Program-made: the position numbers and the translations under genes | Assembly (NCBI GenBank): GCA_964520445.1 | Contig: CAZFNU010000001.1 | Span: 1 to 30,698 of the forward strand | Origin: an uncultured Candidatus Saccharibacteria bacterium | GTDB taxonomy: Bacteria > Patescibacteriota > Minisyncoccia > UBA6257 > JAKLIH01 | DNA length: 30,698 nucleotides | Direction of reading: 5' to 3' | In this document: positions 1 to 30,698 of the stretch, piece by piece | How positions within the stretch are numbered: position 1 is the first letter of the stretch | How the letters are laid out: every line of letters starts with the position of its first letter | The notes under the pieces: model-generated | The model's input: the letters and a program-made list of their open reading frames with translations, nothing else | Told to the model about the DNA's origin: nothing | Database searches by the model: none

Positions 1-137
1 AATAGCATTTCAGAAATTAGAAGATCTTACTATCTATATTTATCCTATATTATCTGTTTATAGTCATATTAACAATAGGTAACCGGAAAGTTAAAAAACT
101 TGCAAAACAATTAAAAATGTAGTAATATATACAAATT

Positions 138-650
138 ATGATAAAAAGAATGCAAACCTTAAATATTGAATCAGAACCAACACTAAAAGTAGGAGTACCA
201 CAATCAAGCATTGCTTGATCCTATACTCTCCCCTTTAAAACAACTAGTTTTTATTTATTAGTTTCTGTCTTTGGTATTCTATTTGTTTGATTGGGGTTAA
301 ACTATATCCACAGCTACATCCTAACCGTAGTAGTTATCTTTGGTTTAATCATTGTTATTGGTAAAACACTGGTTAAGCAGGAATTAAATTTTCTTTTAAC
401 TGATGAATGCATTTCTTTAGAATCTCAGAAAATTCAGTGATCCAATATAAAACAAGCTATATTTCTTCCTTATCATAAAGATTATTTAATTGCTTTACAA
501 CCTATTACTTTTCCTTATACAAAAATGTATATTCCTGCTCCCAAAGAAAAAATAGAAGCAATAATGAATTTTCTTAATACTCATACTACTATTAAGGATT
601 TTAAAACCGAATCAGTTATAGACCGTTTAATTAGATTTTTGATTTTTTAA
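138..650 (+). CDS. Membrane protein, CPR DUF5673-like (170 aa, table 4)
   Basis: ATG 138 to TAA 648-650 with three in-frame TGA (216, 288, 438). Reads as SIA-W-SY, two TM helices, KIQ-W-SNIK and a C-terminal ESVIDRLIRFLIF, resembling a common Parcubacteria family. Absent from the ORF track because of the TGAs. Confidence 0.75.
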
Positions 651-663
651 ATTAACTCATCTT

Positions 664-735
664 GCCCTCGTCGTTCAATGGATAGGACACAAGATTGCGG
701 ATCTTGTAATAGGGGTTCGACTCCTCTCGAGGGCA
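664..735 (+). tRNA. tRNA-Arg(GCG)
   Basis: GCCCTCG/CGAGGGC acceptor, anticodon arm CAAGA-ttGCGga-TCTTG, GGTTCGACTCC T-arm. CCA not encoded. Confidence 0.95.
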
Positions 736-737
736 CA

Positions 738-766
738 TTGACATTTATTCAATTTTATGGTAAGAT
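738..766 (+). promoter_or_regulatory. sigma70-type promoter
   Basis: TTGACA-17 nt-TAAGAT with extended TG, directly after tRNA-Arg and upstream of the 824-2177 operon. Confidence 0.7.
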
Positions 767-823
767 ACCCTCCACTCAAAATAAAGTGTATTTTAATAAT
801 TTATTTGAAGGGAGGTGATTCTA

Positions 824-1015
824 ATGATTGTAAAATGGTTAAGTTCTAATTTTGCCTGGTATATAATAGGTTTAGTTATTGGCATAATATACGGTATATA
901 CGAGATGTCAAGAGCATTTTTTAAATATGATTATAAAAATCAAGCAAGATTTGTTTTCTCTGGTATATTGATCATTGTTTGTACCGCAATACTCTGTATT
1001 TTAATTAGAAAATAA
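824..1015 (+). CDS. Small two-TM membrane protein, hypothetical
   Basis: GGAGGTG SD at 811-817 favours ATG 824 over the track start at 815. Two hydrophobic segments; TAA stop. Confidence 0.7.
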   Translation: MIVKWLSSNFAWYIIGLVIGIIYGIYEMSRAFFKYDYKNQARFVFSGILIIVCTAILCILIRK

Positions 1016-1030
1016 GAGAGGAGGATTCCG

Positions 1031-1642
1031 ATGAAAGTAATGTATGGTTTTTGCCATCCAAGAATTCTTGACAAATTTTTATCAAATGCACTTGATGTAT
1101 TAAAAATACATCGATTGCCGGGGAAAAATAGTATCCCTGTTAAAATATCCAGTAATCCTTTTTCTACCGGAAATCCACCACATCCAGCGTGGTGGCATTC
1201 ACATGGGTTTATCATACCCAGGATTAGAAAAGAAAACCAACAAGTTAATTTTGAATACGAATTAGAAAAAGAGAAAAGGATTATAAGGCGCATAACAATA
1301 AAAAAAGAAAAAACAGTTAATGTTTTTTCTATTAATTACGAAATAGACGCTAACGAATCAAGCACCTATTATGGGAGCATTACAGCTTCCTACAAAACGA
1401 TAGAGGCTATGTTTGGCTTCAAGAAATGGAACGAAGATTCAGGCACAGAATTATTATCTAAATTCTGTCATGATCCAGATAATCCTTTTGAAACTGATAA
1501 ATGTGCTAGTAACGTATTTATCAGATACAAGGAATTTCTTAACATTCCTGGGCCTAGCTGGGGACACCATACTGATCCGGCTATTTCAATAATGGTAAAC
1601 GAAGAGATAAAATCAGCCATCAGATGGCTAATGAAAAGCTAA
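1031..1642 (+). CDS. Hypothetical protein (203 aa)
   Basis: Open ORF with GAGGAGG SD; five Trp, all TGG; no recognisable domain. Confidence 0.8.
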   Translation: MKVMYGFCHPRILDKFLSNALDVLKIHRLPGKNSIPVKISSNPFSTGNPPHPAWWHSHGFIIPRIRKENQQVNFEYELEKEKRIIRRITIKKEKTVNVFSINYEIDANESSTYYGSITASYKTIEAMFGFKKWNEDSGTELLSKFCHDPDNPFETDKCASNVFIRYKEFLNIPGPSWGHHTDPAISIMVNEEIKSAIRWLMKS

Positions 1643-1682
1643 GTATAAATTAAGTATAAATAAGTATACGAAGGAGGGTTAA

Positions 1683-2177
1683 ATGGATAGATCTGATATT
1701 TTATATCATAGGAGAAAAATTGCCGAAACCGAAGTTGAGATAAATCAGATTATGGAAAAAATGAAAGAAATTCTTAGTATTGAAACATATATGGCAGAAG
1801 AAGTATATTTTGATTGCGCTCAAGAAGTACAGCGTAAAACGGTTAGAAGATTTAAAATAGGGGATTTTCTTTTTAATAGAACTGAGGACCATGGTAACTA
1901 CATAACTACATATACCATTTGGTATTGTAGAAAAAAGGTATTTAAAACATATTATAGTATAAAGGGATTGAAAGAAGGCCCCATTACTGTAAAACGATTT
2001 TATAACCGAGGAGAATGGTATAAGAAGTTCCAAAACATAGATGAAGTTATAAAAAAAGAAAAAATGATAACCCAAAAAGTAAAAGAACTTTTTAAGGCTA
2101 AGTTAAAAAACAATAAGAAAGTTATTCAAGAACTACAGAAAGAATATAGAAGACTTAATCTTTTCTCAGGATTGTAG
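1683..2177 (+). CDS. Hypothetical Lys-rich protein (164 aa)
   Basis: AAGGAGG SD, open ORF, followed by a terminator hairpin. Confidence 0.8.
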   Translation: MDRSDILYHRRKIAETEVEINQIMEKMKEILSIETYMAEEVYFDCAQEVQRKTVRRFKIGDFLFNRTEDHGNYITTYTIWYCRKKVFKTYYSIKGLKEGPITVKRFYNRGEWYKKFQNIDEVIKKEKMITQKVKELFKAKLKNNKKVIQELQKEYRRLNLFSGL

Positions 2178-2183
2178 AGAAAC

Positions 2184-2219
2184 AGGGCAGACAATAAAAT
2201 GTCTGCCCTAACTATTTTC
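2184..2219 (+). terminator. Intrinsic terminator
   Basis: AGGGCAGACA/TGTCTGCCCT 10-bp stem followed by a T-rich tail. Confidence 0.65.
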
Positions 2220-2257
2220 TTGTAATTAACGCATTTTTATGATAAAATTATAACTAT

Positions 2258-2347
2258 GGTGAGGTGCCAGAGTGGTTGAATGGGGTGCTCTCGAAAAGCA
2301 TTGTATCTTAACCGGTACCGGAGGTCCGAATCCTCCCCTCACCGCCA
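2258..2347 (+). tRNA. tRNA-Ser(CGA)
   Basis: GGTGAGG acceptor, anticodon loop ctCGAaa, long variable arm, encoded CCA. T-loop is GTCCGAA rather than GTTCGAA. Confidence 0.93.
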
Positions 2348-2389
2348 ATTCGTAGAATTAGAGTTTTCGGGGTTTATTACCTCGCTCTA

Positions 2390-2466
2390 TTGACAAATTA
2401 AGGTAAATTTGCTAAAATGGTCATAATTAAACTAAGAAATGACCAATTTTGGTAATAAATGGTCAT
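2390..2466 (+). promoter_or_regulatory. sigma70 promoter with three overlapping/downstream TGGTCAT boxes
   Basis: TTGACA 2390-2395, 17 nt, TAAAAT 2413-2418. TGGTCAT at 2418, its reverse complement at 2439, TGGTCAT again at 2460. Confidence 0.7.
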
Positions 2467-2488
2467 TTTGTGAAAAATAATCACAAAA

Positions 2489-3763
2489 ATGGATAATCAC
2501 TTAAGAATAATATTAGAAAGACAAAAATTAGAAAAAGAAAGGATTTTATCTTTCAAGGTCATAGATCGTCAAGAAAACCAAGAAGCACCAAAATATATAG
2601 ATAATGAACTAATAAAAGTAATTACTGGCCCTAGGCGTTGTGGTAAGTCAGTTTTTTCTTTTCAAGTTTTAAAAAATAGAGGATATAGTTTTGCTTATGC
2701 AAATTTTGAAGACGAAGCTCTTATTTCCGCTATTGATAATAATTATGATAAATTTACAGACGAATTAAACTTTGTTTATGGAAAAACAGACTATTTTGTT
2801 TTTGATGAAATACAAAATTTAGATAAATGAGAAATGTATTTAAATAAATTACAAAGAAGAGGATATAAAATAATAGTTACAGGATCTAACGCAAAATTAT
2901 TGAGTGGAGAATTAGCAACTTCTTTAACAGGAAGACATATTTCTATAGATTTATTTCCATTTAGCTTTCAAGAGTTCCTAGACTATAAATATCAAGAAAA
3001 AAAACCGGTAGAAACCCAATTGCCATACGAACTAGAATATTATTTAAAACAAGGTGGCTTCCCAGAAACTTTAAAACCAGAAATAGATTCATACTCTTAT
3101 CTAAATGGGCTTGTCCAAACAACGATACTAAAGGATGTTTTGTTTAGGCACGGACATAGTATTCAGAAAGGTAAAAGAATTGAGCTTTTAGCTAATTACC
3201 TAATTAATCATTGTTGTCAAGAGTTTAGCTATCGTAAATTAGCAATACCATTAGCCATCAAAAGCCACAATACTGCTGAAAAATATTTAGGATATCTACA
3301 AGAAACATTTTTATTCTTTACTTTAGGAAAATATTCGTTTAAATATTCCGAACATTTATCTTCTGATAAGAAAGTATATGTAATAGACAATGGGTTATTG
3401 ACTGCCAGAAATTTATTTAATTCTCCGAATTATGGAATATATTTCGAGAATTTAATTTTCCTAGAATTATTACGCAGAAACTATAGACCAAATTATGAAT
3501 TATTTTATTATAAAACTAAGGGTAATAAGGAGGTTGATTTTGTCTTAAAAGATCCTAATTCTAAGATTAACCAATTGATACAAGTTTGTTATGATATCCA
3601 GAATACCGAGACAGAAAAAAGAGAAGTTTCCGCCTTATTAAAAGCCAGCCAAGAATTACAGTGTAATAATTTGTTAATTATAACGAAAGACGTCGAAAAG
3701 GAAGAAATTAAAAATGAAACAATAATTAAATACATTCCTGCTTGGAAGTATCTTTTGAGTTAA
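2489..3763 (+). CDS. AAA+ ATPase, COG1373 type (AAA_14 + DUF4143), 424 aa
   Basis: Walker A GPRRCGKS, Walker B FVFDEIQ, TGSNA and GGFPE motifs, C-terminal EVDF. One TGA (2828-2830) sits at the conserved DEIQxxxxW position and joins the two track ORFs. Confidence 0.92.
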
Positions 3764-3828
3764 ATTACTCAATCGGGATTTTCCTCGAAGAAGGTTCTAG
3801 TCTTAACCAGAAGGTACCGTGCACACTA

Positions 3829-3857
3829 TTGACAATTACATAAAAAAGTGGTAATTT
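3829..3857 (+). promoter_or_regulatory. sigma70-type promoter
   Basis: TTGACA-17-TAATTT with extended TG. Confidence 0.55.
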
Positions 3858-3898
3858 TATCATTATGAAATTTAATATTTAAAAAGGGAGGTATTTAA

Positions 3899-4462
3899 GT
3901 GTTAGATAGTGCTAGTTTTATTGCGTTTGCCGGTTTAACAATAGGAATGGTTATCGCGATGATGTCCGATAATATCATATTCAAAAAATTCATAAAATCT
4001 CGAAGGATTTCAGAGAGTCAAGATAGAAATATTTTTTTTCTATATATGGCTATTGTATTTTTAGCAGCAAGCATAATAGGGTGGTTAAAAATACCTATAG
4101 GGCGTTTTGAACCATATGACCGCACTACTTATCTTACTGGTAATTTGACACTTGGTTACTATTTTTTCTGGGGTATCTTTTTGTTGATATTATCTGTAGT
4201 ATCTATTATTTATGGTAAGGCACCATTGAAAAAGAAAGAAAAAAGTTTCATACTTGAAAAATCATATTTTCTTTCAAAACCAGGAGCTGAAGATATAGTA
4301 ATCAAAGCAATTGACGATTATCGATCTCGAGAAAAAGCACAAGCACTAATATCAGAAAGGAAATTAATACCAGGAGAATATCGAGTTGAAAAAAACCTTA
4401 CCTATGTTCCAGGCAAAGAACCAGAAAAGGAAGAAAGGGCATTAATCTTTTCTTCTTTATAA
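3899..4462 (+). CDS. Three-TM membrane protein, hypothetical
   Basis: GTG start after GGGAGGT SD; three hydrophobic helices and a charged C-terminus. Confidence 0.8.
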   Translation: MLDSASFIAFAGLTIGMVIAMMSDNIIFKKFIKSRRISESQDRNIFFLYMAIVFLAASIIGWLKIPIGRFEPYDRTTYLTGNLTLGYYFFWGIFLLILSVVSIIYGKAPLKKKEKSFILEKSYFLSKPGAEDIVIKAIDDYRSREKAQALISERKLIPGEYRVEKNLTYVPGKEPEKEERALIFSSL

Positions 4463-4472
4463 CTCTAAATTT

Positions 4473-4504
4473 AAAAGAGTGGATAATATTATCCACTCTT
4501 TTTT
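4473..4504 (+). terminator. Intrinsic terminator (palindromic, potentially bidirectional)
   Basis: Perfect palindrome AAAAGAGTGGATAATATTATCCACTCTTTT followed by further T. Confidence 0.75.
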
Positions 4505-4510
4505 GAAGTC

Positions 4511-4539
4511 TTGACAGATATAAAAAAGTATGATATTAT
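4511..4539 (+). promoter_or_regulatory. sigma70-type promoter
   Basis: TTGACA-17-TATTAT with extended TG. Confidence 0.7.
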
Positions 4540-4597
4540 CAAAATATTCAGAATTGATCGTAATTTTGAAAATTAGAAATTTAAAAAGGAGAAAAGT

Positions 4598-5095
4598 ATG
4601 AACAACGGTAAGGTGAGAAGATTAAGTATCAAAGAACTAAAGGATTTAATCAAAGAAAAAAATGAGTTTGTAACACGAGTTTTTAGTGTTATGGATTTGA
4701 TTGTTAGTGTAAAAGGGGCACAGCAGACAGAAGACAATGGAGATTTGTATCACGAACTTCTTCTAGAGGGATTACGACTTAGATTAACGCTGGGGAGCGG
4801 GAAATGTCGTTCTGCAATTATATGGAGAGCTGATCAAAATCCTAAAACAGCGCTACCCTTGTTTTATGCTGCGCATGCTGGCGACGTGGAAAAAGCCAAA
4901 ATATATTATTGGCAAGAAAATACACTTATTTGGCAAGATCAGATAGACTTATATGCAACACACGTACAAGAGATTTTAACAAAAATAGAGAGAGAAGAAG
5001 CAATTAATGAACAAACAAGGAAAGCACGAGAAGAAGAAATTACAACAACCAACCAGATATACGAAGATGCTCAAAGATTAGGAATTAGCTGGTAG
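4598..5095 (+). CDS. Hypothetical protein (165 aa)
   Basis: AAAGGAG SD, open ORF, four Trp all TGG, own promoter and terminator. Confidence 0.8.
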   Translation: MNNGKVRRLSIKELKDLIKEKNEFVTRVFSVMDLIVSVKGAQQTEDNGDLYHELLLEGLRLRLTLGSGKCRSAIIWRADQNPKTALPLFYAAHAGDVEKAKIYYWQENTLIWQDQIDLYATHVQEILTKIEREEAINEQTRKAREEEITTTNQIYEDAQRLGISW

Positions 5096-5103
5096 AAAAC
5101 AAT

Positions 5104-5135
5104 ACTGGGGAAGAAACACTCTTTCCCAGTTTTTT
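5104..5135 (+). terminator. Intrinsic terminator
   Basis: ACTGGGGAAG/CTTTCCCAGT stem followed by a T-tract. Confidence 0.7.
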
Positions 5136-5295
5136 ATTTTAAAATAAGATATAAAATACAACATTATACTTTCGTAATATATCGGAAGTTTTAGATAGTT
5201 TAGTAGTATAGATATTTGATTTTATACCAAAAATTTGATAGAATATGAAAATACTTGAAAATGTAGTATTTTCAGTACAATTAGCTATATAAATA

Positions 5296-5826
5296 ATGAC
5301 TAAAGACAACTTTTCTAAAATTTATGATACGCATATGACAGAAATTTACCGTTTCTTCTATTTGCGTACTAATCAAAGAGAGCATTCTGAAGAACTAGCT
5401 TCAGAGGCCTTTTTTAAGTTTTGACAACATAATAAGAATAAGACCGAGAATTATATCAAAAATCCCCGGGCCTTTCTTTATCGTATTTCCAGAAACCTCT
5501 TAATAGATCACTTTAGAAAAAATAATCAAAACAAACAAGATATTTCTATTGAAGAATTCAATGATTCCCCAAATTTACCTCGTACCCTTGTTGATGACTC
5601 TTTCCGACAATCAGTAGAGCTAGAAGAAAAACAAAATAAGATAAAGAAAGCCTTACAAAAAATCAACCCAACCTATGCCGATATTATTATCTATTATTTT
5701 ATTGAAGGATTAGATAGCCATGAAATTGCTTCTATCTTAGAAAAAACAGAAAGTAATATCAGAGTTTTAATTCATAGATCTCTGGAATCATTAAAAAAAG
5801 AAATAGGAGAAAATATTGATTTATAA
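5296..5826 (+). CDS. ECF RNA polymerase sigma factor (176 aa, table 4)
   Basis: Region 2 YRFFYLRT..SEELASEAFFKF-W(TGA 5422)..AFLYRISRNLLIDHFRK; region 4 EGLDSHEIASILEKTESNIRVLIHRSL. Missed entirely by the ORF track. Confidence 0.9.
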
Positions 5827-5890
5827 TCTTAATTTGCATTTTATTCCTTTTTTTGCTATGATACAAATAATAAAAAATTAAGAGCTTGTC

Positions 5891-6091
5891 ATGCCTAAAA
5901 CTCATAAAATCTTCATTACTGCTTTTATTATCGGAGCTACCTGTATTAGCACTTGCGCTGCTATGGTTTTTACCACTCCTGGTATATCCGAAATCATCAT
6001 GATGCGTATTAGAACAGTTTTTCACCCAGAAGAATATTCAGCTTCTGTTTGGGAATCTTCCAAACCCCTAGTTAACCCATTTATTAAGTAA
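5891..6091 (+). CDS. Small hypothetical protein with N-terminal hydrophobic segment
   Basis: 66-aa ORF between the two sigma genes; no recognisable domain. Confidence 0.5.
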   Translation: MPKTHKIFITAFIIGATCISTCAAMVFTTPGISEIIMMRIRTVFHPEEYSASVWESSKPLVNPFIK

Positions 6092-6147
6092 CCTATATAT
6101 AGTAAGATAGATAATGAAATTTTTATATATCCTAAATTTATTTAATT

Positions 6148-6723
6148 ATGCAAAAAGAACAACCTAATTCTAATAAAGATAAAACTCCCAAGAAACTATC
6201 TAAGGAGAAAGAGGCTTTAAAATTAAAATTTATAGAATATCTGAAGCAATATAAAGAGGAGATTTATAAAATAGCCTATTACTATGCTAAAAATAAAGAC
6301 GATGCAGAGGATTTAGCGCAGGAAGCCTGTACAAAAGCCTATTGCTATTTCCATACCTTCAAAGAAGGTTCTAGTTTTAAAGCTTGGATGTTTAAAATCA
6401 TAAACAACACATTTAAAGGGATATGAACCAAAAAACAGAAACACGGCACCTCAGAATATATCAAGGGTATAAAGGAAGACCTATATAAATTCCAAGACAA
6501 AGATCGGCTAGAGGACCAATTAATAAGTATTGATATTAATCTTTTAAAGAAAAAAATAACTACATTACCCAAAGAATTTAAAGAAGTCATAACCCTGTAT
6601 GACATTCAAGGATTATCCTATGAAGAAATTGCCCAAAAAATAAATATAAATATAGGTACAGTAAGATCTCGACTACACCGAGCTAGAGCAATTTTGAAAG
6701 AACAGATAGGAAATGACATATAG
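6148..6723 (+). CDS. ECF RNA polymerase sigma factor (191 aa, table 4)
   Basis: DAEDLAQEACTKAY, SFKAWMFKIINNTF, TGA 6424 read through, then region 4 QGLSYEEIAQKININIGTVRSRLHRAR; TAG 6721-6723. Confidence 0.92.
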
Positions 6724-6725
6724 AG

Positions 6726-6765
6726 CTGTAACAAATTCTCCTAATATACGTCTACATTTATAGCT
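6726..6765 (+). repeat. 40-bp direct repeat copy 1, containing an ECF-type promoter TGTAAC-N16-CGTC
   Basis: 37/40 identical to 7309-7348. The AAC-N16-CGTC spacing matches SigM/W/X-like ECF promoters. Confidence 0.85.
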
Positions 6766-6793
6766 TAAAATATATTATTTTAACATATCAATC

Positions 6794-7075
6794 ATGAAAA
6801 AAACAAAAAAAGTAATTAAAAAACAAACAAAAAAGATTTTGGAATATACTGCTGTATTTGAAAGGGAAGAAGACGGAAAATATACAGTTCGTTTTCCTAG
6901 CTTACCAGGGTGCTTTACTTATGGGAATAACTTAAAACATGCTCATGAAATGGCCAAGGAAGTTTTGGAATTATGATTAGAAGTACTAGAAGAGAACAAA
7001 AAGCCAATTCCGATTGAACGTAAGAATGTTATTGCCTGTATTAGTAAACTAAAAGTTTCTTTAGTCAAAAACTAA
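6794..7075 (+). CDS. hicB: HicB-family antitoxin (short form, 93 aa)
   Basis: YTAVFEREEDGKYTVRFPSLPGCFTYG..HAHEMAKEVLEL-W(TGA 6974)-LE..PIP; no C-terminal DNA-binding domain seen. Confidence 0.9.
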
Positions 7076-7084
7076 GATTATTTA

Positions 7085-7303
7085 ATGCCTTCTTTAAATT
7101 ATACTCAAATTACAAAAACACTAAAGAAACATGGTTTTATACTTATTCGGCAGCGAGGAAGTCATTTTATATGGCATAACTTTGAAAAAGAGATTACCGT
7201 CCCCGTTCCTTTTCATGGGAAATCAGAACCCATTGCTATAGGCACGGTTATGGATATAATTCGTCAATCAAGTATTCCCAAGGAGAAATTTTTTAAAAGA
7301 TAA
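7085..7303 (+). CDS. hicA: HicA-family mRNA interferase toxin
   Basis: LKKHGF..RQRGSHFI..ITVPVPFH..IAIGTVMDII, the canonical HicA pattern. Confidence 0.92.
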   Translation: MPSLNYTQITKTLKKHGFILIRQRGSHFIWHNFEKEITVPVPFHGKSEPIAIGTVMDIIRQSSIPKEKFFKR

Positions 7304-7308
7304 TTTAA

Positions 7309-7348
7309 CTGTAACAAATTCTCCTAATACACGTCTACATACATAGCT
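7309..7348 (+). repeat. 40-bp direct repeat copy 2, ECF-type promoter
   Basis: ctgtaacaaattctcctaatacacgtctacatacatagct, upstream of the anti-sigma-like gene. Confidence 0.85.
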
Positions 7349-7436
7349 ACAAATAAACATGAACTTTGCCTAGCAAAGCCAAAAACAAACAAAAAATATA
7401 AAAAAGCTAGTAAATACTAGCTAAAATTAAAGAAAC

Positions 7437-8336
7437 ATGACAAATTTTACTCACGAAAATCAAAATAGCGAGCAAAATAAGGGCCAAAACGACGTTTTAG
7501 CTACTCTTTTATCGTTTCGTGAAGTAAAACCTAGAGTTTTATGACAAGAAGCTAATAAAGGAAGATTATTAGAAAGAATTAGATTAGAACAACATACTGA
7601 AAGAAAAGCTAATTATAAGCCTAGTTATTTTATTAAACAAATGTCTTGATTTGCCAAACCAGTAGCTATTTCTTTAGCTAGTTTTGGCTTACTTAGTGGT
7701 ACTGTTATAGGAACTCAAGCAATTTCTCCTTTAAGTGTTTTTTACCCAGCTAAGATCTTGGTGGCTAATACCTATTATAGAGTATTACCTAAAGAAAAAC
7801 AGATAGAATATAGACTATCTCTAGCTAATGAGAAATTATCTGCTTTAAAAACACTTCAAAATGTAACAAAACCATCTAAAACTCGTCAGATATCTTACCT
7901 CACTAATTCTTTAACCTCAGATCTCTATTTCTCAGCTAATAATATGAAACAAATTAAGGATTTAAAGAAATTAGTCACAATCGCTCCTAAAATAGAAGCA
8001 GCTACTAAAAAATGAGCTAATGAAACCAGTACTAATCCTAAAATGGATGAAATTGTTAAAAATGTAAAACAAGAAATTCTAGCTATTATAATCGATACCG
8101 AAGATAAAGCTGATAATTGTCCTTCTTATTTATCTCAAAGAATAACAGAATTATCAGATCCTAGTAAGTTAGCTATCTATAACCCAGAGAACAAAGTAGC
8201 AGTAATAAATTTACTTACTGATGCTAAAAAAGCAATGTTATCCAATGATTGTCTGAAATCCTTACAACTTCTAGATCAGGTGGCAGAGTATCAACTTCAA
8301 TTGTTAATTAACCCTACTGGTTTGGAAACAAAGTAG
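7437..8336 (+). CDS. Single-TM protein, DUF5667-like, putative anti-sigma factor (299 aa, table 4)
   Basis: Three TGA (7542, 7647, 8013) join the fragments. N-terminal VKPRVL-W..KGRLLERI, one TM, then ISPLSVFYPAK resembling the LPGDxLYPxK motif, then a helical C-domain. Position downstream of an ECF sigma fits an anti-sigma role (inference). Confidence 0.7.
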
Positions 8337-8445
8337 TCAGGGATAATTAAAACCCCATTATCCTTAAACATTAAATTAAAAGTTTAAGGAAGGTCGGCTT
8401 ATGGATCGCATAAATAAACAAAAACAAATAAGTTTAAAATTTAAA

Positions 8446-10434
8446 ATGATGAATAAGAAATTCTTAACTCTATTCGTTGCTGCTACTTTCGTAGTATCAT
8501 CTTTTGCACCTTTTGCAAAAGCTGCAACAATAGACGAGCAAATTGCTGCTTTACTAGCACAAATTGCTGCCTTGCAAGGCCAAGTCGCAACATCAACAGG
8601 TACAGCAACAGGCACAACCTGCTTCTCAAATAATTTGAGCTATGGTATGACCCATGCTGATGTTAAGTTATTACAAGAAAAATTAGGTGTTTCCAACACT
8701 GGCTATTTTGGTCCTTTGACCTTAGCTGCTGTTAAAACATATCAAGCAAACAATGCTATCTCTCCAGTTGCTGGTTACGTAGGTCCTTTGACCCGCGCTT
8801 CCTTAAATGCTAAATATTGCACTACATCTACATCTACATCAACCGTTCCAGGTTGTGCTTCTGGTGCAACATATAGCGCAACAACTGGCGCTCTTTGTAC
8901 TACAGCTACATCAACCGTTCCAGGTTGTGCTGCTGGTGCATTATTCAGTGCTACAACAGGTGCAAGCTGTACAACAGGTACAACTTCAGCTAGTGGTACT
9001 GCAACAGAAGGTACATTAGTAAATACAACTTCTGCAACTTTCGTTGAGACTTCTTTAAAGAAAGGAGACGTCAACAAAGCTATCTTAGCTACAACAGTTG
9101 AAGCTAGAAATTCCGACATTACTCTTAAAAGAGCTGATGTTGAATTAGCCGCTACTTCAATCCAACCATGAAAGACATTCTCATCTTTTGGTTTGTATGC
9201 TAACGGAGTTTTAGTTAAAGAAATTTCAGCCGCAAAAGAGAACTTTATTGAAACCACATTCGTAACAAAATACGTTTTGAGATTCGATAATATCTCTATA
9301 GTTGTTGCTAAAGGACAAAAAGTTGATTTAGTAGTTAAAACAACCGTTTTAGCAAATCCAGAAAATACAGCTATTACAACTTTCAAGTTCTTAGCTAGCG
9401 CTATCCGTGGAGTTGATGGAGCAGGTATTGATCAATACACCTCTACAGAAATTACCAATACAATCTCTGGTGATGCCGTAGCCGCTTCTTCTACAGGTAC
9501 ATTAGTATGATCTCTTAATACTGCATCTCCAAAAACAGGTTTTGTTACTGGTAGTGCAACCGTTGTTTCTTCAGACAAGACATTAGCAATTTATGATATC
9601 AAAGCTGAAAACAGAGACGTTACTATCAAAACATTACTTGTTACCATGACTGATGCCGATACAATTGTTAGCGCTGTTAAATTATATGATGGTGCTACAT
9701 TGTTAGCTAGCGTTGCTGGTGCAAATGGTGATGTTACCTTTGATAATTTAGCTATTCTAATTGCTAAAGATACAACCAAAACATTAACTGTTAAGGTTGA
9801 TTTGAAGCCATTAGCTGCTGAGGGTAAGTTAATAGCTGCTGTAGTTACTGGTAGTGCTGCTAAAGTTTCTGCCTTTGACTCAACAGATGCTATTTTAGGC
9901 GCAAAATCATGTGGTGGAGGAGAATGTATTACAGGTACAGCTACAGGTAAAACATTAACAGCTTACACAAAAGCTCCATTGTTAACCTTTGTATCCTCAT
10001 CATTCACTAAGACAGTACAAGCTGGTCAAGCTGACCAAGGTGATGCTATAATCGTATTCGATGTCACCGCCGTTGGTGGAGATATCTTCATCAATAAAGC
10101 TGCTACCGCACTTGGTACTATCACAGTTGATGACGGAGTAGCCGCTACAGATACCTTTGCTGGTGGTCTAGGTACTTATACCTTTACATCTACAGCTGAG
10201 GCTGCTTCTGCAGACGTATATGTTGTTAGATCTGGTCAAACAGCTAGATTTACAATTTCAGGTCATGTAATTAATAAAGCTACAACAGGCTATATGCACA
10301 TGGCTATGGATAAGTTAATCTGAGGTACCGCTGTTGGAACCCCAACAACCTATAACTTATTAGGTATTTCAGCCACAGTTAATTATGATTTATCTAACTT
10401 TATAACAACAGACATTTCCTTAACACACGTCTAG
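8446..10434 (+). CDS. Secreted surface/S-layer-like protein with peptidoglycan-binding domain (662 aa, table 4)
   Basis: Signal peptide, QIAALLAQIAALQ helix, PG_binding_1-like DVKLLQEKL..GYFGPLTLAAVKTYQ..GYVGPLTRASLN, Cys repeats, then Ala/Thr-rich beta domains. TGA at 9169, 9508, 10321; TAG 10432. Confidence 0.88.
8836..8973 (+). repeat. Intragenic tandem repeat, 69-nt period (STVPGCxxGAxxSATTGAxC x2)
   Basis: acatcaaccgttccaggttgtgct recurs 69 nt apart; each unit has a Cys pair. Confidence 0.8.
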
Positions 10435-10483
10435 TTATATAGTAACAATATCATAATTGTTCTGCTTCACAGGAATGTGAATT

Positions 10484-10515
10484 ACCTCGCGCTACGAAAG
10501 TAGTGCGAGGTTTTT
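10484..10515 (+). terminator. Intrinsic terminator
   Basis: ACCTCGCGCTAC-GAAA-GTAGTGCGAGGT plus TTTT. Confidence 0.85.
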
Positions 10516-10563
10516 GATTCAAAAAAGTTTTCCACAGGCTTAAATAAAAAAGGCTTTTACCTA

Positions 10564-10592
10564 TTGCATTTTTTTTAAAAAAGGTGTATACT
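10564..10592 (+). promoter_or_regulatory. sigma70-type promoter
   Basis: TTGCAT-17-TATACT, with a T8A6 run extending from the -35 box into the spacer. Confidence 0.6.
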
Positions 10593-10724
10593 GTATTTAT
10601 ACACAAAATTGCGTTAGGTCGAGAAGTAATATCTTTATTTATAAATGCATAATAAGTAAAGATCAAACTTATACACGCAAATTTTAAATAAATTTTTAAA
10701 TATATAAAATTAAATTTTAAAGAA

Positions 10725-12194
10725 ATGAAAAAGATTTTTTCGATTTTAGCTATTATAGGAGTAGCTTTGATGATAGGATTTGTCGGACAAATACAAGCTG
10801 CAGCTCCAGGAATAACAGCAGCTACCGGTGGTGGTGCCATTTCTCTAGATACTTGTAATGTATCCTGGACATCTTTATTAGGTCCAGTTCTTACAGAAGC
10901 AGCTGCTGGTGATATAACAACAGGTGGTACTGATACAATTGTTATTAATGCCCCTGCCAATATGGAATTCAACACAGAACAAGAGGTTACTGCTTTAGTT
11001 AGTGGTGGCGGTACAAAATTAACTTTATCAGACTATACTGTCTCTCCAACAGCTAGCACAATTACTTTTGAGGTTTCGACTATCTCTGTTGCTAGCCCAT
11101 CAACAATTACTTTCTTGAATATTCAAGTTAGACCAAAAACAGGATCTTGTACAACTATCAGTACGGCCAATATGACCTTCAGTGGTACAAGTAGCGCGAC
11201 CGGAAACTGCGGAGCACTAACAACAACTTTTGGTGTTGCAACCAAGTTAGCTTTTACTGGTCAACCATCTACACCAACCGTTGCTTCTGTAGCTTTTACT
11301 ACTCAACCTATAGTTACAATTCAAGATATGAATGGTAATACCAGAACAGCTGATACAAATGAAATTACAATAGCTGCTTATTCTAATGTTGGGTGTACCA
11401 CAGTCGCAACAGGTACTCTAAGCGGTACTTTAGCAATGAACGCTATTGATGGGGAAGCCGATTTCGTTGGTTTAGGCTTAAAATACAATAAAGTAGGAAC
11501 AATATATCTTCGAGCTTCTACCCCGGGGTTAACATCAGCTTGTTCAAATGCTGAAGTTATTAACGTCGGAGCCGCTTCTAAAGTAATAGTATCTGCATAC
11601 CCAACAGTAGGTTATACCTATAGCAATTTTAGTACACAACCAGTTGTTCAAATTACTGATGCTGATGACAACGTTGTAACCACAGATAACTCCCGAATTT
11701 CAATAGAAGCATATACAAAAACCAATTTCGACGGAACAAAATCTGAGTTTAACGGCACTTCTACTATCTACGCAACAGACGATGGATTGGTAGGTGGTGC
11801 AGCAACAGGTATTGCTACATTTGCAGGTATTAAATACAATACCGTCAACACAACAGGAATTTTCTTATGTGCCTGGGTTGATGCTAACGGAGATGGTGTA
11901 AAGGACGAAGGGGAGACAAAGACTGGTTGTTCACCATTATTTAAAGTTTATGCCAATTCTTCCAATGCCCCAGTTGCCCAAACAACTACAGTTACCACAG
12001 CTCCAACTACAACTACAACTAGTGCTGCTACTACAACTACAACACTAGCTCCTGCTACAAGTGTTCCAACTACTGTAAAGCCAGTATCTAGTATGACCGA
12101 AGCTGAAAAAACAACTTATCTAGGAGAATTAAAAACTTTCTTAGTAAGTCTCTTAACCCAGATTCTTAATGCTTTACTAGCTGCTCAACACTAA
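10725..12194 (+). CDS. Secreted Ser/Thr-rich Ig-like surface protein (489 aa)
   Basis: Signal peptide, repeated AxKLAFTGQP/TQPxVxIxD Ig-like modules, Thr-rich linker, amphipathic C-terminal helix. Confidence 0.85.
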   Translation: MKKIFSILAIIGVALMIGFVGQIQAAAPGITAATGGGAISLDTCNVSWTSLLGPVLTEAAAGDITTGGTDTIVINAPANMEFNTEQEVTALVSGGGTKLTLSDYTVSPTASTITFEVSTISVASPSTITFLNIQVRPKTGSCTTISTANMTFSGTSSATGNCGALTTTFGVATKLAFTGQPSTPTVASVAFTTQPIVTIQDMNGNTRTADTNEITIAAYSNVGCTTVATGTLSGTLAMNAIDGEADFVGLGLKYNKVGTIYLRASTPGLTSACSNAEVINVGAASKVIVSAYPTVGYTYSNFSTQPVVQITDADDNVVTTDNSRISIEAYTKTNFDGTKSEFNGTSTIYATDDGLVGGAATGIATFAGIKYNTVNTTGIFLCAWVDANGDGVKDEGETKTGCSPLFKVYANSSNAPVAQTTTVTTAPTTTTTSAATTTTTLAPATSVPTTVKPVSSMTEAEKTTYLGELKTFLVSLLTQILNALLAAQH

Positions 12195-12214
12195 AATATA
12201 TCAAGATATATTTC

Positions 12215-12241
12215 ACCAGACTCGCTTGCGAGTCTGGTTTT
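12215..12241 (+). terminator. Intrinsic terminator
   Basis: ACCAGACTCG/CGAGTCTGGT stem plus TTT. Confidence 0.8.
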
Positions 12242-12332
12242 CGTTTTAAGTATTGATAAAAAATTAAATTTATGATAGGATATATATTATAGGATATATC
12301 AAAAAGTATTTATTAACTTAAAAGATATATAT

Positions 12333-13829
12333 ATGACAAAGAAATTTATTCGAACACTAATTCTGTTGATTTTAGTTCTTGGGTTTAGACAATCAGCCCT
12401 TGCCTTTAATGTAAATGATAATGTTTTTATCAACCAGTCCTATAGTCTAAATGCAGACTCTAATATTAAAACTTTTTTATTGAAATCTACTAACCAGATA
12501 TTATTCTATGCTGATCAAATATGGTGAGCTAGTTTATCAAGTTCTGAACAATCCAATATCGAGGGGAAGATATATATCCTAAGTACTGAATTTGAATATC
12601 ATATTAAGCCAATTTTAAACAATAACTACGGTAAAGAAGCAAACACCATTAATCCCACAGATACAAGATTAATCATAATTCTAACCCCTATGACCGAAGG
12701 GGTTCAAGGATATATCAAAACCAGTGACTTAGTTTTAAAATCAAGTAATAAATTATCTAATGAAGGGAATATAATTTACCTTAATGGGAATAAAATTAAA
12801 ACAGCAGAACCCAATATTATTAATTCCTTTTTAGCCCATGAATTTACTCATCTTATCTCCTATAACCAAAAGTATTTAAAGTATAATGTATCCGAAGATC
12901 TTTGGCTTGAAGAACTAAGAGCTGAGTATGCCCCAACTTTATTAGGATATAACGATAACTGGGACATAAGCTATCTAAAAGTTAGAGCTAGTGATTTTTT
13001 CAAAAACAACACTATTTCTTTTATGGACTGAGATAACACGATGTCTAGTTATTCTAGTATTAACTTATTTGCCACCTACCTTACTGAACAATATGGTAAA
13101 GAAATTTTAATTAATTCTTTACATTCCCCTAAAGTAGGTATTGAATCCTTGAATGCAACATTAGAAAATTTAGGAAATCATGATACTTTTAATCAAATCT
13201 ATCAAAACTGGTTAATTGCTAATATTTTAAACGATTGTACGAATTCTTCTAAGTATTGTTATAAAAACCTTAATCTTAAAAAACTATCTATTATTCCATC
13301 GAATTTTTATCTACCTACTAATAGTGATAGTGCTTTAGCTATCTCTGATACTTTTGTCCCATACATGGCCAAATATCAGAAGATCTCTGGAGGATCTTCT
13401 AACCTTAATTTTGATTTTGAAAACTCTTCTGATAATTTAACCCAGAAAATACCATATATTTTGGTTAACAAAAACGGATCTAAACAACTCTACTTTTTTG
13501 AGTTTCAAAAAACCAAATCTCAAAAAATAGTAATCCCTGATTTTAATAAAGATATAACTACGCTTATCATTGTTCCCTATCTTATTCGTAATGATGATAA
13601 CTACAATATCAGATCCATCTTTAAATGAAGCGTCCAGGCAGGCAATGGTACAGACATACCTAGTCCTGATACAACCATTGTTATACCCCCTACAAAGCCC
13701 GCTACACCGTCTGAAACGACCTCTACCACTACTATAGAACGCCAACAACAGATTATCTTATTACAGACCAGATTAATTACCCTTTTATTAGAATTAATAA
13801 CTTCTTTAAAATCAAGATTGGGGATATAA
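12333..13829 (+). CDS. Secreted zinc metallopeptidase-like protein (HEXXH; 498 aa, table 4)
   Basis: Signal peptide; AHEFTHLI with downstream LWLEELRAEYA; TGA at 12525, 13029, 13626 join four segments; Pro/Thr linker and amphipathic C-terminal helix. Confidence 0.85.
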
Positions 13830-13890
13830 AATCTGACTTTTCTAATTTAACTAACATTAAATTATCTTTATATCAGGTAAAGATATATAT

Positions 13891-13924
13891 CAAAATATGA
13901 CGAGCAATCGCCATATTTTGTTTT
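13891..13924 (+). terminator. Intrinsic terminator with GCAA tetraloop
   Basis: CAAAATATG/CATATTTTG outer stem and CGA-GCAA-TCG inner stem, then T-tract. Confidence 0.6.
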
Positions 13925-13930
13925 CTATGC

Positions 13931-13972
13931 AAATTAAAAAACCACCCATTTAATTAGGTGGTTTTTTAATTT
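13931..13972. terminator. Bidirectional terminator between convergent genes
   Basis: AAATTAAAAAACCACC/GGTGGTTTTTTAATTT 16-bp inverted repeat. Confidence 0.8.
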
Positions 13973-13974
13973 AC

Positions 13975-14607
13975 CTATTGTGTAGGCATTTGTTCTATAT
14001 CCGTAGTCGTAACATCTTGAACTATAGCTTCACTACCACATTGTTTCATCTCTTCTTTATATGTTTTTCAGGCAGTATTTTTAGCAGTTATGAAATCTTT
14101 AGTTAATGTTTTATCTGCTAGCTTAAAAGCATCCCAAGCAGTTTTAAGAGCTGTTTGTTTTTCTGTTTTTGTTGTTTTGTTTCAGGCTGTTTGCAAGGCT
14201 GTTGAGCGTTGTGAAAAAGCCTCATTTAATTTGGTTGACCGGGTATTTCAAGCACTAGCAATAGCACTATCTCTTTTAGCAATAGCTGCTTTTACACAAG
14301 CTGTATCCAAAGTTGTCTTAGATTTGTTAATCATTGGTTTAGTGCTTGTATTATTCCTTAAATTCTGAGGTATACTGGGTTTTGTATTATTCCCATTTGG
14401 ATTAGCAACTGGCTTAGGAGGTTTATTTCCTAAGAAATTTTGTAATAGATTTTTTATTCTATCTGGTAAAGCAGGCCTCGTATCATTAGTTTGCTCACTT
14501 ACTACTGTAGTCGCCGTAGTATCTGTTGTTTCTTGTCCCAAAACAATTAAAGAACCAGATATAACCAACGCACTAGAAAGAAAAATTATACCTATAGTTT
14601 TTTTCAT
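13975..14607 (-). CDS. Secreted helical-repeat protein, Parcubacteria-type (210 aa, table 4)
   Basis: Signal peptide, Pro/Asn linker, LDTACVKAAIAKRD, then four A-W helical repeats (three TGA at 14250, 14184, 14070; one TGG at 14136) ending in YKEEMKQC; TAG 13975-13977. Confidence 0.88.
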
Positions 14608-14718
14608 ATTTTTTTATTTATTTTAATTAAAGATTTTTAGAAGTCGACACTATATGTATAAGGGTATTATGACACATTTTTTATTGAAATACAACCTATA
14701 CTGTGGAAAACTACATTC

Positions 14719-14747
14719 TTGCATAAAACATTAAAATTTGATATTAT
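14719..14747 (+). promoter_or_regulatory. sigma70-type promoter
   Basis: TTGCAT-17-TATTAT with extended TG. Confidence 0.6.
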
Positions 14748-14837
14748 AAAGATATTAATATGTGTAATCTGTGGACCTTAAAAAAGGAAGTTCGCAGTCA
14801 ACTATATATGAGTATATATCTTTAAAAGGAGGTTTCC

Positions 14838-17813
14838 ATGTTTAAGAAATTTCTTGTTTTTTTCTTGTTATTTTCTTTACTATATCTAACTATTCCCATA
14901 AATGCCTTTAAAGTATCTGCCATTCAAAATGTTTGGATGGAAATTTTACCCAGAAAGATCAGCTCATCTGCTACCTACAAATTTCACTTCACAATCGAAA
15001 AAAAATTAGAGGTACACAAACCTATTATTCTTTTCTTTGGTGCGGGAACCACGTTAGTTCCCCCTTTACCCGAAGATCCGATTAAACGTCATGAGCGTTT
15101 AGTCCAAATCATTGAAGCCATGTCTATAGGTTTATCACCCTGTTCTGCCTGTCAAGGAGATCCAATTATCAAGTTTAAAAAAGATGGAACCGTAGAATCC
15201 ATGGAATTTAATACTCATCTTGATTTAGATCCTAGTTTTCCAGGCTATGAACACGTTGTAGTCACTGTTCCTGCAGTATGTGGTTTTACTACACCTGCAA
15301 AACCCGGATTTTATATCTACGGCGTCTCTACTTTTGTAGAACAAACAAAAGCTTATGCCCCACCATTTGAAATTGTTGAAACTCATCTAGGTGTTCCTGA
15401 AGGTATGCCAACAATTGAAGTTTTACCAGTAACTTGTAATTCCAATGCTACCTACATAATTACTTTTAATGTTGGTAGGGGTGGATGGCTACCCAGTGGA
15501 GCAGGTTTAATTAAATTAAAATTCCCCATTGAAACAAAATTTTCTAAACTCTTTGCTGAAATTAAACCAGAAAATATATTAGTTAATAATGTCCCCGTAG
15601 GTAATCCCATTAATGGTACAAAAACATTAATTAATTTCATTACTCCAGTGGAGATAAAAGATTCAGGAAAAGTTACCATAGTATTGAATGAAAAAGTTGG
15701 GATTTTTAACCCAGCAGGGCCAGGATCATTTACTGTAGAAGTAGCTACTTCAGCAGAACCAGAATGGGTCAAATCAGAAACCTATTCTATCCAAAAAGGT
15801 ATTAGTAAACTCACAATAAATCCAATCAAAGTGGGTAGAAATGCAGAATATGTTTTAAGCTTTGCCTTTAGTATAGTAGAACTGAAAATGGGAGGAGCTA
15901 TTATTGTAAAATTCCCTCCCAATGTTCAATTACCTTCGAATATTAATAATGAGTACATTCTTATTAACGAGGAAAAACCAATTTTAGCAGAGAAAAAAGG
16001 AACTGAGTTTGTTATATTTATAGCCAAAGAGTTACATCTTGACGATGGTGTTGAAATAATCTTTAAAAAAGAATGTGGTATTAGAAACCCAGTTACCCCA
16101 GGAAAAATTCAATTACAATACAGACCTAGTAATTATGATATTTATGAAGCTACATCTTTTGTAGAAATTATCGAAGGGAAACTGGAAGTAGGAGAAATAA
16201 CCATAGATCCTAGAAATGCTAATGAAATTGCCTCATATATAATTCCAGTTACCCTAGGAGATAAAAATGGTATAACGATGTTGAATACAGAAGCCCTAAG
16301 TATACAATTTCCTACACAGACATTTTTACCAGAAATAATTAACTTAGAAGATGTTCGTCTAAACTATGTTGATAAAAAGGTAATTATCCCAATCCATAAA
16401 GTAATAAAATCAGAAAATATAATTGAGGTTTATCCCTCTTCAAATATTCCTCAAGCTAGCCAACTATTAATAACATTTTATAAAGAAATAGGAATAAGAA
16501 ATCCAGAAGACACTGGACAATATCAACTATCTGTCTTTACTACTAAAGAGACAGAACCACAAAGTTCAGAATATAACATCCTACCTCCACTACCCATAAC
16601 TCAAATCATTGTTACAGGTGGGGTCATGGGAAAAAATGATTGGTATACAGAGCCACCTTTAGTTAAATTTATTTGTTCTGATAGTACTGCTGAAACTATA
16701 TTAATTTGGGATAATAAAGTAAACCAATCCATTATCTTTGATGGTAAAGAGAAACCCTTAGATACAGGACAATATGAAACGATTCTCCACTATTATTCTA
16801 AAAGTGTATACGGACAAGAAAAAACAAAAGATTATAAATTTAAAGTGGATACAGTAAAACCAGAAGTAGTTATTGATTCACCCAAAGAAACAAAAACAAT
16901 AACTAATATTTCTCCGATAGAAATTACTGGCAGAACCACTGGGATAAAAACAATATTGTATGGTATTGATGTGATACAACCTGATGAGTTAGTTTTTATT
17001 AATGATGAAAAAATTCCTGTTGTGATTAAGGAAGATCAAGAAAAACAAATTTTCTCTGGAGAATTTAATACTAAACTTGATCTTAAACAAGGAGAAAATA
17101 GTATTCATCTTCTAGTAGAGGATTATGCCGGGAATTCGGTAACTAAAGATTATATAGTAATTTTTGATAATATTCCTCCTGTTTTAGAATTGATAGAGCC
17201 CAAACAAAATTCAGTAATCTTAACATCTAAATTAACCATAAAAGGTAAAACTGAACCAGATATTCAACTTCTAGTAAATGGTGAAATAGTATACATAGAA
17301 GAAGATGGAAAGTTTCTTTTCGAAACCTACATGAAAAATATTGGGAAACAAATATTCAATACTGAAGCAACAGATTCAGCCGGAAATATAACACTTAAAG
17401 AATTAAACCTCTGGTTTGGATATACCATAATACTTCAAATAGGTAGCCGGGAAGCTCTTACTAACGCTACCCAAGAAGCATTAGATGTAGCCCCATATAT
17501 AAAATCAGGATCTACGATGGTACCCTTTAGATTTATAGGGCAGGCATTAGGCGCTGAAATTGGTTGGCAACTAAATTCTCAAAAATTTGTTGAAAAGGTT
17601 AGTTATAGACTCGGAAATAATTTTATCGAATTAACCATAGGGTCAAAAACAGCCAAAGTTAATGGTAAAAATGTTTCTCTTCTAGTTCCCCCAGAGATTA
17701 TCAAAGGAAGAACTTTTATACCTCTAAGATTTGTTACAGAAAATCTAGGAGCAGAAGTTTTGTGGGAAGCTAAAGAACAAAGGATAACCATTAAATATCC
17801 TAAACTAGATTAG
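14838..17813 (+). CDS. Secreted multi-Ig-like protein with C-terminal copper amine oxidase N-terminal ('stalk') domain (991 aa)
   Basis: AAGGAGGT SD, signal peptide, repeated beta domains, DxxxP Ig-like units. C-terminus APYIKSGSTMVPFRFIGQALGAEIGW..PPEIIKGRTFIPLRFVTENLGAEVLW is typical of Cu_amine_oxidN1. Confidence 0.9.
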   Translation: MFKKFLVFFLLFSLLYLTIPINAFKVSAIQNVWMEILPRKISSSATYKFHFTIEKKLEVHKPIILFFGAGTTLVPPLPEDPIKRHERLVQIIEAMSIGLSPCSACQGDPIIKFKKDGTVESMEFNTHLDLDPSFPGYEHVVVTVPAVCGFTTPAKPGFYIYGVSTFVEQTKAYAPPFEIVETHLGVPEGMPTIEVLPVTCNSNATYIITFNVGRGGWLPSGAGLIKLKFPIETKFSKLFAEIKPENILVNNVPVGNPINGTKTLINFITPVEIKDSGKVTIVLNEKVGIFNPAGPGSFTVEVATSAEPEWVKSETYSIQKGISKLTINPIKVGRNAEYVLSFAFSIVELKMGGAIIVKFPPNVQLPSNINNEYILINEEKPILAEKKGTEFVIFIAKELHLDDGVEIIFKKECGIRNPVTPGKIQLQYRPSNYDIYEATSFVEIIEGKLEVGEITIDPRNANEIASYIIPVTLGDKNGITMLNTEALSIQFPTQTFLPEIINLEDVRLNYVDKKVIIPIHKVIKSENIIEVYPSSNIPQASQLLITFYKEIGIRNPEDTGQYQLSVFTTKETEPQSSEYNILPPLPITQIIVTGGVMGKNDWYTEPPLVKFICSDSTAETILIWDNKVNQSIIFDGKEKPLDTGQYETILHYYSKSVYGQEKTKDYKFKVDTVKPEVVIDSPKETKTITNISPIEITGRTTGIKTILYGIDVIQPDELVFINDEKIPVVIKEDQEKQIFSGEFNTKLDLKQGENSIHLLVEDYAGNSVTKDYIVIFDNIPPVLELIEPKQNSVILTSKLTIKGKTEPDIQLLVNGEIVYIEEDGKFLFETYMKNIGKQIFNTEATDSAGNITLKELNLWFGYTIILQIGSREALTNATQEALDVAPYIKSGSTMVPFRFIGQALGAEIGWQLNSQKFVEKVSYRLGNNFIELTIGSKTAKVNGKNVSLLVPPEIIKGRTFIPLRFVTENLGAEVLWEAKEQRITIKYPKLD

Positions 17814-17836
17814 TTAAGCGAACAATATAAAAAGGA

Positions 17837-17872
17837 ACAGGCTTCGATGCAATTCATCGAAGCCTGTATTAA
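17837..17872. terminator. Terminator between convergent genes
   Basis: ACAGGCTTCGATG/CATCGAAGCCTGT 13-bp perfect stem. Confidence 0.75.
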
Positions 17873-17901
17873 TTTTACAGTTTTCTATTTCACTAGATGT
17901 T

Positions 17902-17938
17902 AATTATGTTCCTGGTCCAGTAAAGATGGCAATATACA
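17902..17938. repeat. Direct repeat copy 1 flanking the TA module
   Basis: aattatgttcctggtc (16 bp) plus ggcaatataca (11 bp), both repeated at 19257-19286. Confidence 0.75.
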
Positions 17939-17991
17939 TGCGTAATTATGTAGTCAAAAGATATCAACCCCAAGTAAGAATATTATAGTTA

Positions 17992-18366
17992 TTAAAATCC
18001 AGAATGGTATTTAATATATTCCTTTATTCTTCCCATGTTTTCAATAGTTTGTTCACTTTTAAAATACAATTCAATAAATTCCACGGTATTGTTTTTCTCA
18101 GCAAAGGCATAAATAATCCTAATACCACTATGTGCCCCCTTATTTTTTAAGGCCTTGCAGGCAAATTTTTTAACTACAAAAAAGCAAATACCTTCACAAG
18201 GGAAGCCAGATATTTTAAAAATACCATTATTATCAATTTTATTGATATGAAAATTCTCTATAGCTTGTCTTTTAGCCACTTCTAAATCAGCTTCCAGGGT
18301 TCGGAATTTTTTTGAAAGTTGTTTTAGGTCTTTTAAAAAGCCGTCTGCATATAGATAGTTAATCAT
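17992..18366 (-). CDS. RelE/HigB-like toxin (124 aa)
   Basis: Likely start is ATG 18366, overlapping the antitoxin stop. F.KDLKQL.KKFRTLEADL..VKKFACKALKNKGAHSGIRIIYAF..EFIELYFK is a RelE-superfamily-like pattern. Confidence 0.7.
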   Translation of the reverse strand: MINYLYADGFLKDLKQLSKKFRTLEADLEVAKRQAIENFHINKIDNNGIFKISGFPCEGICFFVVKKFACKALKNKGAHSGIRIIYAFAEKNNTVEFIELYFKSEQTIENMGRIKEYIKYHSGF

Positions 18367-19144
18367 TGTTTTTATCCTGCTTATATATTCGTACCGATGT
18401 ATTACTATCCCTGTAAAATACTCCTTCATAATCTAATTGTTCACTCTGTTTAGCAGAAATCCAAGGAACATCCTTATGGGATAGTTCCGAGAGATCGCTA
18501 GCTGTCATATCTGATAATCTTTGTAGTTCTCAATCAATATGTTCTTGTTCTTGTCCGTTCAAAATACTAAGGTCTATTTTAGTTTCCGGATTAATCAGAT
18601 ATTTAGTTTGGGGGTACTCATAAAAACTACTTTTGATCTTTTCTATTTTTTTATCTTTGATTAGTTCATTTACTACATATTCAAATAAAGGAGGAGTAGG
18701 CCCATGATGGTTTTTAAAATATATTAAACCCATTAACTGCTGTTCATATTTTTCATAGTAATCAAAGTCAATAAAGTATAGTAATTTATATATTACGGTC
18801 ATTCCTACGTTTGGTTTCCCTCCTACCTTTTTTAAGATATAGAGTAAGATTTCTTTGAATTTTTCAACCTTTTCTTCCGGAACGCTAATTCTAGTATCTT
18901 CAGTTTTGTCTTCTTTTTTTTCTTTCTTTATTTCTTTAATACTAACCCCCTCTTTTTCTTGTAACAGATCAACAAGAAAGATATTAAAAAGATTAGCCAA
19001 CTTTTCAGCTTCAGCTATAGTAATATCGTGTTTTCCCATTTCTAATTGAATATATGTAGGCCTGGATATTCCTATCTTTGAGGCCACATATTCTTGGGAT
19101 CAGTTTTGTTTTTTTCTTAATTCTTGAATAAATTTGTAAAGCAT
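18359..19144 (-). CDS. XRE-HTH + Panacea (DUF4065/GepA-like) antitoxin (261 aa, table 4)
   Basis: LRKKQN-W(TGA 19102)-SQEYVASKIGISRPTY HTH; GMTVIYKLLYFIDF..HHGPTP; EHID-W(TGA 18532)-EL..LSELSHKDVPW..LDYEGVFYR; TAA 18359-18361. Confidence 0.9.
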
Positions 19145-19175
19145 AGATATTATTTAGTTTGTTTGATATATATCA

Positions 19176-19216
19176 ATATTAGCATAAGTCAAATTATTTG
19201 TCAATAGTTTTGTCAA
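19176..19216 (-). promoter_or_regulatory. sigma70 promoter with three 12-bp-spaced TTGAC boxes
   Basis: Minus strand TTGACA (19204-19199)-17-TAATAT (19181-19176). TTGAC occurs three times at 12-nt spacing, a possible autoregulatory operator. Confidence 0.6.
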
Positions 19217-19256
19217 TTATCTTTACATTATGGATTAAAGGTCTAATTAATGTGTC

Positions 19257-19286
19257 AATTATGTTCCTGGTCTTGGGCAATATACA
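19257..19286. repeat. Direct repeat copy 2 flanking the TA module
   Basis: aattatgttcctggtc-ttg-ggcaatataca. Confidence 0.75.
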
Positions 19287-19415
19287 AAAAGGCAAAAATT
19301 GGCGATTGCGAATATCAATAATCGCCAAAAAAGGGAATTTGTGTCAACCCAAATAGAAATGTCATGACTTCGTTCTAGCATTTTGTTCTAAAATATGCTA
19401 AACTGAAATCAATTA

Positions 19416-19486
19416 GGGCCTGTAGTTAAGTGGTATAATAGTACGTTCGCAATGTGCAGTCGCGAGTTCGATTCTCGCTAGGTCCA
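19416..19486 (+). tRNA. tRNA-Ala(CGC)
   Basis: GGGCCTG/TAGGTCC acceptor with the G3:U70 Ala determinant, loop ttCGCaa, GCGAG-TTCGATT-CTCGC T-arm; no encoded CCA. Confidence 0.92.
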
Positions 19487-19516
19487 CACCCCAATAAATT
19501 TCTTTTTCCCAAAAGC

Positions 19517-19545
19517 TTGACTTTTGTATCTTTATATGATAGATT
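19517..19545 (+). promoter_or_regulatory. sigma70-type promoter of the candidate sRNA
   Basis: TTGACT-17-TAGATT with extended TG. Confidence 0.55.
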
Positions 19546-19551
19546 AAAGAT

Positions 19552-19630
19552 ACTTAAGTAGCAATACTTAGGTTACATTAAATAGCAATATTTAATGGGG
19601 AAATAAACCAAGCAATTGGTTTGTTTTTTT
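19552..19630 (+). ncRNA. Candidate ~79-nt sRNA with three GCAA-capped hairpins
   Basis: Promoter, then CTTAAGTA-GCAA-TACTTAGG, CATTAAATA-GCAA-TATTTAATG, AAACCAA-GCAA-TTGGTTT and a T7 tail. Confidence 0.6.
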
Positions 19631-19668
19631 ATTTGTGTCTTTTTTATCAAAATCATACACTGATATCC

Positions 19669-19697
19669 TTGACTTAAGAATACTAGTATGCTATACT
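19669..19697 (+). promoter_or_regulatory. sigma70-type promoter
   Basis: TTGACT-17-TATACT with extended TG, upstream of the CAP/sortase operon. Confidence 0.7.
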
Positions 19698-19729
19698 AGA
19701 AGTAATAAAATATTTGAATTACAATTAAA

Positions 19730-20836
19730 ATGGCAACCTTTAATCATAAACCAAAAACCAAAATACCCCTATTTCTTCGTAACGGGTTTTTAGTCTTTAT
19801 TGTTTTTTTCTTCATTTTTTCCCGATTTATCATGGGATTAAATGTTTTAGTATTAAAGAATTTTCGTCTATTTGCGGATGTAACTATTCAAGATCTTTTA
19901 ACCTTAGTTAATCAAGAAAGACAAAGAGAAGGGTTAACCCCACTAGCCGAAAATACCAAATTAGACCAAGCAGCTTTTCTAAAAGCTCAGGACATGATTT
20001 CTAATGATTATTTCGCCCATTATAGTCCCCAAGGAACTTCTCCTTGATACTGGTTTGATCAAGCTGGGTACTATTATCAATATGCCGGAGAGAACTTAGC
20101 TATGAACTTTTTTGATTCACAAGAGGCAGTCACTGCCTGGATGAACTCGCCTTTACATCGAGAAAACATTCTAAATAAAAACTACACAGAAACTGGCATT
20201 GCTGTAATAAAAAGTAAAACTCCTAACAGTGATGAAGAAAAAATTATCTTAGTTCAAACCTTTGGTAGCCAACTTAAATCAAAACTAGCTTCTGTAAAGA
20301 CAGTTAGTACAACAAAACCAAGCCAAAAAGTCACTTCACGTACTACTACCACTACTATTAGAGAAACTACTACTACTTTAAACAATGTAACTACTACCAT
20401 ACCAACAGAAGTTTTAGGGTTAACAGAAAATAATACTAAATTACCACCATCTGATATACGGACTGAAAAAGAAGTAGTAGAGGTTATCAAACAAACCGTA
20501 ATTACTGATAAACAGCGAGAAGAATTAGGAAAATTAGAATTCCAAAGAACAGCTCTTTCTAACAATGTACCTGAAAAAACCTGATTCCAATATCATGCTA
20601 CTGCTATTTTTAATAACAATATTTTTAAGCTTATTAACCAGAGTTCCGGGGTTACTTTAATTTTCTTAAGTACAGTTGGTTTATTTAGTATTGGGAAATC
20701 TAGGGAATTTAGTTTTGGTACTAGAAAAATACTGTATACTCGTAATGCTATTTTAGGAGCCATGGGTGCTGGGTTTTTAATTATTCAACCAACAATCCTA
20801 TTCGGGAGTACTATTATTCCAAAAGTTTTAAAATAG
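19730..20836 (+). CDS. CAP/SCP-domain membrane protein (368 aa, table 4)
   Basis: N-terminal TM; VNQERQREGL..KAQDM..YFAH.SPQGTSP-W(TGA 20045)-YW(TGG)F..GY.YQYAGENLA..WMNSPLHRENIL; Thr linker; TGA 20582; C-terminal TMs; TAG 20834. Confidence 0.93.
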
Positions 20837-20840
20837 ACCT

Positions 20841-21536
20841 ATGTCTTTAAAAAAGATTTTAATTATTATTTTTGTCAGTCTTTTTACCATTACCTATGCT
20901 ATTTTTAATGGGGATGCCTTTCTGATGTTAGTAAAGTATAAATATCATGCCTTTATAAAATCATTTGCCTACGAAATGCGTCGCCCTTTAAATTTGAATT
21001 TTTTTTCATCAGTTACATCTCTTCCAGAAGTTACTTTATCAACCATTCTGTCTTTAGGATATCGCCTACCACAATTACCACAAGAAGCTTTAACCCAAAA
21101 TATTTTAGAATTACCAGAATTTAATATTCTGGCTCCTATTTTAGAACCAGAAAAAATTACTCTGCAGGAGATATATAAATTGTTACGACAAGGCGTTGTT
21201 CTTTTTCCCGGCTCTACTAAGCCCGGAGGGGATTATGGGATTATTATAGGGCATAGTTCTTCATATCCTTGAACTCCAGGGAGATATAAATCAGTTTTCT
21301 CTTTACTAAACGAATTATCCATAGGTGATACTTTCAATGTTTATTATAATCAAAAACCCTTAGTTTACAAAGTAACTGATAAAAAGGTTTTTCTTCCCTG
21401 GCCTAAAGGAAACGATAGTACTGAAACCATTTTTCCTCCAGAAACAGGGAAAAAGATATTGATTTTACAAAGTTGCTGACCTGTAGGGGTTAATTACAAG
21501 CGTGTTGCCGTTAAGGCCGAGTTAATTGCCGAGTAA
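20841..21536 (+). CDS. Sortase-family protein (231 aa, table 4)
   Basis: N-terminal TM; IIGHSSSYP-W(TGA 21270); LILQSC-W(TGA 21477)-PVGVNYKRVAV giving the His/Cys/Arg triad; TAA 21534. Confidence 0.9.
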
Positions 21537-21549
21537 TCCACAGGTAGAC

Positions 21550-21578
21550 TTGCTTTTTTTAAAAAAATATACTATACT
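21550..21578 (+). promoter_or_regulatory. sigma70-type promoter
   Basis: TTGCTT-17-TATACT with a T7A7 run. Confidence 0.6.
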
Positions 21579-21631
21579 TTAGGTAGTAATTTAAGTAATA
21601 AAGGTATATAAAAATAATTTAAAAAATAGCC

Positions 21632-24600
21632 ATGAAAAAAAGAATTCTTTTGGTTTTAGCAGTTACCTTAATTTTTGGAGTATTAATCACCAATACTCAA
21701 GCTGCTATCGCTTCTCAGAATCAAAATATCTGAGAACTAATGGCCTCTCGTTTAAAAGAAGTATTTTTCCCATCCCAATATTCTGCTTTTACCCAGGATG
21801 CCTTAACTAACCCCTTTACTCAACTCAATACTGGTCTTCCTGATCTCTCAGTGAATACCAGTGGTTTTAACTGTGTAAACTATACCTGTGTTAAAGTTTC
21901 TTCTAATGCTAAGTATACCACAGAAACAGACTGTAAGAAGGTCTGTAAAACACCCAGTGTGAGTATCATGACAGCTCCATCTGGGTCTGTGAGTCTTACT
22001 GTTCCTCCTACTACCAAAGCAACTACTAATATGAGTACTATGACAGCACCTTCAGGGTTTACTAATCTTTCAGCTCCCCCAACAACTAAATCTAGTAGTC
22101 TTCCCCAGGTAAAGATTGATTCTAATACTACTCCTATGAGTATTCAAATTCCGAGTATTAATCTTACTCCTAATATTTCAACTATTCCAAGCAGTGATAA
22201 TCTCAATACCTTTAATATGACTAACCCTGGGTTACAAATACAGCCACAAGTAGAAGTACCGGCTGTACAAAGCACTACTATTGGTGGGCTTTGAACTGAT
22301 TTTTTAAAGAGTATGAAAGATATCTTTGCCATACCTTCTACTAATCTTGCAGTACCGCAGAACATGACAGATACTTCTTTACAAGACACAATTTTTCCAA
22401 CAGGAGACAAACAAGAAGAGGGTACTGATTGTAAAATTATTTCCATAACTATTAGCCCGAAAAAATCATTATATGAAATAGGGGATACTATTAAAGGAAC
22501 AGTAAAATCATCTTGTGCAACAGGTGCTAAAGTAAATAAATATACCATTGAATTTATTCCAGAAAAGGGTAAAAAAGGAGGAGGCATAAGTACTACTAGT
22601 ATTTCGGGTACTTTTGAAGTCAGATACGATGTTACTTTAATGTCTATGCTCGCTAAAGCAGGACAATCAGGTAAAACAAAATTAAAAATTATGGCTTCGG
22701 CAATTTACGATAGTCCCACAGGAGCAACTAGTACTACTAGTTCGATGGAGATATATGTTACGGTTAATGCCGGGAGCACAACAGAAAACGGTACCGAAAC
22801 AGGTGGCGAAACAATTAAATTTAAAACCGATCCAACAGCAGAATACAAAGATCAAAACGGGAAAATTAAACTAACTATTATTAGTAAGCCAGCTGATCTT
22901 ACTAGCTGTGGTTATACTTTGGAAGCTGATTATCGCAACAAGGGCTATGAATATAAAAATGAAGGAGTAGAGATCAAGGGTTGTTCTGGTAGTATTGATA
23001 TCCCAATAAGTAAAGCTAATAAAATTAAATTAAGTTTAACAGGGTCTGTAGTCAAAGGTAACGATATGACTATTTATAAATCTGACCCAACATCTATTGA
23101 GCTTAAATACAACCCCGAGGCTAAAGAAGCCCCCAAGACTGATATTGATAACAGTTGTACTTTGGAAATAACTAAAATGGAACCCAATTCCAATAGAATT
23201 ACCGTAACTAATCAACAAACACAAGATATCAAGGTGAGTTTTAAATTAAAATGTTCCGATTATACCAAGATCGATGTTAAGCCTACTAAAGTGAGTGCTT
23301 ACATTGATATCCATCAAGGTCCAACAATCAATGACAAACGATCTGTAGAATGTGGTTCCCAAACTTTGGACGGTAAAACAATATATAAACAAGGAACAGA
23401 ATATTCTTTTACCTGTTCTGCTAAAACATTGGCTACGTTGCCTAATGATGCTAGTGCCAAATATTTAATGGTAGACATGTATTATATGACTGATTTGGAA
23501 ACTGGTATAGAGCATGGTACTCGTGAAGCAAGGTTCATTTCTACTCAAGATCGAGCTATAGTGACCGATCAAAAAACCGGTGACGGTACAGGAAAAGTAA
23601 CACCAAAAGAAATTATCACACTTGAAGTAGACCCAATAATAGCAGCAGAGAAAGAAACTTTGAATATGAAAGTTAGTAGTACTACTAATCTGTCAGACGA
23701 GGAAGAAAAGACTACAAAGTGTATGATTTATTGGAAAAACTCAGAGGGTAAAGAAGGGTCATTTATTTCAGATTATGAATATTTTGCTCTCATTGCTACA
23801 GGCAAATTTACTGCCCAAAAAGATAGTGCTGGTAAAACATATATTCAAGTTCGCTGTGCAGACGGTAAAACACCAACAAAATATTTCAGTAATACTGTTA
23901 CTGTAAGTTTAAAAACCGTGAAAAAAACAACAGAGACAACAACAGAACCAAAAACTGAGACAAGCAAAAAATATGGCAATCTCAGCTTCATCTCTAATTT
24001 AATAGTAAAAACTATTTTGACAAAAATAGAAAGCAGTAAAGAAATAACTATTTTAGCCGCAGGTAATAATACAATTGAGAATAAAAAACTAGAAACTGGC
24101 ACTTATGTTATTTATTCAAGTGTTCCTAGTGGATATGCAAAACCAGCAGGTTGGAATAACTCTGTTGATTATCCAGGATATATTTGGCAAAAATTTGAAT
24201 TAACAGAAGCTGGTAAAGTTATTAAGATAAGTTGGTCTAAGAGTAGTTCAGTCTCTACAGGAGAAACACAAGGATTCTCTGCTACTTGTACTGCTTCTCC
24301 AGAAACGGTTGAGGTAGGAAAAAGTGTTACTTTCAAAGTAAGTGTTAGTAACGGCAAATCTCCGTATACTTATGAATGGAAAGATTTTTCGGGTAATAAA
24401 TATACAAACAATACCGACACCTATAAAATTACAGCAAACCCAGAATTGCCAAGCCCATTACCTTTTACTGTGACAGTTACAGACGCCCAGAAGAATAAAA
24501 CCCAAGTATTGTGTGACGCAAAAATAGTTTCAACGGGATCAACAATAGGAGATAGGGCGCCGGGATTATGTGATGCCACAGCATCAGTTAGTAAGTATAA

Positions 24601-25657
24601 TTTTGACGCCAATGAGCCAATAACAGGTACAATGAAACTTAGCTCTAAGAATACAGATACTGATAAAATTCAAAGAACGATAAACGTCTATCTAATAGCT
24701 GACGGTATTTGAAGCAAACCCTTGTTATTAGCAAGTACTTTCGTTTATGACACTAATACGCCAAACGGACCATTTAATTTTTCTAAATATATTCCAGACG
24801 ATATCAATCCTTTTGTTATCAGCCACAGAGAAGGACTCATTAATGCCATCAAAAAGACCACTAATAAAAAAGTTAATTTAATACTTAAAGTAGTAGTAGA
24901 GGCATTCCCATTTGATGATCTAACCGGTTGGAGTGCGAGAACTATTTGCAAGGAAGAAAAAGTATTCACCCTTACTCTTACTGACAAACGAATTGCGCCC
25001 ACAACCACTGCGATTAAAGTACACTTCCAAACAAATGTTCAGGGAACAAATATTGAATTATTAAATACTTCCAATAATTCGGTAGTAAATTCATGTATTG
25101 CTTCTGGAATAGACGCAGCACCCGGTATGCCATCGAGATGAGCATGTGATTTATACGCTGAAGCTGGAACATATAAGCTGAAAGGCTCAGCAGCAAATAT
25201 GGCAGACACTAGTAAAAATATAACGATAAGTAAAAACAGCAATCTCTTTTTTATAGAGCTGTCTAGCAAGTCAACCACATCTTCGTCTTCTGCAGGGACA
25301 AGTATAAAGACTGGGTTTAATTTTGTCTGTACTAACTGTAGCTCTAGAAACGCATCTTTGATTCTTATGAGAGGTTCGGATAACGGATTTTCAGGTTATG
25401 CTTATACAGACATAGATCAGAAAAAATATATTGGTAAGCTTGGTTCAGGAAATATAGGGATACCGGCAGGAAGATATATAATAAGGGTTGTGTTGAACGA
25501 AGAAGATTTTTTTGAAGTGGCATATAATAAATTTGCTGATATTTATCAGTCGCAGAATGATGATGGTCGTTATTATCTTCAGTTGTACTTTACTGTTTCT
25601 AAAAATATGATAACCCAACTAGGGACGGGATCGGTTAGGACTAGATCACAGCCATAA
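21632..25657 (+). CDS. Large secreted Cys-containing multi-Ig/PKD-like protein (1341 aa, table 4)
   Basis: Signal peptide at 21632; four TGA (21731, 22292, 24710, 25139) join five in-frame segments; Cys-rich module CVNYTCV..DCKKVC; Ser/Thr/Pro linker; PKD-like VSNGKSPYTYEW..FTVTVTDA; TAA 25655-25657. Confidence 0.88.
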
Positions 25658-25677
25658 TAAGAAATAAATACACTTTT

Positions 25678-25709
25678 CCGTCGAAGACAATGGTTTTTGA
25701 CGGTTTTTT
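25678..25709 (+). terminator. Intrinsic terminator
   Basis: CCGTCGAAGAC/GTTTTTGACGG stem (with G-U pairs) plus T6. Confidence 0.6.
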
Positions 25710-25736
25710 GATTTTATTACCCAAATATGGTAAACT
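25708..25736 (+). promoter_or_regulatory. sigma70-type promoter
   Basis: TTGATT-17-TAAACT with extended TG. Confidence 0.55.
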
Positions 25737-25760
25737 AAAGATATATATTAAACAAATTCA

Positions 25761-26810
25761 ATGAATCAAAGTAATCGTTTATCTTGAATTGATATTTGTC
25801 GTGGTCTAGGTATAATATTAATTATTTTAAGTCATACACCTATTACCAGGAATCTAATAGGATATAACTATTCCTTTCAATTAGGTATATTTTTCTTTTT
25901 TGCCGGGTATCTATTCAATTTTAAAAAATATGTTAATTTTAAAGAATTTTTTAAATCCCGAGTTAAAGGAATTTTATTCCCCTATATCTTTCTTTCTTTA
26001 ATTTCTATGATTTTCTATTTCTTTTATTACCATGTCCCATTATATAGTGGAGGCACTTTTAAAGACATGATATCTGTTTTTCTTTTTGGAGCTAGAAATA
26101 CTATTTTTTATAATATTCCTTTATGGTTTTTACCAACCCTGTTTTTAATGGAGAATTTTTATTATTTATTAAAAAGATATTGGAAAAAAGATTTTATTAT
26201 CTTACCATCAATTCTTTATCTTAGTTGTTTATGTTTTGCCTCTTTTAATGCTTTGAATAAAACTAATGTTTTTTGAACCTGAACTGCTGGGGGATATTAT
26301 TTAATCTATTTCGCTATTGGGAATTTTATCAGAGAACATCAGATTGAAATAAAAAATAAAATGATTCTATGGGGGTTATTCTTAGTTGCTTTAGGTGTTA
26401 ATTTGTCCATGTATTGTTATCCCCATATCTATTTTTCTATCTTAGATTCCCAGACTCTATCTCTAGTTGGTTTAAAACTATATTTTACCGCTATTTTAAT
26501 TATGTTAGCTGGCACCTATGCATATATCAATATTTCTAAGTTTTTATCCTGGAAATTTAAACATATTTACCTATTAGAATATTTGGGCAAGAATTCCTTA
26601 ATTTTCTTTGGGTTGCATGTTCCCGTTATGTGGTTAATTAGATCTTTATTTAATAGCTTGCATATTCAAATAACCCAAAGATTTAACCTAGAGGGGATAG
26701 TTTATACTACTTTAATAATTTTGATTCTTTGACCTATTAGTTATTTTATTAATAGATGGAGTCCTTGAATTCTTGGGAAGGCACCCCAGCGTCTTCAAGT
26801 AATCAAGTAA
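25761..26810 (+). CDS. Acyltransferase-3 family (OafA-like) membrane O-acyltransferase (349 aa, table 4)
   Basis: RLS-W(TGA 25785)-IDICRGLGIILIILSH, FFFFAGYLF, PLWFLPTLF, YLGKNSLIFFGLH, C-terminal P-W(TGA)-ILGK; five TGA in total; TAA 26808. Confidence 0.92.
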
Positions 26811-26874
26811 ATGTTTGTCCCCTTGAATTTCAAGTAAAAATTTGATAGAGTAATAACATAATGAATTATATAAT

Positions 26875-26946
26875 TCCGCGGTAGTTGAGTGGTACAACGC
26901 CTCCCTGTTAAGGAGGATTTCGCAGGTTCGAGTCCTGCCCGCGGAG
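26875..26946 (+). tRNA. tRNA-Asn(GTT), probable integration site
   Basis: TCCGCGG/CCGCGGA acceptor, CCTCC-ctGTTaa-GGAGG anticodon arm, GCAGG-TTCGAGT-CCTGC T-arm. Confidence 0.95.
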
Positions 26947-28410
26947 CATTGTAGGACAGTTGTTAAATTTGAGCATAGTATTAAACGGTTCTCGTACCGT
27001 GAATACTAGCTCTTTTTCTTTTAACTGAAGGTTCTGAAGTACGAAACTTAGAAGTTGCTTTTTCTCTTCCACTTCAGAACTTTCAAATATTTCTCTAGCT
27101 CTCTTAGCTAAATTAAGCACCAAACTAGCGGTTATATAGAAATTTTCATCTGCATTGGTGTGTCTCGACATTTCTTCTTGTATATCTGCTTGTTTATTTT
27201 TTCATTCTTTTAATTTAGCATTAAATACATCAGGAGGGATCTGTCCGTCAGCTAATAAATTAAAAGCATTGCTTATTCTGGTATCTATTTGGCTATACTC
27301 CTTTTGTAAATTGTCTAAAGCTAATTGATGAAATTTATTTTTAGATTCATTAGTACTCTTTAAGTTTTCTGTTATTTTATTTATTTGATCATCCGTGAAT
27401 TTCATATTATCTAAAACATTATATATCGGAGTCAAAAGATCTTCTTCTTTACAGTACAATACTTTCTTATGAAGTCTCCTATAATTTGTACAATGATAAT
27501 AATGATGACCCTTAGAAGTTTCAGGAGTTATCATACAGCCACATTCTGAACAGGTGATCATTCCTCTGAAAATATATGGTTTGGCTGCATAATGAAAGGG
27601 TTTCTTGTGATAACCTAATGATACGGCTTGGCATCTATTAAACAAATCTTTACTAATTAAGGGCTCATATTTATGAGGGTATAATTGATCTTTAATTTTC
27701 ATAACTCCATAATAAAACGGGTTATTAATTATTTTGTGTATCATACTCTTGGGTAAGGGATTATGTACTTCGGTATTTCCAGTTAGTCCCATAGTTTCCA
27801 TTTCTTTTGTAATATCTAATAATGAATAATTCCCCGTAGCATACATTTCAAATATTCTAATGATATATGATGCTCTTTCTGGATCTGGAATTACATCTTT
27901 ATCTTCGTTTTTTGTGCTTATATAGCCAATAGGGGACTTTCCAATTCATTCTCCATTTTTAATTTTATTTTCATAAGCCCTTTTAACACTATCACTAATA
28001 GAATCTGAATAATATTTAGCCAAGCTTACACCTATAGTAAACCTAAATAAATCAGTAGCAGGTGAGTCTTTAGTTAATATTATATTATCTGAAGGGAAAT
28101 GAAGCTCTATTTTGCCCTCTTTCCTTAATTCTTCCAATGTAACTAATTCTTTTGTAAAATTTCTTATCAATCTATCAATTTTATCGCAACATAAGGAAAG
28201 AGGCTCTTTAGAAGTTTTTAATGTTTCCACAACTTTGCTAAATTCTTCCCGTTCTGTTTTGAAAGCACTTTCATCGAAACTTAACTCTTTTGCAATAACG
28301 AGATTCTTTTCTATGGCATATTTTCTTAATCTTAATACTTGAGCTGGCAAAGAATTTCCCGCTTCTTTTTGTTCTTCAGTTGAAACTCTTGCCAATAGTA
28401 TAGCTTTCAT
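26908..28410 (-). CDS. Large serine recombinase (resolvase + recombinase + Zn-ribbon; 500 aa, table 4)
   Basis: MKAILLARVSTEEQ..SLPAQ catalytic Ser motif; KIDRLIRN; NGE-W(TGA 27948)-IGKSPIGY; NNPFYYG; CSECGC..YYHC Zn ribbon; second TGA 27204; ends LRGQDSNLRNPP* antisense to tRNA-Asn. Confidence 0.93.
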
Positions 28411-28436
28411 ATTTTTAATTTAGTATTTTAATTAAA

Positions 28437-28554
28437 AGGACAGCCCTGCTGTTGAATAGAGACACCTGGTCCAAAAAGAATCAGACATCGCTAAACAGGA
28501 CTGCCCTTTTAATAGGGCGATGCCAATTATTCTTGAACCAATCTCTATTCAACA
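28437..28554 (-). ncRNA. Structured 5' leader of the recombinase (long hairpin plus putative pseudoknot)
   Basis: 13-bp perfect outer stem extended by two further helices. A loop segment can pair over 11 bp with a segment 3' of the hairpin. All non-WC pairs but one are G-U on the minus strand only. Confidence 0.65.
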
Positions 28555-28559
28555 TTTTG

Positions 28560-28588
28560 ATTGTATCATAATTCATTTTATTTATCAA
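28560..28588 (-). promoter_or_regulatory. sigma70 promoter of the recombinase
   Basis: Minus strand TTGATA (28588-28583)-17-TACAAT (28565-28560) with extended TG; predicted +1 near 28553-28554. Confidence 0.7.
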
Positions 28589-28793
28589 GTTTGCCCTGTT
28601 TATTTTTCATATTAGAGTTAAAATACTCATCGTTCGGCTTTTTGTAATACTCTGGATGATTTCGCATATCAATCTGTAGGAGTAAATTAAAAAAATCAAA
28701 GAGCTCATCGCCATTAGCTGAAGATTCTTTTTCTAGTCTAAAGTCAACTATTTTTTCTGTCTCTTGATTTTTATATATTTGTTCTCCTAGCAT
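28578..28793 (-). CDS. Small hypothetical protein upstream of the recombinase (71 aa)
   Basis: Open ORF co-directional with its neighbours; FFNLLLQIDMRNHPEYY resembles small ORFs I associate with CPR recombinase loci (from memory, unverified). Confidence 0.6.
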   Translation of the reverse strand: MLGEQIYKNQETEKIVDFRLEKESSANGDELFDFFNLLLQIDMRNHPEYYKKPNDEYFNSNMKNKQGKLDK

Positions 28794-28805
28794 ACAATTA
28801 TTTTA

Positions 28806-29219
28806 TTATTCTTTACTATTTTTGTGTCTTTCGGCAATATCTGTCAGTGCTTCTGCTATCTCTCTTAGATTATCTCGCTTAGTTTCGTCAACTGTTTCAA
28901 CTCGATCACCAAATTCTTCTCTACGTTTGCATTTCAAGTATTTGAATGCTATATCTGGGTCATCTAGGTGTTCAATAATAGTTCGCCTTGCTTTCAATAT
29001 TGGGGTTTGTTTCAACAGCGTTTTTCGCTCCAGAAACCCAGGATGTTGTACTTGATAATTATATAGTGTAGATTCAGAAATATTCGCATAAAAACAACTC
29101 TCTTTGTCGGTTCCATCAAGTGCGAAAACCTCTTCTAGTTTCTGGAGTGTTTCTTTTGTCATTTTTGTTGGTCGCCCCACAATATTTTCTTTTTTTATTA
29201 AATTTTGATTTTCCTCCAT
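28806..29219 (-). CDS. Phage terminase small subunit-like HTH protein (137 aa)
   Basis: GRPTKMTKETLQKLEEVF..TDKESCFYANISESTLYNY..PGF.E..LK.TP.LKARRTI..KYLKCK..EEF, a TerS-like pattern. Confidence 0.7.
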   Translation of the reverse strand: MEENQNLIKKENIVGRPTKMTKETLQKLEEVFALDGTDKESCFYANISESTLYNYQVQHPGFLERKTLLKQTPILKARRTIIEHLDDPDIAFKYLKCKRREEFGDRVETVDETKRDNLREIAEALTDIAERHKNSKE

Positions 29220-29489
29220 TTTTTTAATTTTAATCTTAATTATAACAAAATCTTTTTCTATTCTTTTATATATCCCTAGATTAGGAAACTCGGATTGAAG
29301 CCCCCCTTACCCCCACAGAGAAAAAATAGGTTTGTTTCTTTTGTTGAAACTAGTTGTGAGAGTAAGGACTTTCCAAGCTTTATATATCCCTGAGATTGAG
29401 GTCTCCTCGTATAAGCTTAGCCTTCTGAACTTTTTTTAATTCGCACTCAGAATCTATCCCCTTACGAATAACTCATAAAATTGAGTTTG

Positions 29490-29549
29490 TAGCGAGATTG
29501 GGACTCGAACCCAATATTATTGATTTGTGTTACCGTTACACCACTCGCT
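29490..29549 (-). ncRNA. tRNA-like element lacking the anticodon arm
   Basis: AGCGAG-TG-GTGT(aacggta)ACAC D-arm, 11-nt A-rich linker, ATTGGG-TTCGAGT-CCCAAT T-arm, CTCGCT-A. Confidence 0.65.
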
Positions 29550-29651
29550 TTTTTGCTGATTTTGACATTTAAGCCTATCTATTATTTGTTTTAATATATT
29601 TATCCTATTTTGATATTTTGATCAGTTTTAAGTCATTTTGACCCCCTAAAA

Positions 29652-29879
29652 CTACTCGCCACAGCAGGCTTGGGGGGTGTTTCGAGTATAAAGAAATCTA
29701 AGGATTTGCTTTTTATCGTTTTTATCGTATTCCTCAGGGTTGACCAGTTCTTCAAAGTTCTTTTTTATAACCCTTTTATCGAAGTGTCTTTTTCTGACAA
29801 CATTAGCTATACAGATAGAGTCTGTTCAATAAGGATTTAATGCTTTTGTTTTTAGAAAATTTGCCTTTAATGATTTCAT
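29652..29879 (-). CDS. Small phage-type hypothetical protein (75 aa, table 4)
   Basis: MKSLKANFLKTKALNPY-W(TGA 29828)-TDSICIANVV..NFEELVNPEEYDKNDKKQILRFL; TAG 29652-29654. Not in the ORF track. Confidence 0.7.
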
Positions 29880-29977
29880 AAGTAAAGATTATTTTTTTAT
29901 TAATTAAAATACACTATGCATAAGATAGCATAGCGTATTCATTTTATTATCATTTTTTTTACTTTTTTAGTACCCTT

Positions 29978-30697
29978 CTAAATGATTAATCTTCAAAAAT
30001 CCTGTTCAACACTCTCTATTATTTTCTTTTTGAAATATTTTCGTAATGATTTATTTGTATTGATTTTGCTTATATATTTTGTTATTGTATCTGGTTGAAT
30101 GGAACGATTACATCCAGTTGCATTTTTAATTTCTTCACGGTCAATGTTTGTTTTTGGATTGTTAATAAATAATTCCAGAATTTTTTTGAGTCGATATTCT
30201 AAATCAATTGCTTTGTTATTTAGTATTATGTCATTATTATCTCATATTTGAAACCCTTTATATTCCTTAACGATAAAACGTGGTTTTGTCTTGTGGTATT
30301 TATTATAATTATCGATTTTTTTAATCAAAGTGTCTCTACTGTCAATTAGTTTTTGTGTGTAACCAATATCCATTCACATATCTTTTTGTAAAGTGAGATG
30401 CTCGACAATACTATTTATACTTTTGCTTAAGTTTTTGATAAATTTATCATTTTCGAGATGAATATCAATAATGTATTGGTTGTCATAAATTTTATTATTT
30501 TCCGATGTAGTTATAATAAGTTTAATTTTTTCCGCTATTATAGGATCTACATATTTATCGAAGAAATCAGAATTAATAAGATTTATTCAATTATAATATG
30601 CTATATAAATACCACCTGTATCACAAAATAAAGTTACAGAATTATTATCGTCAATTCTATTTTTTATTTCATTTCCTTCGCTAATTAATGAATCAAT
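29978..30697 (-). CDS. Partial (5'-truncated by window) protein with C-terminal OmpR/PhoB-like winged-helix domain
   Basis: 240 codons open only under table 4 (four TGA). C-terminal LKKILELFINNPKTNIDREEIKNA..DTITKYISKIN..IESVEQDF-W-RLII fits a Trans_reg_C-like wHTH. Confidence 0.7.
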
Positions 30698-30698
30698 A

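What the first reader, a model, noticed from the sequence alone, without database searches (positions are those of the whole stretch)
824..17813. Two gene populations: SD-led genes use only TGG, SD-less native genes prefer TGA
Seen: the six genes with a strong Shine-Dalgarno (824, 1031, 1683, 3899, 4598, 14838) contain 23 Trp codons, all TGG. Genes with A/T-rich SD-less leaders use roughly 41 TGA versus 27 TGG (hand counts). At a ~60% TGA share, 0/23 has a chance of order 1e-9. Inference: these six are recent imports from standard-code, SD-using bacteria that have not ameliorated. A code-4 cell can express code-11 genes that end in TAA/TAG (all six do), but its own genes break in code-11 recipients, so the recoding would act as a one-way HGT valve and TGA fraction as an age-of-acquisition clock.
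Basis: partly seen in the sequence, partly recalled or inferred. Interest (0 to 1): 0.75.

Follow-up and report, generated by a model that had tools for sequence, protein, structure and literature searches.

The report
Foreign gene islands in recoded bacterium
In a tiny bacterium that reads the stop codon TGA as tryptophan, six genes stand out because they keep a classical ribosome-binding site and never use TGA; comparison with sister strains shows they are recently acquired foreign genes, at least one from an unrelated standard-code phylum.

Summary
Six genes (824, 1031, 1683, 3899, 4598, 14838) are the only ORF starts in the window with a strong Shine-Dalgarno. Together they hold 23 TGG and 0 TGA, against 41 TGA and 27 TGG in the other 20 genes (Fisher p = 6e-8). 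TGA is Trp, not Gly: it falls on invariant Trp columns in AlaRS and in the AAA ATPase. The organism belongs to a small code-4 clade of Patescibacteria (class Paceibacteria/Minisyncoccia), first reported in 2026.

The same split recurs in sister genomes: 13 SD-led genes have 0 internal TGA and 41 TGG, while about 80 SD-less genes have 157 and 82.

All three SD-led blocks are missing at the matching positions in sister genomes. A strain 98% identical in the flank carries a different SD-led gene at the same junction. The 991-aa protein nests inside a Caldisericia-only family. GC3 and synonymous codon usage are host-like, and equally AT-rich Caldisericia exist, so only the SD and the Trp codon reveal the import.

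The reading as recent imports from standard-code, SD-using donors is well supported. The "one-way valve" and the "clock" are reasonable corollaries that were not tested here. This is ordinary horizontal transfer with an unusually clean marker. Interest is moderate.

The parts
664..736 (+). tRNA-Arg(GCG). It is the left anchor of variable slot 1 and is conserved in sisters L004 and L005.
   Evidence: ARAGORN; blastn synteny
738..766 (+). Sigma-70-type promoter-like site (TTGACA, 17 nt, TAAGAT) ahead of the first SD-led operon
   Evidence: sequence
824..1015 (+). SD-led gene 1. 63-aa membrane protein, SD GGGAGGTGA, 0 TGA and 2 TGG, stop TAA.
1031..1642 (+). SD-led gene 2. 203 aa, SD GAGGAGGA, 0 TGA and 5 TGG, stop TAA. 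Only distant homologs (33% identity or less), and no fold match.
1683..2177 (+). SD-led gene 3. 164-aa ORFan, SD GAAGGAGGG, 0 TGA and 2 TGG, stop TAG.
2184..2209 (+). Intrinsic-terminator-like hairpin that closes island 1
2258..2347 (+). tRNA-Ser(CGA), the right anchor of slot 1. In sister L005 the interval between tRNA-Arg and tRNA-Ser holds a different SD-led set, including purB and purC.
2489..3763 (+). Native AAA_14/DUF4143 ATPase. It has no SD, and its TGA lies on an invariant Trp column. It is 84% nt identical to L005 and 98% to L101.
3775..3819 (+). Degenerate partial copy of tRNA-Ser (anticodon loop plus variable arm). It marks the left junction of island 2.
3899..4462 (+). SD-led gene 4. 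187-aa membrane protein, GTG start, SD AAGGGAGGT, 0 TGA and 2 TGG, stop TAA.
4473..4502 (+). Perfect palindrome followed by a T-run, a terminator-like site after gene 4
   Evidence: (I4)
4511..4539 (+). Promoter-like site (TTGACA, 17 nt, TATTAT) ahead of gene 5
4598..5095 (+). SD-led gene 5. 165-aa ORFan, SD AAAGGAGA, 0 TGA and 4 TGG, stop TAG. An independent assembly (L097) confirms its junction with the native sigma gene.
5104..5130 (+). Intrinsic-terminator-like hairpin that closes island 2. Homology with the sister resumes at about 5214.
5296..5826 (+). Native ECF sigma factor. No SD, 1 TGA. In L005 it lies directly next to the ATPase.
14719..14747 (+). Promoter-like site (TTGCAT, 17 nt, TATTAT) ahead of gene 6
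   Evidence: read from the sequence
14838..17813 (+). SD-led gene 6. 991-aa secreted surface protein (Glucodextran_B plus Cu_amine_oxidN1 'stalk' domains), SD AAAGGAGGT, 0 TGA and 8 TGG, stop TAG. Member of a Caldisericia-only family.
17837..17867 (+). Hairpin followed by a T-run, a terminator-like site that closes island 3

Best explanation
The window comes from a cellular Patescibacteria genome, in a small clade of Paceibacteria/Minisyncoccia that reads TGA as Trp. Its own genes start translation without a Shine-Dalgarno.

The six SD-led, TGA-free genes form three small horizontally acquired blocks, at 824-2177, 3899-5095 and 14838-17813. Each block brings its own SD and terminator and has a promoter-like site ahead of it. 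The blocks sit in variable slots: between tRNA-Arg and tRNA-Ser, next to a tRNA-Ser remnant, and beside a toxin-antitoxin module.

The genes came from donors that use the standard code. Such donors cannot carry in-frame TGA, so every Trp is TGG, and they need an SD. At least the 991-aa surface protein derives from a Caldisericia-like donor.

The residence time has been short compared with the time over which Trp codons turn over in this lineage, so neither marker has decayed yet.

What is shown: the pattern, code 4, the insertions relative to sisters, and the Caldisericia affinity of one gene.

What is inferred: the direction and recency of transfer for the five ORFans, that the genes are expressed, and the mechanism of insertion.
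For: The pattern:
- SD-led genes have 0 TGA and 23 TGG; the rest have 41 and 27 (p = 5.7e-8).
- An unbiased SD scan finds the same six genes.

Code 4:
- TGA lies on invariant Trp columns.

Lineage:
- The AlaRS scan places close relatives at 70-98% identity, all with code-4-like ORF statistics. The next relatives are at 53% or less and are standard-code Paceibacteria.
- This agrees with the code-4 Minisyncoccia clades reported in PMC13092985 and 10.64898/2026.05.24.727570.

Native initiation is SD-less across the class:
- Only 5.5% of 1090 genes in standard-code relatives reach -7 kcal/mol, against 2% at random positions.
- Many Parcubacteria lack the anti-SD (PMC9297842).

Insertions:
- In L005 the ATPase abuts the sigma gene (6056 to 6066), while the window has 1.46 kb in between.
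- The tRNA-Arg to tRNA-Ser slot holds different SD-led genes in L005.
- L091 and L092 lack the 991-aa gene between conserved flanks.
- L101, 98% identical over 1.46 kb, switches to a different SD-led gene right after the tRNA-Ser remnant.

Assembly:
- Junctions are not assembly artefacts, because L097 reproduces the 4598-sigma junction at 100% identity.

Donor of gene 6:
- 31 full-length homologs, every named one from Caldisericia. P0005, the one examined in genomic context, sits in the core chromosome next to rpoB.
- The window protein nests inside that tree, and most of its 8 Trp positions (6 clearly) are conserved.

Recency:
- At orthologous Trp sites of native genes, the window and its sisters differ in codon at 38 of 65 sites, and only 3 are TGG in both.
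- So 23 of 23 TGG implies a residence below about 0.2 relaxation times. This last figure is an inference.
Against: - GC, GC3 and synonymous codon usage outside Trp do not differ from native genes. The usual compositional sign of foreign DNA is therefore absent, and the case rests on equally AT-rich donors existing (L009).
- Five of the six genes are ORFans. One has distant homologs only, the other four were checked only by exact-cluster look-up, HMM libraries and viral/plasmid scans, which found no close relative, so no donor is known. The only named distant homolog of gene 1031 is itself from a Paceibacterota genome.
- The closest Caldisericia homolog is only 48% identical, so the actual donor has not been sampled.
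- No integrase, direct repeat or other insertion scar was found at the islands.
- Expression in the recipient has not been shown.
Confidence: 0.8

Rival explanations
1. The SD-led genes belong to a code-neutral pool of cassettes that shuttles between this episymbiont-like bacterium and standard-code neighbours, possibly its host. Selection, not youth, keeps them free of TGA and keeps their SD, so that they work in both cell types.
For: - All 13 SD-led genes seen in three strains lack internal TGA.
- Different cassettes occupy the same junction in near-identical strains.
- Each cassette carries its own SD and terminator, with a promoter-like site ahead.
- There is a precedent: phages of code-25 CPR that avoid TGA altogether (PMC10746230).
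- One gene encodes a Caldisericia surface protein, which would fit a host link.
Against: - One sister cassette ends in TGA used as a standard-code stop. That is not code-neutral design.
- No mobility gene, repeat or vector was found.
- None of the four genes scanned (1031, 1683, 4598, 14838) has a relative in viral contigs, and none of the three searched (1683, 3899, 4598) has a match in plasmids.
- No near-identical copy in any standard-code genome was found. The best match for gene 6 is 48% identical.
- Recency alone explains the data.
Confidence: 0.1
2. The two classes reflect expression or translational control within one native gene set. Genes that need strong or special initiation keep an SD and avoid TGA, because TGA is decoded less efficiently than TGG.
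For: In some SD-poor lineages a minority of native genes does retain an SD (general knowledge). The window holds no ribosomal or other clearly highly expressed genes to serve as a control.
Against: - The SD-led genes are strain-specific accessory genes, absent from the matching positions in sisters.
- Housekeeping genes of the clade (AlaRS, Obg, FolD, UvrA/B-like) are all SD-less and use TGA where they have Trp.
- GC3 and codon usage do not differ between the classes.
- One gene has Caldisericia ancestry.
Confidence: 0.05
3. Assembly chimera: pieces of a standard-code genome (Caldisericia or other) were mis-joined into a CPR contig.
For: The contig is a metagenome assembly, and co-occurring AT-rich organisms could be co-assembled.
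Against: - Three separate blocks are interleaved with native genes on one strand.
- Independent assemblies from other runs reproduce two junctions: L097 at 100% across gene 4598 and sigma, and L101 across the ATPase and the tRNA remnant.
- Sister genomes from other samples show the same kind of interleaving.
Confidence: 0.02

Closest known systems
Genomic islands and strain-specific accessory gene slots next to tRNA genes in bacteria
   Same: Small blocks of foreign genes sit in variable slots anchored by tRNA genes or tRNA remnants. They differ between close strains and consist mostly of ORFans plus a surface protein.
   Different: No integrase, direct repeats or compositional skew mark them. 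They are recognised instead by two features the recipient never uses: an SD, and exclusive use of TGG.
UGA-to-Trp (table 4) reassignment in Patescibacteriota class Minisyncoccia, family JAKLIH01 and genus GCA-2747955 (NAR 2026 PMC13092985; bioRxiv 10.64898/2026.05.24.727570)
   Same: Same phylum and class. TGA lies on conserved Trp columns, the DNA is AT-rich, and relatives were annotated with code 11 and so appear with fragmented genes. One close relative (L012, Sandtown MAG) comes from the same project as genomes named in the NAR paper, judging by accession prefix. That link is an inference.
   Different: In the passages searched by keyword (neither paper was read in full), neither mentions Shine-Dalgarno or horizontal transfer, or a TGA-free, SD-led gene subset. 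Membership of this contig in JAKLIH01 or in GCA-2747955 was not established here.
Code-agnostic phages of code-25 CPR (Liu et al. 2023, mBio, PMC10746230)
   Same: Genetic material that contains no TGA at all can be read correctly under both the standard and the reassigned code.
   Different: Those are whole phage genomes for which a dual host range is proposed. Here the units are chromosomal gene blocks, and recency of import explains the lack of TGA without invoking selection.
Genetic-code differences as a barrier to gene flow (for mycoplasmas, Citti et al. 2020, PMC7466169; engineered recoded strains, from general knowledge)
   Same: The idea that a stop-to-sense reassignment limits exchange with standard-code organisms.
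   Different: The mycoplasma review suggests the code limits acquisition. The data here show that acquisition from standard-code donors happens readily. The asymmetry (import is easy, export fails) is a corollary and was not measured.

Membership tests
Translation table 4 organism (TGA = Trp) | In-frame TGA aligns with conserved Trp, not Gly, in homologs from standard-code organisms | tested here: met
   ATPase: invariant Trp column. AlaRS positions 153, 173 and 196: Trp in 72-76 of 76 relatives, no Gly. At sister orthologs TGA pairs with TGG or TGA at 62 sites and with other codons at 5.
Translation table 4 organism (TGA = Trp) | tRNA-Trp(UCA) present and release factor 2 absent | not testable with these tools
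   Neither gene can be assessed from a 30.7-kb window. The four tRNAs found are Arg, Ser, Ala and Asn. The literature reports both features for code-4 Minisyncoccia (PMC13092985).
Horizontally acquired genomic island | Absent from the matching position in close relatives | tested here: met
   All three blocks. A strain with 98% identical flank carries a different cassette.
Horizontally acquired genomic island | Closest homologs lie outside the recipient's lineage, and the gene nests in the donor clade | tested here: inconclusive
   Met for gene 14838: Caldisericia only, nested. Not decidable for the five ORFans.
Horizontally acquired genomic island | Atypical base composition or codon usage | tested here: not met
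   GC 0.3175 against 0.3171. GC3 0.2425 against 0.2405. Synonymous usage outside Trp: permutation p = 0.57. Only Trp codon choice and the SD are atypical.
Horizontally acquired genomic island | Mobility signatures (integrase, flanking direct repeats, tRNA target) | tested here: inconclusive
   tRNA-Arg, tRNA-Ser and a tRNA-Ser remnant flank islands 1 and 2. No integrase or convincing direct repeats were found. The serine recombinase at 26908 belongs to a separate prophage-like element.
Integron gene cassettes | IntI integrase with attI, and attC sites after each cassette | tested here: not met
   No tyrosine integrase is present. The hairpins after the cassettes are ordinary GC-stem plus T-run terminators.
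Recoded phage genome with a standard-code early region | Phage structural and replication genes, a suppressor tRNA, and a contiguous early/late code partition | tested here: not met
   The context is cellular: sigma factors, sortase, CAP, and AlaRS/Obg/FolD in syntenic sisters. There is no suppressor tRNA, and the SD-led blocks are interleaved with native genes.

The most novel reading that the evidence does not exclude
The SD-led, TGA-free cassettes are not merely young. They are a standing, code-neutral gene pool exchanged between a code-4 Patescibacteria episymbiont and its standard-code host, with Caldisericia as the candidate host. Host-type surface proteins would be borrowed for attachment or mimicry. 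The reassigned codon would then work as a true one-way valve: it lets host genes in, blocks symbiont genes from leaving, and serves as a built-in timer for dating each import.
Probability: 0.1. Interest if true: 0.8.

Novelty: new member of a known kind. Interest (0 to 1): 0.5.

Why it matters
In a recoded lineage, the reassigned codon labels foreign DNA without any need for compositional differences. Here, methods based on GC or codon usage would miss every island, while the combination of an SD with zero TGA picks them out cleanly.

Applied to whole genomes of the newly recognised code-4 Patescibacteria, and equally to code-25 lineages or Mollicutes, the marker could do three things:

- measure how often recoded, host-dependent bacteria take genes from standard-code neighbours;
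- indicate who those neighbours, or hosts, are (here Caldisericia);
- give a relative age for each import.

It also shows in practice that a stop-to-sense reassignment does not stop gene import. This bears on arguments that code changes isolate lineages genetically.

Tried and rejected
- **Code 25 (TGA = Gly).** Rejected. No Gly is found at any TGA-aligned column.
- **Recoded phage with a standard-code early region.** Rejected on gene content and on synteny with cellular sister contigs.
- **Assembly chimera.** Rejected by independent assemblies.
- **GC or expression explanation.** Rejected.
- **Integron-like cassettes.** There are no attC or IntI features.
- **The 12-mer CTGTGGAAAACT as an island border.** It turned out to be a conserved element upstream of native promoters.
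- **Concatenated query.** I joined nine small SD-led proteins into one query for the last homologous-protein search. It returned nothing, not even self-hits, and wasted the search.
- **Exact look-ups of the window's own proteins.** They returned nothing for genes 14838 and 1031.
- **Small SD-led proteins against HMM libraries.** Pfam, PHROGs and NCBIfam gave no significant family.
- **Viral-contig scans for genes 1031, 1683, 4598 and 14838.** No relatives.
- **Plasmid tblastn for genes 1683, 3899 and 4598.** No match.
- **AlphaFold model of gene 1031.** pLDDT 74.5, with no significant fold match in the PDB.
- **Rfam search of the tRNA-like element in L005.** No match.
- **PDB sequence alignments of the recombinase and the CAP protein.** They did not help to decide the code.


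Full report
**1. What is in the window.**
The window is 30.7 kb at 32% GC. Reading only TAA and TAG as stops gives a dense, mostly one-strand gene map. With TGA also read as a stop, long-ORF coverage falls from 0.97 to 0.61.

Pfam identifies the following genes:
- an AAA_14/DUF4143 ATPase (2489-3763);
- two ECF sigma factors (5296, 6148);
- HicB (6794);
- a peptidoglycan-binding surface protein (8401);
- a SocA/HTH antitoxin (18359, minus strand);
- a CAP protein (19730);
- a sortase (20841);
- an acyltransferase (25761);
- a large serine recombinase (26908, minus strand).

Four tRNA genes are present: Arg 664-736, Ser 2258-2347, Ala 19416-19487 and Asn 26875-26947.

**2.

| Gene | SD motif |
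|---|---|
| 824 | GGGAGGTGA |
| 1031 | GAGGAGGA |
| 1683 | GAAGGAGGG |
| 3899 | AAGGGAGGT |
| 4598 | AAAGGAGA |
| 14838 | AAAGGAGGT |

- Duplex energies with the anti-SD are -7.1 to -14.3 kcal/mol. All other genes are at -3.0 or weaker, except 8401 (-7.4).
- A motif scan that ignored the gene calls returns the same six.
- Trp codons are 0 TGA and 23 TGG in the six genes, and 41 TGA and 27 TGG in the other 20 genes. Fisher p = 5.7e-8; at gene level p = 9.4e-5.
- All six genes end in TAA or TAG.

**3. TGA is Trp, and the lineage is a code-4 clade of Patescibacteria.**
This had to be tested, because the recoded CPR lineages known until recently read TGA as Gly.

- The ATPase TGA lies on a Trp column that is invariant in 12 homologs. 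Sister proteins called under code 11 end exactly before conserved Trp residues.
- Sister contigs found through the ATPase carry Obg, AlaRS and FolD, so the organism is cellular.
- A GTDB-wide scan with that AlaRS found four close relatives (98, 78, 71 and 70% identity), all with code-4-like ORF statistics. The next relatives are at 53% or less and are standard-code Paceibacteria/Parcubacteria.
- AlaRS TGA positions 153, 173 and 196 align to Trp in 72-76 of 76 standard-code relatives, and no Gly appears.
- UGA-to-Trp in Patescibacteriota class Minisyncoccia (family JAKLIH01 and genus GCA-2747955) was first reported in 2026 (PMC13092985; 10.64898/2026.05.24.727570). This contig very probably belongs there, but that was not shown.

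**4. The split is a property of the clade, not of this window.**
Sister L004/L005, whose ATPase is 84% nt identical, has six SD-led genes, including purB and purC. They hold 17 TGG and no internal TGA. Thirty-four SD-less genes in the sisters hold 59 TGA and 26 TGG. Twenty-seven more genes on L091, L092, L094 and L096 are all SD-less and use TGA. Pooled, SD-led genes have 0 TGA and 41 TGG, and SD-less genes have 157 and 82 (p = 3e-17).

Standard-code relatives in the class also lack an SD: 5.5% of 1090 genes reach -7 kcal/mol, against 2% at random positions. This agrees with the reported loss of the anti-SD in about half of Parcubacteria (PMC9297842). An SD is therefore foreign to the whole class, not only to the recoded clade.

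**5. The SD-led genes are insertions.**
- Island 2: in L005 the ATPase is followed within 10 nt by the upstream region of the sigma gene. The window has 1.46 kb there, namely a tRNA-Ser remnant (3775-3819) plus genes 3899 and 4598.
- Island 1: between tRNA-Arg and tRNA-Ser the window has genes 824-2177, while L005 has a different SD-led set.
- Island 3: L091 (78% aa identity in the flanking peptidase-like gene, 93% in the antitoxin) and L092 both lack the 991-aa gene between conserved neighbours. L091 has a native-type gene with 3 TGA in that position.
- Strain level: L101, from another sequencing run, is 98% identical to window 2374-3835. It then switches to a different gene with TAAGGAGG and a GTG start.
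- L097 reproduces the junction of gene 4598 with sigma at 100% identity, which rules out a chimera.
- Each block has a TTGACA-type promoter-like site ahead of it and a hairpin plus T-run after it.

**6. Donor.**
The 991-aa protein has a signal peptide, Glucodextran_B and Cu_amine_oxidN1 domains. It has 31 full-length homologs at 34-48% identity, and every named one is from Caldisericia. For the one examined in genomic context (P0005), the gene lies in the core chromosome next to rpoB, rpoC and fusA. In a neighbour-joining tree the window protein nests inside this family, and most of its 8 Trp positions (6 clearly) are conserved.

The other five genes are ORFans:
- they are singleton clusters (looked up for 1031, 1683 and 4598 only);
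- gene 1031 has only homologs at 33% identity or less, one of them labelled Paceibacterota;
- they match no HMM family and have no viral or plasmid relatives in the scans run (viral: 1031, 1683, 4598; plasmid: 1683, 3899, 4598);
- a model of gene 1031 (pLDDT 74.5) matches no solved fold.

**7. Recency and 'amelioration'.**
GC (0.3175 against 0.3171), GC3 (0.2425 against 0.2405) and synonymous usage outside Trp (permutation p = 0.57) are the same in both classes. This does not argue against import. One Caldisericia contig carrying a homolog has 32.6% GC, and its gene has GC3 of 0.18, as in the window gene (0.20). Another has 39% GC.

The only features that separate the classes are those a standard-code, SD-using donor is forced to have.

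At orthologous Trp sites of native genes, the codon pairs between the window and its sisters are:

| Window / sister | Sites |
|---|---|
| TGA / TGA | 24 |
| TGG / TGA | 29 |
| TGA / TGG | 9 |
| TGG / TGG | 3 |

So Trp codon choice is randomised at this level of divergence. With 0 TGA in 23 codons, the 95% upper bound on the TGA share is 12%. Against an equilibrium near 60-66%, this means less than about 0.2 relaxation times. That estimate is an inference from a two-state model.

No import of intermediate age (decayed SD, some TGA) was seen. This hints that imports are short-lived rather than retained, but the sample is small.

**8. The corollaries.**
The stop-codon point carries no weight. 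Nine of 10 genes on the Caldisericia locus already end in TAA or TAG. One sister import ends in TGA, and under code 4 it is read through for W-Y-W to a TAA. Import of genes with TGA stops is therefore tolerated.

The 'one-way valve' follows logically: in-frame TGA would truncate exported genes. Nothing here measures export, and code barriers to gene flow are an established topic (PMC7466169, PMC10746230). The 'clock' is qualitatively backed by the Trp-codon turnover, but it has not been calibrated.

**9. Rivals.**
- A code-neutral shuttle pool kept TGA-free by selection cannot be excluded. It is not needed, however, and the TGA-terminated sister cassette argues against it.
- Expression-level or GC explanations fail.
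- A chimera fails.
- A phage with a mixed code fails on gene content.

**10. Verdict.**
The pattern is real, highly significant and replicated. The best explanation is recent horizontal acquisition of small gene blocks from standard-code, SD-using donors into a code-4, SD-less Patescibacteria genome, with one block coming from a Caldisericia-like donor. The thing itself is of a known kind, namely genomic islands. What is new is the clean dual marker, in a lineage whose recoding was recognised only in 2026.

Noticed in passing
window 26875-30698: A prophage-like element lies at tRNA-Asn. A large serine recombinase (26908-28410, minus strand) overlaps the 3' end of the tRNA, and 28806-29219 (minus strand) matches a terminase small subunit (phrog_4102, E = 1e-14). 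Its genes are SD-less and use TGA-Trp, so this mobile element is adapted to code 4, in contrast to the SD-led islands. It runs off the end of the window.
   Followed up: partly
window 10526-10537 and 14701-14712; L091 1916-1927 and 2782-2793; L092 2531-2542: An exact 12-mer, AGTTTTCCACAG (usually followed by G), lies 5-30 nt upstream of the -35 box of native surface-protein genes 10725 and 13975 (minus strand), and of their sister orthologs. It is a candidate regulator-binding or UP-like promoter element.
   Followed up: partly
window 3775-3819; L005 4610-4653; L007 797-845: A 45-nt degenerate copy of the middle of tRNA-Ser(CGA), covering the anticodon loop and the variable arm. It sits upstream of the ATPase in L005 and L007 but downstream of it in the window and in L101. 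It marks a junction where variable segments meet. There is no Rfam match.
   Followed up: partly
L101 1457-1784 (SRR12486999): This strain is 98% identical to window 2374-3835. At the exact place where the window has gene 3899, it carries a different SD-led gene (TAAGGAGGAAAACA then GTG). Cassettes therefore turn over at strain level.
   Followed up: yes
L005 3405-3725: An SD-led import in the sister genome ends in TGA as a standard-code stop. Under code 4 it is extended by Trp-Tyr-Trp to a TAA. Donor TGA stops are therefore tolerated.
   Followed up: yes
L005 874-3222 (also L004 5741-8089): The sister genome's SD-led, TGA-free block includes purB and purC (0 TGA and 12 TGG). This would be a metabolic gain by import in a lineage that usually lacks purine synthesis. 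The donor was not determined.
   Followed up: no
window 17992-19144 (minus strand): An HTH plus SocA/Panacea antitoxin gene overlaps a 145-aa partner gene by about 70 nt. This is a toxin-antitoxin-like pair directly next to island 3. The antitoxin is 93% identical in sister L091, while the partner is poorly conserved there.
   Followed up: no
window native genes compared with sister orthologs: The window strain uses TGG more often than its sisters at shared Trp sites: 29 sites are TGG in the window and TGA in the sister, against 9 the other way. The TGA share therefore differs between close genomes, about 60% here and about 70% or more in the sisters.
   Followed up: partly

Follow-up and report, generated by a model that had tools for sequence, protein, structure and literature searches.

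What does a short sequence do for a toxin-antitoxin pair when it stands on both sides of it, just downstream of a sigma factor gene, and how did it come to be there twice? The question is raised by a direct repeat around hicB and hicA in the window, as we call the whole 30.7-kb stretch of DNA analysed. The first-pass annotation had taken the pair to be inserted into a sigma/anti-sigma operon, with duplication of the promoter. The reading preferred here, with a probability of roughly 0.6, is that the repeat represents two copies of a lineage-specific promoter of the ECF-sigma type: copy 2 would be ancestral, and copy 1 a partial duplicate serving hicBA. The features concerned, all on the + strand, are the following.

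5296..5826, +, ECF sigma factor 1, 176 aa (Pfam Sigma70_r2/r4_2/ECF; NCBIfam TIGR02937 above cutoff)
6148..6723, +, ECF sigma factor 2, 191 aa (Pfam Sigma70_r2, r4_2; NCBIfam TIGR02937)
6726..6772, +, repeat copy 1, promoter-like element P1 (-35 TGTAAC 6727-6732, -10 CGTC 6749-6752)
6794..7075, +, hicB, short antitoxin, 93 aa (Pfam PF15919, 1.6e-11, profile positions 1-59 of 123)
7085..7303, +, hicA, toxin, 72 aa (Pfam PF07927, 5.6e-16)
7309..7355, +, repeat copy 2, P2, promoter-like element of p299 (-35 7310-7315, -10 7332-7335)
7356..7436, +, conserved 5'UTR of p299 (alignment of the window, L018, L014, L024 and L022)
7437..8336, +, p299, 299-aa protein (orthologues at 33-82% identity)
7862..7887, +, third TGTAAC-N16-CGTC match, within the p299 ORF
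8401..10434, +, cell-surface protein with a PG_binding_1 domain (Pfam), conserved partner downstream of p299

The repeat and the genes it encloses

The two copies form a direct repeat of 47 nt at 89% identity, with a 26-nt core identical at 25 of 26 positions and a start-to-start spacing of 583 nt. The only genes between them are hicB and hicA. Direct reading gave 37/40 identical positions over a 40-nt stretch and so reproduced the 40-bp repeat (37/40, 583 bp apart) described in the first-pass annotation as bracketing exactly these two genes. Copy 1 starts 2-3 nt past the TAG stop (6721-6723) of the sigma factor 2 gene, where 3 nt had been claimed, and copy 2 starts 6 nt past the hicA stop. 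The TGTAAC-N16-CGTC motif attributed to each copy is present in both, and a third match lies at 7862: these three (6727, 7310, 7862), all on the + strand, are the only ones in the window. Shuffled sequences give an expectation of 0.02 per window, and 0 of 100 shuffles reach three, which rules out a chance origin of the repeat.

The genome reads TGA as tryptophan, and all ORFs were therefore re-called. In-frame TGA codons are found at codon 43 of sigma 1, codon 93 of sigma 2 and codon 61 of hicB; when translated with table 11, the sigma 2 and hicB genes both appear truncated. A glycine reading of UGA (table 25) was rejected: TGA aligns six times with TGG and never with GGN. As the lineage encodes Trp as TGA, the metagenome scan used peptide patterns with W masked. 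The arrangement is not an assembly artefact, since independent Logan contigs of run X1 (6115-7037 and 7036-7529) span the sigma-copy 1-hicB and the hicA-copy 2-p299 junctions with 0 differences. Runs X1 and X2 derive from sludge or wastewater. The Rfam search returned tRNAs only.

The hicB product consists of a Lys-rich N-terminal tail and a HicB N-domain. Its C-terminal DNA-binding domain, reported missing in the first-pass annotation, is indeed absent: the PF15919 match ends at profile position 59 of 123, no HTH or RHH domain was matched, and the alignment with E. coli HicB (6u0i) covers only residues 5-69 of its 148 aa. All HicB homologues across the subfamily are 83-95 aa long; the short HicB is a known variant, so membership in the HicAB family stands. 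HicA carries a G-S-H motif at residues 24-26, which aligns with the GSH of PDB 9svk, and its structural matches are PDB 9svk and 1whz. An exact look-up of HicA gave no match, and PADLOC returned neither HicA nor HicB. The order is antitoxin first, as had been stated (6794-7075 precedes 7085-7303), with 9 nt from the hicB stop to the hicA start.

An ECF-type promoter motif and its relatives

The pattern AAC-N16/17-CGT is that of ECF promoters, for example those of SigW, SigX and SigM of B. subtilis. Among the 15 non-internal instances, drawn from about 10 lineages, little or no variation is seen at positions 1-10 (TGTAACAAAT) and 23-27 (CGTCT), and the spacer positions 11-22 vary freely. The bipartite consensus is TGTAACAAAT-N12-CGTCT, in its extended form TGTAACAAAT-N12-CGTCTAyAT. 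This element is always oriented with the gene, p299 or another cargo gene, whose start codon follows at a distance of 22-110 nt; P1 lies 41 nt from the hicB ATG. With the looser motif TGWAAC-N16-CGTC, all 22 matches among the fetched loci share the strand of the gene, and none occurs in the unrelated sigma loci L002-L005. The ECF-type promoter first proposed for the two copies thereby probably holds: a -35 and a -10 kept in some 15 instances, around a free spacer and in a constant orientation, are what such a promoter would leave. A search for RNA runs that contain the sequence, with a view to mapping transcription starts, returned none.

In every relative whose contig reaches that far upstream, the p299 ATG is preceded by the element at 36-110 nt. 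In the closer relatives, these orthologues of copy 2 are followed by the conserved 5'UTR. In the window, this 5'UTR contains two hairpins, a covarying one (7362-7380) and an invariant one, GCTAGT-N4-ACTAGC (7405-7422), as well as an A-rich stretch. The similarity of copy 1 to copy 2 extends only ~20 nt past the -10. A separate observation concerns the closer relatives, in which conservation runs ~12 nt past the -10 (TACATnnATAGC); this is more than a promoter alone requires and counts against a pure promoter reading.

The third match, at 7862..7887, may serve the surface-protein gene as an internal promoter. The true start of that gene is likely the ATG at 8446, and orthologues of it occur in L010, L012, L014, L018 and others. 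An orthologous TG(T/A)AAC-N16-CGTC is kept in L018, L014, L009 and L020 and lost in L022/L024; coding constraint (RQISYL) partly explains this internal motif.

Both upstream sigma genes are genuine ECF genes: they contain sigma-2 and sigma-4 domains only and match the ECF model (TIGR02937, 85-96 bits vs. a cutoff of 42.9). Their nearest solved structures are SigW, SigH and SigE, those nearest to sigma 2 being SigH of M. tuberculosis and SigW of B. subtilis. The sigma/anti-sigma operon of the first-pass annotation is not supported as a conserved unit. Sigma 2 adjoins p299 in none of the recovered relatives, and no anti-sigma domain was matched in p299 by Pfam or NCBIfam (only DUF5667 at E = 0.023, below cutoff). 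The p299 protein is a putative anti-sigma or sensor protein. Its topology suits an anti-sigma factor: ~70 cytoplasmic residues at the N-terminus, a single TM helix and, on the extracytoplasmic side, a helical domain. An AF2 model from an 8-sequence alignment was of low confidence (mean pLDDT 49.9). For sigma 2, the closest homologues reach 44-49% identity and belong to an ftsZ-sepF context; hence, they are uninformative for syntenic empty sites. An orthologue of sigma 1, 50% identical, is found ~1 kb upstream of p299 in L012, the only related locus with a sigma gene near p299, and sigma 1 is a candidate for the cognate sigma. A search for TG[TA]AAC-N15-17-CGT upstream of either sigma gene found none in the window or in L012.

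A variable slot upstream of p299

The layout P-hicBA-P-p299 also occurs in L014/L015 and in strain X3, and in a decayed form in L018. In L014/L015 (P-hicB-hicA-P-p299), the p299 protein is only 64% identical to that of the window, and a layout common to lineages so far apart is evidence against a recent private insertion. Of the proposed promoter duplication by insertion of the pair, one part stands, that copy 2 is ancestral and copy 1 the extra one; an insertion that is private or recent does not. Both copies of L014 have an intact -35 and -10 with diverged flanks (32/42 identical), which indicates selection on both.

Promoter and p299 are found without hicBA upstream in L020, L009/L023 and L010, and L009/L023 have tandem copies of the element with nothing between them. 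In clade C, hicBA lies downstream of p299, inside the P-driven operon, without the element at its flanks. In L018, three copies of the promoter delimit, in this order, an RNA-ligase gene together with the remnant of hicBA, an AlbA_2/HATPase_c_4 block, and p299; the remnant has no promoter copy directly upstream. In L011, a copy precedes a HATPase/DUF4325 gene pair. From the end of a cargo block to the next copy of the element there are always 6-9 nt, in L018 and L014 as in the window. Judging from these layouts, the slot before P-p299 is variable: it may be empty or be occupied by hicBA, by an AlbA_2/HATPase_c_4 gene or by an RNA-ligase block, each block having a promoter copy of its own at its boundary.

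Variation is also seen within hicBA. In strain X3, the sigma and p299 flanks match the window at 97-99% identity. One contig of this strain, 593 nt long, has the repeat at both ends and an interior less than 80% like the window; this interior aligns to the L014 hicB at 81% and reads on as ...LNGWLKVLKG. By its sequence, X3, a strain 97-98% identical to the window, thus has another hicB allele enclosed by the same two repeats; the depth of its repeat node (13, vs. 6.8 and 7.3 for the flanks) fits two copies per genome. The left breakpoint is located inside hicB at ~6863, not at the repeat, and fits ordinary homologous recombination. In run X5, the hicBA pieces are identical to the window, and the sigma-1 and p299 pieces are only ~87-89% identical. 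HicB and HicA identities are discordant with the p299 tree. The picture given by these comparisons is that hicBA alleles are exchanged between strains.

An empty allele had been expected by the first-pass annotation in related genomes or reads. The promoter-p299 loci of L020, L009/L023 and L010 have no hicBA upstream; among the near-identical strains, a joint skipping 6753-7336 was seen in none of runs X1-X8, a weak negative, as rare variants are lost and exact repeats merged in Logan contigs. A transposon or IS with target-site duplication was rejected: there are only hicB and hicA between the copies and no terminal inverted repeats, and a target-site duplication is further disfavoured by the conservation of the 47-nt repeat as a functional motif in genomes without the insert. 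An integron cassette with attC was rejected as well, as neither an inverted repeat in or around the element nor an integrase in the locus was found. No recombinase adjoins the array, the nearest being a serine recombinase 20 kb away beside a tRNA.

Copy 2 could be the real promoter and copy 1 a functionless by-product of the arrival of hicBA (by duplication, gene conversion or recombination), with hicBA served by read-through from the sigma genes rather than by specific ECF control. We consider this rather unlikely, even though the window taken alone invites it. Since the spacers of its two copies are nearly identical (15/16), copy 1 could, from this genome alone, be a recent and possibly idle duplicate; it matches copy 2 at 37/42 positions and P3651 of L018 at 36/42, and P1 of L014 at only 29/42, which suggests recent copying or conversion. 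The stop of sigma 2 is only 3 nt upstream, with no terminator between, and the L018 remnant does without a promoter copy of its own. However, the upstream copy of L014/L015 keeps a perfect -35 and -10 among decayed flanks, as under selection, and copies also precede other cargo in L018 and L011. The hicBA of clade C, inside a P-driven operon, makes the association of hicBA with this promoter a general one.

Still less probable, in our view, is that the 42-47-nt element serves, as its main or an added role, for the recombination or docking of cassettes in an integron-like array, its likeness to a promoter being secondary. The regular ends of the cargo blocks before the copies would fit such a site, as would the sharp copy boundaries with conservation past the -10, the allele replacement of X3 between the same repeats, the X5 hicBA that is closer to the window than its surroundings, and the empty tandem copies of L009/L023. 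Against it, the element has no attC-like inverted repeat and no recombinase beside it, the X3 breakpoint within hicB is that of homologous recombination, and the hicBA of clade C is not flanked by the element; moreover, bipartite conservation around a free spacer is the imprint of a sigma factor, not of a recombinase. That the element is the operator of another DNA-binding regulator or a housekeeping-sigma promoter is very improbable: little is known of the housekeeping promoters of Patescibacteria, the motif is absent upstream of the sigma genes, and a sigma-70-type scan of the region, including that upstream of hicB, was at chance level (15 found vs. 17 expected), but three copies in 30.7 kb, at this locus only, are too rare for a housekeeping promoter, TTGACA-N17-TATAAT is misfitted (candidate hexamers 19-20 nt apart by direct reading), and AAC...CGT at a 16-nt spacing is generally known as an ECF signature.

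Proposed control and comparison with known systems

The repeat, the identity of the genes, the conservation of the bipartite motif among relatives, the variable slot and the allele replacement are observed. Under the preferred reading of the repeat as a duplicated ECF-type promoter, we infer promoter activity, cognate sigma and physiological role as follows. Copy 2 (7310-7335) would be the ancestral promoter of a conserved envelope operon, p299 followed by the peptidoglycan-binding surface protein. Copy 1 (6727-6752), comprising the promoter and the first ~13-20 nt of the transcript, would give hicB-hicA the same promoter. As HicB is an N-domain without a DNA-binding domain, hicBA probably cannot autoregulate; its transcription would depend on the ECF sigma that recognises the promoter and on read-through from the upstream sigma genes, the latter because no terminator was found between 5130 and p299 (the + strand has no terminator-like site between 5130 and 8600). 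Transcripts from P1 would continue into P2, p299 and the surface-protein gene. With a shared promoter and this read-through, the pair would be induced together with the envelope operon. Once sigma activity or host transcription ceased, labile HicB would be lost and the HicA mRNA interferase freed, as is general for type II toxin-antitoxin systems.

Type II pairs are normally self-contained and autoregulated. Across the clade, hicBA instead appears regularly as part of a transcription unit of the ECF type, whether it is headed by a promoter copy of its own or lies within the operon. A non-autoregulated type II pair, linked to a sigma operon with read-through downstream, is known from mazEF upstream of rsbUVW-sigB in S. 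aureus and Listeria (PMC3920265, PMC5308263). The likeness proposed here is that of a type II pair physically and transcriptionally tied to an alternative-sigma stress operon. In mazEF, however, the sigma is sigma B (group 3), and the pair is driven by a separate promoter, modulated by SarA and sigma B, that does not duplicate the operon promoter, whereas in the window hicBA lies between two copies of one ECF-type promoter, downstream of sigma and upstream of a membrane protein gene.

The E. coli K-12 hicA-hicB system shares with the window the HicA mRNA-interferase fold with G-S-H, the N-terminal toxin-binding domain of HicB and the two-gene operon. Its HicB, however, is a protein of 148 aa that includes a C-terminal DNA-binding domain, and its toxin gene precedes the antitoxin gene; the HicB of the window has 93 aa, no such domain and a Lys-rich N-terminal tail, and the antitoxin comes first. 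E. coli HicB represses its own promoter, and hicB has been linked genetically to the essentiality of sigma E.

With ECF regulons (SigW, SigX and SigM of B. subtilis, SigH and SigE of M. tuberculosis), the locus has in common a -35 ending in AAC, a 16-nt spacer and a -10 CGTC, as well as a small envelope-centred regulon and sigma proteins most similar to SigH and SigW. Most ECF sigmas autoregulate. In the window, on the contrary, no promoter copy precedes the sigma gene, and hence no autoregulation is visible; there is no recognisable anti-sigma domain either, and the promoter is multiplied locally, heading accessory or defence-type cargo.

Chromosomal integrons with toxin-antitoxin arrays also show co-oriented small blocks, a repeated element, a fixed neighbour gene and strain-variable content. 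The window differs from them in having no integrase and no attC-type inverted repeat, and each block has its own promoter, unlike the single Pc promoter of an integron array. A bolder extension, which we hold to be improbable, is that the 42-47-nt promoter element doubles as the anchor of a promoter-delimited cassette array, in which one envelope-stress sigma would control a mobile defence repertoire. Accessory or defence modules (hicBA, AlbA_2/HATPase_c_4, RNA ligase, the HATPase+DUF4325 pair) would then be inserted, multiplied, swapped and decayed at a fixed slot in the UGA=Trp Patescibacteria (JAKLIH01 and relatives), each gaining the same ECF promoter. If true, this would functionally be an 'integron without integrase' wired to a stress sigma.

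To our knowledge, almost nothing is known of transcriptional control in such Patescibacteria. For an uncultured lineage with a reduced genome and UGA=Trp, the locus supplies a small regulon and a concrete, testable consensus of its promoter. The small hypervariable slot, with its toxin-antitoxin and defence-type cargo, is useful for following strain-level dynamics in wastewater communities. If the preferred reading is confirmed, an envelope-stress signal, and not conditional cooperativity, would govern the HicA toxin.

The repeat and its surroundings

A direct repeat brackets hicB and hicA. The repeat finder, together with reading of positions 5800-8600, places its copies at 6726-6772 and 7309-7355 (47 nt, 89% identity), around a core with 25 of 26 nucleotides identical. 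The 40-nt stretch of the first-pass annotation (37/40 identical, 583 nt start to start) is borne out. Both junctions were also recovered with 0 differences in independent Logan contigs of a sludge run (X1). Each copy does contain the TGTAAC-N16-CGTC motif (6727 and 7310); a third match lies at 7862. All are on the + strand, for 0.02 matches expected per window.

In-frame TGA codons (e.g., 6424-6426, 6974-6976 and 7542-7544) interrupt the table-11 ORFs of the region, and the ORFs were called again with TGA as sense. Orthologues align TGG with the TGA positions of this lineage six times and GGN never, the remaining aligned residues being hydrophobic or aromatic. TGA is therefore read as Trp (table 4), and Gly (table 25) is ruled out. 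This agrees with a 2026 preprint on the first UGA-to-Trp Patescibacteriota, the Minisyncoccia family JAKLIH01 (doi 10.64898/2026.05.24.727570). The window is most probably from a member of this family, whose code had thus been reported before.

Features of the region (position, strand, feature, basis)
5296-5826, +, ECF sigma 1 (Pfam; TGA-as-sense ORF)
5891-6091, +, membrane ORF, 66 aa (TGA-as-sense ORF)
6148-6723, +, ECF sigma 2 (Pfam; TGA-as-sense ORF)
6726-6772, +, repeat copy 1, with promoter-like element P1 (repeat finder)
6794-7075, +, hicB (Pfam HicB_lk_antitox)
7085-7303, +, hicA (Pfam HicA_toxin)
7309-7355, +, repeat copy 2, with promoter-like element P2 (repeat finder)
7437-8336, +, p299, 299-aa single-pass membrane protein (TGA-as-sense ORF)
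8401-10434, +, PG_binding_1 surface protein (TGA-as-sense ORF)

The absence of the C-terminal DNA-binding domain from HicB is confirmed: the Pfam match covers only profile positions 1-59 of 123, and, compared with E. coli HicB (6u0i), the protein aligns to the N-domain alone (residues 5-69 of 148). A Lys-rich tail of ~15 residues (MKKTKKVIKKQTKK; 6794-6838) precedes the fold and is present in all close relatives of HicB. HicA matches the HicA_toxin profile as well as experimental HicA structures, with the G-S-H motif intact.

Elsewhere in the window, a second probable toxin-antitoxin pair lies at 17992-19144 (-), where an HTH_3 + SocA_Panacea antitoxin-type protein (18359-19144, -) overlaps a 145-aa ORF (17992-18429). 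At 26875-28410, the gene of a large serine recombinase (26908-28410, -) overlaps a tRNA-Asn (26875-26947), marking the probable boundary of an integrated element. Positions 2459-3763 encode an AAA_14/DUF4143 ATPase matching the PADLOC candidate defence family PDC-S01 (2.4e-102).

The bipartite element and its original position

Relatives were collected by three routes: HicB homologues, p299 in genome and metagenome collections, and p299 protein homologues. The MAGs behind these loci carry the labels Patescibacteria, Saccharibacteria or Paceibacterota; one locus is contig JAKLIH010000006.1, and the runs containing the window sequence are metagenomes of sludge, wastewater, bioreactor, groundwater and soil. 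Wherever the contig of a relative extends upstream of p299 (loci L009, L010, L011, L012, L013, L014/L015, L018, L020, L023 and L024), the element is present 36-110 nt ahead of the p299 start; the contig of L022 ends within it. Its two halves, positions 1-10 (TGTAACAAAT) and 23-27 (CGTCT), show little or no variation over 15 non-internal instances; the spacer (11-22) is free. TGWAAC-N16-CGTC lies on the gene strand in 22/22 matches in the fetched loci, and is not matched in the unrelated sigma loci L002-L005. Bipartite AAC/CGT promoters are the ECF pattern, e.g., of SigW, SigX and SigM. The footprint is typical of that imposed by an AAC/CGT-specific sigma factor; the ECF-type promoter proposed at first pass is thus upheld across relatives as a prediction. 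The element also heads a HATPase/DUF4325 gene pair (L011), an RNA-ligase-containing block and an AlbA_2/HATPase_c_4 block (L018), and the leader of the surface-protein gene (L008).

The third motif of the window (TG(T/A)AAC-N16-CGTC, 7862-7887) lies within the p299 ORF, ~540 nt ahead of the surface-protein gene. Counterparts are at L018 4202, L014 2156, L009 985 and L020 1179; L022/L024 have lost it. Several relatives keep it although the amino acids over the -35 changed; either an internal promoter or coding constraint (RQISYL) may explain it.

A long 5'UTR (7356-7436 in the window) is conserved behind copy 2 and behind its orthologues in L018, L014, L024 and L022: TACATACAyAGCTACAAATAAACATG, a hairpin, an A-rich stretch, a GCTAGT-N4-ACTAGC hairpin and the ATG. 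The first stem (7362-7380) varies in sequence by lineage, its pairing kept by compensatory changes; the second (7405-7422, 14 nt before the p299 ATG) is invariant. Since copy 1 matches copy 2 for only ~20 nt past the -10, copy 2 is the original p299 promoter, and copy 1 reads as a partial duplicate that takes in the promoter and the opening nucleotides of the transcript. Its identity is 37/42 to copy 2, 36/42 to L018 P3651 and 29/42 to its positional equivalent, L014 P1. This closeness to P2-type copies suggests that copy 1 was recently copied or gene-converted in the lineage of the window.

Another structured element, of ~110 nt with three hairpins and some covariation, is conserved in relatives upstream of the surface-protein gene, and is without Rfam match.

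Three-hairpin element in relatives (locus, positions)
L010, 1596-1730
L007, 1396-1515
L011, 7950-8075
L012, 7358-7485

A reduced version (one hairpin plus GGTCGGCTTATGG) occupies 8337-8445 of the window, so the true surface-protein start is probably the ATG at 8446, followed by a signal peptide, rather than 8401.

Sigma factors and exchange of the cargo

The two sigma genes encode genuine ECF sigmas. Several observations speak against a conserved sigma/anti-sigma operon with p299. No close relative of sigma 2 was found anywhere (best homologues 49% identical, in an ftsZ-sepF context), and sigma 2 is absent next to p299 in all relatives; a sigma 1 orthologue is near p299 in L012 only, and the motif was not found upstream of either gene. 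The topology of p299 is that of an anti-sigma factor, with no recognised anti-sigma domain: the sole match, DUF5667 (E=0.023), is below cutoff, and the AF2 model is too poor for use.

The layout P-hicB-hicA-P-p299 is also found in L014/L015/L021 (p299 64%, HicB ~60-61% and HicA 44% identical to the window), where a 159-aa membrane protein gene and no sigma factor lies upstream; run X8 has a contig with an 86% match to the hicA-P-p299 junction of L014. The closest relative by p299, L018 (82%), carries the element three times.

Blocks of L018 (element position, content)
P (170), 78-aa gene, RNA ligase, 105-aa gene, hicB'-hicA' fusion remnant (1479-1793)
P (1800), AlbA_2/HATPase_c_4 fragments
P (3651), p299

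In L024, an intact HATPase_c_4-type gene adjoins P-p299 on the upstream side, and in L009 (221-410) and L023 (406-540) two promoter copies stand in tandem before p299, at a distance of 107 nt and with no intervening gene. A more distant clade (p299 identity ~33%) has hicBA in the same operon on the downstream side of p299, frequently in tandem and in decay. Two cassettes are present in L011 (6775-7861, period ~590 nt), the first hicB is truncated in L007 (590-1304) and L016 (498-1273), hicA is frameshifted within an A-run in L012 (6769-7265), and L010 lacks hicBA altogether. The L012 cassette is flanked by a 14-17-nt direct repeat (AATAAAATTGCTTT). HicB of the window shares 60% identity with that of L014 and 61-68% with distant-clade alleles, against 64% vs. 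33% for p299. The identities of HicB and HicA are out of step with the p299 tree.

The strain of run X3 is close to the window (sigma 2 and p299 ~97-99% identical), with contig breaks precisely at the repeat: one contig (1127 nt) stops at 6753 and another (846 nt) starts at 7311. A third, of 593 nt with the repeat at both ends, starts at 6728 and tracks the window as far as hicB codon 23 (6863); beyond that, similarity drops below 80%. The depth of the 34-nt repeat node (13, vs. 6.8 and 7.3 for the flanks; insert 4.9) fits two copies per genome. The interior aligns at 81% to L014 hicB and reads on as LNGWLKVLKG, which makes it a different hicB allele. Between strains that are nearly identical, the cassette has therefore had its content replaced. 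In run X5, two 151-nt hicBA pieces are identical to the window, with sigma-1 and p299 pieces only ~87-89% identical. This pattern suggests horizontal movement, but may also come from a mixture of strains.

The empty allele expected at first pass was not seen: no contig joining 6753 to 7336 was found in the Logan contigs of runs X1-X8, contigs being a weak test. Among relatives, L020 has a single P without hicBA upstream of p299.

Proposed regulation

The same ECF sigma would read P1 and P2, with P1 driving hicB-hicA. Because no terminator was found before P2, P1 transcripts would also feed p299 and the surface-protein gene; read-through into hicBA from the upstream sigma genes would be possible as well. 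HicB is predicted to be unable to bind DNA, so hicBA expression would follow sigma activity, not autoregulation, and loss of P1 transcription would free HicA, judging by general type II toxin-antitoxin behaviour. Accessory modules would accumulate in the slot upstream of P-p299 and be swapped there, a promoter copy accompanying each. The hicB 5' end and hicA 3' end are conserved among cassettes and could supply homology for allele exchange; they would also account for the hicB'-hicA' deletion fusions in L007 and L018.

The nearest precedent is mazEF of Staphylococcus aureus and Listeria, a toxin-antitoxin pair tied to a sigma operon: it lacks autoregulation, and its transcription is coupled to that of the sigB operon (PMC3920265; PMC5308263). 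Literature searches found no link between HicAB and an ECF promoter. A hicBA pair with short HicB, an ECF promoter and a toxin-antitoxin linked to a sigma operon are known kinds, combined here; what is unusual, as far as the sequences tell, is one promoter multiplied locally around swappable cargo.

What the first reader, a model, noticed from the sequence alone, without database searches (positions are those of the whole stretch)
19517..19630. Promoter-to-terminator sRNA built from three GCAA-tetraloop hairpins
Seen: TTGACT-17-TAGATT promoter, then from about +1 three back-to-back stems of 8, 9 and 7 bp, each capped by the identical GNRA loop GCAA, the last followed by U7. There is no ORF, and a separate promoter (19669) serves the next gene. 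The stems differ in sequence, so this is not a simple tandem duplication. It does not resemble tRNA, SRP, 6S, tmRNA or a riboswitch that I recognise. Inference: a ~79-nt standalone RNA, perhaps a multivalent protein sponge/decoy.
Basis: partly seen in the sequence, partly recalled or inferred. Interest (0 to 1): 0.72.

Follow-up and report, generated by a model that had tools for sequence, protein, structure and literature searches.

The report
Conserved three-hairpin small RNA gene
A roughly 79-base RNA gene with its own promoter, three hairpins capped by GNRA tetraloops and a terminator is conserved as one unit in four related uncultivated Patescibacteria species; it matches no known RNA family, no transcript data exist and its function is unknown.

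Summary
TTGACT-17-TGaTAGATT (19517-19545) is followed by three hairpins: 19552-19573, 19576-19597 and 19598-19629. Each is capped by GCAA, and a run of seven T follows (19624-19630). The + strand folds far better than shuffles (z = -6.9). No Rfam family matches.

I found homologues in four related species of TGA=Trp Patescibacteria. The whole unit, from -35 to terminator, is kept. It sits in two different genomic places, and one species has two copies.
- Promoter: the -35 hexamer, the extended -10 TG and -10 positions 1, 2 and 6 are conserved, while the spacer drifts.
- Hairpin 1 is invariant in sequence.
- Hairpins 2 and 3 carry nine positions with compensatory changes and no broken core pair.
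- G·U pairs fit only the + strand.
- The loops stay GNRA (one is GUAA).

This supports an independent structured small RNA gene rather than stacked tRNA terminators, although in this window it probably also terminates tRNA-Ala transcription. No RNA-seq data could be found, so transcription is inferred. The "protein sponge" idea is untested. The family is narrow: it is absent from more distant relatives, from 118 other Patescibacteria tRNA-Ala loci and from the viral collections searched.

The parts
19517..19522 (+). -35 hexamer TTGACT of the element's own promoter
   Evidence: TTGACT followed by TTTT is invariant in the window, L237 and L244.
19537..19545 (+). Extended -10, TGaTAGATT
   Evidence: Homologues have TGaTAAATT (L237), TGaTAATGT (L244) and TGaTAGTAT (L245). 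The TG and -10 positions 1, 2 and 6 are conserved, while only 10 of 17 spacer positions match between the window and L244.
19552..19573 (+). Hairpin 1: 9 bp plus a GCAA tetraloop. It begins at the predicted transcription start, 6-7 nt after the -10.
   Evidence: The sequence is invariant in all six copies, including a U·G pair. The only changes are A-U to G·U in strain L001 and loop GCAA to GUAA in L245.
19576..19597 (+). Hairpin 2: 9 bp plus a GCAA tetraloop
   Evidence: Five stem positions show changes on both sides across homologues, with no unpaired cell. The loop-proximal UA-GCAA-UA is invariant.
19598..19630 (+). Hairpin 3, the intrinsic terminator: 7-bp core 19605-19611/19616-19622, GCAA loop 19612-19615, stem extended by A-tract/U-tract pairing, T7 run 19624-19630
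   Evidence: Four core positions covary and the T-run of 7-8 is invariant. The terminator scan did not call it because the core has only 2 G-C pairs.
19416..19487 (+). Context: tRNA-Ala(CGC). It has no terminator of its own before the element, so its primary transcript probably ends at hairpin 3.
   Evidence: No hairpin lies between 19488 and 19551.
19669..19697 (+). Context: separate promoter TTGACT-17-TGcTATACT of the downstream CAP-sortase genes
   Evidence: 10 of 12 matches, with TG. The CAP domain was identified.
13833..13928 (+). Probable diverged paralogue, 'element B', downstream of the gene at 12279-13826. It has a weak A-like promoter, a hairpin with loop AUCAG (13863-13885) and a GCAA-capped terminator-like hairpin (13891-13920).
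   Evidence: The model built from the element scores 35.7 bits here and 34.9-36.5 bits at the same position in L237 and L245. The loops are conserved and the stems differ.

Best explanation
This is an independent gene for a small, almost fully base-paired non-coding RNA of about 79 nt (19552-19630, + strand).

A sigma-70-type extended -10 promoter starts transcription at the foot of hairpin 1. Hairpin 3 with its U-run terminates it. The unit from -35 to terminator is inherited, duplicated and relocated as one piece in a narrow clade of TGA=Trp Patescibacteria.

Shown:
- the anatomy;
- conservation of the promoter signals;
- strand-specific covariation in hairpins 2 and 3;
- invariance of hairpin 1 and of the three GNRA loops;
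- occurrence in two genomic contexts.

Inferred:
- It is transcribed.
- It acts in trans.
- With only a 2-nt linker and three 4-nt loops left single-stranded, it probably does not work by antisense seed pairing. More likely it presents the invariant hairpin 1 and three A-GNAA-U loops to a partner, either a protein or an RNA tetraloop receptor, as a decoy or scaffold.
- In this window it also serves as the terminator for the upstream tRNA-Ala.
For: Anatomy and fold. All homologues adopt the same three-hairpin fold, with z from -6 to -9.

Homologues:
- L237 has the same synteny as the window.
- L244, L245 and L246 carry the element upstream of a different gene, the homologue of window 12279-13826.
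- L245 and L237 are 99.2% identical over 1310 nt, so that species has two copies.
- The window has nothing upstream of its 12279 gene. The element is therefore not needed in cis for that gene, yet at least one copy is kept in every one of the four species.

Covariation:
- 98.9% of 188 cells are paired, against 35-55% when partners are slid.
- Seven pairs change on both sides, and 0 of 500 shuffles reach the observed values.
- In a manual register, nine positions covary and no core pair is broken.
- The U·G and G·U pairs would be A·C mismatches on the - strand, and the - strand folds poorly.

Promoter:
- The -35, the TG and -10 positions 1, 2 and 6 are kept while the spacer diverges.
- The same TGnTAnnnT type is seen at the tRNA-Ala, CAP and 12279-gene promoters.

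Other points:
- No Rfam family matches.
- Ordinary terminators in the window are single hairpins richer in G+C.
Against: - No transcript evidence. The only metatranscriptome holding this organism is stored as contigs. It covers part of the CAP gene but not the element, which is uninformative for an 80-nt RNA. No other RNA runs are available.
- Only five independent sequences from four closely related species. The shuffle control does not account for relatedness.
- The flanking intergenic DNA between the window and L237 is itself about 93% identical, so the identity of hairpins 1 and 3 between those two says little.
- No partner protein was identified. No RNA-binding gene lies nearby.
- The element is absent from more distant relatives, so it is not a core function.
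- Template switching within palindromes can produce compensatory changes without selection on RNA.
Confidence: 0.6

Rival explanations
1. A purely cis-acting 3' module. Hairpin 3 terminates transcription coming from upstream (tRNA-Ala here), and hairpins 1 and 2 are extra stabilising or insulating stem-loops. The 'promoter' is irrelevant.
For: No other terminator lies between tRNA-Ala and the element, so tRNA-Ala transcripts probably do end at hairpin 3. A related contig has an ordinary gene terminator with a very similar GCAA-capped stem (L237:1259-1300). Promoter-like matches are common in this AT-rich DNA.
Against: In L244, L245 and L246 the element is not behind a tRNA. The -35, TG and key -10 positions are conserved while the spacer drifts. 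The distance from the -10 to hairpin 1 is 6 nt in all four copies whose -10 is present. Hairpins 1 and 2 have no U-tract. Hairpin 1 is invariant in sequence, which a mere stabiliser does not require. Other terminators in the window are single hairpins.
Confidence: 0.15
2. A cis-regulatory leader for the downstream secreted-protein genes (the metallopeptidase-like gene or the CAP-sortase genes). Promoter-proximal hairpins would be bound by an antiterminator, or would act on RNA polymerase as phage nut or put sites do, so that read-through of hairpin 3 is regulated.
For: In every copy a gene for a secreted or surface protein follows on the same strand within 40-210 nt. GNRA-type hairpins placed directly after a promoter resemble lambda boxB and HK022 put RNAs (my own knowledge, not tested).
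Against: The downstream genes have their own conserved extended -10 promoters. In the window the 12279 gene lacks the element altogether. No alternative antiterminator pairing with hairpin 3 exists in the predicted ensemble; the MFE structure equals the centroid. In L237 about 170 nt of gene remnant separate the terminator from the CAP promoter. There is no phage context.
Confidence: 0.12
3. A DNA-level palindromic repeat, such as a REP/BIME- or MITE-like element or a recombination site, that spreads within the genome. Hairpin conservation would reflect DNA cruciform or protein recognition.
For: One species has two copies about 4 kb apart. The copy behind tRNA-Ala replaced most of a PIG-L gene. 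A third, diverged relative (element B) lies nearby. Each arm of hairpin 1 is itself the palindrome ACTTAAGT or a near-palindrome.
Against: Only 1-2 copies occur per 10-50 kb, and there are none elsewhere in the window. No other copies at 85% identity or more appear in the source metagenomes. The conserved U·G and G·U pairs fit one strand only. The stems of hairpins 2 and 3 differ between species while the loops stay fixed, which is the opposite of a protein-bound DNA site. There are no terminal repeats, target duplications or transposase. The duplicated unit includes a working-looking promoter and terminator.
Confidence: 0.06
4. A short guide-RNA or antitoxin array: a TIGR array, a CRISPR-like array, or a type III toxin-antitoxin RNA.
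For: The units are tandem and short, run from a promoter to a terminator, and lie in a CPR bacterium. TIGR arrays are reported from CPR (PMC12045711).
Against: TIGR units are 36 nt, with alternating edge and loop repeats, 9-nt spacers that are not complementary to each other, UG...CCA box motifs and an adjacent Nop-domain gene. Here the units are 24-nt perfect hairpins with 4-nt loops. The 'spacers' are conserved across species. No Nop, Cas or ToxN-like gene is in the window.
Confidence: 0.02

Closest known systems
CsrB/RsmZ-type protein-sequestering sRNAs (and CrcZ)
   Same: A stand-alone gene with its own promoter and intrinsic terminator. Several hairpins display the same short motif in their loops. 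There is little single-stranded seed sequence.
   Different: The repeated motif is a GNRA tetraloop (A-GCAA-U), not GGA or a CA-rich motif. There are only three hairpins. No CsrA, Hfq or Crc link is known, and binding is entirely untested.
Intrinsic (Rho-independent) terminators, including tandem terminators
   Same: Hairpin 3 is a stem with a GNRA loop followed by U7-8. It very likely terminates both the element's own transcript and that of tRNA-Ala.
   Different: Hairpins 1 and 2 lack U-tracts. The unit carries its own conserved promoter, hairpin 1 is invariant in sequence, and the unit occurs where there is no upstream gene to terminate.
Phage promoter-proximal antitermination RNAs (lambda nut boxB; HK022 put)
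   Same: Stem-loops with a GNRA-type fold lie immediately downstream of a promoter. Two hairpins are separated by 1-2 nt, as in put.
   Different: There is no phage context. These are true tetraloops rather than the boxB pentaloop. No boxA or N-like protein is present, and a strong terminator follows at once with separate promoters beyond it. The resemblance is recalled from memory and was not tested.
TIGR-Tas tandem interspaced guide RNA arrays (PMC12045711)
   Same: A tandem array of short RNA units ending in a terminator, reported from CPR bacteria.
   Different: The unit size, repeat and spacer logic, box C/D motifs and the Nop-domain partner are all absent.
Type III antitoxin RNAs (ToxI-like)
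   Same: The layout: promoter, short repeated RNA units, terminator, then a downstream gene.
   Different: The units are hairpins of differing sequence, not 34-36-nt direct repeats. The downstream genes encode secreted proteins, not ToxN-type RNases.

Membership tests
Any Rfam 15 family | Covariance-model score at or above the gathering threshold | tested here: not met
   At gathering thresholds only three tRNAs match in the window. In the permissive scan of 19350-19750 nothing on the element scores above 18 bits or reaches E below 3, against gathering cut-offs of 52-98 bits.
Intrinsic terminator (hairpin 3 only) | A stable stem-loop followed directly by a U-run | tested here: met
   The stem has 7-14 bp with a GCAA loop, followed by T7 at 19624-19630. 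The T-run of 7-8 is kept in all homologues. The consensus scan missed it only because the core has 2 rather than 3 G-C pairs.
Bacterial stand-alone sRNA gene | Own promoter and own terminator, no ORF, conserved as a unit independent of its neighbours | tested here: met
   Promoter signals are conserved. The unit occurs in two genomic contexts, and twice in one species. No ORF is conserved.
Bacterial stand-alone sRNA gene | A detectable discrete transcript | not testable with these tools
   No usable RNA runs exist.
CsrB/RsmZ sponge RNAs | Multiple GGA motifs in hairpin loops | tested here: not met
   The loops are GCAA or GUAA. None contains GGA.
CsrB/RsmZ sponge RNAs | A cognate CsrA/RsmA protein encoded in the genome and bound by the RNA | not testable with these tools
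   Only about 30-50 kb of the genome is available, and no CsrA is in the window.
TIGR array | [quoted passage not shown] | tested here: not met
   The units are 24-28 nt with self-complementary arms, 4-nt loops and no UG...CCA (compared).
TIGR array | An adjacent Nop-domain Tas gene | tested here: not met
   Pfam scans of the neighbouring and other window ORFs show no Nop domain.
ANTAR two-hairpin antiterminator target | Two hairpins with hexaloops carrying A at position 1 and G at position 4, the second hairpin overlapping the 5' arm of the terminator | tested here: not met
   The loops are tetraloops. Even with the closing pair opened, the hexaloop AGCAAU has A at position 4. Hairpin 2 abuts hairpin 3 but does not overlap it. 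The defining features are recalled from my own knowledge.
REP/BIME-type repeated palindromes | Many dispersed copies per genome, with an associated RAYT transposase | tested here: not met
   The window (30.7 kb) has one copy, and other contigs have one each. No partial matches appear in the source metagenomes. A whole genome was not available.

The most novel reading that the evidence does not exclude
A new class of multivalent decoy or scaffold RNA. It would be a minimal, almost fully double-stranded sRNA whose three GNRA tetraloops and one invariant hairpin titrate or assemble a tetraloop-recognising partner. That partner could be a protein or an RNA helix receptor, for example on the ribosome. 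It would occur in reduced-genome Patescibacteria, which lack most known sRNA chaperones.
Probability: 0.2. Interest if true: 0.75.

Novelty: new member of a known kind. Interest (0 to 1): 0.5.

Why it matters
I am not aware of any sRNA described in Patescibacteria (CPR); my literature check was a single search. These bacteria have tiny genomes and are not cultivated.

This element is compact and has covariation support, a clean promoter and a clean terminator. It is therefore a ready test case: it can be synthesised, probed and used as bait for its partner. Its design is three identical GNRA loops, one invariant hairpin and almost no single-stranded RNA. That design argues against the usual antisense mechanism.

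If it proves to be a decoy or scaffold, it would extend the sponge-RNA principle to tetraloop recognition. If it proves to be only a terminator module, it still documents how a promoter-terminator cassette moves and replaces a gene, here PIG-L.

Tried and rejected
- Rfam, at gathering and permissive thresholds: nothing.
- tRNA-anchored scan of GTDB species genomes with the 3' half of tRNA-Ala: 118 Patescibacteria loci, none with the element. All were distant relatives, so this shows only that the element is not a general tRNA-Ala trailer.
- Loose structural pattern in IMG/VR: more than 117 hits, all chance matches or tandem repeats.
- Exact hairpin-1 probe in IMG/VR, and blastn against phage genomes: nothing.
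- tRNA 5'-half probe in JGI metagenomes: only two contigs. One of them, L244, unexpectedly carried the element 7.4 kb from the tRNA.
- RNA evidence: one metatranscriptome, held as contigs only, was uninformative. Two RNA-run searches returned none. DNA runs with related strains gave only tRNA fragments.
- My interim idea that the promoter was an orphaned PIG-L promoter capped by terminators. I dropped it when L244 and L245 showed the same promoter-hairpin unit at another locus while PIG-L kept its own promoter.
- TIGR arrays, type III antitoxins, ANTAR targets and REP elements: rejected on anatomy (see the membership table).
- More distant homologues of the neighbouring gene (45-55% identity): no element.
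- Not done: target prediction by complementarity. The RNA has almost no unpaired bases and the genome is AT-rich, so hits would be uninterpretable.

Full report
**What is there**

- The promoter is TTGACT (19517-19522), a 17-nt spacer ending in TGa, and TAGATT (19540-19545).
- Six bases later, three hairpins follow one another.
  - HP1 is 19552-19573: 9 bp including one U·G, loop GCAA.
  - HP2 is 19576-19597: 9 bp, loop GCAA.
  - HP3 has a 7-bp core (19605-19611 with 19616-19622) and loop GCAA. A-tract/U-tract and G·U pairs extend it to 14 pairs (19598-19629).
- A run of seven T ends at 19630.

The + strand folds to exactly this structure at -27.7 kcal/mol, with z = -6.9 and none of 200 shuffles as good. 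The - strand reaches only -14.6 kcal/mol.

No other GCAA-capped hairpin with 6 or more contiguous pairs occurs in the window. The window's ordinary terminators are single hairpins richer in G+C, with other loops. Rfam gives no match at either the gathering or the permissive threshold.

**The organism**

- The window has 32% G+C, and its ORFs fuse when TGA is read as sense.
- TGA codons in the CAP gene and in the gene at 12279-13826 align with invariant Trp in standard-code homologues. The code is therefore TGA = Trp.
- Named protein homologues are annotated as Pacebacteria, Nealsonbacteria or Parcubacteria.
- The 3' half of the tRNA-Ala recurs in 118 loci of GTDB species genomes. Nearly all of the 80 listed are titled Patescibacteria or one of its lineages.
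- The source is sludge or wastewater metagenomes.

**Neighbours**

| Position | Strand | Feature |
|---|---|---|
| 17995-18432 | - | ORF with no Pfam match, overlapping the antitoxin gene; possibly its toxin |
| 18362-19153 | - | HTH plus SocA/Panacea antitoxin gene |
| 19416-19487 | + | tRNA-Ala(CGC) |
| 19517-19630 | + | the element |
| from 19669 | + | separate promoter, then a CAP-domain gene, a sortase and a large surface protein |

Pfam scans of 16 window ORFs found no Nop-domain, Cas-like or ToxN-like protein and no RNA-binding domain.

**Homologues**

CAP homologues led to L237, whose CAP is 68% identical at the protein level. It has the same order: antitoxin, tRNA-Ala, element, CAP, sortase.

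A probe for the tRNA 5' half found L244 in JGI metagenomes. There the tRNA-Ala is followed by a PIG-L gene. The element lies 7.4 kb away, directly upstream of the homologue of window gene 12279-13826, a secreted protein with an HExxH motif.

Homologues of that gene then gave two more copies in the same upstream position: L245, and L246, which is cut at its 5' end by the contig edge.

L245 and L237 are 99.2% identical over 1310 nt. That species therefore has two copies, one upstream of the HExxH gene and one behind tRNA-Ala. The window has only the copy behind tRNA-Ala, and nothing lies upstream of its 12279 gene. L244 and L246 show only the other copy.

L237 still carries the last codons of the lost PIG-L gene between the element's terminator and the CAP promoter. 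I infer that the copy behind tRNA-Ala arose by duplication of the whole unit from -35 to terminator, and that it replaced most of PIG-L.

More distant relatives lack the element:
- contigs whose HExxH gene is 45-55% identical;
- the 118 other tRNA-Ala loci;
- IMG/VR contigs and phage genomes.

**Evidence that it is a functional RNA on the + strand**

All copies fold to the same three hairpins, with z from -6 to -9.

On the model-based alignment of six sequences:
- 98.9% of 188 cells form standard pairs;
- the figure is 35-55% when partners are slid by 1-3 columns;
- seven pairs change on both sides;
- none of 500 shuffles reaches the observed values.

In a manual register, anchored on the loops:
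- HP2 has five covarying positions and HP3 has four;
- no core pair is broken;
- the only unpaired cells lie in the outer A/U-tract of HP3 in L245.

HP1 is invariant in sequence in all six copies, including its U·G pair. Its only changes are A-U to G·U in strain L001 and loop GCAA to GUAA in L245, which is still GNRA. The loop-proximal UA-GNAA-UA of HP1 and HP2 and the A-GCAA-U of HP3 never change. The several U·G and G·U pairs would be A·C mismatches on the opposite strand.

**Evidence for the promoter**

TTGACT followed by TTTT is invariant. The -10 reads TAGATT, TAAATT, TAATGT or TAGTAT, so the TG and positions 1, 2 and 6 are kept. Only 10 of 17 spacer positions match between the window and L244. 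The -10 always ends 6 nt before HP1. The same TGnTAnnnT form appears at the promoters of tRNA-Ala, CAP, PIG-L and the HExxH gene. It looks like the standard promoter type of these organisms.

**Caveats**

- There are only five independent sequences, from four closely related species.
- Between the window and L237 the flanking intergenic DNA is itself about 93% identical. The weight therefore rests on HP2 in that pair and on L244 and L246.
- No expression data exist. The one metatranscriptome with this organism is stored as contigs. It covers part of CAP but not the element. Further RNA-run searches returned nothing.

**Interpretation**

The best reading is an independent gene for a ~79-nt structured RNA. 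Four observations favour action in trans:
- at least one copy is kept in all four species;
- copies are duplicated and lost between two sites;
- the window's HExxH gene has no copy upstream of it;
- every downstream gene has its own promoter.

All but a 2-nt linker and three tetraloops is base-paired, so a classical seed-pairing mechanism is unlikely. The invariant HP1 and the three identical GNRA loops are the plausible contact surfaces.

In the window the element probably also terminates tRNA-Ala transcription, because no other terminator lies in between.

I give lower weight to the rivals, for the reasons set out in their entries. They are a pure terminator or insulator module, a cis leader or antitermination element, a palindromic DNA repeat, and a TIGR or type III antitoxin array. 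TIGR arrays were checked against their published definition (PMC12045711) and do not fit.

**Verdict**

- It is a new RNA family of a known kind, a bacterial sRNA gene, with a narrow phylogenetic range.
- Interest is moderate, at 0.5.

Noticed in passing
window 12279-13826, 19730-20833 and other ORFs: TGA is a sense codon that aligns with invariant Trp in standard-code homologues, so this is a code-4-like TGA=Trp. The genome otherwise looks like Patescibacteria/Paceibacteria. To my knowledge, the recoded CPR lineages usually cited (Gracilibacteria, Absconditabacteria) read TGA as Gly.
   Followed up: partly
window 13833-13928; L237:1199-1300; L245:1693-1782: A second small conserved unit, 'element B', lies just downstream of the HExxH gene. 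In L237 it has an A-like promoter (TTGACTTTTAAA...TGaTATATT). It has a hairpin with conserved loop AUCAG and a GCAA-capped terminator hairpin with core CGAGCAAUCG. The stems differ between species. It is probably a diverged paralogue or a second sRNA, and it is absent in L244.
   Followed up: partly
window 19553 and 19673, compared with L001: The near-identical strain L001 has lost both CTTAAG sites in the overlapping 1.1 kb. Both became CTTAGG, and L001 has none in 3.1 kb. The window has 5 sites against about 10 expected. This may be restriction-site avoidance. One of the two changes is the A-U to G·U change in hairpin 1.
   Followed up: partly
window 19631-19700; L237:4297-4480; L239:3690-4560: Relatives have a PIG-L family gene between tRNA-Ala and CAP. 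L237 keeps only its last codons (..LAFYRQNEIFLT*). In the window, the -35 region of the CAP promoter (CTGATATCCTTGACT) looks like the remnant of that gene's 3' end.
   Followed up: partly
window 19347-19366; L243:1-20; L244:76-94 (inverted): The motif ACCCAAATAGAAATGTCAT lies about 20 nt upstream of the tRNA-Ala promoter in the window and in L243. It recurs inverted upstream of the element in L244, next to what looks like a divergent promoter. It may be a regulator site or an UP-like element.
   Followed up: no
window 19175-19207: A 33-nt stretch lies in the presumed promoter/operator region of the antitoxin operon, which also holds two TTGTCAAT repeats (19202-19209 and 19213-19220). Otherwise unrelated contigs match it in two DNA runs and, at higher depth, in the metatranscriptome run X5.
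   Followed up: no
window 26875-28419: A large serine recombinase gene on the - strand abuts tRNA-Asn. Together with several toxin-antitoxin genes (HicB-like at 6764-7072, SocA/Panacea at 18362-19153) and two ECF sigma factor genes (5293-5823 and 6136-6720), it suggests a mosaic region rich in mobile elements.
   Followed up: no

Follow-up and report, generated by a model that had tools for sequence, protein, structure and literature searches.

This locus raises the question of what an integrated element means when every one of its tryptophan codons is TGA: an element recoded beyond its host and of great age, or an ordinary resident of a recoded genome? The window, i.e., the whole 30,698-nucleotide stretch of DNA that was analysed, contains most of such an element at its right end. 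Our overall reading, which we regard as likely correct, is that a serine-integrase island of the CPR type is inserted at a tRNA-Asn gene in a host that uses UGA for Trp, and that its TGA count reflects drift to the host equilibrium. In the proposed course of events, a large serine integrase would have inserted the element at the final bases of the tRNA-Asn(GUU) gene of a JAKLIH01 host, a member of the Minisyncoccia (Patescibacteriota) in which UGA is read as Trp. The Trp codons of an element lineage residing in UGA=Trp hosts would then drift to the AT-biased mutational equilibrium, at which about 80% of codons are A-ending.

A serine-integrase island next to tRNA-Asn

The integration target is the tRNA-Asn(GTT) gene on the forward strand (26875..26947), detected by ARAGORN and by the Rfam tRNA model (69.5 bits). 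Its final bases, GGAGC (26943-26947), constitute the attL core, and GGAGC occurs again at the right end of the element (C1 31008-31012, on the contig of the window). The integrative element spans C1 26948 to ~31012, about 4.07 kb plus an unsized scaffold gap. The gap, a run of 10 N at C1 30699-30708, interrupts the last ORF and may conceal more sequence. The window holds the integrase-proximal 3.75 kb, and the element runs past the window end. The extent of 26908-30697 proposed in the earlier sequence-only reading was incomplete, since the right side extends beyond the 10-N gap to ~C1 31012.

The common GGAGC cores and the position of the LOOT RNA (see below) were used to place, tentatively, the precise point of crossover and the right-hand end. 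Homology to the sister element G004 starts at GGAGC. The predicted attB would be tRNA-Asn...GGAGC joined to TTTTTGTATTTC, and the predicted attP the LOOT end...GGGGAGC joined to ATTGTAGGACAG. The integrase is predicted to recombine attP with attB through a 2-bp crossover, in indirect agreement with the GGAGC cores at both ends and with the occupied and empty sites of one member of its clade. An attR formed by a duplicated tRNA-Asn 3' end was ruled out, as no copy was present within 19 kb. The empty site of this element was also sought in relatives; synteny around tRNA-Asn was not kept there, and a same-genus genome lacked the region.

The large serine integrase (500 aa; 26908..28410, reverse strand) matches Pfam Resolvase, Recombinase and Zn_ribbon_recom as well as phrog_95 (2e-74). 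The resolvase catalytic domain (PF00239, 2.9e-19) covers residues 3-155, and the C-terminal part contains the recombinase domain (PF07508, 6e-13) and the zinc ribbon (PF13408, 9.5e-7). R8, S10 and their flanking residues lie in invariant columns of an alignment with 23 homologs, and every invariant residue is retained. The final 13 codons of the gene are antisense to the tRNA-Asn gene, the two 3' ends overlapping by 40 nt on opposite strands. This arrangement matches that of 54 of the 70 homologous loci, where a tRNA is found at the integrase 3' end.

Upstream of the integrase lies its promoter with a structured 5' leader (28411..28577, reverse strand), which is conserved and non-coding. The leader shows 74-76% nucleotide identity to those of G004 and L036, with 1-nt indels, and is not present upstream of standard-code relatives. 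A 99-aa ORF (28415-28714) with two TGG codons was rejected as an element gene: it overlies the conserved non-coding leader, and its alignment with sister elements needs frame-breaking 1-nt indels.

At the integrase-distal end, beyond the window, a LOOT RNA (Rfam RF03000) was found on the forward strand at C1 30876-30999, matching the model along its entire length with 67.6 bits (gathering score 46.4). Six further loci (L036, L043, L120, G007, G015 and G029) likewise have LOOT at this end, in the orientation opposite to that of the integrase. The element is one of a family of tRNA-targeting serine-integrase/LOOT islands found across the CPR; in these islands the integrase gene ends within the antisense of a tRNA 3' end and the LOOT RNA lies at the far end. 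A literature search found no paper linking LOOT RNA to integrases, and the island family has apparently not been described in papers so far. An orphan RNA and a clade of tRNA-targeting serine integrases are now tied to one element family.

Cargo genes and RNAs

All other ORFs of the element lie on the reverse strand. Adjoining the integrase is the small conserved ORF p71 (28578..28793), which may encode a regulator or directionality factor; tblastn placed homologs of it beside integrases not only in G004 and L036 but also at 14 or more standard-code loci. The next ORF, p137 (28806..29219), is a homolog of the phage small terminase subunit TerS (phrog_4102, 1e-14). On a phage contig of 39.6 kb, a homolog with 56% identity immediately precedes TerL, a 677-aa ORF and a capsid gene, and relatives of p137 occur on 269 IMG/VR contigs. 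The best fold matches in the PDB are Sf6 TerS, and these are weak.

A conserved non-coding block on the reverse strand (29220..29651) includes a 60-nt tRNA-like RNA (29490-29549) without an anticodon arm, which with 28.5 bits falls just short of the gathering score (29) of the Rfam tRNA model. The sister element L118 has a block of about 70% identity, and the acceptor stem shows a compensatory G-C to A-T change. It is followed by p75 (75 aa; 29652..29879), a small conserved ORF with homologs in G004, L036, L116 and L118. The last ORF (29978..30697), of at least 239 aa, has its 5' end lost in the gap at C1 30699-30708 and is open only if TGA is a sense codon. No homolog of it was found among 5.8 billion proteins. 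It had been taken for a wHTH protein from the sequence, a fold that stays unconfirmed, the AF2 single-sequence model being of unusably low confidence (pLDDT 44). Neither p71, p75 nor this orphan ORF has a Pfam or PHROG match, and no replication module or helper-responsive regulator was recognised.

One might regard these contents not as a self-contained element but as what is left of a decayed prophage, i.e., an integrase, a TerS and scraps. The phage nature of TerS, the lack of recognisable replication or transfer genes and an orphan ORF without relatives would all fit. However, the compact order of p75, tRNA-like RNA, TerS, small ORF and integrase is repeated in L118 and L119 at about 70% nucleotide identity; the tRNA junction and the LOOT RNA, both end features of the family, lie 4 kb apart; and all ORFs of the element are intact, with the invariant residues of the integrase all kept. 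We therefore consider a prophage remnant unlikely.

For a self-contained island, the cargo (the TerS homolog, p71 and p75, the orphan ORF and the tRNA-like RNA) suggests a minimal phage satellite as a candidate. An integrase and a TerS homolog are present, and Pfam and PHROG searches revealed no virion structural gene in the 4 kb. The candidate is a weak one because the 12 genomes of the family yielded no helper phage, TerL relative or replication gene. Among 80 IMG/VR contigs with TerS, L127 and L136 were considered as recoded phages, having low GC and recoded-looking ORF lengths; both use the standard code. The rest of the 80 contigs showed no sign of recoding.

Decoding of UGA in the host and in the element

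The assignment of UGA to Trp in the host is well supported by the identity of its tRNA(UCA), by motifs of RpoB, RpoC and LeuRS, and by the lack of prfB. The tRNA(UCA) (C7 1127-1200) shows the features of tRNA-Trp as in E. coli, namely A1-U72, G73 and the acceptor stem AGGGGCG; the Gly tRNAs differ in having U73. In the RpoB, RpoC and LeuRS motifs, TGA falls at the Trp positions of the E. coli proteins. No prfB (RF2) scoring above the cut-off was found in the host MAG, which is 93% complete. A PDB search with a 1341-aa protein of the window, used as a test of the code, gave no matches. We rejected code 25 (UGA=Gly) both in the host and in the flank of L118. It conflicts with the tRNA identity and with the columns of conserved Trp, and it would reduce Trp in the L118 flank to an implausible 0.1%. 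The recoding of the host itself is already known: a preprint (10.64898/2026.05.24.727570), which in 2026 gave the first report of UGA=Trp in Patescibacteriota, lists the family JAKLIH01 as having UGA→Trp, and JAKLIH01 is also the accession of the sister genome.

Alignments support that UGA is read as Trp within the element's own genes as well. At Trp155 of the integrase, standard-code homologs have TGG and this element, G004, L036, L122 and G007 have TGA; the Trp of p75 is TGA in this element and TGG in L118. The sequence-only reading held that the element genes cannot be expressed in standard-code CPR, and we agree, as the standard code would cut the integrase at codon 155. Because TGA codons sit in the integrase, the element would be non-functional under that code.

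The TGA count as a probable sample of the host equilibrium

Seven of the seven Trp codons of the element are TGA, exactly as first counted. The integrase has two (codon 155, 27946-27948; codon 403, 27202-27204), p75 has one (codon 18, 29826-29828) and the orphan ORF has four (at 30587, 30374, 30242 and 29993); no TGG occurs in any of them. The 71-aa and 137-aa ORFs contain no Trp codon, and the stops of the element ORFs are all TAA or TAG. The host has 1316 TGA and 756 TGG codons, i.e., 63.5% TGA. The element had been described as more extreme than a host with ~60% TGA; the host figure was right, but the excess is not significant when genes are matched (resampling P = 0.082).

Several comparisons would at first favour an element whose recoding has a functional cause and exceeds that of the host, for example through selection in favour of TGA or through very prolonged isolation, with 7/7 as a signal of great age. 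The binomial test against the genome gives P = 0.042, the Fisher test against the host genes of the window, which have only 42% TGA, gives P = 0.004, and four TGA-rich elements of the integrase clade, pooled at 48/59 TGA (81%), exceed the 63.5% host mean (P = 0.002). However, the host genes are overdispersed, 108 of the 419 genes with at least two Trp codons being all-TGA, and 7.8% of the runs of consecutive host genes reaching seven Trp codons contain no TGG. The pooled 81% equals the A-bias of the other A/G-ending codon pairs in the genome (78-82% A). TGG is also present in sister elements, whose TGA share spans 11% to 100%. In L118, the integrase has three TGG and no TGA and the whole element has one TGA and eight TGG, whereas its flank has 20 TGA and one TGG (Fisher P = 5e-5). 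Because L118 is nearly TGG-only, TGA enrichment is not uniform over the clade. A special recoding of the element is therefore very unlikely, and the 7/7 count is an unremarkable sample of the host equilibrium. Because AT-biased drift alone yields about 80% TGA, a small all-TGA count is no gauge of age, and the argument rests on phylogeny and site polymorphism.

An integrase clade found in UGA=Trp hosts

The integrases of this element, G004, L036, L118 and L122 form one clade (SH-aLRT 100) that occurs only in UGA=Trp hosts and is nested among standard-code CPR integrases. These are the five known members, the hosts of L036 and L118 being identified by code only; a search with a protein from the L118 flank gave no match that would point to its host. 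For one member, the tRNA(UCA) site is occupied in one and empty in another of two strains that are 99.2% identical. This clade and the presence/absence polymorphism support the proposal that a distinct part of the mobilome belongs to the recoded lineage. That the element has long been confined to such hosts, and that the recoded lineage is old, is plausible, but it is unproven and cannot follow from the codon count. Between this element and G004, the integrases are 66% identical, and the host proteins S2, EF-Ts and RF1 51-63%.

Two other possibilities, that a standard-code donor recently supplied the element or that UGA is read as Gly (code 25, as in Gracilibacteria), are refuted. In their favour, standard-code integrase homologs (59-61% identity) are barely more distant than recoded-host ones (62-66%). 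However, code 11 would truncate the integrase at the TGA of the conserved Trp155, the tRNA(UCA) has the identity of Trp and not Gly, and the integrase, p75, RpoB, RpoC and LeuRS all have TGA at aligned Trp positions.

For the tRNA-Asn island in its UGA=Trp host, our preferred reading, a further step would be to view the five-member clade as a code-locked branch of the CPR mobilome, with minimal elements of serine integrase, LOOT RNA and TerS acting as phage satellites in UGA=Trp Minisyncoccia. We find this step rather doubtful. If true, it would imply helper phages with the same UGA=Trp decoding, and it would be a natural case of stop-codon reassignment partitioning horizontal gene flow in one direction: standard-code elements may enter, as the TGG-only integrase of L118 suggests, and ameliorated ones cannot leave.

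Comparison with known systems

Large serine integrases are known from phages (phiC31, Bxb1, A118/TP901-1) and from chromosomal cassettes (CcrAB of SCCmec). Like them, the present enzyme has a Resolvase domain with an N-terminal Ser, a Recombinase domain, a zinc ribbon and a length of about 500 aa, and the junctions have a short common core (GGAGC) with no long direct repeat. Unlike the phiC31/Bxb1 type, its target is the very 3' end of tRNA genes (54/70 loci), a preference typical of tyrosine integrases; its ORF enters the tRNA antisense, a LOOT RNA marks the element end, and the hosts are CPR bacteria. The LOOT RNA itself is a full-model match to RF03000, and here and at six other loci it is a marker of the integrase-distal island end.

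Among phage satellites, PICIs/SaPIs and the minimalist PICMIs bring along a small terminase of their own. They resemble the present element in being compact, integrated at a tRNA gene and equipped with an integrase and a phage-type TerS without capsid, portal or TerL. The present element differs in that its integrase is of the serine and not the tyrosine type, that neither a replication module nor an AlpA-type regulator could be recognised, that its size of about 4 kb is below known satellite sizes, and that it has no known helper phage.

Mycoplasma and Spiroplasma are other UGA=Trp bacteria with resident ICEs, IS elements and phages. There, as here, the reassigned codon lies inside essential genes, so that the elements are confined to decoding hosts. 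In contrast, the present hosts are Patescibacteriota, and the recoded-host clade is visibly nested in an extensive radiation whose other hosts use the standard code. Active mobile DNA specific to the lineage is thus already present in the recoded family, and the standard code could not read its key enzyme. Whether a code change isolates the mobilome of a lineage has so far been addressed mainly with engineered recoded E. coli, and this family provides a natural test case.

Tryptophan codons of the element and its host

With TGA read as sense, five minus-strand ORFs were found in 26908–30697: the integrase (500 aa, 26908–28410), p71 (71 aa, 28578–28793), p137 (137 aa, 28806–29219), p75 (75 aa, 29652–29879) and an ORF of at least 239 aa (29978–30697). 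TGA occurs at codons 155 and 403 of the integrase, at codon 18 of p75 and four times in the last ORF, while TGG is absent from all five and the stops are exclusively TAA or TAG. The sequence-only reading, which had counted seven TGA among seven Trp codons, was therefore correct in this respect. A sixth ORF of 99 aa (28415–28714) with two TGG was read as a non-coding leader and not as a gene, because its DNA is 74–76% identical to two sister elements in an alignment that needs single-base indels. The window ends at 30698 because a scaffold gap of 10 N (NNNNNNNNNN; C1 30699–30708, L001 4699–4708) follows on contig C1, which is a scaffold, and truncates the last ORF; a 244-aa ORF listed across this gap is an artefact. 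From the gap to the right end the element holds no further protein gene, so that its whole Trp tally stays at 7/0, apart from any codons inside the gap.

The host genome (636 kb, 55 contigs, 30% GC; the window is its C1:1–30698) has a sole tRNA with anticodon UCA (contig C7, 1127–1200). Its acceptor stem AGGGGCG, with A1-U72 and G73, carries features of tRNA-Trp as in E. coli, unlike the three host Gly tRNAs, all of which have U73. TGA also falls on the Trp positions of the E. coli motifs in RpoB (GEMEV-W-ALEAYGA), RpoC (PE-W-...VLPPDLRP) and LeuRS (SRQRY-W-GEPIP). No prfB was found at or above the curated cut-off in the host genome. The UGA=Trp recoding of the host is real, and it is already described in a 2026 preprint as the first such reassignment in Patescibacteriota (class Minisyncoccia, family JAKLIH01, genus GCA-2747955; 10.64898/2026.05.24.727570).

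The integrase has more than 2,700 homologs, the best of which are 50–63% identical. Among relatives in the same order, in-frame TGA occurs solely in copies from the recoded family. At the conserved Trp155, homologs from standard-code hosts have TGG, and TGA is found in our element, in the sister genome G004 (JAKLIH010000005.1) and in L036, L122 and G007. By sequence homology, UGA is proven to stand for Trp within the element. Standard-code relatives at 59–61% identity use translation table 11, and their cargo is of the restriction-modification type. The earlier statement that standard-code CPR could not express the genes follows for three of the five, those that carry TGA (integrase, p75 and the ORF of at least 239 aa).

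The element had also been called more extreme than its host, whose TGA share was put at about 60%. That share matches the measured 63.5% (1316 TGA and 756 TGG in crude genome-wide gene calls), and the binomial chance of 7/7 TGA is 0.042. Trp-codon choice is overdispersed among host genes: among the 419 with at least two Trp codons, 108 are all-TGA and 57 all-TGG. Host genes drawn with 2, 1 and 4 Trp codons were all-TGA in 8.2% of draws, and zero TGG occurred in 7.8% of consecutive-host-gene runs reaching seven Trp codons. The remaining A/G-ending codon pairs of the host genome are 78–82% A-ending, so that 7/7 would be expected in roughly a fifth of gene sets at mutational equilibrium. An excess over the host is not established by these frequencies, and the count fits a resident element.

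Phylogeny and mobility of the clade

In the trees, our integrase grouped with those of G004 (L039), L036/P0002, L118/P0021 and L122/P0034 in a clade with an SH-aLRT of 100, nested among integrases of standard-code hosts. UGA as sense is required in all five clade contexts. Sister elements do use TGG, with 16 TGA and 6 TGG in the G004 cargo and 20 and 5 in L036. The L118 integrase has three TGG and no TGA, and the whole L118 element (4325–8358) has 1 TGA and 8 TGG, whereas its flanking genes have 20 and 1 (Fisher P = 5e-5). L118 has two possible explanations: the clade ancestor may still have used TGG, with AT pressure giving rise to TGA on several occasions, or TGA may have been kept out of L118.

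Our integrase and that of G004 are 66% identical, which is no lower than the identities of the host proteins S2 (63%), EF-Ts (51%) and RF1 (51%) between the same two lineages. From these identities, a split of the two elements as old as the genera would be possible and is not required. The old age previously read from the codon count is not established.

L122 (1645–3183) comes from GCA_029567295.1, which shares an identical (100%) ribosomal protein S2 with G004. [quoted passage not shown] In G004 (L123; G004:C20 6598–6672), the flank is 99.2% identical to L122 through the last base of this tRNA, beyond which a terminator and an unrelated gene mark an empty site. The occupied and empty sites therefore indicate that the clade was recently mobile within the recoded family, with insertion precisely at the 3' ends of tRNAs. 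A mobilome specific to the recoded lineage is supported by the phylogeny together with the site polymorphism, and not by the codon count.

Integrase, attachment site and element boundaries

The integrase (500 aa) belongs to the large serine recombinases; it has Resolvase, Recombinase and Zn-ribbon domains, matches phrog_95 at 2e-74 and keeps all family-invariant residues. Its final 13 codons overlap the tRNA-Asn(GTT) gene (26875–26947, plus strand). A scan of GTDB species genomes for integrase homologs gave 79 loci from many CPR groups, 70 of them with enough sequence for a tRNA check. An opposite-strand tRNA lies at the integrase 3' end in 54 of the 70 (Asn 32, His 11, Gln 5, Leu 2, Arg 2, Trp 1, Glu 1), and this overlap is a family trait. 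Directly past the integrase 3' end, group I intron matches were seen in L038 (8516–8738) and L044 (5966–6232), where the target tRNA gene may be intron-bearing; other loci have a plain tRNA there. Fragments of the integrase C-terminus with stops, 43–54% identical, occur in standard-code families (L012 in G035, L011 in G014, and G031:C6 132890–133224) and are probably scars of lost elements; that of L012 adjoins a tRNA-Asn, the one tRNA-checked fragment locus having a tRNA.

At the left boundary, homology with G004 begins at the GGAGC closing the tRNA. Past the gap, C1 30782–30897 is similar to the distal end of the element in L036, and a LOOT RNA (C1 30876–30999, plus strand; L001 4876–4999) scoring 67.6 bits, with an Rfam RF03000 gathering score of 46.4, lies at the integrase-distal end. 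It is followed on C1 by CGCTGGTGGGGAGC and then TTTTTGT (GGGGAGC plus a T run), and the sequence after LOOT is identical in a standard-code relative. LOOT lies 2–5 kb from a family integrase, on the opposite strand, in L036, L043, L120, G007, G015 and G029. We placed the element at C1 26948–31012, with GGAGC at both junctions. No long direct repeat was found at its ends, as expected for a serine integrase.

The integrase tail depends on the integration state. The integrated form ends in ...TMLRGQDSNLRNPP, from the tRNA antisense (26908–26947), with 11 residues after the shared ML, whereas joined element ends (26908–26947 with C1 30870–31012) predict 39, i.e., a tail about 28 residues longer via the LOOT antisense.

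Genomic neighbourhood

Outside the element, C1 carries a TIR/SEFIR-domain protein (32470–33924, plus strand) with a very strong phrog_11745 match (4e-144), followed by NYN, 2'-5' RNA ligase, APH and HicA genes; the neighbourhood therefore seems rich in defence functions. At C1 35847–44147 (L001 9847–18147) lies an array of single-gene units. A hairpin repeat of 54 nt, closing with TTGGGAGC, ends each unit, and a terminator and a promoter come after it. Together with its flank, this repeat is similar to the tRNA-Asn 3' end and trailer in G009, and the array is suggestive of either serial accretion at att-like sites or a cassette system. In G004, a 66%-identical sister integrase is joined to a hairpin-repeat copy ending GGGAGC (L029, G004:C53 9100–9215), so such repeats can be secondary attachment sites; a tRNA-Asn 7 kb upstream of this integrase on the same contig is not the junction partner.

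Cargo and comparison with phage satellites

Ahead of the integrase, 28411–28577 (minus strand) holds a promoter and a highly conserved structured leader, both confined to elements from recoded hosts and absent in standard-code relatives; the leader is specific to the five-member integrase clade. p71 recurs next to integrases in many loci, and p75 in G004, L036, L116 and L118. The block from p75 to the terminase gene has counterparts of about 70% identity in L118 and L119 and holds a 60-nt tRNA-like RNA without an anticodon arm (29490–29549, minus strand; 28.5 bits against the tRNA model). L118 conserves this RNA; there, 26 nt are inserted in the D region and the acceptor stem shows a compensatory change. 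The L118 element has the same TerS-integrase layout as ours, and its integrase adjoins a 3' tRNA fragment only. The ORF of at least 239 aa had been labelled a wHTH protein; the homolog search returned no relatives and the structure model was unusable, leaving this label unconfirmed.

p137 matches small-terminase PHROGs (phrog_4102, 1e-14), and its top fold matches, though weak, are with TerS of Sf6 and with viral TerS models. Relatives occur on 269 IMG/VR contigs. On a 39.6-kb phage contig, a homolog with 56% identity directly precedes a large terminase gene (phrog_979, 1e-19), an ORF of 677 aa and a capsid gene. A search for a replication gene, a helper phage and a TerL for our element found none. 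In combining an integrase and TerS with zero virion genes, the element is similar to a minimal phage satellite; it could be one, although this seems rather unlikely.

Follow-up and report, generated by a model that had tools for sequence, protein, structure and literature searches.

A predicted two-state 5′ leader RNA in front of a serine integrase gene in a phage-like element of a TGA-recoded lineage

How serine integrases are silenced in the lysogen and activated at infection or induction is poorly known. This question is raised by a locus in a 30,698-nt stretch of DNA from an uncultured Candidatus Saccharibacteria bacterium (contig CAZFNU010000001.1; the whole stretch is called the window below), in which a long inverted repeat directly precedes the gene for a large serine recombinase (LSR). 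A first-pass annotation had described the repeat as a pseudoknot-like structured RNA leader, and had suggested that it is either an undescribed cis-regulatory switch or a recombinase-associated noncoding RNA (ncRNA) controlling integration and excision. We asked whether the region is a leader RNA, which structures it adopts, and what these structures might do.

The leader region and the element that carries it

On the minus strand, positions 28588-28408 hold, in this order, a promoter-like site, the long inverted repeat, and an A/U-rich spacer that runs up to the LSR ATG. The features described in the first-pass annotation were all present at their minus-strand coordinates. The predicted near-consensus promoter, TTGATA-17-TACAAT with an upstream TG, scored 10/12 and ranked first among the promoter-like sites of the 4 kb scanned. 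In 14/14 leaders of the homologous set described below, the two hexamers are conserved and the segment (A/G)UGUUGAAUAG follows after a 4-nt gap, with the promoter always at the same spacing from the hairpin. The start site predicted from this promoter places the hairpin at the extreme 5′ end of the RNA, and the leader would make up the ~145 nt at the 5′ end of the predicted recombinase transcript. The parts of the region are as follows.

26875-26947 (+): tRNA-Asn(GTT), the insertion target
26908-28410 (-): LSR gene, 500 codons, two in-frame TGA; Resolvase, Recombinase and Zn_ribbon_recom domains
28408-28429 (-): A/U-rich spacer, ending in the LSR start codon (28410-28408)
28430-28437 (-): U-rich tract UUUUAAUU, adjoining the G+C-rich stretch of helix B; the point where termination is proposed
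28431-28450 (-): 3′ strand of helix B, AGCAGGGCUGUCCUUUUAAU
28450-28554 (-): conformer A, a 37-bp hairpin and proposed antiterminator, based on folding and covariation
28554-28541/28463-28450 (-): P1 of conformer A
28540-28530/28477-28467 (-): P2 of conformer A
28528-28525/28482-28479 (-): P2b of conformer A
28524-28517/28491-28484 (-): P3 of conformer A
28461-28489 (-): self-hairpin, the 3′ arm of A folded on itself in conformer B, based on constrained folds
28492-28516 (-): apical loop of A, CCYWUUWARAGGRCRRYYCUGUUUA, strongly conserved in the alignments and containing the 5′ strand of helix B
28513-28494 (-): 5′ strand of helix B, AUUAAAAGGGCAGUCCUGUU, plus UAG at 28493-28491
28553-28555 (-): predicted transcription start, A 28555 or G 28553, placed by its distance of 5-7 nt downstream of the -10 hexamer
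28560-28588 (-): predicted sigma-70-type promoter, with -35 TTGATA at 28588-28583, a 17-nt spacer, and TG-extended -10 TACAAT at 28565-28560
28578-28793 (-): small ORF, 71 aa, with conserved core FETEQNLREFFYLLLKIDMRNHPE; it accompanies the leader

The long hairpin was confirmed by RNAfold, which predicted one continuous structure at 28554-28450 (-) with helices of 14, 11, 4, and 8 bp (37 bp in total), and it is conserved in homologs. The minimum free energy of the minus strand was -49 kcal/mol (z = -6.3 against 200 dinucleotide shuffles, none of which folded as well), compared with only -35.5 kcal/mol (z = -3.2) for the plus strand. The loop segment AGGGCAGUCCU (28507-28497) pairs 11/11 with AGGGCUGUCCU (28447-28437), as had been noticed, and the complementarity in fact reaches 20 bp (28513-28494 with 28450-28431). 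Next to the 5′ strand of helix B, UAG at 28493-28491 pairs with CUA at 28459-28457. The 3′ flank segment ends 26 nt before the LSR ATG, and no Shine-Dalgarno motif was present in the window's A/U-rich spacer before this start codon. The competing GCCCU/AGGGC mini-hairpin that had been reported for the loop exists in the window, but it is inconsistently kept among the homologs, as judged by eye from the alignment. The 11-mer motif on its own was within chance in the window, with 2 matches, a number reached by 11/100 shuffles; the significance of the leader therefore comes from conservation and covariation and not from the single sequence. The hairpin was neither repeated nor MITE-like within the window.

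Under the standard code, two TGA codons interrupt the LSR reading frame, which is intact if TGA is a sense codon. The final ~13 codons of the frame lie antisense to tRNA-Asn (26908-26947), and homology between the window and the homologous locus L022 (loci other than the window are given by such handles) spans 28697 to about 26950, where it stops at the 3′ end of this tRNA. The LSR frame runs in antisense into the 3′ half of tRNA-Asn, and its codons for the C-terminal ~13 residues therefore span the junction between element and host. Upstream of the LSR gene lie the 71-codon ORF and a gene resembling a terminase small subunit (phrog_4102, E = 1e-14). From the tRNA overlap and this terminase-like neighbor, the LSR gene lies at one edge of a phage-like element whose insertion site is the 3′ end of tRNA-Asn. 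The antisense overlap between LSR and tRNA recurs in other loci, with tRNA-Asn in L101 and with tRNA(UCA) in L094 and L096. We take the region to encode a 5′ leader RNA, so far undescribed, of the integrase (LSR) gene of a prophage-like element; the earlier view of a structured RNA leader immediately 5′ of a large serine recombinase was borne out.

Homologous leaders and two alternative folds

To collect homologs, 80 loci with homologs of the LSR N-terminal domain were taken from GTDB genomes. With blastn, nhmmer, and a covariance model (R1), the leader was found at only one of these, L022. It was absent from the four closest N-terminal LSR relatives (74-78% identity, standard-code Patescibacteria). 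The leader is therefore not general to the LSR family, and its treatment as a feature of serine recombinases of CPR bacteria did not survive this comparison, in which 79/80 loci, the four closest N-terminal relatives included, lacked it. Further leaders were obtained by a DNA-pattern scan of JGI metagenomes and by look-ups of N-terminal LSR fragments ending at TGA and of homologs of the small upstream ORF. The total was 14 distinct leaders at 26 loci, plus two truncated copies. These 14 leaders represent about six lineages with 61-86% mutual identity. Downstream of every leader, at a distance of 26-28 nt, comes an LSR gene or, in L094, the small ORF plus the LSR gene. All leader-bearing contigs read TGA as a sense codon, and the leader is, going by the contigs found, confined to the TGA-recoded lineage. 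Pattern scans of IMG/VR returned chance matches only, as judged by reading them or with R1, and no leader match was found in GenBank phages. The comparison with Rfam agreed with the idea of an undescribed RNA: at the gathering threshold, Rfam 15 matched only tRNAs in the window, and a permissive scan of 28300-28700 gave only sub-threshold hairpins of miRNA or snoRNA type, the best with 24.9 bits against a gathering score of 60.

The small ORF was 58-74 codons long among homologs, and its core FETEQNLREFFYLLLKIDMRNHPE was nearly invariant. Its product had no Pfam or PHROG match, and its AlphaFold model consisted of a single confident helix (mean pLDDT 65). The usual place of the ORF is directly upstream of the promoter; in L094, it is found between leader and LSR. 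This last locus (L094 5861-7875) comprises the leader, a 58-codon small ORF, and a 563-codon LSR of another type, so that the leader heads a two-gene operon. The leader, at 74-86% nucleotide identity, thus precedes two LSR types that are only 25% identical. Since the leader is common to two such divergent types, leader and small protein appear tied to each other and not to one recombinase, and the small protein is a candidate regulator.

Base pairing was counted in a covariance-model alignment of the 14 sequences, which was fitted to structure A and contains only ~6 independent lineages. In hairpin A, 93.3% of the cells were paired and 15/31 pairs showed changes on both sides. In helix B, 320/320 cells were paired; 8/20 positions vary, and pairing was always kept. 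For either structure, 0/500 shuffles reached the observed paired percentage and covariation score, and sliding the partners by 1-3 columns reduced pairing to 34-47% in A; with slid partners, helix B gave 41-59%. Double-sided changes in helix B were found at 60:119 (G-C to A-U, in L107) and 48:131 (U.G / A-U); these are the only two in its main helix, and one is confined to a single lineage. In L107, helix B pairs changed from G-C to A-U, from U.G to C-G, and from C-G to U.G, and in L100, from A-U to G.U and from U.G to U-A. Sequence was nearly invariant in the apical loop, the 3′ flank, and the outermost 10 bp of the hairpin, whereas the inner helices varied freely yet remained paired. This is exemplified by P2, which reads UGGUUCAAGAA/UUCUUUUUGGACCA in the window, CCAGCAA/UUGCUGG in L022, ACUCGGAA/UUCCGAGU in L094, UUACGAGAAC/GUUCUCGUAA in L086, and AUCCUAAA/UUUGGGAU in L107. 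The alignment based on the covariance model has P2 of the L086 group out of register, and the support for P2 there therefore comes from single-sequence folds. MAFFT with RNAalifold alone recovered only fold B, because the variable stems of A were misaligned. The self-hairpin at 28461-28489 showed some compensatory changes in RNAalifold, with weaker support than for A or helix B.

The wobble pairs of the window had been noted to work only on the mRNA strand. This was true of the whole family, with 32 G.U against 2 A.C in A and 51 against 0 in helix B. The sense strand folded better than the antisense strand in 14/14 leaders, by a mean of 8.4 kcal/mol. Both the G.U excess and the better sense fold argue that the structure belongs to the sense-strand RNA and not to duplex DNA or an antisense transcript. 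The conservation and covariation called for in the first-pass annotation were thus found for both helices, and folds A and B are, on this comparative evidence, both conserved and under selection.

The same data gave a different picture of how the two helices relate to each other. If hairpin A and the loop:flank helix existed together, they would form the static pseudoknot of the first-pass annotation; covariation backs both helices, and their nucleotides are almost non-overlapping. The geometry argues strongly against it. P1 ends, and the 3′ strand of helix B begins, at the same nucleotide, 28450, so that the linker after the base of the hairpin is 0-3 nt, and from there the strand would need to reach its partner atop a 37-bp hairpin of roughly 100 Å. 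On the other side, only 3 nt join P3 to the 5′ strand of helix B, too few to cross the groove of a 20-bp helix. An H-type pseudoknot has coexisting helices and loops long enough to permit this, and linkers of 0-3 nt and 3 nt do not allow it. With these linkers, A and B cannot coexist, and folding likewise gave the two states as alternatives of near-equal energy. On this geometric argument from the sequence, the leader is a two-state switch rather than a pseudoknot, which we hold to be extremely improbable.

In fold B, the 3′ arm of A folds on itself as a separate hairpin, and the 5′ arm remains free. The energy gap between the folds was at most 7.4 kcal/mol across the 14 leaders (totals of -38 to -49), with B favored in 6/14 sequences and A in 8/14. 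The barrier for refolding along a direct path was estimated at 29-45 kcal/mol, and A was the minimum-free-energy structure of the growing chain until about nucleotide 112. Near-equal energies, a high barrier, and the earlier formation of A mean that the outcome would be set during transcription or by a factor. A and B share only 4 nt and their exclusion is steric; it is an unusual architecture, in which the helices exclude each other by geometry and not by shared bases.

Possible functions of the leader

The leader thus contains two exclusive conserved folds in a 5′ position between a predicted promoter and an ORF, as attenuators do, and the hallmarks of the cis-regulatory switch that had been suggested are present. 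The leader most probably controls the amount of recombinase produced. It may be a factor-controlled attenuator of LSR expression, with B as terminator and A as antiterminator; we find this plausible and prefer it tentatively. Helix B consists of a 13-bp G+C-rich lower stem followed by UUUUAAKU (UUUUAA[U/G]U), which is invariant in 14/14 leaders. In 2/3 variable pairs of the A/U part, the 5′ strand alone changes (A to G) and the Us are kept. The window contains 25 intrinsic-terminator-like sites (9.1±2.8 expected), with 10-13-bp stems and U tracts, and the U tract of B resembles terminators of the same genome. It is the stem with its invariant U tract, the retained Us, and the enrichment of such sites that lead us to read B as a terminator. 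According to the model, A would form first during transcription and, once formed, would not convert to B, so that read-through into the recombinase gene would be the default. Given this order and the very high A-to-B barrier, B would need a factor. A trans-acting factor could hold the invariant 5′ strand of A (UGUUGAAUAG...) as it is transcribed and so permit B to form; transcription would then stop about 20 nt before the start codon, and the integrase would stay silent in the lysogen. The most obvious candidate for this factor is the small protein that is encoded beside the leader and conserved with it, but this is a guess.

Parts of the evidence do not fit this model well. As a terminator, B is atypical, with a 20-bp closing helix around ~45 nt and only 4 consecutive Us, and a consensus terminator scanner (loop ≤8 nt) cannot score a helix that encloses ~45 nt. 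Steric exclusion with almost no common nucleotides is atypical for attenuators and counts against the model, and the fixed distance of 26-28 nt from B to AUG fits translational control equally well. Two other candidate elements of attenuation were rejected. The ACAGC/GCUGU mini-hairpin is too weak for a terminator and is broken in L083 and L094. A leader peptide is not conserved: the ORF at the hairpin AUG has 5, 15, 44, or 47 codons depending on the member, it starts with GUG in L089, and the conserved loop falls in different frames in the window and L022. In a separate observation, a sequence that matches a promoter well, TTGAAT-17-TACAAT, occurs within the 5′ arm of the hairpin in L022 (2860-2894) and at the equivalent positions of L085, L092, L100, L104, and L105. 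By eye, this match is limited to the L022 lineage and absent from the window and the other lineages; transcripts starting there would lack the 5′ arm and would fold straight into conformer B.

The main rival to the attenuator is control of translation or mRNA stability, which fits the distance to the start codon and the 5′ hairpin about as well. Here, the same conformers would act after transcription and set the half-life of the mRNA or its ribosome loading: A would be a 5′ protective hairpin and/or an RNase III substrate, and B would expose a 44-nt single-stranded 5′ arm and put a rigid helix 26-28 nt from the start codon. This distance is held although the spacer sequence varies, the A/U-rich spacer has no Shine-Dalgarno motif, fold A pairs the RNA from about nucleotide 2, and both folds hold the >20 bp of near-continuous duplex that RNase III requires. 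However, control after transcription leaves the invariant U tract with its varying pairing partners unexplained, helix B ends >20 nt from the AUG, at the edge of the ribosome footprint, and the choice of fold would require the same factor as the attenuator. We consider such control rather unlikely. The conserved blocks of the leader could also act as DNA, as repressor operators, a cruciform, or a recombination site. That the loop, the flank, and the outermost 10 bp of P1 are nearly invariant beside freely varying inner stems suggests sequence-specific recognition, one block overlaps the predicted +1, and there are candidate operators, namely the quasi-palindrome AGGRCWGYCCT, which occurs twice, and the inverted repeat TGTTGAATAG/CTATTCAACA. 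Against this stands compensation through one-strand G.U intermediates (83 G.U to 2 A.C over A and B). The quasi-palindromic motif was found only in the leader and nowhere else in the 6-13 kb of elements available, which does not fit a dispersed operator. Nor does the leader resemble an LSR attachment site, which has ~40-50 bp with imperfect inverted half-sites on either side of a central dinucleotide, and sits at the element boundary: the inverted repeats of the leader are 45-85 bp apart and span 75-105 bp, and the junction with the host is at the opposite end of the LSR gene, at its 3′ end and tRNA-Asn. A role of these blocks as DNA is very improbable.

The other suggestion of the first-pass annotation, an ncRNA controlling integration or excision, found no support. 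A stand-alone RNA of ~125-130 nt ending at the U tract might act in trans together with either the small protein or the recombinase, e.g., in directionality control or as a cofactor, with the recombinase made from read-through alone. The leader does have its own conserved promoter (strong, predicted) and a terminator-like 3′ end, and the module of leader and small ORF keeps its 74-86% nucleotide identity beside the two dissimilar LSR types. A guide like a bridge RNA would, however, be expected to vary with its target. The same loop and flank occur at tRNA-Asn (window and L101), tRNA(UCA) (L094 and L096), and a non-tRNA site (L022/L106); thus the single-stranded parts are invariant across insertion sites, and the variable parts are buried in stems. 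The longest k-mers shared by a leader with its own junction were no longer than those shared with foreign junctions, and no cognate junction complementarity was found; a guide role was rejected on these grounds. To our knowledge, no LSR uses RNA, and we found no paper describing such a case in the open-access literature. An RNA acting in trans is accordingly quite unlikely in our judgment, and we give very little credence to its most specific form, in which the discrete promoter-to-U-tract RNA (~125-130 nt) and the small protein would take part directly in the integration/excision decision, e.g., by binding the LSR or a directionality factor. If this specific form were true, it would make this the first serine-recombinase system with an RNA component.

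The proposed attenuator can be compared with several known systems. In TRAP and PyrR attenuation, a protein on the 5′ strand of the default antiterminator lets the downstream terminator form. The proposed logic of the leader resembles that of Bacillus subtilis trp/TRAP and pyr/PyrR, with a default antiterminator whose 5′ strand is bound by a protein that frees the terminator, but the leader contains no (G/U)AG repeat arrays or PyrR binding loop, and its binding protein is only a candidate. Expression of a phage integrase or early gene is also controlled through a long RNA hairpin in the retroregulation of lambda int (sib) and in the RNase III processing of the N leader; unlike the leader described here, sib is downstream of int and depends on the integration state, whereas here a 5′ leader keeps its context on integration. 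The bridge (seek) RNAs of IS110/IS1111 are likewise structured RNAs immediately 5′ of a mobile-element recombinase gene, but they serve DEDD recombinases and have variable loops complementary to target and donor; here the recombinase is of the serine type, and the exposed sequences are invariant across targets without cognate complementarity.

The closest described logic, by analogy, appears to be that of the zipper-type attenuator cATT of plasmid pLS20 and its relatives, although its topology differs. That attenuator has near-isoenergetic folds with the antiterminator as default, and its most-conserved 5′ segment has been suggested as the binding site of a factor (Gonzalez-Alvarez et al., NAR 2026, PMC13401043). 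Zipper-type antiterminators have a central long hairpin that is extended by sequences otherwise found in a weak upstream stem-loop and in the terminator; the cATT antiterminator zips up and consumes the 5′ half of the terminator hairpin, so that nucleotides are shared (PMC13401043). Like cATT, the leader opens a mobile-element operon, has a long imperfect hairpin as the proposed antiterminator and default, has folds of similar free energy, and carries a 5′-proximal conserved segment. Unlike in cATT, it is the apical loop of the proposed antiterminator, and not its base, that contains the terminator's 5′ strand in unpaired form, and exclusion is steric. With only 4 nt common to A and B, the leader is not of the zipper type, and it differs further in the host phylum, in the downstream gene (a serine recombinase and not conAn1), and in showing no sequence similarity. 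We would class it as a kind of alternative-structure leader or attenuator with an unusual arrangement, absent from Rfam and from the open-access literature searched, in both of which we found no RNA leader on a serine integrase gene. If the attenuator model is correct, phage-like elements of an uncultured, TGA-recoded lineage that has barely been studied would use this leader to control a serine integrase at the RNA level. Exclusion by geometry would be of interest for RNA folding and for synthetic switches placed before integrase-based genetic circuits; unless the leader proves to act in trans, its practical value is modest.

Codon reassignment and other features of the window

Reading through TGA increased the total ORF length of the window from 7,351 to 10,949 codons. 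The usual assumption for recoded Patescibacteria is code 25, in which TGA encodes Gly. At the first in-frame TGA of the LSR gene (codon 155, 27946-27948, -), standard-code homologs have a conserved Trp in the alignment (GEW[IPL]G). This points to code 4, in which TGA is read as Trp, rather than to code 25. In L094 (7797-7874, -) and L096 (3105-3182, -), related elements have inserted at a tRNA whose anticodon, UCA, would read UGA. ARAGORN labels this tRNA as tRNA-SeC; its 5′ half seems to resemble bacterial tRNA-Trp.

Several other features of the window were observed. Within the phage-like element and upstream of the terminase-like gene, a 60-nt tRNA-like sequence at 29490-29549 (-) has acceptor, D, and T arms without an anticodon arm; it scored 28.5 bits with the Rfam tRNA model, against a gathering score of 29, and was not called by ARAGORN. 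Between this sequence and the terminase-like gene, two non-coding copies of AATCT(C)AGGGATATATAAA(A)G, identified by eye, lie ~115 nt apart at 29263-29282 and 29378-29397 (-). A gene pair at 17992-19144 (-), in which a protein with HTH and SocA/Panacea domains (18359-19144) overlaps a 145-codon ORF (17992-18429), looks like a toxin-antitoxin system. Finally, a 677-codon ORF resembling a surface protein (8401-10434) contains a 72-nt tandem duplication with 81% identity at 8828-8971 (+).

Follow-up and report, generated by a model that had tools for sequence, protein, structure and literature searches.

Degenerate tRNAs which retain a GGTTCRANYCC T arm, some of them without an anticodon arm, are known from plant mitochondria as t-elements (PMC1920247; PMC5499578). 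Their ends coincide with mapped mRNA ends, and cleavage by RNase P and RNase Z has been proposed or shown, with nad6, ccmC and cox1 of A. thaliana and orf138 of Brassica as examples (PMC1920247; PMC5499578). RNase P processing is also described for the CI RNA of the satellite phage P4, and the substrates formed by the P4 CI RNA and the P1/P7 C4 RNA are hairpin-like and possess no equivalent of a T loop (PMC5499578). Besides the processing signals lacking an anticodon arm in plant mitochondria, tRNA-like handles are already known from eukaryotic nuclei and from herpesviruses. In the case of mascRNA (MALAT1) and of the TMER heads of murine gammaherpesvirus 68 the tRNA-like end of a longer RNA serves as a signal for RNase P and RNase Z; these longer RNAs are structured and eukaryotic or eukaryotic-viral, an anticodon stem of reduced size persists in most of them, and they show no sequence relationship to the locus presented here. 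Our literature search revealed no description of a contiguous equivalent without anticodon arm in a bacterial mobile element or phage.

The minus strand of the window, i.e. the whole 30,698-nt stretch of DNA that was analysed, contains a tRNA-like module of 60 nt at positions 29490..29549, which is recognised by its sequence, its match to the Rfam tRNA family, its predicted fold and its homologue in a related locus. Read from 29549 to 29490 it consists of the acceptor 5' strand AGCGAG (29544-29549), U8-G9 (UG; 29542-29543), a D arm with a 4-bp stem (GUGU-AACGGUA-ACAC; 29527-29541), an 11-nt spacer (AAAUCAAUAAU; 29516-29526), a T arm of 6 bp (AUUGGG-UUCGAGU-CCCAAU; 29497-29515), the acceptor 3' strand CUCGCU (29491-29496), which completes an acceptor stem of 6 bp, and the discriminator A (29490), all on the minus strand. 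The spacer is unpaired and takes the place of the anticodon and variable arms. According to RNAfold the MFE fold and the centroid fold are both identical to this tRNA-like layout (-15.4 kcal/mol). The stability of the fold is modest (z = -2.05), with 8 of 200 shuffled sequences folding equally well, and the thermodynamic stability of the module alone is unremarkable.

Scoring against tRNA models, a check named by the sequence-only reading of this DNA, gave a divided answer. The Rfam tRNA model RF00005 can be aligned with the module in full (model positions 1-71; 28.5 bits; E = 6.6e-4 for a 501-nt query against 4227 families), but the score misses the gathering score of 29 by 0.5 bit and ARAGORN called no tRNA at the module. 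The sub-threshold score is due to the deletion of the anticodon arm and to one missing acceptor position. The alignment over the full length at this score shows the resemblance to tRNA to be a matter of homology and not of chance. Furthermore, a motif scan found the GGTTCRANYCC T-arm motif outside canonical tRNA in the window only in the module. The sequences of its D and T arms recur at full-length spacing in genes of tRNA-Gln, tRNA-Gly(UCC) and tRNA-Met that are carried by unrelated bacteria and one phage, and these matches suggest the class of the source tRNA. The module does not represent an assembly artefact, since a Logan contig of 514 nt, assembled independently from a sludge run, spans 29313-29826 without a single difference.

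With canonical tRNAs the module shares the acceptor stem, the D stem, the discriminator, U8, A14, G18-G19, the pair G53:C61 and a T arm with the loop UUCGAnU (consensus UUCRAnY), the nucleotide features being present in the window as well as in the related locus. It differs from them in an acceptor stem of 6 instead of 7 bp, a T stem of 6 instead of 5 bp and the absence of the anticodon stem-loop. The discriminator A is not followed by an encoded CCA. The same holds for three of the four tRNA genes of the host, which must therefore trim tRNA 3' ends endonucleolytically and add the CCA.

The t-elements resemble the module in their degenerate tRNA fold, and the module combines, as they do, an acceptor-like stem and a GGTTCRANYCC T arm with the loss of another arm. 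They lie beside protein-coding genes in longer transcripts, a setting with which the position of the module between the small ORF and terS is compatible. In contrast to the t-elements, which are organellar and have mapped ends, the module is bacterial, belongs to an integrative, phage-related element and heads a conserved structured RNA; beyond the common descent from tRNA there is no evolutionary relationship between them. The P4 CI and P1/P7 C4 RNAs are small RNAs of phage-related mobile elements which the RNase P of the host releases from longer precursors, and a comparable maturation is proposed for the module; in contrast to them, the module possesses a full T arm and an elbow.

The window has a G+C content of 32%, and its open reading frames merge across TGA, which makes UGA a sense codon. 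The source bacterium is uncultured and stems from sludge. In the family alignment the first TGA of the window recombinase corresponds to Trp in 113 of 119 homologues, and at the second TGA the homologues have Tyr, Leu, Phe or Trp, never Gly; a related locus furthermore carries a Trp-type tRNA with the anticodon UCA. Based on this alignment and on the tRNA(UCA) UGA is assigned to Trp, at least in the genes of the element.

On the minus strand an ORF running off the window end is followed by a 75-aa ORF (29652..29879) with one in-frame TGA, which adjoins the non-coding block upstream, has homologues in the related loci L053 (83 aa) and L082 (unannotated) and belongs to no Pfam or PHROGs family. 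The subsequent non-coding gap of about 430 nt contains the module. Directly 3' of the non-coding block lies a gene for a homologue of the terminase small subunit (TerS; 137 aa; 28806..29219, minus strand), assigned to PHROGs family phrog_4102 (E = 1.1e-14), and thereafter follow a 71-aa ORF and a large serine recombinase of 500 aa with two in-frame TGA codons (26908..28410, minus strand; Pfam Resolvase, Recombinase and Zn_ribbon_recom). The 3' end of the recombinase gene overlaps the 3' end of the host tRNA-Asn(GUU) gene (26875..26947, plus strand; called by ARAGORN and scored at 69.5 bits by Rfam), at which the element is integrated. In phage contigs TerS homologues are encoded directly upstream of the genes for the large terminase, portal and capsid. 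Both in the window and in L053 the recombinase gene lies downstream of terS, and the visible part contains no large terminase. The module is thus located inside an integrated, phage-related element, for which prophage and satellite are indistinguishable from the window. That it lies inside a mobile element had been claimed from the letters alone and is corroborated by the serine recombinase at tRNA-Asn and by TerS; the accompanying notion of a CPR phage needs to be adjusted in view of UGA coding for Trp and not for Gly and of the terS gene beside a recombinase with no large terminase in sight.

A search with the TerS protein yielded a single syntenic relative, L053 (GCA_043955465.1), of which the Logan contig L054 is an identical copy. 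Its gene order is that of the window (small ORF, gap, terS, small ORF, recombinase) and it is located at a tRNA-Asn as well. The proteins of both loci are 60% (TerS), 58% (recombinase) and 51% (small ORF) identical. The module homologue of L053 (5664-5749) reads AGCAAG UG GUG-A AAAGG (26-nt hairpin insertion) AA-CAC AAAUAUUUAUU AUUGGG UUCGAUU CCCAAU CUUGCU A, and its MFE fold shows 6 bp each in the acceptor stem and the T arm, a spacer of 11 nt and a D stem which the inserted hairpin lengthens. The pairing probability of its T stem amounts to only about 0.5, the insertion can pair elsewhere, and the Rfam tRNA model gave no match to it at E <= 1. Since both lineages are devoid of the anticodon arm, its loss predates their divergence. 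Two sister elements defined by their recombinases, which are arranged in the same way at a tRNA-Asn (L081) and at a tRNA(UCA) (L082), have no module, which is thus dispensable for this type of element.

A DNA pattern with the truncated spacing detected no truncated relatives in GTDB genomes, JGI metagenomes and IMG/VR; it was anchored on the loops and too strict, the D loop being non-conserved, and returned full-length tRNA-Gln, tRNA-Gly and tRNA-Met genes or unrelated sequences (high-GC loci, the variable arm of a tRNA-Leu, one odd viral tRNA-like sequence). Scans of IMG/VR with T arm plus trailer, T arm plus acceptor and trailer motifs gave no relatives, two T-arm matches being aberrant tRNAs in tRNA clusters of jumbo phages. 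A BLAST search of the block against the INPHARED phage collection gave no match and a TerS-based search of IMG/VR no relative, the sole match in a profile search with the small ORF was the protein of L053 itself, and none of the RNA runs contained the sequence of the region. The comparative sample that is readable in full thus comprises two independent lineages, the window and L053.

Between these two lineages the whole intergenic block aligns at about 78% identity. The identity amounts to 58-60% in the leader, 64% in the spacer (4 of 11 positions differ, the length of 11 nt being the same), 83-86% in the acceptor strands, 95% in the T arm and 90% in the trailer segment 29390-29439. The sole differences in the acceptor strands make up a compensatory change of the pair G4:C to A4:U, and the one change in the T arm affects the variable loop position 59. 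Both lineages have kept U8, G9, A14, G18-G19, G53:C61 and U54-U55-C56-R57-A58 within the T loop UUCGAnU as well as an acceptor/T helix of 6+6 = 12 bp. The 26-nt insertion of L053 directly follows G19, in a pocket of the D loop that is of variable length in natural tRNAs, and one D-stem pair is lost in L053. Acceptor, T arm and discriminator together comprise 32 nt; at most three changes among them have a probability of P = 1.4e-4 at a divergence like that of the leader and of P = 0.057 at the average divergence of the block. Judged by this comparison, the conserved part is the acceptor/T-arm helix together with the elbow, and the sequences of the D arm and the spacer are not conserved. The covariation in the acceptor consists of one pair only and may, with a probability roughly estimated at 0.1-0.25, be due to chance.

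Further variants, each visible in part, come from three metagenome runs and differ from the window in D loop, spacer, leader, trailer loops and trailer hairpin H1. Seven of the eight visible differences are located in unpaired loops or linkers, and the eighth concerns the loop-closing pair of H1. A third variant (runs X1/X2) has about four unread changes within 29490-29521, a region that takes in the T arm, the 3' acceptor strand and some of the spacer; these changes could break stems and would then count against a role as a processing signal.

These results confirm the observation of the sequence-only reading and partly support its interpretation. The 60-nt layout from acceptor to discriminator that it had drawn agrees with both sequence and RNAfold, the 12-bp helix is retained in both lineages, and its view that the module is unlike random decay gains support from the same layout in L053, from a T arm far better conserved than the leader and from the compensatory acceptor pair. 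The homologue search for covariation that it had proposed led to L053, with 5 compensatory changes in 47 bp over the whole block, one of them this acceptor pair. Of the observations it had named as speaking against it, a full tRNA in a relative was not encountered, the only relative found having the truncated form, nor was an assembly gap, as independent contigs match the sequence. The D arm, which it had described as intact, does not hold as a conserved feature in view of the insertion in the D loop of L053.

The module heads a conserved, structured non-coding block of about 255 nt between the small ORF and terS. Four helices of the trailer (H1-H4, all on the minus strand) were obtained in agreement by RNAalifold on the window and L053 and by separate folds of each lineage. 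H1 (CUCA...UGAG; 29472..29485) has an identical stem and a varying loop, H2 (AUUCGU...GCGAAU; 29439..29469) shows one one-sided change from U-G to U-A, and H3 (29373..29420), with the outer strands CUAAGCU/AGCUUGG and the inner strands GAGA/UCUC, shows one compensatory change from G:C to A:U and falls in the best-conserved stretch (29390-29439). In H4 (29305..29367) the C/U-rich strand CCUUACUCUC (29358-29367) pairs with the G-rich box GGGGGUAAGG (29305-29314), and the AU-rich insert between them varies; this helix was predicted separately in both lineages as well as by RNAalifold and contains three consecutive compensatory pairs (UUA:UAA versus CCU:AGG). The three stems of the module and H1-H4 comprise 47 bp. 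Both lineages have 40 of these pairs in identical form; compensatory double changes affect 5 pairs (3 in H4 and one each in H3 and the acceptor), 1 pair is changed on one side and still pairs, and 1 is broken. Compared to dinucleotide shuffles the fold of the full-length block has a z of -2.9 in the window and -5.4 in L053. Apart from tRNA, none of the Rfam families gave a match. The covarying RNA of about 190 nt downstream of the module is a candidate for an unclassified structured RNA.

A putative -10 site (TATATT; 29593..29598, minus strand) within the conserved TAAATATATT is located about 43 nt upstream of the first base of the module, and the leader between them (29550-29592) is poorly conserved. 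In L053 a sigma-70-like promoter matching 10 of 12 positions (TTGATA-16-TATACT; 5590-5617) was detected 46 nt upstream of the module. The -10 region of the window aligns with that of L053, the -35 element is not conserved in the window, and the promoter scan of the window did not call the candidate -10 site. Further upstream, a small hairpin followed by a U-run (CUGCU-GUGGCG-AGUAG-UUUU; 29648..29667, minus strand) overlaps the stop codon of the 75-aa ORF and possibly acts as a weak terminator. L053 has CUACU...AGUAG-UUUU at the aligned place, the A/G change keeping the pairing via G-U; the terminator scan did not call the hairpin of the window.

We tentatively favour the reading that the module is, by analogy, a bacterial counterpart of the plant-mitochondrial t-elements, i.e. 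a cis-acting signal for cleavage by RNase P and an RNase Z-type enzyme, without regarding it as established. It is favoured because the 12-bp helix, the T loop and G18-G19 are kept, the leader is poorly conserved and no CCA is encoded, and because the t-elements, and the P4 CI RNA among phage RNAs, provide a precedent. The structured RNA downstream and the placement of seven of the eight visible variant differences in loops or linkers speak for it as well; the missing match of the L053 module to the Rfam tRNA model, its weak T-stem pairing and the absence of the module from L081 and L082 speak against it. The weakly conserved leader, the promoter-like site upstream and the missing CCA would together support a precursor-like setting. 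RNase P, RNase Z and the CCA-adding enzyme make use of the 12-bp stacked helix, the T loop and the elbow, as known from tRNA precursors and minihelix substrates (McClain et al. 1987, as cited in PMC5499578). The sequence-only reading had left the choice between a decoy and a processing signal; the latter fits the conserved features and the t-elements, whereas a decoy for anticodon nucleases is disfavoured by the lack of an anticodon loop.

The sequence, the fold, the tRNA descent, the conservation and the setting are shown, and from them we infer the following course. The module descends from a tRNA gene, presumably of the class to which tRNA-Gln and tRNA-Gly belong and whose D loop is short. 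Its anticodon arm was already gone when the two known lineages separated, and since then the module would have been retained as a "top-half" tRNA mimic composed of the 12-bp acceptor/T helix and the D-loop/T-loop elbow. The minus strand would be transcribed from a promoter about 45 nt upstream of the module, RNase P would cleave at its first base (29549) and the RNase Z-type enzyme after the discriminator A (29490). These cuts would detach the leader and provide either the structured RNA of about 190 nt or the terS leader with a defined 5' end, possibly with the release of a small CCA-tailed tRNA-like RNA.

Instead of being cut off, the module may remain attached as the 5' domain of one stable non-coding RNA, about 255-300 nt long, that includes H1-H4 and acts as a whole, for example in the regulation of late genes or packaging or in the recruitment of a tRNA-binding factor. 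The covarying structure is indeed unbroken from the module to the G-rich box, and the block is always located between the small ORF and terS; in L082 the homologue of the small ORF precedes about 350 nt of non-coding sequence that differ from the block and look structured by eye. However, scans of the window and L053 recognised no terminator where the block ends, the block has no matching family in Rfam, and a discriminator followed by an unpaired trailer is a normal substrate of RNase Z, so that cleavage would be expected. A single uncut RNA seems unlikely. We regard it as rather improbable that the locus represents an undescribed class of phage or satellite RNA in which a tRNA top half is fused to the domain of about 190 nt and which acts in trans or in the control of terS or packaging. 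Possible partners of such a trans-acting RNA are RNase P, the CCA-adding enzyme, EF-Tu and an acceptor-end toxin.

The conservation might also reside mainly at the level of the DNA, with a packaging site (cos/pac) and a late-promoter region upstream of terS in which the tRNA remnant is a mere passenger. The block is located directly upstream of terS and is conserved in its entirety, beyond the module, and it contains two copies of the 22-nt motif AATCT(C)AGGGATATATAAA, one in H3 and one just before terS, as well as, in an AT-rich genome, the G-rich box. Copy 1 (CCTCAATCTCAGGGATATATAAAG; 29378..29401, minus strand) overlaps the 3' side of H3, copy 2 (CCTAATCTAGGGATATATAAAAG; 29263..29285, minus strand) lies about 45 nt upstream of the terS start, and both are conserved in L053. 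Together with the G-rich box these repeats presumably recall terminase-binding repeats and cohesive-end sites; copy 1 may represent a promoter or a protein-binding site. A function of the DNA predicts, however, neither the five compensatory double changes in the helices, including the acceptor, nor a divergence which avoids exactly the positions of tertiary interactions in tRNA, and phages with a homologous terS possess no similar non-coding block. As the main cause it is quite unlikely, although part of the block conservation, at about 78% overall, may be due to functions of the DNA such as a promoter, a packaging site or the protein-binding repeats.

A role as a decoy or sponge, directed at tRNA-attacking or tRNA-binding factors of the host such as toxins of defence systems, would be in line with the mobile, phage-related nature of the element and with the conservation of the acceptor, T arm and elbow, the half which many tRNA-binding enzymes recognise. 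Without an anticodon stem-loop the module does not mimic the substrate of an anticodon nuclease, and the sequence of its spacer is not conserved. Moreover, no defence or counter-defence gene was identified beside the module by Pfam and PHROGs, and a single-copy gene would need a very high expression to compete with the cellular tRNA. A decoy is very unlikely on the whole; at best it may be one for acceptor-end enzymes, in which case only acceptor-directed toxins would be affected.

That the module is merely a decaying tRNA pseudogene devoid of function could be concluded from the missing anticodon arm, the disruption of the D arm by the insertion in L053 and the absence of the module from L081 and L082. 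Against this stands the same deletion in lineages whose neighbouring proteins are only 51-60% identical, and a T arm conserved to 95% as well as an acceptor kept fully paired by a compensatory change next to a leader of 58-60% identity, which makes mere decay highly improbable.

In four loci a recombinase of this family adjoins the 3' end of a tRNA gene, and the T arm and the 3' acceptor strand are the best-conserved part of the module, as a tRNA-like pseudo-attachment site for a tRNA-targeting recombinase might require; yet the module has little sequence in common with its tRNA-Asn target beyond the generic GGTTCGAGTCC, and a DNA site needs neither a complementary 5' acceptor strand nor covariation, so that we consider such a site extremely improbable.

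Several known classes of RNA were rejected. A canonical tRNA is excluded by the missing anticodon arm, the 28.5 bits below the threshold of 29 and the lack of an ARAGORN call, and the module cannot decode. The UCA in the spacer does not represent an anticodon for the reassigned UGA, as it is replaced by AUU in L053 and by UAA in the X1 variant and is flanked by no anticodon stem. The tRNA-like domain of tmRNA likewise combines an acceptor stem, a T arm and a D-loop analogue without an anticodon arm, but the mRNA-like domain and pseudoknots come between its halves and it carries the alanine identity pair G3:U70, whereas the halves of the module are contiguous, its third pair is C:G, no tag region is present and ARAGORN called no tmRNA. 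In Y RNA and YrlA the ends form the Ro-binding helix, the tRNA-like domain is internal and the gene adjoins rsr (Ro60); in the module the acceptor stem is itself the helix in which the 5' and 3' ends pair, and no Ro/TROVE domain was found among the five scanned proteins of the element. The viral tRNA-like structures of the TYMV/BMV type are located at the 3' terminus of the genome and have a pseudoknotted acceptor arm ending in CCA, in contrast to the module, which is internal, has an ordinary acceptor helix and encodes no CCA.

The module is real and derived from tRNA, both readable lineages have kept its shape, and it is probably an RNA-cutting signal. If RNase P and RNase Z do indeed cleave it, a mobile element of an uncultured lineage with recoded UGA would shape its transcripts by means of the tRNA-maturation machinery of its host, and would do so right next to its packaging gene. 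The module would then also provide a simple model for the search for more such elements.

Directly 3' of the tRNA-like module, a 60-nt tRNA remnant without anticodon arm, lies a conserved structured non-coding region of ~190 nt (29290-29489 on the minus strand of the window; 5750-5945 in the syntenic relative L053). It comprises four helices with four compensatory pairs and a G-rich box (GGGGGUAAGGGGGG), and no match to it was found in Rfam. The region is regarded as a candidate for an unclassified RNA of its own. Furthermore, a motif of 22-23 nt, CCT(C)AATCT(C)AGGGATATATAAA(A)G, was detected in two copies on the minus strand of the window, one within the trailer hairpin H3 (29378-29401) and the other ~45 nt upstream of the start of terS, the gene of the terminase small subunit (29263-29285). 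Each copy is kept in L053, and the two could represent promoters or protein-binding sites.

The genes of the element follow the order terS, small ORF, recombinase (28806-29219 with 26908-28410 in the window; 6001-8164 in L053). While the large terminase gene follows terS in all phage relatives, none is present at that place in the window and in L053. As seen from the part of the element that lies in the window, this arrangement could either reflect a satellite-like element which carries its own small terminase alone or a prophage whose attachment site is located between terS and terL.

In the window, in L053 and in the recombinase-defined sister elements L081 and L082 the genes of the recombinase family terminate within, or directly abut, the 3' end of an oppositely oriented tRNA gene. 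This neighbour is a tRNA-Asn in the window (26875-26947; recombinase 26908-28410), in L081 (7070-7141) and in L053, and a Trp-type tRNA(UCA) in L082 (3109-3181). In the window the reverse complement of the tRNA T arm and acceptor encodes the last ~13 codons of the recombinase.

The tRNA-Asn(GUU) beside the recombinase of L053 (~8165-9000, minus strand) is apparently interrupted by ~790 inserted nt directly 3' of the anticodon loop. The insertion holds, in the same orientation, a gene for a PDDEXK_5 endonuclease and resembles an intron encoding a homing endonuclease. Neither ARAGORN nor Rfam (E <= 1) called a tRNA or a known intron at this site. L053 stems from the same assembly as the sister element L081, in which a LOOT RNA (RF03000) was matched above the Rfam threshold (1-112, minus strand; 61.3 bits), the match being truncated by the contig end.

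With respect to further tRNA-like sequences, ARAGORN predicted a 90-nt tRNA-Ser(CGA) at 2258-2347 of the window, a call that was not reproduced with the Rfam tRNA model at its gathering threshold. The viral contigs L050 (7450-7492) and L052 (8085-8127) share an aberrant tRNA-like unit of ~62 nt with normal D and T arms and a short, irregular middle. Two irregular tRNA-like genes are located within jumbo-phage tRNA clusters (L083, 2320-2400; L084, 7900-8030). None of these viral sequences was called by ARAGORN, and none is related to the module of the window.

In L082 the 75-aa small ORF has a homologue that is missing from the annotation (~129-340, plus strand; MKSIQRRFEAITSKNPY[TGA]SSYICF...), its TGA coinciding in position with that of the window ORF. 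Downstream of this homologue lies a non-coding region of ~350 nt that differs from that of the window, lacks the tRNA-like module and contains a putative long hairpin recognised by eye (GUGCUAAUG...CAUUAGCAU).

UGA is a sense codon across the whole window. A 'CPR' reading would suggest code 25, in which UGA encodes Gly. The first TGA codon of the window recombinase (26908-28410), however, corresponds to Trp in 113 of 119 homologues; at the second, homologues show Tyr, Leu, Phe or Trp and in no case Gly. The TGA of the small ORF (29652-29879) stands opposite Trp in the alignment with L053, and a host SCP-domain protein is ambiguous as to the meaning of UGA. Taking the recombinase homologues together with the small ORF of L053, the aligned residues point to UGA being read as Trp, as in a code 4-like genetic code, rather than as the Gly of code 25.
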